NCBI GenBank assembly: GCA_037379345.1
Contig: CM074514.1
Location: 9,238,001 to 9,302,000 of the forward strand
Reading direction: 5' to 3'
DNA: 64,000 nucleotides
Origin: Perna viridis
Lineage: Eukaryota
Within the stretch, counting starts at the first letter, position 1, and every line of letters begins with the position of its first letter. A program made the position numbers and the translations under genes. Below are positions 1-64,000 of the stretch, piece by piece. Below the pieces are notes generated by a model. It ran no database searches. It worked only from the letters and a program-made list of their open reading frames with translations, and had not been told where the DNA came from.

Positions 1-157
1 ATTTTGAACAAGAAATGGCGGCTTTCTGAAATTTTTTTTCCGCCTATGATGTCGACAAGTCAGAAACAGCATTTTGAGTTATTTTCATACATATAATGAG
101 TTCCACTAATTTTATAGAATTTTTTAATTTTTTTTCTACGTAGTTTCGGCAAGCTCC
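1..157 (+). mobile_element. fragment of Helentron-like (HINE) repeat body
   Basis: similar to 4255-4515 (atggcggctttctga...agttattttc...agttcc.ctaattttataga). Confidence 0.55.
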
Positions 158-160
158 GGC

Positions 161-805
161 ATATCGATTTCTAAGTGTAGGTCAAGATATGAGACTGACT
201 TCACAGTGTCTGTAGTATCCTTTATCTCAAGTTCTTTTAGGTAGATGCGATGTATCAAATCCCCGAAGTTAGGATTGTTTAAAGATAATACGTCATGTAT
301 ATGGCGGAAACTGAGATTGAAGGATCTAGCCAAACGATATTCTTTCTTTCTGATCACATCAGCTATAGAGTCAGCCTCATAAGAGTGAATGAATAGGTCA
401 GCAAGTAAAGGAGCACAATTTTTCCCATTTGAATGCCGACCGTTTGTTGAAAAACACGTCCACTACACTGGACAAATATGGACAAAAATTCCAGCATTTT
501 GTAAACATCTTCCTCTGTATATTTGGAAGATGATTTGGAATTATTTCTTACAAAGTATGAGGAATCTCTACCAAGAACTATATATTTGTATCTAGGTGTA
601 CCATCTTTTTTGGAAAAAACAACGATGCATAATGTTTTTAAGTCGGGATTTTAACTGAGTATGGGTAATAGAAGTATACAGTGTTGAAAAATCATAGGTT
701 TTAATGCTATGATATTCAGATAGTAGTCTTGAACTGATTGTCTCTAAAAGATCTTTCGAATTTTTCAGGATCCACATTGAATTAATACCACTACGGGAGT
801 AACAA
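161..805 (-). mobile_element. Penelope-like (Naiad-type) retroelement RT fragment, decayed
   Basis: MWILKNSKDLLE...TYDFSTLYT, ...DVLSLNNPNF...EIKDTT...SYLDLHLEID; frameshifted; near-identical to copies at 6495-8790 and 29917-31555. Confidence 0.85.
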
Positions 806-2440
806 GTGTTGAAGCTTACAAAATCAGGGATATCGGGTACTCTATTAGAGTGGTTTCGTAACTATTTATCGGGTAGGGCTCAAAGGGTTGTTTTAAATGG
901 GTCACATTCGGATTGGTTGTTTATAAATGCTGGAGTAACACAGGGGTCTATTCTTGGACCCTTGTTGTTCCTAATATTTACAAACGACATTGTTGACGAA
1001 ATTCAAGCAACAATCAAACTATTTGCTGATGACACAAGCCTATATGTTATTGTTGACAATCCTATCAGCGCGGCTGAAACTTTAAATAGTGATATCTCAA
1101 AAATTTATAAAAGGTCTCTAGATTGGCTAGCGAAATTCAATCCACAAAAAAAGTGAAACAATAAGTGTGTCTCGTAAAGTAAATAAACCTATTCACCCTT
1201 CACTAGAAATGAACAGTCGCGAAATTGCATCTGTTGAAAATCACAAGCACCTAGGTGTTTATTTATCGAGTGATGGTAAATGGATTGACCATTGCAATTA
1301 CATAATTGATAAATCGAACAAAAGAATCAACATTGTCAGAAAATTAAAATCATTTTAGATAGATTTAGTCTTGAAAAATTATACTTGTCTTTTATACGTC
1401 CGATTTTGGAATATGCAGATATAACCTGGGATAATCAAAACCAAACTATTATTGATAAAATTGAAAATGTACAATTAGACGCTGCTCGTATTGTAACAGG
1501 TGGAACAAAATTAACCAGTATTCTAAAACTCTATGACGAAACCAGATGGGAAAAACTGACAGACAGACGTAAGAGACACAAATTATTATATTTTCATAAA
1601 ATGGTCAACAATACGGCCCCACAATATCTTGTTAATTTAGTGCCCAACTGTGTCGGTAGTAGACTCGAGCATAATACTCGACAGACGGAAAATTTATTAA
1701 ATATAAACACTAGAATCAGTCTTTATGCGGCCTATTTCCTACCTTCATCTATCAAACTCTAGAATTAGCTTCAACCTGAGATAAGGACATGTAATTCAAT
1801 TTCGCTTTTTAACAACTAAGTCCCAGTCTATTTCTACATCGAGTGTCGTCTCCGTCAAATGTTACACGCCAGCATGCGCATGAACACAAATTCCCATTTA
1901 TTTGTAAGGAATTTAACTGATTCACCCAACTGTCGCTGCAGTTCGCCTGAAACTAATAGTCATTTCTTACTAACTTGTCCCTTATACAGAAATCAAAGAA
2001 GAGATTGCTGGATCCTTTTAACACAATTATCTGTTACTGTCGACGAAAAGCTCCTATTACATGGTTCAAATGAATTAACCGACAAAAAAAATAGTGATAT
2101 ATTTCTGTTGGTGCAATATTTCATAATTAAGACAAAACGTTTCACATCCTATTAATCTGCAAGTATATTCTGCATTTCATCATCTAACTTTAAATATCAT
2201 ATATTATTTACACTTTACTACTTATTGTTTGATCATAATAATTATAAATTATGACACTTAATACTATATATTTGTTCTACGAAACAATCTGAGCATGTGT
2301 CATACTTGTGTTTAATTTTTGTATGCTTATCTTAATAGGAGACAGATTTATAAAAGCTTTGAGTTTGTCTCTGAATCCTAATTTTCAATTTATGTAAATT
2401 AATAGTGGATTTTGTATGTTTTCATGAATAAATATTGTTT
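806..2440 (+). mobile_element. CR1-like non-LTR retrotransposon, 5'-truncated ORF2 plus 3' UTR, pseudogenised
   Basis: GVTQGSILGPLLFLIFTNDI, LFADDT, HKHLG, RPILEYA..WD, C-terminal CRC..ETNSHFLLTC; split across four ORFs; AATAAA near 2428. Confidence 0.88.
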
Positions 2441-3975
2441 ACATTAAGTTTCATCAAATTTGTTCAATGAATAAAAAACGTATGGCCGTGAAAAAAAGGG
2501 GTTTTTGGGGAACCATGAGATTTTCAGTTTTTCGTTGCCATGGCAACTGACAACATATCGATTGACTTTGTTTTGTTTCATTTTATTAGGCTCTTTAAAC
2601 TGTACCACCATACTAAATTTCAACTTGGAAACGGTAGGCATTTTTGCAAAAAAATTTTTATGCGAACTCAAAGATATTAATGAGACGCGGTATTACAACA
2701 AAGTTTTATTAAAATTGCTTACTAAAGAAAACAGTTAAAGGTGTGAGAAAAAAGTGGATTTTGGTATCCATGAAATTTTCTTTTTTTTTCTTTGAAAGTT
2801 TTTTTGTTGCCATGGCAACTGGCAATGTATCGATTCACTTTTTTGTTTAATTTTATTAGTCACATTGAGTTGTACCACCATACCAAATTTCAAGTTTCTA
2901 GCCACCAAGGTTTACGAGATATTGTAATGTCCTAGATTATGAGCTTTTCACGTTTCCATGGTAACGGTAGCCATTTTTTTCGCCAATAGATCTGGTGCAC
3001 CACTTCTCAATACCGTCTACCTCCATACCAAGTTTGAATTAATTCCTTTCAGTGGTGCTCTCTAAAAACTCCGGATAAAAATCATTGGAATAATAATAAT
3101 AACAATTATAATAAAAAACAGTCAATAACAATATGTCGCCCCGACATTCGTCTAGGGCGACATAATAATAATAACAATAATAAGAAGAAGCAATAAATCA
3201 CCGCCACTTCGTAGTCGACGACTTAATAATAAGAAACGGAGGAAAAACAATTAGCCGCAAAAATTCGTTTTGGCGACTTGATAATAATAAGAAACACGGT
3301 AAAAACAAAAAGTGTCCGCCACTTCGTGGTCGGGGACTTAATAATTAAAATTTACGTTTCCAAGACACGTGTAGAAGTCGCCTCCCTTTTCCTGATCAGT
3401 CTTCTGAGAAACATACTATCAATGGAACTGCTTATAATTAATTGTGGCAGCGTAAAAAACCTAGATATCAATTTTCATAAAAATCGGATAACTCTGAATT
3501 TTCGAGCGCGGTGGCGGACATTTTGAAATTGGCGGCCGATACGTAGCTCCGATTGTAAATTGAGCCAAAGATTATTACATGGGACGGCTCAAAGACCCTA
3601 GATATCAATTTTCATCGAAATCTGACAAGTTCAAATTTTCGACAGCGTTGGTGGCCATTTTGCAAATGGCGGCGGAGACGCACGCGATTTTTTCGTGATT
3701 TTCTTTAAACTAGTGAGCTCAATATATACATCAAGTTTCGTTAAATTCTGATTAGCAGTTTTCGAGATATCTGATGTTCCAATTTCCTGTGTAAAAAAAT
3801 GGGTACGTCCTGTCCGGCGGCCATTTTGAAAAAATGGCGGATACTGGAATCAAATTTTTGGTGTTCTGCATCCTTTGAAGAATAGTTCTAACTTCCTGTG
3901 ATAATTAAAATAATAATTATAATAAAAAGAAACACAGTAAAGGCAATAAGTCTCCGCCACTTCGTGGTCGGCGAC

Positions 3976-4014
<39 letters not shown>

Positions 4015-6267
4015 TTAATATTAATAAGAAACGGAGCAAAAACAATAAGTCGAAAAACTTCGTTTTGGTGACTTAATAACGAGTGATACTGTGTTTACAA
4101 GCAAAACAGAAAAGTCGCCAAAACTGGCAAATATTCGAATTTAGACCACATTTGAAGCCGCCATTGAATTTAGAATGTCATGTTCACCCTAGATATCAAT
4201 TTTCATTGAAATCCCAGAATGTTGACATTTTGCCTATTTTGGCGGCCTTTTTGAAAAAAAATGGCGGCTTTCTGACAAATTCTGAAGCCGCCATTGAATT
4301 CAGGATGAAATGTTTACCCTAGGAATGAATCAAATTTCATTGAAATCCAAGAATGTTGAAATTTTGCCGATTTTGGCGATTTTCGGCTTTCTAAAAAAAT
4401 CTTTTTACGCCTTTCAAGAACAACCTTCTGAGTTATTTTCATTTGATTAACTAGTTCCGCTAATTTTATAGATTTGTTTTTTATTTTTCCGGGTTTTGCT
4501 TTGGAAATTCCGGAAGTGGAATGCACACCCCCTGAGCCTGCTTGATTTTTGAGCCAAGTTTAGTATGAATCGAATAAACGGTCTCCGAGAAATCGCCAGG
4601 ACATCTTTACGTGCAGAAGAAGAAGCATAATAATAATAATAATCATAATAATTAAAATTAATGTTTCCGTGAAACGTGTAGAAATCGCCTCCCGTTTCCT
4701 GATCTGTCTTTTGAGAAACGTATCGTCAATTGAACTGCTGATTATTAATCGAGGCAGCGTAAACAACGTGAATATCAGATTATTAATCGGGACGTCTTAA
4801 AGAACATAGACATCAATTTTCATCAAAAGCTGACAAATTTGAATTTTCGACTGCGTTTGCAGCCATTTTGAAAATGACGGCCGAGGCGCACGCGATTTTG
4901 TTTGGACTATTGAGCATAATGTATACACCAAGTTTCGTCAAATTCTGATCAGCGGTTTTCGAGATATATGATGTTCCAATTTCCGGTGTAAACAAATGGT
5001 ACCTTTAGTCCGGCGGCCATTTTGAAAAAATGCCGGCAGCTGGAAATTTTTTTTGAGGTTTTGCAGAATCCTTCGAAGAGTAGTTCTAACATCTTGAAAA
5101 GTTTCATCTCAATCGGACCGGCCACCTTTGAGAAAAAGGGCTGACACTTTCAACATTTTTAATGAGAGGAGAATTAAAATAATAATAATAATAATAATAA
5201 TAAACACAGTAAAAACAATAAGTCATCGCCATTTCGTGGTCGGCGATTTAACTAGAATTGCCATTGCAAGTAATAGCGAATGTCACCCCCGGCAACCATT
5301 TAAGTTCCCAATTTTAATATTGTATTGTTATGCCTATTCAACCCCTTTGACAGACCTATTTTCAAATTTGTAGCTAATTATGTTGTTGAGATAATGCAAT
5401 GTCCTAGATTGTGACCTACGACTGCAGCCATTTTGAAAATGGCGACTTTTCGTCAGAATTTTTATTTGGATTCAGAGGTCTGACTTGTACGCATTATATT
5501 ACTAAGTTTCATCAAATTTGTTCAATGAATAAAAAACGTATGGCCGTGGGAAAAAAGTGGATTTTGGGATCCATGAAATTTTCAGTTGTTTATTGCCATG
5601 GCAACTCACAAAATATCGATTTTTTTTGCTTTATTTTATTAGGCTCTATACTGTACCACCATACCAAATTTCAAGTGTCTAACCACCTAGGTTTCCGAGA
5701 TATTGCAATGTCCTAGATTATGAACTTTGGTAACCATTTTGAAAATGGCGGCATATTGGCGACAAATTTTTATGCGAATTCCGAGATATAAATGAGACGC
5801 AGCATACAAAAAGTTTCATTGAAATTGCCTACTAAATAAAAAAGTTGTAGGTGTGAGTGGATTTTGGTATCCATGAAATTTTCAGTTTTTTCGTTGCCAA
5901 GGTAACAGACAACATATCGATTCACTTTTTTGCTGAATTTTATTAGGCACATTGAGTTCTACCACCACACCAAATTTCAAGTTTCTAGCCACCTAGGTTT
6001 CCGAGATATTGCAATGTCCTAGAGTGTAAACTTTTCACGTTTTCATGGAAACGGTAGCCAATTTCTTCCGCCAAAAGTTCTGGTGCACCCCTTCTCAATA
6101 CCATCTATCTCCATACCAAGTTCCAATTCATTCCCTTCAGTGATGCTCTCTAAAAACTCCGGACAAAAATCATTGGAAGAAAAAAAAAAAAAAAAAAATA
6201 ATAATAATAATAATAATAATAAACAGTACAATAACAATATGTCGCCCCGACATTCGTCTATGGCGAC

Positions 6268-6313
<46 letters not shown>

Positions 6314-6494
6314 TAAAAATAAGAAACGGAGCAAAAATAATAAGTCGCAAAACTTCGTTTTGGCGACTTAATAATAATAAGAAACGGTGCAAAAACAATG
6401 AGTCCCCGACACTTCGTGGTCGGCGACTTAATAATAATAATAATAAACACATTAAAAGCAATAAGTCACTGCCACTTCGTGGTCGGCGACTTAA
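2441..6494 (+). mobile_element. Nested cluster of non-autonomous Helentron-like (HINE/DINE-type) elements, at least 3 families, with (AAT)n tracts and 3' hairpins
   Basis: Bodies repeat within the window (2441-3163 ~ 5500-6269; 3341-3977 ~ 4650-5250). The 5' subterminal IR AAGTCGCCAAAAC (4112-4124) is complementary to GTTTTGGCGACTT (6357-6369). There are 11 terminal hairpins, each preceded by an (AAT)n tract. No coding capacity. Confidence 0.7.
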
Positions 6495-8790
6495 CAATGA
6501 CACGTTGAACAAATCAGTTTTCATGGTGCAGATGGATAAACCGTAACGATCAACGAGTTCGTGGTGACGACCATGAAACGTCTGTAGTGATGACTTCAAT
6601 CTTGTAGCAACATAAATAACCCTGTTCCAGAGGACTAATTTTAAGAAGTCTAGCGCAAAACAAAAAGTATGTGTAGTAACGACAAGCTCTGTTCTAACGA
6701 ATGAGTTGTGATATGAAAACTCCATACGTAGGTGCTGAAGGGATGTTGCCACAGATGAAAGGAACGTTGACAATAAGGAGTGAAAAGTTATTGCATTTAT
6801 CGTGAAGGTTGGCCAATAGTTTTTCTTTTCCATCGACCTCTAAGTGTAAAGATCAAGATATGAGGCTGACTTCACTGTGTCTGTAGTATCTTTTTAACTG
6901 AAGTTCTTTGGGGGTAGATACGATGTATCAGATCCACGAAACTAGGATTGTTTGACGATGATACGTAATCTATATAGCGGAAACTGAAATTTAATGATTA
7001 AGTTAAACGATATTCTTTCTTTCGGATCAGATCAGTTATAAAGTTATTCTCATAAAAGTAAAGGAATAGGTCAGTAGGTAGAAGAGCACAATTTGTTCCC
7101 ATTGAAAAGCTGACCTTTTGTTGAAAAACGCGTTCACAACACTGGATAAATATGTTGTCGATAAAAAATTCTAGCATTTTGAAAACATCTACTCTGGTAT
7201 TTTCGGTAGTTGATTTAGAAATATTTTTTTACAAAGTAAGAGGAATATCTACCAAGAACTACATATTTGTATCTAGGTGTACCATCTTTTTTGGAGTAAA
7301 AATGATGCGTAATGTTTTTGAGTCGGGAATCATAAGTGAGTATGGGAGTAGAAGTATAGAGAGTTGAAAAAACATAGGTTTTAATGCTGTTATATTCTGA
7401 TAATAATCTTGGATTAAGGGTTTCCAGGAAATCTTTCGAATTCTTTAGGATCCACATTGAATTAATACCACTACGGAAGTAACAAGTGTCGTGATTGGAG
7501 TTAAGACCCTCTTTGAAAGCTGTGAGTATAGATGTTAAAAGTTTTGAAATAACTTTGGTGTTACATTTTGAAGATCCAGCTAAATAGCATTGTTTATATG
7601 AATTCTTGTGATGTTTAGGAATCTAGTACATAGACGGTAGATCACAATCATCGTCTTTGGCAGAGAGACTTAAAGGGAAAGACCACCTTTGCATTAAGTT
7701 GGGCTCTTATGATAAATCATACCCACGTAAACAAAAATAAATAAGCTTTAATGCTAAATGCGCTTTTATAAAATGCTCAAGGCTATGCAAAGTACGAAAT
7801 CCTTGAAATATAAGTGGATAGCCATCTAGCAGAACTCTCCTATTTGAAGGAAGATCATAACCAGACTTTATTGATTTACACTGAAAGCTTCCGATTGGCT
7901 CATGACGTCACTAAGTCGGTTTGGTACTGACACAAGTACTACAAATAATATGTAAACAAAGAACATTCCGTAAATATTTCTACCATCATGTTTATCTAAT
8001 CACCAAAACGCGATGATTTGTCAAGCTTACGAATGATAAAAGAGAAATGTTCCAAAAGTTTTTTTTACCAGCAACGCGCACATTCAACGGAAGTAGCCAT
8101 ACGATTTTCCTTACAAATACTAGTCATCTGGCAGCAAATCCCGTTGTTAGTCAACGATGTCTGAAATTTGCTTATATAAGTTGTGCCCCAATCTCTTCTT
8201 CTATTTATTTTGGGTTGAAATTATAGGGGGAAAGTCCCAAATTTGCGATTTCTTCGGACATCGTAATCAATTATCTATTTACTTTCACTTTACAAACTGA
8301 CTTCGTGACGTCACAGTTCAACCGGTCATGGTGGCCCCATAGGCGCGGGAAATTCAAATTTCCTAATTATAAATCTCGACTTATCAATTAAGAAAAGGAA
8401 ATAAATTTGTTTAAATTTAATTTTCATGAATATTTAACAGATTAGTTTCGATATTTATGACTTGCACAATAACATGATCTTCTCCTTTAAAGAGGATAAC
8501 ATAGAATTATGGTTTTCCACTATCTCTTCTTTGGAGAGTGTAATGGCAGTGTAGGTCTTACTGGCAGTATTACTGGCATTAATTTCTATGTCTAACTCTG
8601 ATAATAAGCATTGGATGTTATATGTTTTGCGGACAGAAAACAATGTTGTTTTGGGCTGGTACGACAACATATTTGTCAAAACAATGTTTTTGTTACATCG
8701 GGGTCTTTGAAAACTGATATGCCATTAACACTCATTGACCTACTTAACACTTTTATAGATTTCTAAATTAAAGACCTAACAGTCTTGATA
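6495..8790 (-). mobile_element. Penelope-like (Naiad-type) RT fragment interrupted by a MITE at 7674-8486
   Basis: RLKSSLQTFHGRHHELVDRYG...KTDLFN, MWILKNSKD, KYVVVPA; colinear with the 28064-31555 copy. Confidence 0.85.
7674..8486. mobile_element. Non-autonomous Kolobok-like DNA transposon (TTAA target duplication, AGG...CCT ends)
   Basis: TTAA at 7670-7673 and 8487-8490. Removing the insert restores the Penelope-like sequence seen at 30100-30135. Imperfect TIR AGGGAAAGACCA / AGGAGAAGATCA. Confidence 0.75.
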
Positions 8791-10016
8791 GGAGATCTGG
8801 CATGATTACCAAATGCGAATGTTTAAACTTCTACAGGACACCACGCGGTCTTCAAAAATAAGCAAAACCCATACCATTAAGCAACCTGTAAAAGGCCCCA
8901 AAATAAATCCTGTGAAAATATTCATAAAAAACGAAATCATCCTATTCAATAGAAAAGGTTAAACGCATAACATTGTACATTAGAAAAACGCGGCAACCGC
9001 TGATGTGAAATCAGATTATTTGTTAGATAAATTCATTGTTATTTCATTTCATTGTTCACGACACAAGCGAGTTAATCGTATTTGAAGGACATTTGGAATA
9101 ATTTCATCATTGTTTAGTTTTTTAATACTATGTATAAAACGTATAATGTCAATAACGTAGTTTTTAACCAATCAATAAAAATTGGCGATTATATATATAT
9201 ACTTCAATAATGTCAATCATATTGGGAAAATGCCTTAAATAGAAATAAAAACTAAAAGAGTCATTTGAGATGCGATTCTTTCGAGTGTGTCAACGTTGAA
9301 TCGCAGTTTTCCTTTGGGTGGAAAAATATTTTTTTTGTATTTCACTTGAGCAAATCAAAAAAGGTTTATATATAGTCGGAGAAAGGACTTCTTCCTACTT
9401 TATCTGGGCTTAGAACTAGCTGGCTACGCCTGTCACATTTAACGTCACTGTAAAATTTTAAGATGATAACCAAGATATACATAAGCACTGTTCATGTTTA
9501 AATCAAATCACCTGTCTGACACAATTTTATGCCTTCCATCCTCCACCTTTAAAACTAAAAAATGATTCATAACTCCTTTTCAATTTATATTTCACTGATT
9601 GTGAATAACTTTAACGATTATGTAGTTTTCGGTTACATCTATACGAAAGATGTGTTTAAAAATTTACGTATGCAGAATGAATAACTTGTGTAATTAGATG
9701 ATAGTTTGATAAAACCAATCCGAAACAAAATTATTAATCCGATATAATAGCATCTGTTTTGGTGCTATTTTTTTATTTAGGAAAAGACACTCTCGAAATG
9801 ATGATCTGACCCACATGACAGCGAGGCTACCTTGAAATCACTTAAAGTAATGAAATCTAAAAACTAAAGAAATACTAGTTTAACACAACAGGTTCTCGCG
9901 TATTTCCATTTTTCGTCTGTTTTGATTTAACTCTAATTCTGTCTTGAAGATTCTATTTCAATTAAAATCAGGCAGGCATTCGTAATATTGTAAATACAAG
10001 TAAATTATTTTTGCAG

Positions 10017-10190
10017 CTGTTTGCCATGGTCGAACGATTTTAAATAACGCATGTAACGAACCATATTCATCAGACAGGATTTACTACCGTGGAGGCATTT
10101 CACGAAATAGTGGTGGGGGGACATGCTCTTCACCGAATAGTTGTATCGATTGTAAGGATGGCTTTTACCCATCTGGAGGTCTATGTCTCA
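10017..10190 (+). CDS. exon 1 in window (Cys-rich/EGF-like)
   Basis: ttgcag|...|gtaagt; VCHGRTILNNAC...GTCSSPNSCIDCKDGFYPSGGLCL; phase 1-1. Confidence 0.85.
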
Positions 10191-13100
10191 GTAAGTATAT
10201 ATATTTTCAGTATAATGAAAAGGGATTTGTCAGTGGTTGATGAACCAAGAACAGTTTTGTGCAATGTAATCATTTCTGTTTCTATTTTGATAACATTCAG
10301 TGTCACTTTTAGGCCATTTCTGTTGCTTACCTCAGTCAATAAAAAGTTTTCGTTTAAATAATTCAATTTTATCTAAGTATTTGTTTTTGTATACACAAAA
10401 GAGAAGTTGATATTGTTATAACCCTATAGTTTGTCCATCGATTGCTAACTGTAACCACCGAAGATGTTCCACGCCCAGTGATAACTATTGTGAATGGTGT
10501 CAGTACGAAGTAATGGACCAGAGGTACTTCAGAGGGTACACACGCCATTATGATGGTGCCATGAAACAATGTAGAAGTAAGTAGAAAATGCTGAGGTGGC
10601 TTCGTCATTTAAGAAGTCCGAATTTAATTTTCTTTATGTTGATATATGTTGTACAGCTTTTAACCCTTCCTTTTTTGCTCTAAAAATGAAAAACCATTGA
10701 GGCCCATTATCTGTCTAAAAGAATGTCAAACTTCTTTTTTTTTCTTTTTTTTAAAATTTGAATATTTGGCCATAAAAAATCGATAAATTGGAATCAATAT
10801 TCAAATTAGATTATTGCATTTGCATTTGCATTTTTCAATTATCAAAAAAAAAAAAAAAAAAATCTCCCCTTTTAGACGGTTTTATGATTTTTCTTGTACT
10901 AAAGAGACACATATATTAAAAAATAGAAGTCGTTCACAAAAAACAAACAGAATCGTAACTATAATAAAAAGAACCCATACAAAAATAATACGCAATTGGA
11001 ACATTTTTTTCATGTCGAATCCTAAATTAACCATAGTCTTGTTAAAAGATATCGTTTGGTTACTTCATTTCATTAAAAAAAGTTGTTCCGTGCTGTATAG
11101 GCAGCAAATCTAAGTGTGTTCCTTAAATAAGGTATTTATAAATATTCAATACAGGAAATTGGAATGAAAACACGTTCAAGAGTTTTAGTGAATTCTGTCA
11201 TGAGAAATTCACAGTAACAAATTGAAAGCCTATTACTTTTAAGTAATTAGTCAGGAAACCTGCTTTCCTAAAATGCAAAATTCTTGTTCTTTACCACATC
11301 GTGTATTAGAAACTACGAACAACCACAGGAAGCAAAGGTCTAAAATGCGTGAAAGTGATTTGAAAAAAAAGTATTGCAAATTGCAATAAAGCCTATTGAT
11401 TTTATTCTTTTGTAACTTAAGTTGTTATTGTTCTTTCGGAAATTAGGTACCAAGTGAAACTGGAAGCAAAACCAAGTACGATTAGGAGACTTGGAAGTTC
11501 CGGTCTAAGGGAAACTGTTACCGTGACCGACTTTTTTTTCTTCGCCATAACCTCTTCTGCCATTAATCTACACCACAAAATAAATCAAAATATCAAATGA
11601 TAATATAGGATCCTTTTCACGTTTTTCCCAATGACGCCTTTTGACACCTCTGGCGTTACTTAAGCGAGAGTTTGGTAACATTTAGCTATTTGTAAAATAG
11701 AAAGCATATGGATGAGACACTTAACAATTAAGAATTTTATATCTTAGTAATATATATTATTTCAAATTCTTTGCATAAATAAGCCGTCAGAAAAACTCAT
11801 GTAACATGAAAATATGTTCACATGCATTTCAGTGTTATTTTCGGTTGCGCATTTCAGTTATCTTAGGTAATATGGATATGTTTCCTCTTTAGATAGACAG
11901 ATGGTGCATAAATATTGCGGTTGACAGAGGTACAATACATGCTGTTATTATTCTTAGAATTGAGCTCATAAGTAGATAGTATAGCAGAAAATTTTCTATT
12001 GTCGTGACTCAAGGTGGAAACAGAAAGAGGGAGTCCGATCCAAAGATTTATAAAAGGGGGTCCAAAGCTACAATTTGCCACTTTCTACCAAAACAATTGC
12101 ACAAAAAATACATTAATTATTTTGATAAAAATAAAGGGGTTTCAAACTCAGAACATTCACCTGGATACACCTTCCATCTACATATAATAATGTATTTGGA
12201 ACTATATTGGAGCTATGTATTATAGCTGTAGCTGGTATAATCTGTAAAACACTGAATTGTTCTTGTTTCAAGGCAGTACAATGAATGAAAATGTTCACCC
12301 ACACACTTAGTAACGCGGTTCTCGAGGTCTAAGCAAAGGAATTATTTTTTCTAGTGTATGGAAGTTTTTTTAGTGTATTTACACGAGACAGTCAATTGAA
12401 TTCATTTTAAGGTATTACAATCCACGCTGCTGTTACGGATATATATAATAATATGAACCAACATATGAACGCGTTGCGCATTTACTTTTACACACGTATG
12501 CAAATTTTGGGTAAATTTGCACATATGCCATCTGCTCAAGTATTTAAATTTTCGTTTTGAAAATGGGGCTTTAGTATTCAAGATAACATAAGTAAAGTGG
12601 TGTATATGGTGTATATGTCAACGAAACAAAAAAAAACCCATTGTGATGAAAATGCTAGCCCAAGGCCTCACATTGGTCTTCAATGAACGACTAGGAATCC
12701 TTATACCACAGGGTTTTGCTGCAGCTGGCCCCAAAACATCAGTATACACATGTTCAGCGAAAGAGTTGCTCTTGTATACTCAAGTAACGTGAAAAAATAA
12801 ACTGAAGATAAAAACCGAACTAAGACATGCAGAGGCCAGAAATTCCTGACTTGGGAGAGGCGCAAAAAATGCGGCGGGGTTAAAGTACTTTGGCGTGATC
12901 ACAACCCCCCTTTAAAATCTGGCCACTGTGGGGAAAAATATATTCAAAAATTTCTCAGTCCCTTGTTACTACGGAAATAAAAAAACTGAATTTAAATTAC
13001 ACATATCTACCAACTAAGGACTACCAGCAGTGAACGGACATGTCAGCTCTAGACCAGTTTCAATCTGCAAAAAGTTATGTCTCCATCGTATGTAAAATCA

Positions 13101-16100
13101 ATTCCAATTCTTCCCATCACGGTACATTATGTCATTCAATAAATGCATAACCCATGCAATTAGTAATGAAAATCTTGAAAAAATTATGCTAAATTATCAT
13201 CTCTCAACGCTCTCACCACATGCCCCTCAAATCCATCTGAACACAATCGATTTTACAACCTCTGTAAAAAATCATTAATTTTGAAGTAAAATTGTATGAA
13301 CGCCTGGTGAAGGACATTAATCCAGCGCTTCTACTTTGTTGTTGTGATACACTGTATTTCCTCTTTCCGATTAATAAAGGCCATAAAATCAAAAGAGGTT
13401 TCTTTCTCTAGCTTATGTTAGGGTGGCGCACCACGAAGAATCCTTCTTCCAGTGCGGCTTTTTTGATCGATTAATATAATCGTCTTAAGCTTTTACAATT
13501 CAGTTTATTCCGATTCTTAGCCTCATATATCTGAATACACTTATTCACTATATTTACATCTTAATTCAGAGGCGTGTTCATGGCGATCAGATAGCACCCG
13601 ATGTTATCCAGGAAACTGTACAAATGAAGTAGTAGAGTCTTGCTCTTGTACCTCTGGATTTGGCGGAACTCAATGTGATACAAGTAAGCTCTTTCTTATT
13701 GTTTAAATTTGTGTTTATTACCATAATTTTATACTTTAAAAATTTCTCGTGTTTAGATTATGACAAAAATCCATGCATGAAACGGTGAAGAGAAAACAAA
13801 AGAAAGTGTACCAAAAAGATAGTCATGAAATAAGAATGGAAACTAGGCTTCCATCCTATCACAAGTGAGATTTATGAACGCAAATTATTCTTTCTTCAAA
13901 AGCCGTGCACTTTGGACAACAAACATTTATCTAAAGCAATCTTCTTGAATCGATTATATTCATATTTGATGGACCCCAGTCGTAAACATCTTGGTTATGT
14001 TCCAGATGTAGTAACCTTACTTCATAAATATAGTTTACATGAATATTTACTTGGATTTATTCAAGATGGACACTTCCCCTCAAAACAAGAATGGAAAAGA
14101 ATCATTAAACAGAAAGTGTCTAATGTACAAGCCAGCGAATGGTCTACTCGCATAAATAACGATAGTGACTTTGTTAAATTTCGCGAAATACATAATACTT
14201 TGCAAAATATTGGAGAAACTCAGAAACAGAACATGAAATAAAAAGGTCATACTTTATAACAAAACTATTGACGGACGTTCCCAGTGGTTCACTAATTATA
14301 TGTTTAATATGTAATAGACAATACGTAGACTTTTTTGCCATATTTCTTGTACATGTTCTGCAACCAACGTCTTGAGACAAATCTGGCGGGACTTTATAAT
14401 CGAAAACTTCGACCTAGAACTGTTTACAGAACTTGACTCATACTCCTAGGATGATCTTTTTTATTATTCTACTTGGGAAAATACCGAACACTATTTAAAG
14501 CAGCGATGATGACGCAATTAACTTCACTAAATTGTGCCACGCTCATGTTGTACAATGCGCCGCAGAATACAACCGCCGATTTAGGCTTGTTTGTGATAAC
14601 GTTAACGTGGATTGTACTAATACAGATATCCCCGATTGAAATGCATGTTTCATGAAATAATTGTAAATATTTGATATCTTTCTCCATTTTTACATGTAAT
14701 AATGTTTTGTTATTTGCTATATATAAACTGTTCATATATCTTATGTATTCGAGGAAATGAAGGTATGAATGAAAAGTCTAATGCATTCCCATTATAATTT
14801 TATTTAATATTACATTACAGTTACGGAAGAAACGTCGATCCTGTTTGCTGAGATAAAGTTACATAATCCTTCTCATGAAACTGTGACGACACCGACAGAT
14901 CCAAGTGAGACCGGTGCACAGCCGATCAAATTTACAAACAAAGGGGATTTAAATAAAGCAGAAATAGAATTTCATGCAAAGTTTGTCGCTTCTGGTATAC
15001 CTCCACCTCTGGATCCTGAACATTTTGTGACGTATTTTACTCATGGCATTGTTTATGGGCAGATGATATTGGAATATGCAATAGGTTAGTTTTTTGTTTT
15101 TGTATAAATAAGAATTTCCCTTTTCTAAATAAATAACACTACGACAAAAATAATGAAGTAATTTTGATCAATTGCATACAATAATTAAAACCTGATTTTT
15201 TGATAAATTGATTGAGTACACTTCATAAAGTGAACTTTTCACCCTTCGCCATGCAAATATATTGCAAATTTCTTTCTTTGTAGGTCAAATTGATTTTTTT
15301 TTATTTATTTATTTCGTTTTGATAGAGCCTGTCACCTGAACCTAAGGCCAGTATTTGAGATATCATTATAAGTGAAAACCAAATTGCATCATGTAAAATC
15401 CAAGTTTTTTGTTTGAATTACAGGATCATCCAGCAATTTTAGCACATTTAGTTGTCCTGCCACCGAAGATTACCCTATTACAACAAGTTATGTATGTTCA
15501 AGAACAAACACTAACAATAGTGCAATATCTCTACCCACATTCGGTCACAGTGACAAGTAAGTATGGCAAAAAAGAAATGAAACTTTTTGATGCCCTAATT
15601 TTGATCAGACTATGTGGACAATTTTCAGTGCGAATACTGGCTTTCGACAATACCAGTGTCAATGAATAAATGACATTGTGAGGATGTAGACAATTCATTT
15701 CTGTGAGAAATCCAAATGCTTAATTATCCTGAATACAATAATAAGACAATAAGACAATACTTAATTTGATAAACCTCAGAAACACAAATGAACAAGAGGA
15801 CATATACACATTCAAACATAGTCACAACTAACACAGACAACTATTTTATAAACCACATTCAATACATTCCCAATTTTTTTACAAATACATAACATTTCAC
15901 TACAAAAAACTTTGAATTTTTTTAATGAAATGAGCGAGGTCTTTGTACAGTTCAGTATGACATAGTTTAAATAAATCAAAATTTGTTTGTTCAGTTGATT
16001 ATTGTAAATAATATTTTTATCTAAGTTCTAGTATTTCTCTTTTCTGATGAAATTCATCGTCCGTTCCATTTCTACATAATTGGCATGTTCGTTCATCTCG

Positions 16101-19100
16101 TGAAATTCTTGATCATCTCCCGGTTTCAATATGGATCTTTAAATTTTAGTGTCTGAATTTAGATATAAACAGTCTATCTGTTTGTTGTAAACGTAGCAGA
16201 TAATTTTCTAGGCCAAAGGTAGTGTTATATTTTAAATAGAAGTCGCCACGACTTGAGTTAGACATGTTAAACTGCCAGTGTTGTATAAACTCAATTGCAC
16301 CGAAAGCATTGACTCAAATACTTGCTTTTCTTATGGTATTTGGTCATTCCAGATCAACGATGATCCAGTATCATAAAAAATCGATTTAACATGGGAAGTT
16401 CACTTGAATTTGTCTGGGTCTAAAAAATGTAATTTTAACATAACTTGGTACATGATTTGGGGTAGATTTGTATTGTTTAATAGAAGGTTGTTCCAAAACA
16501 TTACCATTCTACATTTGATACTAATATTTGAAGTAAATCAACCCAATTCTCCATAGATCATATAGTTTGGCGTGGTATTTCGAACTCTCAAAATTTTCTT
16601 ACAAAATTGTAAATGAATACTTTCCATTTCTTCTTTTTTGTCGAAACCCAAAACTTCAAATGCATTTAACAGTATTGGACTTATCAATGAGTCAAAAAGG
16701 TTAAGCAATAAATCAATTGGTATGCTTAATTTTTTATTTTTTGCATACAAAGCATAAAGGGCCTTTTGGCTTTGATAACACAGCTTTTTCTTTGCTTTGT
16801 GAAAACTTTCATTATAACTAAATAACACACCTAAGTATGAATAAGTTTCTACAATATCAATATCTTTCAACTTTTGTTTGACTAGTGTTCACTCTTAATT
16901 TTCAAAGCTCACTGTATCTTTCAAAGCATGTCAAACTCTTTCTGCATATCATTTACGCTCTTTGATAATAATGCTGTATCATCAGCATAAAGAATAGCAA
17001 ACAATTTTACAAATATTCCTATAGATTCTTGACATACATCAGAAAAGGTCCGAAGACATTCGATACTGTTTTCTGAAAAAAATCTTCCAAATCATTCAGA
17101 AATAGGGACAATGAAGAAGAAGACAAATTTTCTCCTTGCTTTACTCCAATGTCTGACGTAAAAAAGTCCGAAATATCTTAAAAAATAAATTGTGCATACA
17201 GAACAAAACTATTATCGAAAGTGGAATGCCCCTTTCCAAATCCAGCTTGTAATTTTGTAATCAAATTGGCATGATTTGCGTACTCATTCAACCTTTTATT
17301 CAGAACAGCAGACAGAAACTTTACTGAAGCACGAATTTAGCGTAATGCCCCAATAATATCAGGGTCAGATTTTGAATGCTATTTCTATATGTTGTTATTT
17401 TTATTCCCGTTTGCAAGCTTTCCGGAACAATATTAAATTGAATACTTTTAGATAAATTGGCATGAGGCATTCAATAGTACTTTTGATATATTCATTCAAA
17501 GTTTCGTCCAATCCAAACGCTTTTTCCATTTTTTGGTTAAGATATCGCAGAGGAAATACTTTCCACGTTATCGTCGAATTCGGAACCTTGATCAGTACAT
17601 ACATCATTACTCTCATTAAGACTTTTGAAGTGATGATACAGGGTTTTTATAGAAATATCATTGAATTTTGTTTTTCGTTATTATTTAGACTATTCATGAT
17701 TTTCCAAAGTGACTTTGGATTTTTCTTTGAATGTTCTCTTAATTCATTAGCTACTTTTTTAAAAAGTACTTATAATGCGAACATTTTTTCTTTTTTGTTT
17801 TGAAGGCTTGTTTTTACAATACAAGCCCGTAATGGAGGTTACTTAAGATACCTGAACAGAGAAAACTCTTTGACATCAACAATCAGAACATCACTCACGG
17901 GTATTACAACAACAAGGAGTTACACTGTACAATGGGATTATATTACTCCTTATTATACCTGTCTAAAGAACTTTGGCAGAAGTTGTTCCGACTCACCAAT
18001 AGATGTAACGGATATTACCGATCAGGTAATTATTACTTTTCAAAAGTTAATTGTACTAAGTGTTCATGTTAAGTGTATATCAAATAAGAACTTCTTGCAT
18101 TTTCAGGAAGGTTCGAGATTCAAATATACATTGTACTAACCCTTAAATACAAACTTTTGATGGGTGTTGGACATCATAAAACAACGTAAACATTTCTACG
18201 ACTCATATTTTGATCTAAATGGTTGCTTGATTTTTTTTTCAAATTGCAACAAACTAAAGCCCTCTGATCTAGAAATAATTCTACCTATAGTGGATTTCAT
18301 GTCGTTTTTTTACTTTCGTTATACCCCAAGTACTGTAAAGTGAGGATACATAGTGATATGGGTGTCCGTCCATTTGCCCTTCTCTCCGTTACACAAATGT
18401 GTACTCGTTTCTTATCTGTTAAATTTAGGTTACAGACCACCAATTCAACCAATGAGCATTTGGAACGTAGGCAAAAATAGTCCTACGCAGAAATTACCCC
18501 TGTTCCTCATAGTGCTGTGAAAAAAGTTCTCATCTCATTTAAAAAATTTAAACAGTTTCTGAAAGGAAAAACATTTCTGTTCATTTTATAGGTGCATTTT
18601 GCTTCTTGCGATGTGAAGCCTAATCTCCATAATGATTTCTAATATACCCCTGTCTTGTGAAAACACTGGGATTTCCCATGCTATTTATAGACACTTCACT
18701 TCCGGTGACCAGTACTGCGCTGCAAGTCTGCTAACCCCACATGCCATTCTGAGGATTGTGAGCTGACATATGTAGAATCATGCTGATATATAGTCCTCTG
18801 CAGGTTAAAATTAAGGTTAAGTCCAGAGAAGCCATTGAATATTGTGAAATTAGCATAGAAGCCTATGGGAAGCGGAATTAGTGGTTTTTAGCCTAAATCT
18901 CCTACACCGCTGAACGGAGTTTAATCCTTTATTACAAATTCCTATTGTGAACCTCCTATTTAAGGTTTTGGCCTAAATTAATTTGGAGGTTACAATGCGC
19001 GTGCTATCACGTTGGGAGTGGGGTATTAATTTAGTTAACTTTGCTAACAGTTTTTTAAGGCATTAAGGCATTGAGGGTGAGCAATAAATAGGGTTATTAG

Positions 19101-22100
19101 TTTTTGATCATTTAAAAGTTGTCTTTCATTTTTCTCCCCGTATACATATCATTAAATAACATAAGGAATTATTTGCAATGTTAACGTTTTAGAATACTTT
19201 TCCACAGTGAGTCCACCTTATTTGTCTAGGAATACATTTTTGAACATTGTCTTTGGTATTTTAAAGTGATTTACTACAGTATTTGGTCATTTTTTCAACA
19301 AAATACAATTATACATATTTTCTAAATATCCTTATTTGAGATATAAGATTTCCAATTTTTAAAAAAAATTCAAAATGGAATCTTTAAATTCTACAGAAAT
19401 TGACAATGTTTACATGGAAAGCATGGTCAGACGATTTAGCTGGAGTAGATTTCTATGAGTATGAAATTCATCGCATGGCTGATTATGGTTCTGTTCTTAG
19501 AGAAGCAAACAAGCTATTTCATTCCAATGAGACAAATTTTAAAGAGGTACAAGTATGAAAACAGAGTATCGAAAGATTAACAAACATATCACTGCCTATT
19601 ACCACATCAAAATTAAAAAGTGATGATCAGATTTTTACACTACCCTTCTTGACATGCGCGGTCACAAATGATCTTGGAAAGCTGCATTTGCATTTTAACT
19701 TCTATTCTAAAGTTTCTATCGCGAGAGATTCTTCATATTGAAATTAAGTATGGTTCTACCTAAAAACAAGGCAGGTAGTGATTCATCATGTCTTAAGATA
19801 ATCAATTTAACTGTATAAATACATTTGTTATGTCCTAACAACAACTCTTCCTACGTTCATATCCTCGGATCTGATACTTATTGTGAAATATTTTTTGACT
19901 GGTTATAATGTAAACATTCTGGTGTGAAGTTTTCTTGTACTTTTTCTGTAGTAGAACATAACCACAATTTACGTGTTTTAAATATCTCCAGTGGGCAACT
20001 TTCATTTGCACTTATATTTTTGAATACAGTTACTATGAGGCCTACTGAACGATTTCCAATAAAAAAATATTTGGGTTTTCCTATGTATCTTGAAATACAT
20101 TTTGACTGGTTATAGTGTAAAAATTCTGTCGGGAAATATTCCCGTACTTTTTCTGTAGTAGCACATAACCAAAATTTAAGTTTCAATATCTCCAGTGGAC
20201 TACTTTTATTAGCACTTTTATTTCTTAATACAGTTTCTATTGGGCCTAAAGAGAGACGTGCAATGAAAAAAGTTTTGTATTAAAAAATGCATGAATCACC
20301 CTTAATAACCATCTGCCTGGTTTTAAGGTAGAGCTGTACTTAAGTATTGAAGCAAGCGTTAAGCATTTATTGTTTAATAACCTTTTAAAGTACTAATAGA
20401 GCACAGGGATGGTAAGAAACTATGTTTTGTCAAATAGTTTTTGCGTAAGGTGAGCTAAATTGTTAATAATATCAACATTGGCAAATACCATGGCTTCATC
20501 ATTTTGTACCAATGTAAAAATTAATCAAACAGAAATCGTTGGTTACACTTTAAAACATCTTGAAAGAGCACAACCTGGTTAGGAACGAAGGGATATAACA
20601 AACATTCAAACTTTCAATTAAACTTACATGTCATTTTGTAGATAATTTATTAATTAATACTAAGAATAAAATTTAATGATTATAATGTTAAATCTATTAA
20701 AATGTGATTGTAGTACAGAGAAATTTGGTACGGGAACGGAATACATATTTTGTATCTTTCCCTAAAAATCAAATATAATAAATGTTCGTTTCTAATGGTA
20801 CATTTTTCCCTCAGGGTAAATTTAATGTAACACAGCCAGGCATGTACTCCATCATCCTCACAGCTTTCGATAAGGCTGGTAACTATAAGTCAACAAGATC
20901 ATTATTGTTCTTTGACGATCAGTCAGTGGTAGAAAAAATAGAGGGAACTAGAACGGTAGTCAAGGAGAGCACCATGGATACCAACCGGACATGGGTAGTC
21001 TCAGGAACAAATCTACTTCATGTCACGTGGCCTGGCAGATTTATAAATGAAAGACATGATTTGAATAAATGGTTATTTCCAGTCGATAACAACAGTCACG
21101 TGGATGATTTGTATGACGACTACTTTCAAAGAAGAACTGTTAACTGGTTTACTAATGTCAAAGGTATCAGTTCGCCAGTACTTTCACTTAACTTTGACTT
21201 AAGCATTCTCACTGTAATAATTTAAGGTAATAGAAAACAATAATTGAGATACAAAAAAAATGTTATCTTTTTTCTTGTATCTGTTTTGTACATTTATTAT
21301 TTTATACAAATTTTAAATTGTATGGAGTATTCTCTAATAAGTGGTAAAACCATATTTCAGAGATTATGGTTTATTTTAAATCTCCTGAAACAAATCTTAC
21401 AAAATAATGTGTTAAATGATTTTAGAACACAATGTTTGTTTAGCATATCGTGAAGAAGCGAGACCAAAGTATCATATCTTCTGAAACTGAATTTAGAACC
21501 AAAATTTATAAAAAAAAAAAAAAAAAAATTATAATATAGCTTGTAAATTATTCTTCGGTTGTAGGAGTTGTTAAATTCGACGTTAACTATACAGTATCCG
21601 GTCAAGATGTCAAGTCGTACAAAGCCTACACCAACGTGATAGATATTTTACAGGAAACGGAAGTACTTAACGTCGTTTGGGAAGATGGCGAGAAACTGGA
21701 CATCTTTGTAAAAGCAACAGACATTATTGGAAAGTATACTGAAGATTTTATAACAGTGTATCGGGATGTAACCTATCCAGTAATAGAAAATTTATGGCTG
21801 TCATATGGGAATGAAACAAAAATATTTGTACACCGCTTGGAGGAATTTACAGAAATGACGTAAGGAATTTAATGTACATGTATCATAACTTTGTAAGTTT
21901 TCTCAAAACAATATACTGCCAATACGTGTTATATATATCTTAATTTATGTTTTTTTTTGTCTTGATTTTCAAAACAAAGAGATATGTTATTTGACTGGAT
22001 GTTTTGCAGGATGCAGAGTTGAATCATGCTATTCATTAACTTCGAAGAAAATCGTGGCAAAACAACAGGCAGGTGCTAAAGATGGGACGGGGTAAAACAA

Positions 22101-25100
22101 ACTTGATGGGCCGTAAACCTCCCAGTTCTTTTTTCAATATGCAGACAACAAAATACATAATAAAACACGAGAAAAAAATCAGTGAAAAGTGGACTGAATC
22201 CAATGTAAACAAAGCGCTCGATTGAGGGGATTTTTATTATTTTGATCCTGATTTAAAAACAAACTTAAGTCACATAATTTGTAAAGTTCAATCTCAATCT
22301 TAAAATAAAATCTTGTAAATGCCGAAATTTGTGTCTGATGTGACACTTCAGTTTTCATTGTTCTTCTTTCTAAAACAACAGGTTTGAATTCGATGCTTTT
22401 GATTACCACAGCGGTCTACATAATGTTCATTGGAAATTGTATGATAATTTTACTGGAAGTGAAGTTCTCCATGGAAGTTCTCACATCCTTGCTCAGGGCA
22501 ATGCACAAGTATGTATTTTCTACTGAAGTGTTAATTAATCTTCATATTGAAAAATTGATAAATTAAACAACATATTAGGATGACATGTTCCCAAGTTCAG
22601 AGCTTTCGAATTTTCTAATTAGTTTATTTTGTTTTTAAGTTTGAAAATTCATTTGAAACTGAATTAAACTGTTAACTTCCTAACATACCTATTCCTTCCA
22701 GATAAAAAAATGTTGGGTAAAAAGTTGAAGAAATTTAAAATTAGTAAAATGTGTTCTCTTCATGACTCTTATATAATTTGATAGCAAAACAAAGGATATG
22801 AATTATAAATTAAAATTGTCATGTTCAGCGTAGAAATAGATTTTTGAAAGGTCAAATATGATAAATAAACAAGTCTTTCAAGAGGAAAGTCCGTAAATAA
22901 CGTCAATTTTAGATTGTCGGAATTAACATATTTTTCATTGTATGTACAGATGTTGATTTGACTTGTTTTGACTTAAATCAGCAGTTTTATTTCTGTTTTT
23001 ATTTCATTCTCATGATAAGAACTGTGACATTTTTTTTTAAAGAATATAACTTTGTGTGAAGATCTCTACGAGACTGCTCCTCGTGGACCTGTATGTTACT
23101 GTACATTATATCATGGATGTTTCCATCGACATTTTTATATTAAACCGGAAATAGTATTCGGAGCTGGTCTTGATCCAGGAAAAGACAAGGGCCTGCACGA
23201 ATCAGATTATTTCATAGAAATCACAGTAGTTAACCAGGCAATGTTGACTTCAGTACTTACTCGAAAGGTAAATAATTTGATACACATTACAATATATATT
23301 CTAAAACAACATGTTACCGAAGCATGCTTTTAATATATATAAATTAGTTAATTATGTACTTATATTAGAAATAAAACTCTAAGAAGTAACAGGATTCCTT
23401 GGCAGCAAGCGTTTTAATAACTTTGATATAGTTTATCTGAATTTATGGATCGGAAATCTATACAAGTGTACAAATTCAGTAAAGAGAAGTTCTTTTGCAT
23501 GTATAACTTAATCCTCTTTTCATTTTGCCATTGATTATTTTCAATTTCAAGTGTATTTGAAGGAAATATAAACGTGCAAATTATTAGTAAATCAAGAAAT
23601 TTTAGTTTATTATGATATAAACGTATTCTAGGTTAATTGACCAAGATTATGTCAATTTCTTTGGAAGACAAACCATTTTATTACAGATTACTATTGATAT
23701 TAGTCCACCACAACCAGGCAGTGTACATGATGGTGTAACAGGAAGTCCAGAGGTTGATTATCAGCAGGATTTAACATTAAACTTTCACTGGGACGGGTTC
23801 TTTGATCCGGAGAGTGGAGTAAAGTACTACAAATACATAATTTCGGACCATTGTCAGAACAAAGATGATATTTTAACTAGCGATCAGGTATCATGAAAGG
23901 CATGATTTTTTTGACAATGTATCCTCTTGTCTTATGTTTGACATTTCTGTAGTAATATTTCAGCCTTATTCTCAAGCTTTGATAGATATTTACTAGACTT
24001 TTGATATGATTTTTACAAGTCATTGGTTTTATACATCATTGATTCACTTTGTTGATAATGTCTGTATGATTAGCCTATAAAGAATTTATGATTGCAAAGA
24101 AACCATACACATGCATTTATTTTAATACTTGCAACTCATACTTTCCTTTTCTGTTTCAAACTGTTATTTTTAGATGAAAGAAACCACAGTGACGTCCGTC
24201 AGCCATAGAACTACTGTAGAGGGTACATACTTTATTACTGTAGTGGCTTTGAACAAAGCAAACGATGCTTCGTATGCTGTGTGTTCAGACGGTGTCACAA
24301 TAGTAACAATTACACCATCGGTAAAAAATGTCGTTATTGAGGGATCAAGAACAGCCCAGCAACTCATTGAAGACACGAATGGCATTCTGTGGATTATGGC
24401 AGAAAATATGACACGAGCACCATATAATAAATCTTTAGGCTGCAGGTATATACATTATGATGGAATATTTTCCTCATTATGATGGAATATTTTCCCAGTT
24501 TTCAACGGTTATATTTTGTGTTGGTTTTTACATATTGTAAAATGTTCGTCAATCTAACTTTAAACTATATTTTATTCCTTACATTTAATTTTGATAAAAT
24601 TATTTTTTTTGTAGCGCAAGTCCTTCGATAATAGATGATATTAAACTGATTCCAGAGACACATCCATCTTCGGTGACATGTAACCAGCTTCAGACATCCA
24701 GTACTAACTTGTTACAGATTGTACCCCAAACGTCTCAAGTTTGTATGATATCTTCAAAACGTATAAGGATTCAAACAGATGTATACCTCATAATAACTTA
24801 ATTAAAAAACTAAATAAATACATTTCCGACAATTTATCATAACATGTAGACAGACTGATAATCAAAATTTTCCAATCAAGTCTTATATCATTCGTTCGTT
24901 TAAGAATATATATATGTAGCTTCCAATAATATTCAGATTTCTTTAACTTGAAACTATTTGTTAGTTTTTTTATGATCACTAGTAAAATGATTTTTTTATC
25001 AAACTTGATAAATATTACTGTAACAACTATGAATTATATTGAAATCGTATGTAGATGGTTATTACCTGGGACTCAGTGGATGATGAGAGAATTGTGTTTG

Positions 25101-28100
25101 ACTATGAAATAGGATATGCATCCACCAGACAGAGTCTTGCCCCTGATATTTTACCCTTCAGATCAACCAAACATCATCGTCACATCAGAATAGATAATCC
25201 AGATCTAACAGAGGGAACTTTATTTTATATTGTTATAAAAAGTATTAGTAAAAGTGGAGTTACAGGATATCAGGTACAATATAAATGAGTTAATGAATGA
25301 TTTACAATTTTGCCAAAAAATCAGTGGATATTTCTGTGTTTTCAGGTATTAATCTTGGACCTATCTACAGTTGATACGCTCCCAAAGGGAGCATACATGG
25401 CTGTATAATCAACTGGATCCTACTTACTTACGGGAAAAAAGCATCAATATCCGGTTTTTCCATGTAAAATTGACAGCTTCATTTTCGTATACTTGGTAAA
25501 AGCAATTGAGGACCACACCAGTCTAGGAAACAGAAAGTAGATTCGATGATTTAATCCAAACCGAATCTGAGCTGTTTCTAAGATAGGGATGGTCAAATCA
25601 TGACACTCGAATGTTTACGAAAATTACGTAATCAATACCGGAAAATTGACCCAAAGATATTTCCGACCATGACAACCCACAGTTCCTTATCAAAGCTGGA
25701 CATTACGGCCCATACCTATTTTAGACCATGAGAATGGGAAAATGCATAACGACAACAAAAATCGTATATTATTACACATTTGACCAGTTACAAAATTTAT
25801 GGAAGGACTTAGGTGTTTGAATTCATGTTTTTTTCAGGAGCGTTAAAGGTTTCACTTAAGTCATATCATTATCTTATGGAGCTATACATGTATTCATAAC
25901 TTTCTATAGTTACGTATTAAATTCTTTGTAACTTATTGTAATACACTGTTTAGAAACTATGAGGCTGATAATAGAATAACAAATTTTTCCAATGAAATTA
26001 TTTAAGGAATACGTTTTGTAGGATCAGTAATGTCGAAAGTCGTATTTGCATTGAGGTGAATGTCACCGTCCATGTGTGTATGTTTTTTTTTAGAGTATTG
26101 GACCAATTATAATAGACGTGACACCTCCAACATATCATGGATCATCCATAGATATTAAATACAAGGACGGAATACTTATTGCAAATTGGTCAAAAGGAGC
26201 CTTTCAAGACACCGAGGACCCTCATCTCCTAAATTTTCAATTTGCAATAGGTAAGGATAACTAATTTCTTTATTTTCTATCGTTAATATTATCAAAAGTA
26301 CATTAAGAAAAAAAACAATACTTATTCTGCATGATATGTTAAATATTTAAGTTCAACCAGATAGTGCTACTAATGCATTTGCCAAAGGTATAGTAAGGGT
26401 TTGAATCCATTATTCATTATTAGCAAATAGACCTCAGTGTCTTGAGACATCTTGAGGCGTCTTAAGACATTAACATACGTCTTGACACACAAGTGGAACG
26501 TCCTAAGACATGGTTTCGATTATTTTGTGTCTTGAAATGTCTCAAGACACATGTCTTGAAGACATCTCTGGAATGAAAAATGTCTTCGTGACACACGGAA
26601 AAATTTTTTTTCATGCCTTGAAGACATGATGTCAAAAAATGATCGGGAGCCTCCAAAATGGATTTTAAACTTATTTCAGTGAATTGGACTATGCCATGTC
26701 TTGAAGACATATTTTCAAGATGCAATAGAAGTTAAATAACCCATTACTATTTAAAGCCGTCTTATAGATTTAAGCTACTAGTAGATTTTCGCACAGTTCG
26801 GAAGTAAAGATATGAAAAAGGTACCGGTTTCACGTGTTCTTAAGATACTTTACAATAAGTTCCGAGAAGTCATGCCAGGAACGGAAAGGACTAAATTACA
26901 AGAAAAGCCAAAGAAAATGGAAAGCATTCTTCATAGCATAACTTGTTCATGAATATCATCCGCTAGTAGGTTATTCTAATTGAAACCAGTTAAAAATTAA
27001 CTGGCCACTTGGTGAAATTATTGTACAATGAATTTAAATCGTGTAACTTTAAACATCCTTCTTTCGGAAACACTGGTCACTAAAATTCAAAAGTATACAC
27101 CTTATATTTTAAGAAAACTGAAACAAAATTTGGCTTTATTCTTTCATTGTCCACTCAGAAAGATAAATTTTCTGGTCAGTTTATATCATAGTTCATTTAC
27201 TCTGTCTAAAGTATTGTTGAGATATAATTATTAAAAACATAAATTTTAGTGGGCATTTATAAAGGATCGAGTATTTATATAAAATACGTTTTCGAATTTG
27301 AAATTGGTACGAACTTGAAAAGGGACGAAATTTACTGGGGACGAACTAATAGTTGGTACTAACCTGGTTTCCGAAATACGGCACCAGTTAATGTGCACGG
27401 ACGAATTGTGTTGTGAACGAGTTGTGAACTGCAGACTTTCTTGCCTAAGAAAATGACCAACATTTAGTCAGATAAGTATTTTCATTATTTTATTTGTTAA
27501 CCGAAGAATTTGAGACTGCATTTTTTATATCGCATGAAACACAGAAAACGCCACGTTTTTTTGTACTCACAAAACATTTGTATACAGCCTTACCGGTACT
27601 AGTGTTTTATTAAAAGCATTGGAAGAAATTGTCAATAGACCTACGGACCGAGTGTATGGAAAATTAAGCAGGTCTATGATGAAATTGGCTCAAGTTGCAA
27701 TAAAATGTACAGTGCTGTCTATGTAAGTTTATGATGGGTCTTTGTTGACAAAAAAAAATCAATTTCTAACACTGTATAAGTACATATACAAGATAGCTTT
27801 GTGGATTTTCGGAAATTGGAAAGTATGCTTTTTCCCGGGTACATATACATATGCTTTGAAATCACATTTCACTAGAAATTCAACTTGTCTCACTTTGACA
27901 CAATTTAAATAATTATACATGTTATGGACAAATATCATTTAACAAAGAAATTTCCAAGATGATAAACCCTGAATGAATTGGATAAGACACAGTCGTATGT
28001 ATGTAACTGAAATGATATTTAAAACCTGGTGCTTTGTGGTTTATCTTTTTATTTTGTAGTCAGAATCAAATCTTATGGATGCCGACGAGGACTACGCAAG

Positions 28101-31100
28101 AAAATGGATAAAATAAGAACAAAAAGACATTGATTCTCTATCAGAGTGGTTAAAGGCTGTGAGGTCTTTAATTTTGAAACGAATGAAAGTTTTATGTAGG
28201 TCAATGAATGCCAAGGCTACATTGGTTTTCAAAGACCCCGATGTAGCAAAAAGATTGTCTACTATACACAGGGGCTGCTCTGGCTTCCAAAATTCTATCG
28301 CCAGAAAAATCGCCAGCTGCCATTTTTTTTCGCCAGTTTTCAGAAATTAGAGCCAAAGGGTGCCAAAAAAAAACAACTTTTTTTTAAAAAAAAGACAGTA
28401 TAAGTCCACAGATGAATTATCTTTATCAATTCATCAAAATAACCTCTCCATTCATGACGTGTAAACATGTACCCAAGATTCACTCTTGATGCATGTTTAA
28501 AGCAGGTTTTTTGCTCTAGTCTGTCACTTTCATATGCATAAAATAAAAAAGTACTACTTCAGAAACAGGTATTTTACTTCTATCAAAGACTTTATATTAC
28601 TATTCTCATATAGTCATTGATTTAAAACATGTTCATCTTTGTCATTGATGGGCTAATTTATCTAATACAATATGATTTATTTTTTTATTTTTAACAAACT
28701 TGATTCTTTTTCTCAAGGGATAAAATTTCTATCAAACTACATTTTGTGCCATGGACCATTAACTGTGTCCATGTTTAATTATCTTGATATCTGAATAGTT
28801 TGTTTGTTTGTTGGGTTTTAACGTCCGAGCAGCAATATTTCAGCTATATTCAGACGATGAACATGAAATTGATGACAAAATGAACATGAAACGATAACGA
28901 AATGAAAAAGGGATTGGACACAAGGACAATGGGGTCGACAAACTTTGATTTCCACTGGAAATAGGGAGAGATGGGTAGGGTCGGGCAATTTAGCCTCCTG
29001 TGGCGGAGCCCTATGGTTCCTACTTCGGGAGAATACCACAGTAGGGTTCTTTAACGTGCGAGGAACGTGGCATCTTTCCCAACACGGTGCACCAGTATGG
29101 TTTGCGGTCAGGTTTTCCGTATTATAGCCTGACAACCCCAGCATGTAACACGCCAGGGGTACCCCATTCCACCACCTGGGGCACACATCCCAGTTGGTCT
29201 GTGGGCAGAGCGCCCTAGCCCCCGGCTAAGGTTCTGAGCACTATTTAGTCGCCTTTTACGACAAGCTTAGCGCTGCTGCAGGCCTATTCTTTTAACACCC
29301 GAACCTTCACGGGTCTGATATCTGAATAGCATTTCTTTGATTAGATTTTGGGATCCCCATTCTATTTGTTTACCAATTTTCCCGCCAAAAAAGTCGCATA
29401 GCAAAAGTGTAAACAAATGTCATTCATTTTCTTTTACCAATTCTTTCATTTCGAAGTATTTAGACACTTCCTGATGGGATAATCATTGTTAATTGGATTT
29501 AATTTACTCTGTTGTTAGGTAAATCTGTTTCTGGATGTATCACATGGTTAAACAGGGCTGTGAAACTTGCATGTAGCCACGTGCACATGGCCGTAATTGT
29601 GTTTACCTTTGACCATATGAGTTTTGATTGGCTCAATAATATATTTACATTTGATTGACACCTCCTATGAATATATTCGCCTAGTCTAATTACCTTTAAT
29701 TGCATTCAGTCGTAAATTGGTCATAGCCAATTAACTCAGACCAGGTGTCAACACAAAATTAGTCTATTAGAGAGAATATCCGTTGCTGATAAACTAGCTG
29801 TCAATTTTAATACACAAAACCTAGGCGCCAAGAAAATCGCCAACTGGCTATTTTTTTCGCCAGATAAAATAAAAAATTGCAAATTACGACATTGGCGAAG
29901 CCCAGCGCGACTCCTGTATACATGACAAATATGTTGTCGTACCAGCAGACAAAGCCCACAACAACATTGTTTTTGTCTGCAAAACGTTTCACATCCAATG
30001 TTTATTATCAGAAGTAGACGTAGAGAATAATAGCAGTGATAAGACCTATACTGCTACCACACTGTCCATAAGAAGAGATTTTGGAAAACCATAAATCTGT
30101 GCTATCCTCTTTTGGTCTCTCTACCAAGGACGATGATTGTGATTTACTGTCTATGTACTATGTACTAAACTCCACAAGAATCCATACAAACAACGTTTCT
30201 TAGCTGGATCTGCTGCAATATGTACCACCAAACCTCTTTCAAAACTTTTAACTGATATACTGACAACTGTCAAAAAGGGTCTACAGTCCTACCACAATAC
30301 TTGTTACTCCCGTAGTTGTATTCAATGTGGATCCTAACAAAGTCGAAAGATCTTTTGGAGACAACCAGTTCAAGACTTCAAGACTATTATCTGAATATAA
30401 TACTTTAAAACCTTTAATTTTTCAACACTGTATACTTCTATTCCCCATACTCAGTTAAAGTCCCGACTTAAAACATTATACATCGTTGTTTTTACAAAAA
30501 AAGATGGTATACCTAGATACAAATATATAGTTCTTTGCAGAGATTCCTTATACTTTGTAAGAAATAATTCTAAATCATCTTCCAAATATACAGAGGAAGA
30601 TGTTTCCAAAATGCTGGAATTTTTAATCGACAACATATTCGTCCAGTGTGGTGGACATGTTTTTTTTTTAAAAAAACGGTCGGCATTCCAATGGGAACAA
30701 ATTGTGCTCCATTACTTGCTGACCTTTCCCTTCACTATTATGAGGCTGACTTTGTAGCTGATCTGATCCGAAAGAAAGAATATCGTTTAGGTAGATTCTT
30801 TAATTTCAGTTTCCGCTATATAGATGACGTATTATCTTTAAACAATCCTAATTTCGGGGATTTGATAATTCGCATCTACCCCAAAGAATTTGAGATAAAG
30901 GATACTACAGACACTGTGAAGGCACCCTCATATCTTGACCTACATTTAGAAATCGATGGTAAAGGAAAACTTTTGACCAAACTTTACGACAAACATGATG
31001 ACTTTTCATTCAAAATTGTCAACTTTCCTCTCATCTGTGGCAACATCCCTTCAGCACCTGCGTATGGAGTGTTCATATCACAACTCGTATGTTATGCCAG

Positions 31101-34100
31101 AGCTTGCCGAAAATACACAAACTTTTTGTACCGCGCAAGAACTCTAACAAATAGGCTTCTGGAACAGGATTATGTTGCTACAGGACTGAAGTCATCACTA
31201 CAGAAGTTTTATGGTCGTCGTCATGAACCGGTGGATCGTTATGGTGTATCCATCCGCACCACGAAAACTGATTTATTCAACGGGTCATAGGTTTCCTTTC
31301 TTCGTTTGTCTACCCCGGACTTGACTTTTTATGAGCAACTCGGCGGGTGTTTCTAGAAAAGCAGAGGACGCTTACCCTACCGGTGCAACTGGTCCATGCT
31401 TCCAGTTTTTAGTGGAGTCCGAGGTGCTCATTTGATTTTGTTACTTTGTATATATGATTTTAGTTACTTTATGTTCTTTGCTGTGTATATCTGTTTTCCA
31501 TGTCTGGTCTTTGTCCTTGGATTACATTCTTTTGATTACCGCTATAACCTTGGTTCAACAAACGAAATTCGTTCCCGCCGAACTCCGGTGACAATCGTCT
31601 GCTTGATCAACTTCTCGGTATTGTACGTTGTTCGCGTAAAATAAATCCGAGATATCCGAAATAACGCCGAAGTGCATTCTGGGTTCTTCGGTTTTTGGAC
31701 AAACCATTTAAACGTAAACAACATCTCCTAGCAACCCGATCACTGTAAACATGGCCGACTCTTTACAATGTAAATATTGGCACCTAGAATTAAAATCTGA
31801 CCGGAATTTAACGGTTCAATGTTTAGGGAGAAGCCGTTTGGCTAAACGAATGAGCAAGTCATTTAAGACAATTTAAACGACGGTAGGTGTCAATAAAGTC
31901 GTAGAAAATATTTTTATTCAAATTTTAACAGTATGTTATTTATGTGACGCCGACTATAGTTGAAATAAATGATTTGCCCGGGTTTGAATAGCTTTTGTCC
32001 CGAAGCTGTAATGTTGTTGATAATTACCGGTTTATACTTAGGTTCCACTATATAGATAGGTCACTGCAGATAACTTGATGACAATTTGTGGAAATAAAGC
32101 TATATAGAGACACTTAAACAAGCATATCCAACATTTTTTTCCTGAAAAAAGTATATATTTTTCAAAACCTTACAATAATATTATAATATTATAACCTTGT
32201 AATAATAAACGTAATAAAAATATACATCAGTTTTCATAAGAAATTTTGGGTCAAAAAACAGGTTTTCTAAAATATCTGGAACTTAAAAACTGCCAAAAAA
32301 GTAAGTTGGCATGGTATTATTGTAAAAAAAAACAAATAAAAAGTATACTTTTTTCTGCTCATTTGTTCATGATTTTAATTCTTAAAGTTCTTTCGAAATT
32401 TTGCATTTTTGAAAAACTGTCTGTTGGTGCAGGGAAGAGAATCCAATCCGTTGAATCTTCCCGGATAGCTTAAAAAGCATGTATTTTACACCTCTTTACC
32501 TTCACAAGTATTGCATATATTTATGTACGATTGCTCTACTACCCACAATCAATATTTCCACACAGTTTCACCTCTTATTTTTAAATTTTACAAAATTAGA
32601 CCGGGTCAGTTTTGTGTACGAAATAGTGTACCGAAATCACATTTGTATAGTGCAGCCTTACATGAAATATGGCAGGTGCGGCCGGCGGAGCGGGACATAC
32701 TAACCCTTCTGGTGCACCTGATTTTACTTACGCGTTTTTGTAATTGGTTTGTTGTTTGTTTTTAGCTTTTTTTTTCTGGGGTGGGGTTATACTGCAAGTG
32801 CTTCAGATTGTTTATGTGACGTCTAATCTTAAGTTTTTATGTGTGAACTTTTTTTTATTAAATTCGCTACATTGTGCATATAGATTGTCTCTGGTTCATT
32901 TGTTTATGTTAAGGCCATATTTTTGGATTTTAATATCATTCCATTGCTGACGCTTCAGTATTTCTAGTTGTCTTAAACTAATAACATATTTTACTCACTT
33001 GCAATATGACGGATGCCTGTTGTCGATCAATACATGCTTATCGTTTTTGAGCTCCAAATGTCACTCCAGCCGTTTTATTAGATCAAATTGTAAGTGCTTT
33101 AATTTTTGTGTGTCTGTTTTTAATGCCTTATTTTATTTTTAATGAAAAACGTCTAGAATATGCGAGTCAACGCTTTCATTTGCAGATTAAATATCAAAAA
33201 ATGTAATTTCCAATTCTGAAATGTACTTTTCATGTATTTCTCTTTTCTCCTTTTTATTTTGATTTTAAATATATAGACAATATGCAACACACATGAATCA
33301 ATAAAAGTAGTCCACTTTAATTGTGAGCGTAGCCTGTATATATATCATAATTTGTTTTGACCAAGATGATATTTATTGGACATGGGACGCATACTGTTAA
33401 ACATATGTTAACTAAATCAAGCAAGATATCATTTTATTAGTACATCACACCAATGGTTTCATTCAGAAATTACATTTTTTTTACATTGTTAACAACATCA
33501 CTCTGACTTTCTTACTGACCAGGTCGTTAGATAAGCAGTAGATAATAAGGAAAGATTGTTATAATATATCTTTCACAGTAGGTACATAAAAAAACACTGA
33601 CATAGTTAAAGAAAAACGTAGGTTCTTTTTTAAGGCTTGAAAAAAGTTTATAGAATGATATTAATACTTTTGTAACGACTTGATTAATAATTTAATGTAA
33701 TCTAATTTAAGGACAAAGTAAGGACCGAACAGATGTTGCAGAATACCGAGCATTGAATTATAACTCTAAATGTACGCCTACACGTCCACCAGAGTGTACA
33801 GCAATCGATCTATCTGTGTTAGATTATGAGTTACACGCTCATCACATGTACTATGTGACAATTAAAGTAACCAACCTAGCAGGGTTAAGCACGTCAAAAA
33901 CGTCTGAAGGTTATATGCATGATGTCCAGGTGCCTTCAGTGGGTGTAGTTTATGATATTAATCCAAACGATGTTGACAATAAAGATGTTAAGGTATGTTT
34001 TACTGCATTGAACCATAAACGTGTCAGTTACAAATCAAACATATTTTATTTATGAATTATTTTAGATTTCCACATGTTTTTAAAGAAAGTAAAATGAACC

Positions 34101-37100
34101 GTTTTACCTCTTTTGAAAGGTTATTTCGTATTTTTGATTCACCATAATATGAAGTGTAGTAATATCTATTCGTTAGTTCGTCAACAGAGCAGAACCAATG
34201 AAAACAGGAATTATCTTACAGGATATAATAGATGTTGATTTCACGGAAGAATCTGATTCTTTGGCTGTACGATGGAAAGGCTTCCATCATCCTCATCTTC
34301 CTGTTAAGTACTCGGTCTGTTTAGGAACAACTCATGGAAGCTGTGATGTCAAGAAAAGAGATAACATTGACAATTCAGTCAATCAAATAGCATTTACAAA
34401 TTTGCCGCTTGTCTCCTTTCAGGTATGTTCACATGACTATTTTTTATTAGGGTAATCTATCCATTCTATGATAAATTTTGGTCCAGGGAATGGAACGGGT
34501 GTTTTCTTTGGTATGAGAACTGGTGCAATATGGTGTAAGGAAGAAGTTTGGACCATTTACGAACTGTACAGTAAAGTACAACATTCATAGATTATACACA
34601 CAACACACTGAACCCATGTTAAATGAGCAAATACGGTATAATGTATAATAAATTAACGTCTGTTTGTCTGTTCTCTTAAGACTTACAACTTAAAATTCAA
34701 ATAAGTTTATTCAGAAATATTTCGAAATAAGTATTTGTCGATGTATTTGTGTTTTGTTACATTGTCTTATATTTGTTAATTATAGAACAATTTGTTATCT
34801 TTAGACTGCCAGTTAGAACTAGTTGCTTCTAATAAGTTGACAAATTGTATAAGCTGCATAATGCTGTGAAACTTTGAATGCGATTTGTGATGACTTCACT
34901 TTAACTTGCATGTTCGAAACTTTATCTAACGTTGAAGTATGTTAAGCCAGTTGAACTGTATTACGATGATTCATAACACAAAAAAAGTGAAGTGAAATTC
35001 AACACTTATATACTTCTTTCAATATGAAGTCTGACTGCATTTCGAACAACATTAGTGTTAACATTAAATTCTCCAATTTTGTTCAAATTAGGTGTAATAA
35101 GAAGTAAAGTCAACTAGGTAATGTTAAATATTTATTTCAAAAATTGTTTCAGAAATACTTTTTCACTGTGAAAGCCATTACTTCAGCTGGTACTGTCGAG
35201 TCATTTTCTGATGGAGTAATGGTTGTTGACAGCAATACTCAACTATCAGGAGTTTTAATACACGATGGTCCCGTTTGCACTGGTATGTGGAAACATGTTA
35301 TATTGGTATTGTATGGAAGATAATAAAGAAATTGCTTTAGTAGATTTCATCTCAAATAAATTTCGAAGTTGTAACTCTTCCGAATCGAGTCTGATAGATA
35401 TTTTGTTGATAATTCAATTAATCATCCAAAAACATGGTTTTTTCATCGACTTTCGTTTCTAACTTCAATTTAATGAACCTTAAACAGCCACGTTATGAAA
35501 GTAAAGAACAAACGATAAGTTGTAGTGTTTAATTTCTTCACATTTTTAAAAAGATACAGCCTATATCTTGCACGAAATGGCGACTCTATTGGGCAAAAGT
35601 ATGTTGTGACGTCGTTAAAATTGGGTAAAATTTTTCTATGGCGTCGGAAATAAGACTTATTTTGTCATTTATTTATCAGCTTGTTTTTACCACGGCTGTG
35701 GTCAACTGTTATCTAAAGAATCTTGAAGCACGATGTCACCAGCCACTGACTCGTTTTTGTTTATACCCACCAGAAAGCTCCGTTATGATGCATAATTTAA
35801 ACGTCTATACAATAAAATTAAACCAGAAATTCGGGTTCGTAAGGTATAATGATAATATGAATTATTACAAAAAATAGAATTAGCATTCCATTTTGAAAAA
35901 AAGGGCACACACACACAGTTAGTATAATAATATGCAAATTTTGACAAAGTTCAATGATTAAACTTAGTTCTACTGTTTATTCCAACTGTCGTTTTATTGT
36001 AGATGAAACTAGTGTTAATGCAAGTCACCATACTAATGTAAGTACTGAAAACGTTTCAGGCTCTAGATTACCTTAGTTCCAATAAATATTACTACTTCCG
36101 AAGTTTGCGATACAGATTTTTTGTATTCGTATCCGTTTTACTTTCACAAACACCTTATAAACCCCTATTAATTATAGGTTTAATAGGATAATTAATTGGA
36201 AAGAGTGAATAACCAAAATATTTCCGCGCACAAGTTAATCGTTCTTGGCACGAGTGATCATGTTTTGGTTATTCACGATAACCAATTGATTATCCTATTT
36301 ATTATATAGATTTTCTTCATATTTTAACGATATGTTCAACATGAATTTAAATTTTGTGATTGGCGGATTGATATCAAAGTTGTGGCATTTTGACGGGAGA
36401 AGTCCGAGAGTGAAATTCAAGAATTTATTTCACAGTGTGAATTATCGAAATTTATTACACTGTGAACATTCGATTAAACACTGCTATATAATAATGAAAG
36501 TGTATACACTTCCATATGAGTATTATAACTATTTGATTGTAGGATATTTTGAAGCACTGTCTACCAGATATTGACTACCAAACTTCAACGACTACGTTGT
36601 ATGCTAAGTGGGATATTCCAACAGGTTTACACGATGTTATCAGAAGCTCCTGGATATCAGTAGATATACGATCACCTGTTGGAGGTTAGGAAAATAACAC
36701 AATATACACGCACATACTGTTTATCTTTGAATGAATATATTGGTAACTTGTTTAAGCAATTCAAAAGACGTAAATGATTATTTGCAAATGGTGCGCCTTA
36801 CATTTCAATTAACTTATATATGTGCAGGATTTTCATGTGGGAGGGGAACTATAGCCGCCCATAATATATCAACTATTGTCTTTCCTCTCATACAAGTAGT
36901 AATTATCAGTAACAAAACCATTAAAACTGGGTTTAATTAATATTCCCAAAAATATTTTCCCACCTACATTTTATACTTTAAGTTGTTTTACACAGATTTT
37001 TGGAGTACATTTATTGAGTATAGATACATTGGGAGTCATCATGTGGCAGAAATGGGGAATTTAGATCTTCAGCCGGGAAGAACATACCGGTTTAATATAA

Positions 37101-40100
37101 AATTATGTGCCGACAATCTTTGCTTTCCTCCATTGAAAAGTGATGGTGTTACTATTATACCTACTGCTCCAGTTACAGGCTCAATAGAAGTTCAACTTGA
37201 TAAGTTGAAGGTAATACTGATCAATATAACTACTGGGAAATTATACGCATATAGTGCTCCATAAGGTTTGATATTTTGCAGGAGACTGTTCTGTAAGTTC
37301 TTATTATACCACTCTGTTTCCTTCTTTGTTATTTTGCCTCACATTTCTGATAATTTTGAATAAAGAAACCAACGTATTTCTGCAAAATAAACAAATGAGT
37401 AAGCCACTTAACTACCCTGTTAGTATTATATCGATCCTGGTAGCTTGATTTTGTTTGTTTTATTTTTTTTTCAGTTACCAAATTTTTAGTATTCAGTTTG
37501 TGCATTTTTCCTTGTGTTGTAGATAACTATCATTACTAAACAAATGTATGACCCTGATATAAAAGACACAACGGAAGCCAAAGAAGCTATCGACTTCTTT
37601 GAATGGGCCATTGTCGACGGTTCAAGAGAAGCGGGTGTTTATACAAAGTGGGAAAAGGTTTCAACAGTTCAAATGATAAATAGCACTCACGTGAGTTAAA
37701 TAAGTCCTGAGTTGTTATGTTTTAATTTCTGTAAAATTATTGTTTCATGGTTTATCATCTTCGTCGTTGTAAAAGGAACCAAGATTCTAGGGGAAATCTA
37801 AAGAATGTAATCTTGGAACAAATACAAGACACGGAAAATAGACAAACAAAACAAAGAACATGAAATAATCAAAATAATACATACAAAGAAACAAAGTTGA
37901 ATGAGCATCTCGGACTCCACTACAAATCTGGAGCATGAACTAGATGCACCGGTAGGGTGAGCATCCTATGCTTTTCAAGAAACATCGCTGTGTAGCTCAT
38001 AAAAAGTCAAGTCCAGGGTAGACGAAAGAGGAAAGAAAAACTATGACTTATTGAACAAAAGTGTTATCATGTTGCAGATGGATACATAGTAACGATCCAC
38101 GAGTTATCGATGACGAACTTAAAACTTCTGTAGTGATGTATTCAATCTTGTAGCAACATAAATCTGTTCCAGTAGCCTAATTGTAAGAAGTCTGAGTAGT
38201 TACAGCAACCTTTGGCATAACGTATGAGTTGTGATATGAAAGACTCCATACACAGGTGCTAAAGGGTTGTTGCCACAGATGAAAGGAAAGTCGACAATAC
38301 GGAATGAAAAGTCATCGCGTTTGTCGTATAGTTTGGTCAATAGTTTTTCTTTACTATCGGTCTTTAAGTGTAGGTCAAGCTATGAGGCTGACTTCACAGT
38401 GTCTGTTATATCCTATATCTCAAGTTCTTTGGGGTAGATAGGATGTGTAAAATCCCCGAAATCAGGATTGTTTAAAGATAATACGTCATCTGTATAATGG
38501 AAACTGAGATTAAAGGATCTAGCTAAACATTGTTACTTCTTTTGGATCAGATTAGCTATAAAGTCAGCCTCATAAGAGTGAAGGAATTGGTCAGCAAATA
38601 GAGGATTACAATATGTTCCTATTGGAATGCCAATGTCGACCATTTGTTGAAAAAATGTTTCCAACACATAAAAAATTTCAGCATTTTGAAAACGATTTCT
38701 TCGTCTACCCAAGACCTGACGTTTTATGGACAACTCGGGGGTGTTAAAAATAGATATTTATAGCTGGTTTTAAGTGTAAACATGTGTTTATCATTCAATC
38801 AATAACTCTTTTCCGTTATTAATGAAGGTCAAAGTAGCTATATATTTGCATTTAAATAATCAAAAGCCAAAGTAAAAAGAAATGTCTGACATTTAGATTT
38901 ATCATAAAAAAATACACATTAACGGTTTAAATATCTAGTTTAAGTTTGACGTCATTCTCGAAGATAATATAGATTTAACCAAGTGTAAAAGAATTGCTTT
39001 ACGAGGATACAATAAAGTTGCCGTATGCAGTGAAGTTCAGACAGAAATAAAGAAATGTAACGTCGAAGATGGACATAGCCAGGTCATCCCAAGGGCAGTT
39101 ATTGACACTACAAATAGAAATGGTAGGTATAACTAAAATTTTGACAAAATTGTAATTAGTAGTTAGAACTATTTAAATACAAAGTAATGACAGGGTACTT
39201 AGAAGAAAAACAAAACAGAAAGTAACTAAAAAAGAAAGTTAAAAACTAGATAAGAAACCATAAGTTTTCTGCATTATAGGATATATATATAGACACATTT
39301 GTTGATAAAAGGACGTTGCAATTCGTTAAAAGATACATAAATTTCTTCAAAGTGATACTCGCGTCTGCACGAAAAAGAAAAGTGAATGATGTTTTTATGT
39401 ATTCCATTGTGTCAAAAACCTTCATGTATCCTAATAAACAAGTACTGTTAGTTGTAAAAAAAATAACTGTATCTTATTTTAAACTTTAGATGGATGAAAA
39501 TAAGAGAAAGTATATCAATGATCAATACATTTAATATAGAGGCACATTTGTACTTCATTTAAGTCATGTTAATGTATTTTATAATGTCTTCCAAAGAAGA
39601 CGGATCCTCAGAAGATGTTTTGTTAGAACTAAACACACCATGGACTTTACCTGATGTAGACTATATACCAACGAAACATGTATTGTCGGCAGTATGGCCA
39701 TCTTTACGCCATGATTCATATCAATGGGGTGTTTTAGAAGTTCGACCAAACGATGCTCTGACATTTTACAGAAACTATACTGATCTTGTTATCACCGATC
39801 CTTGCTCTCATCCAGATATCATCAAATGTGGTCATACAGGTAAGTTATTACTATAAGAATAGTATTGTGATCATAAAGTTAAATGCTACCAGAAGTATTA
39901 TCTAATGTGGTCATGGAGATAAAATTCATCAAGTGTGGTAAACATGGTACAGTGATATCTGAAGTATCATCTCGTATGGTCATTAAGTCAATATGATATC
40001 AACAAGTGAAAAATAACACTCAAATAAAGCCATATTCAATACTGCGTGTGTCATCACAAATTATTATATAGGTTTAATGATAGTATTCGTTGATCTAACG

Positions 40101-43100
40101 AGGCCATAATTGTAACAGAACAGGTTACTGGCACTAGGCATCTTCATTAAATTTGTTCAATAAGATTAAACTCGGGTTAAAGAATAGTCAAACGTTATTA
40201 CAAGTACTACAAGTAGTATCATTAAATGTAGTGATACTGAGTTGCTTATCAGATGAGACCTAAAATGTTACTCACAGTATTGGAAAAATTTGGGTAAATT
40301 TAATGATACAATTGTATAAACAAATAATCAAAGTGTTCATAAAGGTACATTTTACTGTCTAAATTGTTTTGGTTTAGAATCCTGGCCTCTCTAGTTTAAG
40401 ATTGTGTGATATTATTGTTATATGTATAGTAATAAAAATAACTTGTCAAGGTTGTTATGATTTTAAATCAAACGTAAAACCTATATTCCTTTAAGTCATT
40501 TTGGCTATTTGACAGTTTTTACCCTAAAAGAGAAGCCAGTGTTAAGATGATAATGAAAAACGTACTTTTCATATTAATTGTCTTATTTGAATCATATATT
40601 AATATGTTCATAATCTTTCGTTAAAAAAAATAATAATAAAGCCACAAGATTGTAAGAACGTCTGGAATGTAAAATTTCCTCATTACAATCCAAGCATCTT
40701 AGTTTTGATGTAAAATACATATACATTTAAGAAAACAGATACATCAATGTTCATTTCAATGATTCTGAGGAACTAATTCATGGGAAAAGATACTCTGTAT
40801 GTGTCCATTCTGAAAGGAAAGAAATTCAACATGAAAAATGGACTGAAGTATTGACTGCAGTATCATCCTGCAGTGATGGTGTAGTAGTTGATCTTACAGC
40901 TCCAATAGGAGGCAATGTCTGGGTTGGAACAACAACGAAATTGTTATATCAGGTAAAAAGCTTGATAATTGAACTCATAAAACAACACCAAAAACGGAGT
41001 CTCACGTGGAATAACTTATAGATCTCTACATCTGGTAACTATCTTGATAGTAAAACTCAATGTACCCATCACAGAGAGAAACATCATGACATATATTGAA
41101 TTGCTTTGTGATCAAACTCAAGTTACCCAGCCCTGGCTTTGGATAACATACAAATCAGTCCGAGTTGCTCATTTGCTTTTTTACTTTGTATGTATTATTT
41201 TGGTTACTTTATGTTATTTGTTGTGAATGTCTGTTTTCCATGTCTGGTCTTTGTCCCTGGATTACGTTCTTTTGATTACCGCTATAACCTTGGTTCCCTT
41301 GATTACTCTAATACTCCAGTGCATCAGTCGTAGGTCGTTACGATGTTCCTAATAAAATCAAAACATTTACAAATTATATTTCTTAAAAACGTAAAACCTA
41401 AGCATCCTATATCACAATTAATGCGAATTCACTTAGAAATGTAATCGTCGGAAATCGTATTTTTTTTTGTAAAAGAGAATAAAACGAAATATCAAACGAA
41501 ATGTTTTGCAATTAAAAGGTGAAAAAAGGGGATCCTTAACTCGTGTGAGTGACGAGACTTTTCCGAAAGACTAGGAGCATTGATCTGGTTAATGGTTACA
41601 TTGTCATATCAGTGTCGTATTGTAATCATATGCACGCATAACCATACCCCTTTTATTTGTCTTTACAACGAATATCACATGTTGTAAAGAGTTTTCATTT
41701 TTGTCGCAGACATCCTCCTCAGATATTTACGTTACATGGGATTCTTTTGTTGATGTTGAAGAAGAAGGGTATTCCATGCACTCATCCGGAATATCTCATT
41801 ACCTGGTGTCTGTTGGCAAGTATCGTTTAATGCAGAAATTAAGACAAAATTATATTAAAATGCTATGTATCTTTTTATCGTCATAATTATTTTTCATCGA
41901 AGTCTTTTTCATTGAAATCTGGAGCTCGTTTTATTAATGTCTGTTTTTTTAAGAAATGATATATAAACGATGCAGACGAAGAAAAAAAGTTTGTCAATAA
42001 TTGGTTAATGTAAATGTAAATGTATCGAACACCATTATACAATTAAATGTTATAATACTTAGCACATATATTTTCAGAAAAGGTTAAGAGCGCTATGTTT
42101 TTCAAAATTATTTTGTATAAACATTACCATCAGAACCACGGTCATGCATTTGGATAAGTAAAATCCCTTAAAAAAACTGAAAAAAAAACAAACAAGCATC
42201 AAACAACAGAAACAAAGAAAACAAAATCAATACAAAAGATAAAATTAAAGAGAAGAAAGCGGGAAGAACCCCTTTCGCACGAGTCTGCATTTTTTTCTGC
42301 CGATATTTAAACAATAAAACAAACGCAAAAACATATATCGATTTTTATATTATGTTTGAAGGTTCTGTCGAAGATGGAGTTGATGTAATTGACAAACGAA
42401 ACGTTGGCGTTACCAATCACGTGTCTTTCCATGACCTTACCTTGCAAGACGGACATACATATTACGTTTCTGTATCAGGTGATGTTGAATCAACAGATTA
42501 TTAATTCGATTGCACAGTCTTAAATTAATCAGAATAAATCTCCGCATAACAGCTACTTGTATGGAATTAAATATTTAATTGCGATGAGGTAAAACTGTCA
42601 TTTCAGTAACTAAAGTACTCAAGTTCATGTAAGTAGCTGGTTCTAATGGTTAAATAAATATCAAATTGTTTAATATAATATGCTTCCACTTAATTCGCAC
42701 ATTTTTTTCAACAGGTGTAGATTTTATCAGTCGAAACACGAAAGTCCATGCAGATCCCGTAACAGTAGATACAACACCCCCGGAAGTGTCATCAGAGTCC
42801 ATATATATTGGTGGAAGAATATTTACAAATTTAAGTCAGACTGAGATTTGGTAAATTTATTTCAAGTGTCTACTGCGATTACATAGACCACGTTGCTTTA
42901 AAACTATTTTACTAGTAATATAACACAAGATATGAAGTCCCCTCCTCAGTACAAAATATACATACATACATACATCTAAACATAACTTTATAAGGTTCCA
43001 GAAGGTGCAGAAAACTTCAGTAAATGAATATGAAATAGTTTTTATCATATGACAGTTTAATAGTTCATGAATAAAGTGTTTTCAAATGGATATTGGTTTC

Positions 43101-46100
43101 GGGTAGCCAGTCTATGTGATTGAAATATAATTATAACAAAAGAACATTAAAAAGATGGTATCTATCTTAATCATTAATATGAAGGAGTAATCAAGGGAAC
43201 CAACGTTATAGCGGTAATCAAAAGAATGCAATCCGGGGACAAAGACCAGACATGGAAAACAGACACACACAACAAAGAACATAAAGTAACTAAATTCATA
43301 CATACAAAGTAACAAAAGCAAATGAGCAACTCGGACTCCACTAAGAACTGGGAGCTTGGACCAGGTGCACCGGTAGGGTAAGCGTCCTTTGCTTTTCTAG
43401 AAAAACTCACCGAGTTGCTCATAAAAAATCAAGTCCGGGGTAGACAAACGAAGAAAGGAAAACCATGACCCGTTGAATAAATCAGTTTTCAAGATTTGAT
43501 AATTGCTCTGTTACGAATTTATGTTGAATAAAATCGTTGAAGACATTTTTTCAGTTTCACGTTTTTTGTTTTACCTTAATACCTTGTTCAACGTTCAATA
43601 CATAATATCATATAGGAAATCAGCGTATCATCGACTATTGCGTTAAACGGCGATTACTAACGTTACTCGGTTAAACAAACTAAACGGATAATTATATTAC
43701 AGAAAGAAATAAATAGAAATGTTTTTGCAACATCTCTATTCAGATCATAGTTGAACGAACTTCCGTATTTTTTTTCTCGATGTGTAGTTTCCGTGGCCTT
43801 ATATTATGTTGTGTCTCATGTCCCACTCTATAGATAGATCACTGCAGATAATTGTATGACAATTTGTTGAAATATTGCTTTATTGAAACACGAAAGCAAG
43901 CACATTCAACAAATTGTTCATGCAAAAAGTAAACATTTGTCAATTCCTAACATTATGGAGATCCAAAATTAAAGATGTATATTCTTTTATATTTTTGTCT
44001 ATTTAGATAAGATCAGGAGCTTCTGTATTTAAGAACACTACAAATTGTTTTTTGTCAGGACTATCCGACATCTTTTGTTGCTTTGGCTATTCTTTACTCA
44101 TTTCCATAACCGTATCAATCACAGATGTTGACAAATGGATCAAAATGTCATTATTAACTAGCTCCTTTACTATACTTTAAAACTAGTGGAAATTGTATTG
44201 CAAACTATAATCAAAAGACGGCTGTTATATTATATATGCTGATCATGTTTCTTTGTACTTTGCTTTTGAACGATACTGTACTGCAAGTAATGGAAATGTT
44301 TTTAATGCACAATAATTGAGCTCTCAAGAATGCCCAAGATGAGCCTAGTAACATTGCAATTGTAATTTCATTCTTGAAACGAACTATTTAAAATATCTAA
44401 GAAAAAATAGGAATTATGTTTTCTTTTATTTTGTAGTTGGAAAAATATATTCTTTGATATTGAAAGTGGTATCGACCATTACATGGTTGGATTAGGTTCA
44501 TTATCCGGCCAGGATGATCAAATAGAATTTTCTAGAATCGACCAGGAATGTGGCAACTTGAAACCAGACCATAATCATCAACTGATGGAAGGCCATCCTT
44601 ATTTTGTTACTGTGAAGGTAATACATGAGTCATAAAAGCAGTATGTCAACCATACAACTGAATTAAACAATGGTCGTTTTCTTTGTTCACATCGACGGTT
44701 TGATGTTAGAGATAATACCACATGACATGAAACATTGTTTAAATAAATCGACATGTAAGCACTATTATTAAACTCAACTAGAATTCGTATTTACTTCTCA
44801 TATTTTATATGTTCAATGTTCAGTGTGAATATATCAAAGGCATGTAGTAATAATGTAAAATAATACGTAGATTACTACATAAGAATTACTTTCGTTTGGA
44901 ACTACTGTCTGTACGTAACAATGCGCTATTTTTGATGATTGAATAACAAGACAACTTCCTGGTAATATGGATATAATATGATATTGTTTATATTAAATTT
45001 AGGCATACAACAGGGCCGGACTTTCGGCCAGTAAATCATCACTTGCGCACATTTTTGACATTTCATCTCCTGTTGCTGGTCATGTCTATGATGGAAGATC
45101 ACACACTGCTCCGCCACACGCTAAAGACATTGATTACCAAGCAGATACAACACAACTCTCTGTTTACTGGGAAGGCTTTCATGATCCTCATTCAGTTATT
45201 AAATATTATCGCGTTTATATCGGAACTTGTGCTGGGTGTTATGACATCATAGATGAACAAGTTGTAGGTGCTCATACATGTGAGTATTTCCATCCCGTTC
45301 AAGAATTTCACAGTGAGTTGTCATGTGTAAAATAATTGATCGTACGAGTGAATTCACACCAAAAAAAAAGAATGTTTCTATCTCAAATTTGGTTGAAAAA
45401 TGTCAAAACATGGACTTTTATAGTTTAAGCGAGACAAAAAAGTTCTGTATTTTAAGTACAGATTTAGCAATGGTTTTCAAAACTGTTTGCAGATTTTACC
45501 TTGTCTAATGTGGATCTGGAGGCTGGTCGTAGATATTTTTCTACAATAACAGCATGTAATACCGGAAATATGTGTACATGCGTTACATCAGACGGTGTTA
45601 CCATTGACAATAGCCCACCTGTACCAGGTATTGTTCAAGATGGTTCTGGTGATTATGACATTGAATTTCTCTCAGTAAGGTGAATAACCTTTTCTTTGTA
45701 TTTATTAAACTTCCGATATTTTAAAAATTGTGTTACATTTGTGGCTGGACGGTCATTCTACGTTGTAGTAGATAGTTACTTTTTGTTCAGATATAATTAA
45801 AAATGTGTGAATATATTTTAAACAGGAGAATTATGTAATAATATCTCTAAAAGATTCCGTCTTAAAGGTTTATTTCGTGTATATCTTTTCAATATATTCC
45901 AGGGATTATATACCGGCGAAATGGTTTGGGTTTAATGATGTGCAGTCTAATATAGATTACATTGTGGTTCGAGTTGGTACGTCTCCAGGATCAGCTGATA
46001 TTTATCCCCCACGTATTATCAGTGAAACAGATATGGTGATTATAACAGACCTGCCAACACCTCTACCACCTGGGAGACGTATTTATACCACCGTCCGTGC

Positions 46101-49100
46101 TTACAACAAAGCAGGTAACTCGAGACATATAAATACAACCATCTTTTCATACAAAACTTTCTTCAAAACAGCTAAAGAAATTCCCCCAAAAATAAAAATA
46201 AAAACAGAACAAACAAAGCAATAACACATTAATAAAGTATTTATTTAAAAATATTCATATTCTTGGTGTTGAGTATTTTGGCTTGATTCAATGACAAAAT
46301 AAATTTGGTGTTGCCTATTTTTTTTAAATGAATAAATTTCATTTTGACATAAAATATTCAATTCAGTTTATATAGTCATGTTTCTGACCTCAGGTATATA
46401 CACAGAATCTACATCAAATGGATTTATTGTTGATGTTTCACCCCCAGATGCTTTGGAGTATCCAAAACTGTCACGTGATATTGGCTCAATAACCGAAGAC
46501 ACGTCGGTCTTGCGATCTGCAATTAGGTTCAAATGGGATGTTGAAGATAAACAATCATCTATACTCAGACAATATATATCTTTTGTTTCACACCAAAATG
46601 GAGAATTTAATTCGTCGTCAAAGATGGTAATTTTTATTTCGTAGTACGTGCTGTAATATATGAAAATAATTAACACGAATTGTGACATTTTTGGGATTAA
46701 CACGAGTACAAAACAAATGAGCCTTATGTCGTTTATTATGAAGATAAGCATGCTCTACTCCAAGAGGAAATTGGCATTACAAATAAAAATGGAAAAACAG
46801 AATATAAAGTTTCATCCTAAAAATCAAATGGTATCTCCCTAACACATTGTGCATGTCAAATTATTTTAGATAAATGGAATACTTAGAGAATATACACTGA
46901 CTGATCTAGATTTACATGACGGAGGAACCTACTACTTCAAACTGATAGTTTGTAACGGAGCTAAGATCTGTATAGAGACAGAATCTGAAGGAATACTGAT
47001 AGATACAACCCCACCTACGTCAGGTAAACTATTTTAAAACGATCAACATCGAATAGTTGATATCACAATATATCATATATTCAGATTAAAATATAACTGT
47101 TTTGTATATACAGTAAGTTATAAGAATTTGTTTATTCTATCGTCTACACTGTATCGCATACCTGAAGTATGGTTAATATGTAGGATATAATGAACATGAT
47201 ATTTCAAAATCGGTATCACATGATATATCAACCCTCGACCTATATCATCCCTCGGGATGGTGGCCCTTGGTTTGACATAGAAGTCTCGGGTTAAAACTGC
47301 ATGTGATATAGATTTTGACATGTAATATTCAGTATATAACAGAAAAACTGGGATTGTCAAAGTGTCATTTGTTTAAATTTGTTCTTTCAACAACAGTTTC
47401 TCTTTTTTTCTCTTTGTCTATTTTTGCTTGCATGAAATATAAATTTATGTTTTTTTCCCGAATGTGATCTGCACCATGTTAACTTTACGGTTGAAATTTA
47501 AACAGATAAATAAAAAAATATCTTTTTTATCATTTTGTTTCAAGGTATGTTTGCTATTGGTACTTATCACGCTGCTGAACTCACGAGACATACAGAAGGA
47601 TGGATGACTTGGTCTGACTATAGACTGAACTTATCCTGGGTTGGATTTTCTGATCTTCATACTGGTATAGACAAATACTATGTATCTGTTGGGAGTCAGT
47701 TCATGGGAAATGACTTAAACAAGGTATGACATACACACTGGTATAGGCAAATACTATGTACCTTTTGAAAGTCAATGCATGGAAAATGACTTAAACAAGG
47801 TATGAAATACACCCTGGTATAGACAAATACTATGAATCTGTTGGGAGTCAGTTCGGGGGAAGTGACATAATTCAGGTATAATATACACACTGGTATAGAA
47901 AAATACTATGTACCTGTTGAGAGTCAATTCATGGAAACTTATGTATACAAGGTATGATCTAAACACACTTGCATATTATGTATCTATTGGGATTCATGGG
48001 AAGTGTTGTAAACAAGGTATGATATACACCCTGGTATAGACAAATACTATATATCTGTTGAAAGTCAGAACATGGGAAATGACTTGAACAAGGTGTGATA
48101 TGCATACTGGTATAGACATAATATCTATCTTTTGGGAGTCAGTTAATGGGAATTGATTTAAACAAGGCATAACATACACACTGCTATAGACAAATACTAT
48201 ATATCTGTTGGAAGTCAGGCAATGTGAAATGACTTAAACAAGGTATGATATACATACTGGTATAGATAAATACTATGTATCTGTTTGAAGTCAGAACATG
48301 GGAACTGATTTAAACAAGGTATGATATACACAATTGAATAGACATACATTTTATTTGTTGGCAGTCAATTCATGAGAAATTACTTGAACAAGGTATAATG
48401 TGAAACACATGTACATTTGTGTGCACAAAATTGTATATCACTCAATGCATCACATATTGTAAGATTTATTCAACTTTTTTATGGTTATTGTCAATACGTA
48501 TTATTAGAACAAGTTTCATTGATTTTTTACAGTCATGTTGAGTACAGAAGCAAACTAATAAAAGACTTCCATACAATTAAGTCATTTTTGTTATGTGTTG
48601 GTAGCTGGATGAAATGTCGGATTAATATGAAATTATGTCAGAATATGTAGTATTATTTTGTTGTAATAGGTACCAGGAATCCCTACAGAACTGTCGCATA
48701 ATGATTCTTCTGTAGAATATAAAGACGAAGGCCCTTTACAGTATTTTGTAGTCTCAACTCAGCATCTAGTTAATTATGAACATGTTTTCATTAGTGTATG
48801 GGCAACCAACAAGGTAATCATATATAATAAGGTAATTTTATTCAATACCATTTAACACAAAGTTGAGAGCGCATTGAAATCACCATCATTTTCACGAGTT
48901 CACCCATAATTCTTGAAAACGAGTTCAACATTTAGTTTCCTTCTTATCAATCTGGAATCTGAAAGAATCACATTTATGACAAAAACACAAACTGTGAATT
49001 TTATCGAAAATTGAGAAAGTAAAATTGAAGTCAAAATAGTTGGTTCACATTCATGGAAATTTATTTTCTTTATTTATTTTTCCCACCACAGATCATTTCA

Positions 49101-52100
49101 TAAACAATACCCCTAAATTTTCAACCTTCTGCACGACTTTGAGTAGTTTTTTAAGCCTAATATTGACCATAGATGATAATGATATATTGGTAAATATCGA
49201 ATTATTCTATCAAAAAGTTGACGAATGGTACAAACTGAATTCCTTTTTTTAGCTAAACGTATAGTAAAATTTTTGTCAGGAAGCATTTTAAGATAAGTTG
49301 GCACAGATTTAAATTGACTATAAAATGTGAAATTTACTTTTGTTAACATGTACGAAATCGTTCTTAATAAAAAAAAACAACTAAAATATAAAAAAAACAC
49401 CTCAATGAAGGTACATCTACACATGAACACATATCTCTGCAGAATTTATTTTCTATCTTAAAACCCCCATAACATCTTGCTTATGACTCTGCATTAGTGA
49501 CAACTATAGAAAAGTGTGAAAATACACATACCGATTCACTCTCTTTAAAGTTGTATAAAAAGATTACACTACACTCTTCTCAAGACTTTATTCATGGAAG
49601 GTCACTTCAATTAAAAATAAAATAATGTGATCATTAACAAAAAACCTTTCCTTATAAATTTTCTTCAACTTAAACTGTAAAAGCTAACAAATCTTATTAT
49701 TTTTATTTAATATACGCCACCTAGGTTGGTCTGAGAAGTCACATGATTCATTATCAATTTCGTTTAATATTGGGAGGATATTTGGATCTGATCAGAAGAT
49801 GTGATTCTCTAACTTGTTTAGGACATTGTGTTTGTTCTCCAAAAGACCAACGTTGTCATATAAATGGACAGAGCTGCAGAGATGTAACTGTAGGTCAGTG
49901 GTTTCAATAATTGTAAATTTATTACTACATATATGTGAGACCGATCGAAGTTTGTTAGTTAAACTGTTTATCTGTTGAAATTATCAATTTCATATTTTTT
50001 TATATGACGCACTGCTGTAGAATTATAACGACATCGTTTTATCTGTTCATGTAAATACATTACAATGGCAGCTTGCGATTCAAAGATTTTACAACAATTA
50101 AAATGTGATTTACATTTTCCTGGCATATTTTTCCCTCATTATATAAAGGTATTCATAGGGAAAAACTGTTTTCACAAGATGTCATGAATCTTAAAACTTG
50201 AATTAGAAAAAAAGACAACCCTTCTATTACTTTTACTATGTCGTGTACGATGTTACATAATTTGCTTTTTTGTTGTTAGACAACAAGAACACAATGATTA
50301 CTGTCAGTGACATTCTAGATCTGTCTGGATCTCCTCAATCTGATGTAAAGTTTACACCTAGCAATTCTTTACTGGCAGCGAAATGGAAGATCACAAAACA
50401 GAAAGGCTTGGTACCTCAATGGTAAAGATAGAATCATTTGAATAAAGTATCTATGGGAAAACATACAAAAAGGAATAATAATATTATCAAACTGATATGC
50501 AAAATCCAGACAAAAGTCAAAAGAATATAACACATGACAATGTTAAGTCTAAAACAGTATGTTAAATGAATCCAATGGTTCGATCTGACTTTCTGCAGGC
50601 ATTTTCAATTAAAAAGCGGTTTAAACCACGTTTTATTGCTCGCTAACAATGATATTGTAGACAATATCTCCCAAATCAAATTTACACATATTTATGGAAA
50701 TATAAACTTGTAGCATAAAAACTATATCGAAGTAATTGTCTTTTGTAAACTTTCATTCTTCCAAAGGTATGAGTGGAGTGTTGGACTGTCTTCTCAAGGT
50801 TCTCCAGAAGGTGTTATAGATACATCAACCGATCCACTGTGGAGACATTCGGGACAGAAAACAGAAGCAATATTCTATTTAAAGCCAGGTTTGGTTTTCT
50901 AAGTAATTAAGTTTTTAAATTATGTCCGAACAAGGTGTTTTTTTATATTAAAAATCAGCAATCCCTGTTTTAAAGCACAAGAGTTAATCAAGTTGCATAT
51001 AAGTACATTTACACGTATACATTTATCATCTTGTGTTGTGATTATATAAATACCAAACATATGCCTGCTATGTGCAATTGAAAGATTTTTTTTCTGCGTG
51101 TACATATGTTGCGGTTGAAACATGTACAAGTAAATGCTGTTACCATTCAAACGAACAAATTTGAACTCGTTATAAGAAGGTATATTAGAATAAAGACTCC
51201 GGGGTTGCAGTTTTGCCAAGATATATCACAAAATTAACGAAGTTTTCCAACAAAATGGAAGGGTTCCAAACCTGGAACTTTTACCTGGATACGCCATATG
51301 TGTACATTTAAAAACGTAGGTTTTATTTTATAGCTGTAGATATTGTACATTGCATAAGCCGTTAAACGTTAAAATTTTCCTTTCTTCAAAATTTAATCAT
51401 TTCTTGGGGTCTGTTAACTGGGGTAAGCATTGAAGATAATTAATACTCGCTACGTTTACGGATATTAACTATAACTAACCAATATATGAATAGTAACCTA
51501 ATGAAAGATAATATTATAGTAGTATAACAGAGTTGAGGGTCCTCTCTAAATAACTCACTTGTAAACCATAAAACACATAAGATCATCAATAAATTTGCAA
51601 AGCAAACTTACTTTTACACACAAATGAAAATTTCAGGTAAATCTGCACTTGTGCAAATTTGCTCACGTAAATAAATTTTCATAATGATAATAGCACTTTA
51701 AGTAAAGACCAATAATATCTTATTAGGATATTAGGTACCGAGGACTCAATCCAGTAATTTATCTTTGGCTGACACAGAAGTATAAAACGTAGTTAAACTT
51801 TAATTCTGCTTCCGATTCCGCTTGCTAATTCATTCGACGAAACTACATGAATGTTAACTGTATTACTGAATCGTTTTTTTTTTTTTCAGGACAAAAATTA
51901 GCAGAATTATATACATATTCCGTCTTCGTTAGAGTTTGGTATAGTGATAGTGTATATGCTGTGTTTAAATCCAATGGTATCACAGTTCAATCTCGCTCTA
52001 TACTTGTAAATGACCAACGTGGATCCGCAGTGAGTCACAATACATAATAGTCCATAGGCCAGTTAACGACCCCCTTGGAGGGAGTTTTGCAGACATATAT

Positions 52101-55100
52101 AGGCTAATTAGAAACGTAAACCGCCTTTTGCCAAAAAAATAAGTGCAGTGTTGTCATGGCAACCATAGTCTAGAATGAGCCACAAGGTCATTTCAGAGTA
52201 TTCGTCTTTGAAACATTTTGCTTCCATTCAAGTAAAACAATTTCTTTTTGGTAATTCCAAAGGCATCTAAAGAAAGCCAAAACATTCTTATTTACTATAA
52301 GGATATAAAAAAAGTTGTTATTCCTTTAAAAAAATGGAACGTCGACTAGCAGAGACCAAACAGCCTGGTTTATTTGGGTACTGTATGCTAAAAGTGAACA
52401 AAAATTAATGATTATGATACAGTCAGGTTTAATAAAAATGTTGCGAAGGCAGAAAATACCTTATTTCCCGTTGAATTTATTTGTAGTAAAAAACCTGAAA
52501 AATTTTCAGATTTTAAAATTTTTCAATGAAATGGCTTATTTTCTTTGTTTTGCCGCCAATTTTGTTAATTTTTTTTACAATGAACAAAAAGCACAAAATA
52601 CACTATAAACATATATATTTTGATACAACAGTACAAATTTCATCACTCATTTTTGATAAATATCTGACGATAACATTATTTTTTCTACACAACATTATTG
52701 ACTGTCTCAAATATACACGACAATGTAATCCAACTCCTTTATTAAAGGTTTTAAGTTTATTTTTATACAGCTATCAATTTGAACCTTTAAAATTTGCCAT
52801 AAGGTTCTTGTTATTTTTCGGTTTTTAAGGAATCCTCATCGAATAGGAAATTTCGGATTTTATAAATTTTCTGAAATTCTCCAAAATAAAATTTCTCTGT
52901 TGGTTAACATATTTCAATGCAAATAATTGAGGAAACATGATTGATAATCACCAGGTTCCATCCAGGAGCATCTGCAGTGAATTCTAAATACTCTGGAAGG
53001 TATTAAAACAAATAAAAGAAGGGAGAACGTCTGTCAAAATCCTATAATTAGTGAACGTTTTTCTTTGCATCCATCTGTTGCAACAAAACAATCAATTTAT
53101 CTCCATAAATGATTATGAAGCATACAATAATCAACCCATTTCAGTCTTATATGATAACCTTTACCATATACAGCCGACACTCGTTTTTTTGACACAAATA
53201 TTTCTGTTTTTTTAAGCGACATATTTTTAAAAATATGGTATCCACGAAATGATTTTGTCTTCTTCTCCTGAAACTCACTTGAATACCTGTTTAAATGATA
53301 GTCCTGACACGCATATAAATATCTCATATATTGATTAGTCATTATCGTTATAGTTTTCCCTCATTTTCGAGATAAACACAAACTTTAAAAACAAAACAAT
53401 GAAAAATTAACAGTTCATAAGCTCATCGTACGTTACTATCAAAATATTGAGAAATGATCACAAAACGTTGCATGTTATAATAAGTATTTGTTCCCCAACA
53501 CTTAGACTTCTAAATTGCATAACACTAATCTTCACATTTTCGCCACAAGGCAGATTCCAATATTGGATATGCAGTCATCCTTTATAAGACAAAACATTGG
53601 AGCAAGTTTTGAAGGTTTCTGTGTTACCAATTGATAAAACAGCAGTATTTGAATTTTTTAATTATAACTGCAAAATGTGTTACTGTGATTTTTTTTATAT
53701 AAAAAAAAACATCGACTTATCAAGAATTACTAGACAAAAATCCTGTTCTACTCAATTTAAGAATATTATGAACTCATGTAAAGGCAAGTCATGCCATTGT
53801 TCTGCTTGTTGTTGATAACAGTTTTTCGTATATGCTTTTACATTGTTGACTATTCTTAGTGTTGGTTCTCAATTTTGCTTTTATCGGCATTTGTTTCCAT
53901 ATTGCTTTATATGTTGACTTATAATTTGTGTAGATGTCCACGACTTTAGCTAGATTGATGGCATGTATTGTGCTTATGATGTAAATGTTATTTATATAAT
54001 GCATGTATGTCGATTTTAAAAGCTCCTTTGATCCAAGGAGCTTTTGTTGTACTGCTTAAACGATCGACATTAAATAAAGCTTTCCTATTTGTATATGAAA
54101 AGTAAACAATATTCTACTGACTTCTTATGTGCATACTAAACTGTAGTCCAGAAGAAACAACCAAGCTTCATGTTGAAAAATTAAATAAGTGATAAAAATT
54201 ATAACATTCATATTAAATAATTGATTTTTATCTCAACATTGTTCATCTTAAAGAAACAATTTACAAAAATAATTTGGTTTCTTGCAAATTAAAAAACAAA
54301 TGAAAGGGAGGAATACTGCAAAGATCTAAATACGTTGTCCTTGAATGTAATTGATAAAATCACTAATATAAGTTCAGGAAATAAAAAAAATAAAAGCATC
54401 ATAGCTGTAACAATATATCATCTATTTCAAACAACATTTCCCTGCGTTTCAGATTGAAAACTGAGAAAATTTGAAATAAAACATAACTTAATAAGCTGTG
54501 TATCATTACTAGCAAACCACAATGATGAGTAATACCTCTTTGTTTAATATTTGTCATATCGTCATATCATTGAGTACAAGCTCAAAATATGTAGGCATTA
54601 AATAACATTTAACAATAATACAATGAAAACCAATAGACCAATTATATTGAAATGTAAAATATAAAGGAAATGTTGCTGTTAGCATACATGTGGGATTTAT
54701 TTTAGTCATAAATATTTGCTAGACTATTTTACGTTAGTTCAGTTTCAGATGCCTTTGATTATATGTAATTAAGCTGTCCTAAAAGTGGCAACATATTTTA
54801 GTTGATCTTACCCTACTGAAAGTCTACTGGAATGTTGTCTCGTATTCGTCTGTATTCATGATTAGAAATAGTTTAAAATATTTTATTACAACCAACACTA
54901 TGTATATTTTGGGAAAAGAATTGACTTGATGGATTCAATATGCATACAGTAACATAACATAACTAAAAAGATTGAAAAGTAAAACTTTCAAATTTCCCAT
55001 TTTTCGTCATCAAGTTCTCATTTCGAATGAAATATTAGTTTAACCTCTCTTTGTAATTGTAATTGCATGCCAAGTTTATCCTAACAATTAATGATTTTGC

Positions 55101-58100
55101 GATTATAGTATATTCATGGGAATTTGTAACGGCTTAACTGTTATTAGGTGAAAAATTGAAGGGCTCAGGTCTTCAATCCCATATGTTTCTAGCATACCTT
55201 TTTCTAAAAAAAACCTATTAGGCAAACGGATTACATTTTAAATACACACGTACCGAAATGTGTTTTATAGTCTTATCATGATAAACATTAAAACATTGGC
55301 GAATTACATTTATATATATATGATATACATATAAGTCTACAGGATTGTACAGCGATACCGATAAAGATGTTAACACACTACAATAAAATATATAATGGGC
55401 AAAATTTTCAGTCAACAAATGACCTTCTTCAGCGTCTTAAATAAATAACTAAAAATATATATACGATACGCTCATATTTCCTGAAATGGGGGGGGGGGTG
55501 TCAACCTCCATTAAAAGTGGAACGCTGCTGTTATATTTGGGCAAATAAGTACGACTTTGTTCCACTGCAATCACGCGTAAATACATTGCTTGCTTGCGAA
55601 AAATATCTTAAGGAGTTGTTGGTGTATCCTGTCCCGTGGGGATGTTATTCGGTATACAAAAATCCCTCTAGGAGAGAGGGGAAACGGGGGCTCATGCTGT
55701 CCAATGGTCTATAATCATCATTTTATTTTATGATGCCGCCTTTTTTATACGACCACAATTTTGTTTCGGCCGTACAATGTTACCGCCCTGTCGTGGTGGT
55801 CTTCATCGTCCGATAACTTCAGTTTATTTTTGATAACTTATCAGATGTTTTTTTTAAAATTTTAATACATCGCGGAAGACCCTATAGTTTTTTGATATTT
55901 TTTTAGTTGTTTGATTTTTTCCCCAAAACCTTTTTGGAAATTAGGGAATTAAAAATGGAAAATGGGTGTTACCACTAGAATTTATAGAATAAGCGTATTG
56001 TTGATCCGATTGTCAATCTGTTCTTTTTGAAATTATGTTTTAAAAACTCTTACAGGGTAGGCTTCACTAGTTGCATGGTTGTTATCATGAACTCGTTGAT
56101 CGTTATTGTGTATCCATCTGCATCATAGAAAATGATTTTTTCAACTTGTCATAGTTTTCCTTTACTCTATCGGCTACCCTGGACTTTATTTTTATGAACC
56201 ACTTGGCGGATGTCTTTTGAAAAGCAGAGGACGCTTACCCTACCGGTGCACCTGATTCATGCTGCCAGGTTTTAGTGGAGTCCATGTTGTTCATTCAATT
56301 TTGTTACTTTGTATGTATTATTTTGGTTATTTTATATTCTTTGTTGTGTGTGTCTTTTTCCATGTCTGGTCTTCACCATATCCGTTCTATGTCTATAATA
56401 ATAATTAATGCTTGCATTTTTCAATCAGATTTCAGATATATCATACGGTTTGTGAGTTATAAGGCGCGGAAGGGGCCATCCCTCCCCACCCCCCAAAAAA
56501 GGTTTTTGGTCCGATTTCAAAAGTGTTTTGTATTGAGTTTCCTTTGAAAATCCCTGTCTGCATTTTTAAATCAAATTTCAGTTGTGTCCTACGGTTTTTG
56601 AGTTATAAAGGTTCTAAGGCGCCACAACTCCAAAAATCGACTTTTAAAAAAATTGTTTGTCCAATATCGAAACAAAATTGTTGTTGGTATCCCTATGCTT
56701 TAGTGTGTCAGTAACTAATATTGTGTCCACACTTACTCCGGGTCAACAGTGTTCGACATGCTGTGGTCGTATCACGCTGCGCTTTGCGAAGCTCTTCATT
56801 GTGTAATAACAAACATACCAAGCGACCTTTATTATCAAATATCTAGAAATCATTTATCATTTACGATTCTAAGAATTGTTAAAAGTATCTATCAAAATAC
56901 TTTTACAAGTAAATATTGGTTCATGTTTTTATCGGTCCCAGTGGAGTCCGGATTTACTTTGTTTCTAGTGACGGTTAAATTTAGTGATGCATGTTCTTTG
57001 TTGTGAGTGTCCATCTCCCTTGCCTAGTAGTTATTGTTTGATTATTCTATTTTCAATTACCCTTCGAATTATGTTTGCCTTGATTTCCCTTTTTAATGAA
57101 GGTCTCAGAAAAGATTCCAAACTTTTGGAAGACAGATATAGATTTCATTAAACAAGGATCTTTATACACGGTTGATTGGAAGAACGTTTTCGTGTCATCA
57201 CCTGGAAGTATAAAAATGTTCAACGTGTACCTGAGTTCCTACCCCGAGGGTAACTATTTTTCTTTAAAATGTCGAAATCTCAGACAAGGAAAAACTCAAT
57301 TCATATTTAAATCGTTTTGAATACCGATCGTTCAATGCTGTTTTTATTCCGTTTTAATTAAAAAATTATGTATACTGTAAGGTAAAAAGTAAGAATGACT
57401 TTATTGCTTAAATGTGTTTTATCATAATACTAGTATTCGATTTTTATTTATTTTTATTGTGATTGATATGGTTCCACCTTATATGAACAATGTTGAATTA
57501 AGAATGATTTATGTACTCTTTAGTAATTACGTATTTGCTTCATATAAGAATTGATAACATTCTAATTTGTTTGTTATAATATATTATTTATAAAGGTACA
57601 GATTTACACACCGTAAATGTAAATCTAGACCCTTCAATAACAGCTTTAAACATCAGCCGCCTTGCCATGATCCCTAGTGTGCGTTACTATAGTAATGTTG
57701 TTGCTAGAACACACTCGGGACTCCAGACAACAGCGTCTTCCGATGGTGTAATGGTGGATGTTAATAAACCTGTGTGTGGTTTAGTTTATGATGGAATCGG
57801 TAAGATAAAAACGTAACATATAAGCATTAAAGCTTGTTATTGTTTCATATTTAATTAATGAATGTCATGAATAAACAAATTACCATATTTATTGTCTTCA
57901 AAAATCAAATAAATTATCTTCTACTATACGAACCTTGTTATTCAAATGTCTATTGTATGATTCACTAAAAAAAAACGTAAAAGTGACTATAGGTAATAAC
58001 AATCTTTATCAAAACAACAGGTTTAAATGATGTGGAATACCAAAATAGATCAGATATAACAGCATCTCGATGGCACGGATACACGGACCTGGAATCTGGC

Positions 58101-61100
58101 ATCATAAAATACTCCTGGTGCACTGGTAGCAATACGAATGCCGACAACTGTGATATTTCTGCCTGGAAAAATAATGGAATGCAGACTTCTGTTTCATTCA
58201 ATTTACAGACACCTTTGAAAAATGGTAAGGAAATTAGCTTGAAAAAAACCTCTTAAATTAATTTTCAATATTTTTTTGTATTGAAATTGTATTTTTCTCT
58301 CCTATTTAAAGAGTTGAATCAAAATTAAAAAATCGTTGTAAAGCAAACAATCTTATTTCATCCATAGGTATTTCACATGTATAATAATTAGATTTTGACT
58401 TGAGTACTTGTTTTTATTATGTACAGGAGCAACTGTATACTGCAAAGTCAAGGCAACTGATGGTGTCGGTCACGTGTCAGATGTCATGACATCAAATGGA
58501 GTTGAGGTAGACACAACAGCTCCAATACCCGTCAACTTTATACATAAAGACCATAATTATGTAAACAATCCATCATTTGAAGATAATAATGGATGTTTCA
58601 TGAACATAACAGATATGTCATCAACAAACATTTGTGGATTCGACAATTGTTATCATCCTGTTTCATGGTCGTTAGAGGGATGTGCTATCATTATCCGTTC
58701 TGACGTCAATGCAGCATATGAAGGACGGTCCTTGATATTTCTAAAAGGCGTGATTCAACAGAATGTTACACAACTGAATATCGGATCTATTTACAGACTT
58801 TCGTTCGTGACAGCACACCTACCAATCCAAGAAGCTCTGATCTCTAATTTAGAAGGATCAGTCAGCTTTGGTCAAGGGGAAAACGTGTTTCAAATGTACA
58901 CCAAGTCAAACCAGTCTGATATAGTATGGCATCGGCACGTGTTCTATACGAAATTAGAAGAGAATATGTCATTGATCAAATTCAGTAGTTTAGATAATCA
59001 CGTGGGTTTTCTGGTTGATGACATCCGGATAGAGGAAGTTAAAAGAAAGTCCGGCGATGATACAGCTATAAAGGTCCATACAGTAGAACTACACAGATGG
59101 TCTTCTATTCACGCATCCTGGCTTTTTGTAGATCCCGAGAGTTCCATTAAGGAATATCTTTGGGCAATTGGTAAGCTAAGATATTTTCGACTGCAAAATG
59201 TGTAATATGATTTTAGGCTTTTCTTTTGAGGGATTGAGCTACGAATACTCAAATTTTACCGACATGAATTATGGAAAAGGCTCTCCTACAAACAAAAAGA
59301 TTACCAATAGTTGTTGTTCTACTATCAAGTTTGATTCATTGTTTTGCATTGTCTTCTATTTTTGTCCAAAAACCTATCAAGTTATTACATTGGAAGTTAA
59401 AAAATTTTGGCAAAATAAATTGCTATATTCCTTAATTCGATTTAGGAAACACAGAGGGAAGTGCAGAATTACAAGATTTTGTGAGTGTTGGTGTTAATAC
59501 ATTTGCCTATAATTATGACCTGACATTAGTCCATGCTTCACAAGTATACGTAACAGTAGTAGCTATCAACGGTGCTGGTTTGACAAATGTAGCGTACTCA
59601 ACAGCAATAGACATAGACAAAACTCCACCAGTTCTGGAGGAGGTTCATGATGGAACAGGTCTGTGGCACTGAAAAGTCATTCTTTAGAACAAACCAATAT
59701 TTAAATTTTACAATGTAATTTTTTGAAATACACCTAATGCTGTCAATTTGATTATTTGTATGTAGTTTTACTGGAGAATGTATACATTGGCAGGGAGTTC
59801 AGTAATGAAAGACATTTTAAACACTAAATGATATATTTCATTTATACTTCTCAACAAAACTGTATTTAAAAAATCTTTACCTCAGTCAGTATTTATCGAA
59901 GCACGTTAAATAATATAAAAAAAACAAAACATTTACATGATTAGCTGACGATCAACGCAAGCAACTACTCCCATACGAGTGATGAAACTATATATTATTT
60001 TATTAGGTGTTGATATAGATGGTCAGACAACTAACACTATAGCTGTTAACTGGAAAGTGTCGGACCCAGAATCAGGAATAAGCTTCTGTGAATGGTCAAT
60101 AGGTGAGGGAATCTGTATTAGTATATACGAACTATTTATTGAGAAATCATAAGTATTTTTTTTAGTTTAAATGGATTGATCATGTTTAGGCACATAAACT
60201 TATCCTAACCGACAAAATTATATCTTACTAATTTACGTTGTCATACCTGCTAGAAAGTAAAATTATCAGGGATGAAATGTGAAGACAGTAAATATTAATT
60301 ATAAATAAAGTCCCAATTTAATAAAAAAAAAATAAACAAAATAGCGTATAGCCAATGAAAAGGAAAATACTAATGTAAGTGAAATTCTATTCCATCCCGT
60401 ACCAAATCAAACCAGATCGGCTAGTCTAATGAAGCATACACAGAGAATTTCATAATACTGCAAATTAAATTATGTATGATAAACTTAACCCGAAGGATGT
60501 ATTATAGTAAGTACAGTAGTAAGCTTATTCCCTGAGAATTAGTTATGTTATTTTTGTGTCGAAAAGTTATAATTCAGGGGACTGTTAAACGAAGCTATCT
60601 TATCCTACTCCTCAACTCGTGACACTATTCTAAAAAATGACTGAGTAAACCTTTTCAATTATATATTCTGTACTGACTACATGAATACAGACAGTGTAAT
60701 GACAAGATCTGAAGAGATTTTCCATGAACAGACTACTTTAACGTAGTATATTTGGGAAAATTACGAAGTTCGAAGGACATAGATTTCACTTATGGCGTAT
60801 TACAAAATTAAGGGTATTTCCTAATATATAAACAGTTTGAGTTTGACAGCTTTCTAGGGTAAATAAAGATGTAAAGATGAAAGGTTTGTTCTTTTACTAT
60901 ATTTAGAGTTATGTCAGACATTCTATGAAATAGTTTATGTACAAACGTTGTACAACATTAATAAACAGTCTAATTATTGAAATACAAACTCTTTTATGAA
61001 TTTACAAGATGAAACAAAAAAAAAAATGTGAAATCGATTGGTTGATTAATTGATTGCTTAGGTTTAACGCCCGAGCAGCCATAGTTCAGCTATATTCAGG

Positions 61101-62950
61101 CGATGGACCTGAAATGACGATGAAATAAAAATAAAAGGATTGGAAACAAGTATGGGTTGACAAATATGGATTGCCACTGGAAATAGGGAGAGGTGGGTGG
61201 GGTCGGGCAATTTAGCCTCCTACTCCGATAAAATACCACAGAAGGGTTCTTTAAAGTGCGATGAACTTCGCATCTTTCCCAACAAGTTGCTCCATTATGG
61301 TTTGTGATCAGGTTTTCCCAACATGTAACATGACAGGGGTACCCAATTCCACCACTTGGGGCGGACAACCCAATTGTTCCGTGGGTTCTGAGCATTATTT
61401 ATTCGTCTTATACAACAAGCATATCGCTGCTGCAGTACTATTCTTGTGACACCCGGGCCTGCAATTTGAATGATCTACCTTCCTGTGTTTAAACGTTTAA
61501 ATAATTACTTTTGCAGTGTCTTTAACTTTTGTAAATTAAATTTCTTTTTTATTGTCAAAAGCAGTGATGCCATAAGTGATATACAATACATTTTACATGC
61601 TATATATATATAAGTGAATGAAAAATATTCTGTTGGCTTGGAGACCATCTTTACCCAGATAGCTTTAAGATTCTTAGCTCTAACGTACAGTGTCAGACAT
61701 GTCCTTGGATGATCATATGATGTTATGTTTTATCTAAGGATAGTTTAATTAAAAAAGCATTGAATTGTACTGCGGTTTGTCAAAATCATCTGAAATTTAT
61801 AATCGGTTAAACGTTAGAATTTTTGATCGGTTAACCGGTTAACCGTTAGATTTTGTTACCAATGCAACACGGATATTTCCCAAGTCACATAGTAGCATTT
61901 AACGTGTTTTTCATTTGTTCTTAAATTAAGACCAAGCTTTAAACGGCGGTATTTTCACGTCTAGTTGCTTTGGCCATTTAAGAGCCCAAAAAGAGTATAA
62001 CGACAATTCTGATAACCAATCTGAATAATCGATTTTAATAAGTATTTAAACAACATATAAGGTTGTAATGGTTAACCGGAAAACCGCTTCTATTTCTATT
62101 TACAACTGGTGATGAAAAATTAAATGAACTATCATTTGGAGTACATGTTTTTTTAGTGGATCAAGATTTGAGTACATATAATTCTATTTAAGGTCTACAA
62201 CCACTTGGTAATGAGCTTCAATCTTTCACACGGACCACTGATCTCGATTCTGCATCTGTTGACTTAGAAGTAGCATCAGTTTCACAAAAAACTATTTACT
62301 CTACCATCAGATGTCATAACAAAGGAGGGTTATACACTACATCGACATCTGACGGTGTGGCTGTATCAGAAAAACCGCCATCTATTGACAATGCTGAGAT
62401 AACTATAGTTCCGTTACATGTGACGGAATACAGTCCGGGTGATTTTGACCAAGGAGATACTGCTACAATTAGAATGAAATGGACTGGTTTTACCGACCAA
62501 TTTAAAATACTGTCATTTGTGGTAAATATCCTAGATCTTCGTACATGTTTGGTCAGAATGTCATCTTTATGGAATTATTCATTTTACTAAATGCATTAAT
62601 TAAAATAGTCTTGTTTTTGCTCTTGTTTTTTGTTTTATATTTCTCTTAACAAGTTGAAATTCTTAACTGTACATGTATAAACAGCTGAAAATACAAAACA
62701 ATACATTAATTTTGGTTTTTACAAGTACAATTAGTTTTGTATTTTGAGGTTAAATTGGATGGCGGAGGTCTTCATTTCAAGAATAATATCTTAAATGTAA
62801 ATGAAGGTGTAACATACATGTCCGTCCAGGGATTACAGCTGACGAATGATGTTTATACAGCGAGCGTTGCTGCAACCAACTATATGTACATCAGAAGTAG
62901 CCAAGTCTATACTAATATTACTGTCAACCAATCGTCACCTTCAGTTAAAG
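10017..62950 (+). CDS. Giant multi-exon gene, partial at both ends: Cys-rich/EGF-like modules, then about 20+ FN3/Ig-like repeats and one CBM-like domain; about 3,210 aa in window; uncharacterised invertebrate extracellular protein
   Basis: 49 exons joined by hand. All have AG acceptors and GT donors (one GC), the phases chain without conflict, and the 9,630 nt are open. The motif DxTPPxxGxVxDG/DxDxQ/WxGFxDxESGIxxY/YYxxVxAxNxxG/SDG recurs across splice junctions. Confidence 0.9.
10430..10576 (+). CDS. exon 2 (Cys-rich)
   Basis: ctatag|...|gtaagt; ICPSIANCNHRRCSTPSDNYCEWC...KQCR; phase 1-1. Confidence 0.85.
13570..13683 (+). CDS. exon 3 (EGF-like)
   Basis: attcag|...|gtaagc; KACSWRSDSTRCYPGNCTNEVVESCSCTSGFGGTQCDT (CxCxxGFxGxxC). 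Confidence 0.88.
13820..14770 (+). mobile_element. non-LTR retrotransposon ORF2 C-terminal fragment (RTE-X/L2-like), decayed
   Basis: ...KAIFLNRLYSY...LLHKYSL...FPSKQEWKRIIK...W..RI..DSDF.KFREIH, then CxxC...H...C remnants; frameshifts. Confidence 0.6.
14821..15084 (+). CDS. exon 4
   Basis: ttacag|...|gttagt; contains ORF 14883. Confidence 0.85.
15424..15556 (+). CDS. exon 5
   Basis: ttacag|...|gtaagt; GSSSNFSTFSCPATEDYP...GHSD; phase 1-2. Confidence 0.85.
15735..17790 (-). mobile_element. RTE-X-like non-LTR retrotransposon fragment, decayed
   Basis: minus-strand GVKQGENLS, ILYADD, YSYLGVLF...KALYAL...LFDSLISPIL...TPNYMIYGELG; (TTATTGTC)n-type 3' tail near 15735-15760. Confidence 0.8.
17806..18025 (+). 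CDS. exon 6
   Basis: ttgaag|...|gtaatt; KLVFTIQARNGGYL...WDYITP...ITDQ; phase 2-0. Confidence 0.85.
19397..19546 (+). CDS. exon 7
   Basis: ctacag|...|gtacaa; KLTMFTWKAWSDDLAGVDFYEYEI... Confidence 0.85.
19748..20339. mobile_element. MITE with ~30-bp TIRs, TTAA-flanked, containing ~2 copies of a ~207-bp internal repeat
   Basis: ttaa|GTATGGTTCTACCTAAAAACAAGGCAG ... CTGCCTGGTTTTAAGGTAGAGCTGTAC|ttaa; TTTGACTGGTTATA at 19894 and 20101. Confidence 0.7.
20815..21163 (+). CDS. exon 8
   Basis: cctcag|...|gtatca; GKFNVTQPGMYSIILTAFDKAGN... Confidence 0.9.
21565..21859 (+). CDS. exon 9
   Basis: ttgtag|...|gtaagg; GVVKFDVNY...VKATDIIG...DVTYP. Confidence 0.9.
22382..22508 (+). CDS. exon 10
   Basis: caacag|...|gtatgt; TFEFDAFDYHSGLHNVHWKL... 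Confidence 0.88.
23043..23267 (+). CDS. exon 11
   Basis: ttaaag|...|gtaaat; NITLCEDLYE...YFIEITVVNQAML. Confidence 0.88.
23687..23887 (+). CDS. exon 12
   Basis: ttacag|...|gtatca; ITIDISPPQPGSVHDG...VDYQQ...WDGFFDPESGVKYY. Confidence 0.92.
24174..24445 (+). CDS. exon 13
   Basis: ttttag|...|gtatat; ...YFITVVALNKA...CSDGVTI. Confidence 0.9.
24615..24738 (+). CDS. exon 14
   Basis: ttgtag|...|gtttgt; SASPSIIDDIKLIPE...; restores phase 2-0. Confidence 0.8.
25055..25273 (+). CDS. exon 15
   Basis: atgtag|...|gtacaa; MVITWDSVDDERIVFDYEIG... Confidence 0.88.
26094..26250 (+). CDS. exon 16
   Basis: ttttag|...|gtaagg; SIGPIIIDVTPP...ANWSKGAFQDTED...FAI. Confidence 0.9.
26436..26765. repeat. cluster of GTCTT/AAGAC palindromic motifs, probably subterminal repeats of a DNA transposon remnant
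   Basis: more than 12 copies of GTCTT/AAGAC (e.g. gtcttaagac, gtcttgaagac, gtctcaagac); no partner terminus found. Confidence 0.45.
28269..29916. mobile_element. non-autonomous hAT-like DNA transposon with a 6-bp TSD (TATACA)
   Basis: TATACA at 28263-28268 and 29917-29922; CAGGGG.../...CTCCTG ends with imperfect TIR; subterminal TCGCCAG repeats at both ends. Confidence 0.75.
28799..29315 (-). mobile_element. SINE-like non-autonomous retroelement (V-domain/RUDI-like), full length with 14-bp TSD
   Basis: TSD TGATATCTGAATAG at 28785-28798 and 29316-29329; (AAAC)n tail; GCACGTTAAAGAACCC core; 3' ATATAGCTGAAATATTGCTG..GACGTTAAA; second copy at 61036-61463. Confidence 0.8.
32045..32180 (+). repeat. 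dispersed repeat, unclassified (also at 43822-43955)
   Basis: ccact.tatagatag.tcactgcagataa...gacaatttgt.gaaata shared by both loci. Confidence 0.6.
33712..33992 (+). CDS. exon 17
   Basis: tttaag|...|gtatgt; GQSKDRTDV...YYVTIKVTNLAGLS... Confidence 0.88.
34222..34422 (+). CDS. exon 18
   Basis: ttacag|...|gtatgt; DIIDVDF...WKGFHHPH...LGTTHGSCD. Confidence 0.9.
35153..35282 (+). CDS. exon 19
   Basis: tttcag|...|gtatgt; KYFFTVKAITSAG...SDGVMVVD...IHDGPVCT. Confidence 0.9.
36003..36037 (+). CDS. exon 20 (35-nt microexon)
   Basis: ttgtag|...|gtaagt; DETSVNASHHTN; needed to convert phase 1 to 0. Confidence 0.78.
36543..36684 (+). CDS. exon 21
   Basis: ttgtag|...|gttagg; DILKHCLPDIDYQTSTTTLYAKW... 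Confidence 0.88.
36996..37210 (+). CDS. exon 22
   Basis: acacag|...|gtaata; ...LQPGRTYRFNIKLC...SDGVTI. Confidence 0.9.
37523..37690 (+). CDS. exon 23
   Basis: ttgtag|...|gtgagt; ITIITKQMYDPDI...IDFFEWAI. Confidence 0.88.
37765..38700 (-). mobile_element. Penelope-like (Naiad-type) RT and 3' UTR fragment
   Basis: GIPIGTYCNPLFADQFLHSYEADF, KLYDKRDDFSF; 3' UTR matches 31290-31555. Confidence 0.85.
38939..39122 (+). CDS. exon 24
   Basis: atctag|...|gtaggt; FKFDVILED...LRGYNKV...; phase 0-1 (an in-frame acceptor 6 nt downstream is also possible). Confidence 0.8.
39597..39839 (+). CDS. exon 25
   Basis: ccaaag|...|gtaagt; EDGSSEDV...PDVDYIP...YQWGV...KCGHT. Confidence 0.85.
39810..40345 (+). 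repeat. degenerate tandem array derived from the 3' end and donor of exon 25
   Basis: variants of atcatcaaatgtggtcat(acag)gta at about 39818, 39897, 39926, 39965, 40217 and 40324. Confidence 0.5.
40732..40952 (+). CDS. exon 26
   Basis: tttaag|...|gtaaaa; ...LIHGKRYSVCV...CSDGVVVDLTAPIGGNVWVG. Confidence 0.88.
41155..41308 (+). mobile_element. Penelope-like 3' end (solo pLTR-like fragment)
   Basis: agtccgagttgctcatttgc...gattaccgctataaccttggttcccttgattac, matching 31415-31555. Confidence 0.8.
41710..41815 (+). CDS. exon 27 (GC donor)
   Basis: tcgcag|...|gcaagt; TSSSDIYVTWDSFVDVEE...SGISHYLVSV. Confidence 0.85.
42362..42478 (+). CDS. exon 28
   Basis: ttgaag|...|gtgatg; GSVEDGVDVIDKRNVG...LQDGHTYYVSVS. 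Confidence 0.88.
42715..42850 (+). CDS. exon 29
   Basis: caacag|...|gtaaat; GVDFISRN...VTVDTTPP. Confidence 0.9.
43185..43490 (-). mobile_element. Penelope-like 3' end (ORF end plus 3' UTR)
   Basis: reverse complement of 31262-31555. Confidence 0.85.
44437..44617 (+). CDS. exon 30
   Basis: ttgtag|...|gtaata; CWKNIFFDIESGIDHYMVGLGS...PYFVTVK. Confidence 0.92.
45003..45279 (+). CDS. exon 31
   Basis: atttag|...|gtgagt; AYNRAGLS...DISSPVAGHVYDG...DIDYQ...WEGFHDPHS. Confidence 0.92.
45493..45679 (+). CDS. exon 32
   Basis: ttgcag|...|gtgaat; ...SDGVTIDNSPPVPGIVQDG. Confidence 0.9.
45903..46114 (+). CDS. exon 33
   Basis: ttccag|...|gtaact; RDYIPAKWFGFNDVQS...VRAYNKA. Confidence 0.92.
46394..46626 (+). 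CDS. exon 34
   Basis: cctcag|...|gtaatt; GIYTESTSNGFIVDVSPP... Confidence 0.9.
46870..47023 (+). CDS. exon 35
   Basis: ttttag|...|gtaaac; INGILREY...LHDGGTYYF...IDTTPP. Confidence 0.9.
47545..47723 (+). CDS. exon 36
   Basis: ttcaag|...|gtatga; GMFAIG...WVGFSDLHTGIDKYYVSVGS...LNK. Confidence 0.9.
47658..48398 (+). repeat. tandem array, 10 copies of a ~76-bp unit comprising the exon 36 3' end, its splice donor and ~12 nt of intron
   Basis: GGTATAG-like anchors at 47664, 47740, 47816, 47892, (~47969), 48033, 48109, 48183, 48259 and 48335. Confidence 0.92.
48670..48813 (+). CDS. exon 37
   Basis: taatag|...|gtaatc; VPGIPTELSH...FISVWATNK. Confidence 0.87.
49725..49893 (+). CDS. exon 38 (small Cys-rich insert)
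   Basis: acctag|...|gtcagt; VGLRS...RRCDSLTCLGHCVCSPKDQRCHINGQSC. Confidence 0.87.
50280..50421 (+). CDS. exon 39
   Basis: tgttag|...|gtaaag; DNKNTMITVSD...LAAKW. Confidence 0.87.
50767..50888 (+). CDS. exon 40
   Basis: ccaaag|...|gtttgg; WYEWSVGLSS... Confidence 0.87.
51890..52029 (+). CDS. exon 41
   Basis: tttcag|...|gtgagt; GQKLAELYTYSVFVRVWY...SNGITV. Confidence 0.88.
55975..56375 (+). mobile_element. Penelope-like 3' fragment, diverged
   Basis: catgaactcgttgatcgttat...aaagcagaggacgcttaccctaccggtgcacctg...gtttttccatgtctggtctt. Confidence 0.75.
56407..56695 (+). repeat. two-copy ~150-bp tandem repeat, probably transposon-internal
   Basis: tgcatttttcaatcagatttcag...acggtttgtgagttataagg recurs at 56414 and 56559. 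Confidence 0.55.
57102..57249 (+). CDS. exon 42
   Basis: atgaag|...|gtaact; VSEKIPNFWKTDIDF...WKNVF. Confidence 0.87.
57596..57799 (+). CDS. exon 43
   Basis: ataaag|...|gtaaga; GTDLHTV...YYSNVVA...SSDGVMVDVNKPVCGLVYDGI. Confidence 0.9.
58021..58224 (+). CDS. exon 44
   Basis: caacag|...|gtaagg; GLNDVEYQ...WHGYTDLESGIIKYSWCTG. Confidence 0.92.
58427..59170 (+). CDS. exon 45 (744 nt; contains CBM/DUF642-like jelly-roll)
   Basis: gtacag|...|gtaagc; ...VDTTAP...NPSFE...YRLSF...FLVDDIRI...WLFVDPESSIKEYLWAI. Confidence 0.92.
59446..59658 (+). CDS. exon 46
   Basis: atttag|...|gtctgt; GNTEGSAELQDF...YVTVVAINGAGL...DKTPP...VHDG. Confidence 0.9.
60007..60102 (+). CDS. exon 47
   Basis: tattag|...|gtgagg; GVDIDGQ...WKVSDPESGISFCEWSI. 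Confidence 0.9.
61036..61463 (-). mobile_element. second, internally deleted copy of the V-domain/RUDI-like SINE
   Basis: colinear with 28799-29315; (AATC)n-like tail. Confidence 0.8.
62193..62521 (+). CDS. exon 48
   Basis: tttaag|...|gtaaat; GLQPLGNELQSF...RCHNKGGL...SDGV...WTGFTD. Confidence 0.9.
62749..62950 (+). CDS. exon 49 in window (gene continues beyond window)
   Basis: tttgag|...|gttatt; VKLDGGG...YTASVAATNY...NQSSP. Confidence 0.8.
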
Positions 62951-63278
62951 GTTATTAAAATTATATATTAAAAAATACATGAAATTGTATGTTATCAATA
63001 AAAATCAATTAACATTAATTGTATAAGGGATATATCGTTGTTGTTATTCTTCATTCTTTATTTGTGTTCCCCCGCTCCCTAGGGGAAAAGGTTATACTTT
63101 TACATTTGTGTTCCTGTAATGCATATTTCAATAGATTGAATCAAAAATTATTCTTTGATGTTTTCAAATTTCTTTACTCTACTTCTTAATTTTATTCGTT
63201 TAACTGTTCTTTATGGTGTTGTTGAGAAACAAAATAGTTTTGTAATGTTCCATGAAAACTGTTTTTTTATACTACATC

Positions 63279-64000
63279 TAACAAATAAGCTTCTGGAACA
63301 GGGTTATGTTGCTACAAGATTGAAGACATCACTACAGAAGTTTTATGGTCGTCATCATGAACTCGTGGATTGTTATGGTGTATCCATCTGCACCTTTCCT
63401 CGTTTGTCTAGCCCGGACTTGACTTTTTATGAGCAACTCGGTGGGTGTTTCTAGAAAAGCAGAGGACGCTTACCCTACCGGTGCACCTGCTCTGTATATT
63501 TGGAAGATGATTTAGAATTATTTCTTACAAAGTATGAGGAATCTCTACCAAGAACTATATATTTGTATCTAGGTGTACCATCTTTTTTGGAAAAACAACG
63601 ATGTATGATGTTTTGAAGTCGGGATTTTAACTGAGTATGGGGAATAGAAGTATACATGTTGAAAAATCATAGGTTTTAATGCTATTATATTCAGATAATA
63701 GTCTTGAACTGATTGTCTCCAAAAGATCTTTCGAATTTTTCAGGATCCACATTGAATTAATAACACTACGGGAATAACAAGTGTTGTGGTAGGAGAAAAG
63801 CAGTGGACGCTTACCCCCCCCCCGGTGCACCTGGTCCATGCTCCCAGTTTTTAGTGGAGTCCGAGTTGCCCATTTGCTTTTGTTACTTTGTATGTATGAT
63901 TTTAGTTACTTTGTTGTGTATGTCTGTTTTCCATTTCGGGTCTTTGTCCCTGGATTACATTCTTTTGATAACCGCTGTAACCTTGGTTCCCTTGTTTACT
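63279..64000. mobile_element. Penelope-like composite: + strand 3' piece (63279-63489), inverted RT piece (63490-63792), + strand 3' UTR again (63793-64000)
   Basis: LLEQGYVATRLKTSLQKFYGRHHELVD on +; MWILKNSKDLLE on -; aaaagcag.ggacgcttaccc...ccggtgcacctg occurs twice. Confidence 0.85.

Follow-up and report, generated by a model that had tools for sequence, protein, structure and literature searches.

The 64,000-nucleotide stretch of Perna viridis DNA analyzed here (the window; 33% G+C) poses two problems: (i) whether a single giant gene is hidden in its many short exons and (ii) what the product of such a gene might do. The earlier note, made from the letters alone, had described 49 exons encoding EGF-like modules followed by FN3/Ig-like repeats, recognized no named gene, and considered an old horizontal origin possible. 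We find that the gene is real and belongs to an ancient, uncharacterized family. Its plan, a rod of tandem beta-sandwiches, is a known one, here combined with a variable tip.

For the gene model we used a purpose-written spliced protein-to-DNA alignment with a scallop homolog (P0005) as the guide protein. The 49 exons proposed between 10017 and 62950 on the plus strand do join in phase, giving 3,211 codons free of stops. The alignment score was 55,172 on the plus strand; in the same aligner the minus strand scored 1,317 and a shuffled protein 1,566. Seven weak exons (three before 10017 and four between 16163 and 17594) were removed from the model, and one acceptor was shifted from 39564 to 39597 to agree with the exon lengths of paralogs. 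The four small exons at 16163-17594 were rejected because the intron at this place is just 91-94 nt long in the paralogs. Exons in the window measure 35-744 nt (median 181; 24 of 49 are shorter than 180 nt). The proposed extent holds for these 49 exons but not for the whole gene, which passes both ends of the window: three exons lie 2.7-7.4 kb before window position 1 and one lies 560 bp past 64000. With a signal-peptide-like start and a final exon with a stop located in the flanking DNA, the full model comprises 53 coding exons (3,370 residues) and 52 introns (51 GT-AG and one GC-AG).

10017..62950, plus strand: window part of the gene, 49 of 53 coding exons, residues 68-3279 of 3,370
Exons 1-7 of the window, plus strand: 10017-10190, 10430-10576, 13570-13683, 14821-15084, 15424-15556, 17806-18025, 19397-19552
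Exons 8-14 of the window, plus strand: 20815-21163, 21565-21859, 22382-22508, 23043-23267, 23687-23887, 24174-24445, 24615-24738
Exons 15-21 of the window, plus strand: 25055-25273, 26094-26250, 33712-33992, 34222-34422, 35153-35282, 36003-36037, 36543-36684
Exons 22-28 of the window, plus strand: 36996-37210, 37523-37690, 38939-39122, 39597-39839, 40732-40952, 41710-41815, 42362-42478
Exons 29-35 of the window, plus strand: 42715-42850, 44437-44617, 45003-45279, 45493-45679, 45903-46114, 46394-46626, 46870-47023
Exons 36-42 of the window, plus strand: 47545-47723, 48670-48813, 49725-49893, 50280-50421, 50767-50888, 51890-52029, 57102-57249
Exons 43-49 of the window, plus strand: 57596-57799, 58021-58224, 58427-59170, 59446-59658, 60007-60102, 62193-62521, 62749-62950
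41816..42361, plus strand: the sole GC-AG intron of the model, flanked by exons of 106 and 117 nt that have the same lengths in paralogs
G000:C4 9230635-9230696, outside the window: signal-peptide exon, predicted from splice signals and paralog comparison only
G000:C4 9234871-9234954 and 9235285-9235340, outside the window: EMI-like exons, predicted from splice signals and paralog comparison only
G000:C4 9302561-9302835, outside the window: last exon, with the stop

RNA, which the earlier note had named as the check on its junctions, bears out part of them. Four runs were compared with positions 41600-60300, and at least nine of the 20 model introns in this span appear as exact GT..AG joints among those listed; on either side of it, the junctions are backed by reading frame, splice signals, and exon lengths that agree with those of paralogs. 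At least three joints (49893/50280, 50421/50767, and 58224/58427) occur on contigs whose letters are those of the window, showing 0-1 differences where paralogs differ at 12-23 places, in two runs (X1 and X2) that are RNA by guess only. Stranded raw reads (X21 and X22) carry paralog letters at every listed comparable site. The window gene and its close paralogs therefore both appear to be spliced.

Several other features of the locus were observed. The last 63 nt of exon 47545-47723 and its splice donor form a 76-bp tandem array of 9.9 copies at 47661-48396, so the intron opens with a row of decoy donors; read-through into the array hits a stop immediately. One X1 contig joint at 57199-57932 has CT..AC ends (side 27 letters). 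Together with several contigs in introns at 56924-60104, it may reflect antisense transcription with splicing in this region. A short, highly repeated intronic element (43180-43500, 56070-56370, and 63270-64000) is very deep in all four runs. Upstream of the window's first exon (136-1762 and 6998-7622) and in a 7.5-kb intron (28068-31644) are frame fragments that we take to be reverse-transcriptase-like, for example a 238-aa frame at 30574-31290.

From its signal-peptide-like start and the lack of a membrane anchor, the 3,370-aa product is predicted to be secreted. The only hydrophobic segment is at the N-terminus, no transmembrane segment is present (the highest 19-residue hydropathy beyond the N-terminus is 1.3), and the stop follows the last FN3-like repeat. 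As derived from sequence, the mature protein is ~375 kDa, with a pI of 5.2, 77 Cys, and 31 N-glycan sequons. Its domains are arranged in the order EMI-like tip, three EGF-like exons, and FN3-like repeats, with a CBM-like domain nested in a late repeat.

10017..13683, plus strand: three EGF-like exons rich in Cys, residues 68-212; exons one and two of these are in the tip region that diverges between paralogs
14821..23267, plus strand: about four divergent beta-sandwich domains, residues 213-802; the repeat profile matches one (402-502)
23687..58510, plus strand: main stalk, 14 profile-detected FN3-like repeats of ~107-130 aa, residues 806-2780
58549..59049, plus strand: CBM-like domain (galactose-binding fold, DUF642-like), lying in the 744-nt exon and nested in a repeat behind its first strand region
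59050..62950, plus strand: last FN3-like repeats; one further repeat is on the final exon beyond the window, followed by the stop

The earlier note had counted about 20 or more repeats of ~110-130 aa. Tandem repeats are indeed present; a profile built from the window protein and 13 homologs detects 19, of ~107-130 aa, in addition to divergent ones. Within the main stalk, residues ~1445-1712 have no profile match and ~2390-2432 form a short Cys-rich linker. The quoted motifs stand as a consensus but are not present in each repeat: in the window protein D-x-[TS]-P-P occurs seven times, D-x-D-x-Q three times, W-x-G-F-x-D five times, and Y-[YF]-x2-V-x-A-x-N-x2-G once. Pfam had no match to four of five window exons and weak matches to one; the EGF-like exons have weak matches only (Furin-like_2, E 0.019; EGF_DL_JAG, E 0.2). 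Pfam fn3 is above cut-off in most homologs, excluding P0001 and P0002.

The FN3-like nature of the repeats was supported by two AlphaFold models (mean pLDDT 92.3 and 87.6) that match FN3 tandems, and together with the full gene model they uphold the view of one giant extracellular protein of FN3-like sandwiches. The first model covers three repeats and the content of the 744-nt exon in the Mytilus protein P0002 (62 sequences, pTM 0.80). In it the repeat is a seven-strand sandwich with conserved Trp and Tyr, and in a fold search its single-domain matches include titin Fn3 (Z 10.7, rmsd 2.2, 98 aligned); a PDB sequence search with P0002 returned nothing relevant (one row, E 0.068). The second covers the N-terminal 797 residues of the oyster protein P0036 (35 sequences, pTM 0.62) and contains a long hairpin whose loop is of low confidence, along with small Cys-rich modules and roughly four further sandwiches. 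These sandwiches align with tandems of PTPRD, fibronectin, Tie2, and SiiE at Z 10.9-11.2 (PTPRD FN4-6: Z 11.2, rmsd 8.0, 287 aligned; SiiE: Z 10.9, rmsd 6.6, 260 aligned). Judging from the models, we infer at least 22 sandwiches, and about 24 if the unmodeled residues 1445-1712 hold two more; at the usual length of such a domain, ~24 extended sandwiches would make a rod predicted to be ~90-100 nm long.

Both parts of the architecture in the earlier note, EGF-like and FN3/Ig-like, are present, but the CBM-like domain in the 744-nt exon had been overlooked. In the P0002 model it is a separate sandwich nested in the middle repeat. The closest structure is TmCBM61 (Z 14.6, rmsd 2.2, 130 aligned), followed by CBM4-2 and a cyanobacterial (Fischerella) cyclase, both at Z 14.1. 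Its Atlas features score 0.92 to DUF642 clusters, and Pfam DUF642 is found in homologs at E 6e-8 to 5e-3. The modeled fold suggests that the domain may bind glycans; against this, the cyclase scores as well as the CBMs, and a fold in common need not mean a function in common.

At the other end of the protein, the tip has the sequence CC-x-[GE]-Y in the window gene and in eight of nine aligned paralog tips (E1 is without one Cys). A CC pair in the C-terminal half is described as characteristic of the EMI domain (bioRxiv 10.64898/2026.05.13.724420). None of five tip stretches matches Pfam EMI (PF07546) at E <= 5. When a tip profile was compared with PDB sequences, the sole molecule listed was the N-terminal domain of TGFBI, a weak match (E 0.19), and at domain E 0.05 the profile fails to find L003, L006, and the tip of the window gene itself. 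In fold searches with the tip-containing model, the listings were filled by sandwich domains. Given the CC pair, the absence of Pfam EMI, and the weak TGFBI match, we term the tip EMI-like. In the oyster model it is a long hairpin ending in a low-confidence Trp/Lys loop. Tips in the mussel genome have 7-13 aromatic residues per 48-55, and Lys/Arg exceed Asp/Glu in 9 of 10. EMI domains are described as mediating adhesion in NimA and PEAR1 (PMC13076899) and have been proposed to take part in multimerization (PMC11949838).

In the databases, relatives are labeled "uncharacterized," "Fibronectin type-III domain-containing," or "EGF-like domain-containing," and no characterized ortholog was found. 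Searches of article listings turned up no paper on the family; proteome tables in supplementary files may list its accessions. Passages of a limpet mucus proteome paper (PMC7333891) and of a mussel expression atlas (PMC5549309) name no such protein.

A patchy spread over marine invertebrates and bacteria, which according to the earlier note would have supported transfer, was not what we found; instead, a colinear family spans a choanoflagellate and six bilaterian phyla. Mytilus proteins are the nearest relatives with a name, and colinear relatives at 32-42% identity occur in bivalves, gastropods, the nemertean Lineus, the annelid Owenia, echinoderms, the hemichordate Saccoglossus, and the amphioxus Branchiostoma. 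In the choanoflagellate Diaphanoeca grandis there is a protein of 3,510 residues (P0116) that is colinear in two blocks at 24-26% identity and has the CBM-like insert (E 4.5e-8 among the collected proteins; Pfam DUF642 E 0.002). Metagenome proteins are likewise colinear and have the insert. A tree of the last 1,330 residues (38 sequences, 1,271 columns; built without frameshifted copies, non-colinear proteins, or Littorina P0020) largely matches animal phylogeny, with molluscs and Lineus apart from deuterostomes and gastropods apart from bivalves; Owenia is misplaced at 0.72.

More broadly, 1,936 clusters match the repeat at E <= 0.001. It occurs in other architectures in sponge, coral, Capsaspora, a chytrid, Apiculatamorpha, and several bacteria, the sponge and coral matches examined being of the non-colinear type. 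Insect, nematode, and vertebrate names were absent from the named matches (42 proteins and 30 look-ups of 150 listed, of the 1,936), and none of eight pattern matches on viral contigs was confirmed. In P0018, P0022, P0029, and P0034 (Lingula, Capsaspora, chytrid, and other records) a Vitellogenin_N-like region is joined to the same repeats, and a C-terminal membrane segment is predicted in some relatives. Capsaspora CAOG_01639 (P0010) has 19 of these repeats alongside dermatopontin and CD36 domains. Other heads are found on the same stalk in database gene models, which are unverified and may be fusions: C-type lectin plus SRCR or SRCR only in two Amphiura proteins whose later stalks are 89-94% identical, TSP1 plus PLAT in Haliotis, and trefoil plus a weak F5/8 match in Lottia.

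The resemblance to bacterial proteins noted earlier is genuine, as a profile of the animal repeats scores bacterial ones at up to 108 bits. Bacteria named with the repeat are Marinimicrobia, Schekmanbacteria, Acidimicrobiia, and Elusimicrobia. A GTDB scan with P0009 caught mainly the ordinary FN3 part of that protein, with weak repeat matches (19-27 bits) in 6 of 21 loci, and thus carries little information on bacterial range. Despite the similarity, horizontal transfer of a bacterial adhesin into molluscs or a nearby lineage, the kind of origin suggested earlier, is very improbable. In a tree of 117 repeats (106 columns; 24 proteins, with at most the five best repeats of each), bilaterian repeats cluster by position, and the 35 bacterial repeats sampled all fall into a single clade at 0.95, where two of seven bacterial labels are based on domain content rather than taxon name. 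The wide colinear family, its largely phylogenetic protein tree, and this separate clade therefore do not support transfer into molluscs. The CBM-like insert was found in none of six bacterial proteins checked, and five distant paralogs have 48-51 of the 52 intron positions in common with the window gene. Nesting in bacterial sequences, a narrow animal range, and a paucity of introns, as expected of recent transfer, were not seen. A far older exchange of the repeat unit, in either direction, may have occurred. The extracellular FN3-like giant and its repeat in common with bacteria thus survive from the first interpretation, but the horizontal origin in or near molluscs does not.

Three Asp positions (the repeat start, DG, and F-x-D) are conserved in all groups. 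The interface site of the Salmonella adhesin SiiE is described as having three Asp residues, one of them in D-x-A-G-N (PMC6272769). Bacterial versions of the repeat have this ligand motif; in animal repeats it is N-x-A-G-L, the position being mostly Asn. By analogy with SiiE, stiffening of the rod by Ca2+ is plausible, but with this ligand motif changed in the animal repeats.

The paralogs, like the variable tip, lay beyond what the earlier note could see. We searched the genome (723 Mb, 46 contigs) and found at least 20 matches to the CBM exon at 18 or more loci and at least 17 matches to the first EGF-like exon. Four close copies are in tandem on contig C4 (L002-L005, of which L005 is frameshifted), one is on C1 (L006), and one is decayed (L007). 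A further copy, frameshifted and 3'-truncated (G000:C4:9187936-9223506, L011-L015), adjoins the window gene directly upstream on the same strand. Five distant paralogs, those with the shared introns, are on C8.

The five intact copies (the window gene, L002, L003, L004, and L006) are 35-56% identical (mean 41%) in the EMI-like tip and 62-88% identical (mean 76%) in the first EGF-like exon; beyond residue 214 identity averages 92-95%, and the four closest copies have stalks that are 96-98% identical. The same gradient is seen at synonymous sites and in introns, which points to old tips on stalks that were shared recently. Differences at four-fold sites in residues 69-175 versus residue 1001 to the end number 17/24 versus 25/1015 for L004/L006, 21/30 versus 16/1020 for L003/L004, and 6/36 versus 28/1019 for L002/L003; the contrast has P < 0.01 in 10 of 10 pairs. 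Tips of close paralogs are as different from one another as from those of distant ones (L004/L006 38%, L004/D1 53%). L004 and L006, on different contigs, share ten upstream DNA blocks over ~14 kb at 82-94%, signal-peptide exon included, then have no DNA alignment (E 1e-10) from -4,247 to +1,368, and then stalks at 92-97%. With alignable DNA on both sides, the divergence is not an edge effect. Paralog identity does not drop at the 3' end of the coding region.

The heads of L004 and L005 are alike (97.7% DNA identity), so a tip of its own is not a feature of every copy. An orphan head of the L004 type (G000:C4:8585695-8576556), with signal peptide, EMI-like part, and three EGF-like exons but stalkless, sits between L004 and L003, 40 kb upstream of L003. 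It is the sole orphan head found, has lost Cys residues, and has a 113-nt exon where paralogs have 114; alternative first-exon cassettes on one stalk were rejected on these grounds, and from its sequence we read the head as a probable relic. A likeness of the 5' introns of the window gene and L003 was dropped, as it disappears under local alignment.

Since near-identical copies carry very different tips, a tethered recognizer of varied surfaces appears a likely function. The FN3-like chain would be secreted as a long rod, the C-terminal CBM-like domain would tether it to host glycans, and the variable Cys-rich tip at the N-terminus would bind varied ligands on microbes or particles. Gene conversion or unequal crossing-over would homogenize the stalks, while old tips would be retained or exchanged as an exon cassette. 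We infer each of these steps (glycan tethering, Ca2+ stiffening, ligand binding, and homogenization with tip swapping), and we give surface recognition as a whole somewhat less than an even chance. The restriction of divergence to the tips of near-identical stalks points to it, as do the putative lectin, SRCR, TSP1, PLAT, and trefoil heads in other species and, by analogy, the EMI-dependent adhesion of NimA and PEAR1 (PMC13076899). A local divergence peak under gene conversion has also been described as a signature of selection (PMC3924837). Counting against it, tip pN (0.42) is below saturated pS (0.86) in the paralog comparison and so gives no direct sign of positive selection, L004 and L005 have one head, and several copies are frameshifted. 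The head exons are predicted only, the foreign heads may be fusions, and the tip/stalk contrast could reflect mis-assembly of near-identical tandem copies.

Other functions would account for parts of this evidence. The rod may instead space and link glycans and proteins in mucus, shell matrix, or connective tissue, with the EMI-like tip for multimerization and each paralog assembling with itself. Such a structural cross-linker, which we think rather unlikely, would suit FN3 tandems and EMI domains, both typical of extracellular matrix, the proposed multimerizing role of EMI (PMC11949838), the acidic, sequon-rich, anchorless chain, and a stalk under strong constraint (dN ~0.03-0.04 versus dS 0.10-0.18); it fits poorly with lectin, SRCR, and trefoil heads and with a relative in a shell-less choanoflagellate, and the passages of the limpet and mussel papers cited above name no such protein. 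Neutral turnover, in which partial duplications and unequal crossing-over in a tandem array leave differing tips as a by-product without selection, would explain the decayed copies, the orphan head, and the frameshifted genes as frequent rearrangement, and long, repeat-filled first introns could block conversion there. We nevertheless consider it improbable: all five intact close copies keep open, Cys-conserving tips despite synonymous sites near saturation, the divergent block of L004/L006 is bounded on both sides, and identity stays level at the 3' end. Improbable to much the same degree is recognition of self, kin, or gametes, with tips tracking a co-evolving conspecific partner in sperm-egg contact, larval settlement, or cell sorting. 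Tip-restricted divergence and the EMI-dependent cell-cell adhesion of NimA (PMC13076899) would agree with this, but there is no membrane anchor, the genes are spread over 18 or more loci of a single genome instead of forming one polymorphic locus, and dN does not exceed dS.

The family is a concrete candidate in a matter that is only partly explained. Bivalves and other ciliary-mucus feeders discriminate between particles and microbes, and known lectins explain only part of this. Here is a large, ancient, nameless family with a constant stalk and variable heads, and mussel paralogs with the same stalk and different 48-residue tips are a ready test. More speculatively, a secreted rod, tethered to glycans and with a replaceable tip cassette, may form a recognition system older than animals, used by mucus and cilia feeders from choanoflagellates to mussels and amphioxus to sort food, symbionts, or pathogens on body surfaces, and diversified in mussels by tip-exon swaps between homogenized stalks; we regard this joint proposal as doubtful but worth stating. 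The genes also offer a clear example from nature of a divergence island under concerted evolution, as well as an adhesin-like repeat common to bacteria and eukaryotes without recent transfer. If the tips are neutral, what remains is an ordinary uncharacterized extracellular FN3 family.

Several known systems resemble parts of this protein. Closest are the database records of Magallana gigas (LOC105348718/A0A8W8NPW1), Branchiostoma floridae (LOC118405866), and Patiria miniata (LOC119723761), proteins that are colinear over ~3,000-3,400 residues at 32-42% identity and have the same CBM-like insert and C-terminus; the tip/stalk mosaic of the mussel paralogs is absent from these records. CBM61, CBM4, CBM22, CBM16, and plant and bacterial DUF642 have the same beta-sandwich fold as the CBM-like domain (Z 13-14.6), but the mussel domain is only 10-19% identical to them and is nested in an FN3-like repeat. 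Giant bacterial Ig-like adhesins (SiiE of Salmonella and RTX adhesins) are, like the mussel rod, tandem beta-sandwiches with Asp at domain starts, and fold matches include SiiE (Z 10.9), the ice-binding adhesin 4p99, and 6xi3. SiiE and the bacterial versions of this repeat both carry D-x-A-G-N, in place of which the animal repeats have N-x-A-G-L. In contrast to these adhesins, the mussel gene is eukaryotic, with 53 exons, an N-terminal signal peptide, and a Cys-rich tip, and its repeats are diverged and position-specific rather than near-identical.

The N-terminal region recalls Nimrod, Draper, MEGF10, and PEAR1, as well as EMILIN and TGFBI/periostin, in which a Cys-rich module with a CC pair likewise precedes EGF-like modules. 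The mussel protein differs in lacking a Pfam EMI match and any transmembrane or cytoplasmic part, and in having only three EGF-like exons, after which it continues into an FN3 rod and CBM-like domain. For the pattern among paralogs, the parallel is with opsins that have a divergence peak under gene conversion (PMC3924837), where, as described there, homogenized exons and introns flank a locally divergent block, as here. Compared with that account, the mussel block spans several exons and its DNA is unalignable, which is nearer to cassette exchange than to a few selected sites.
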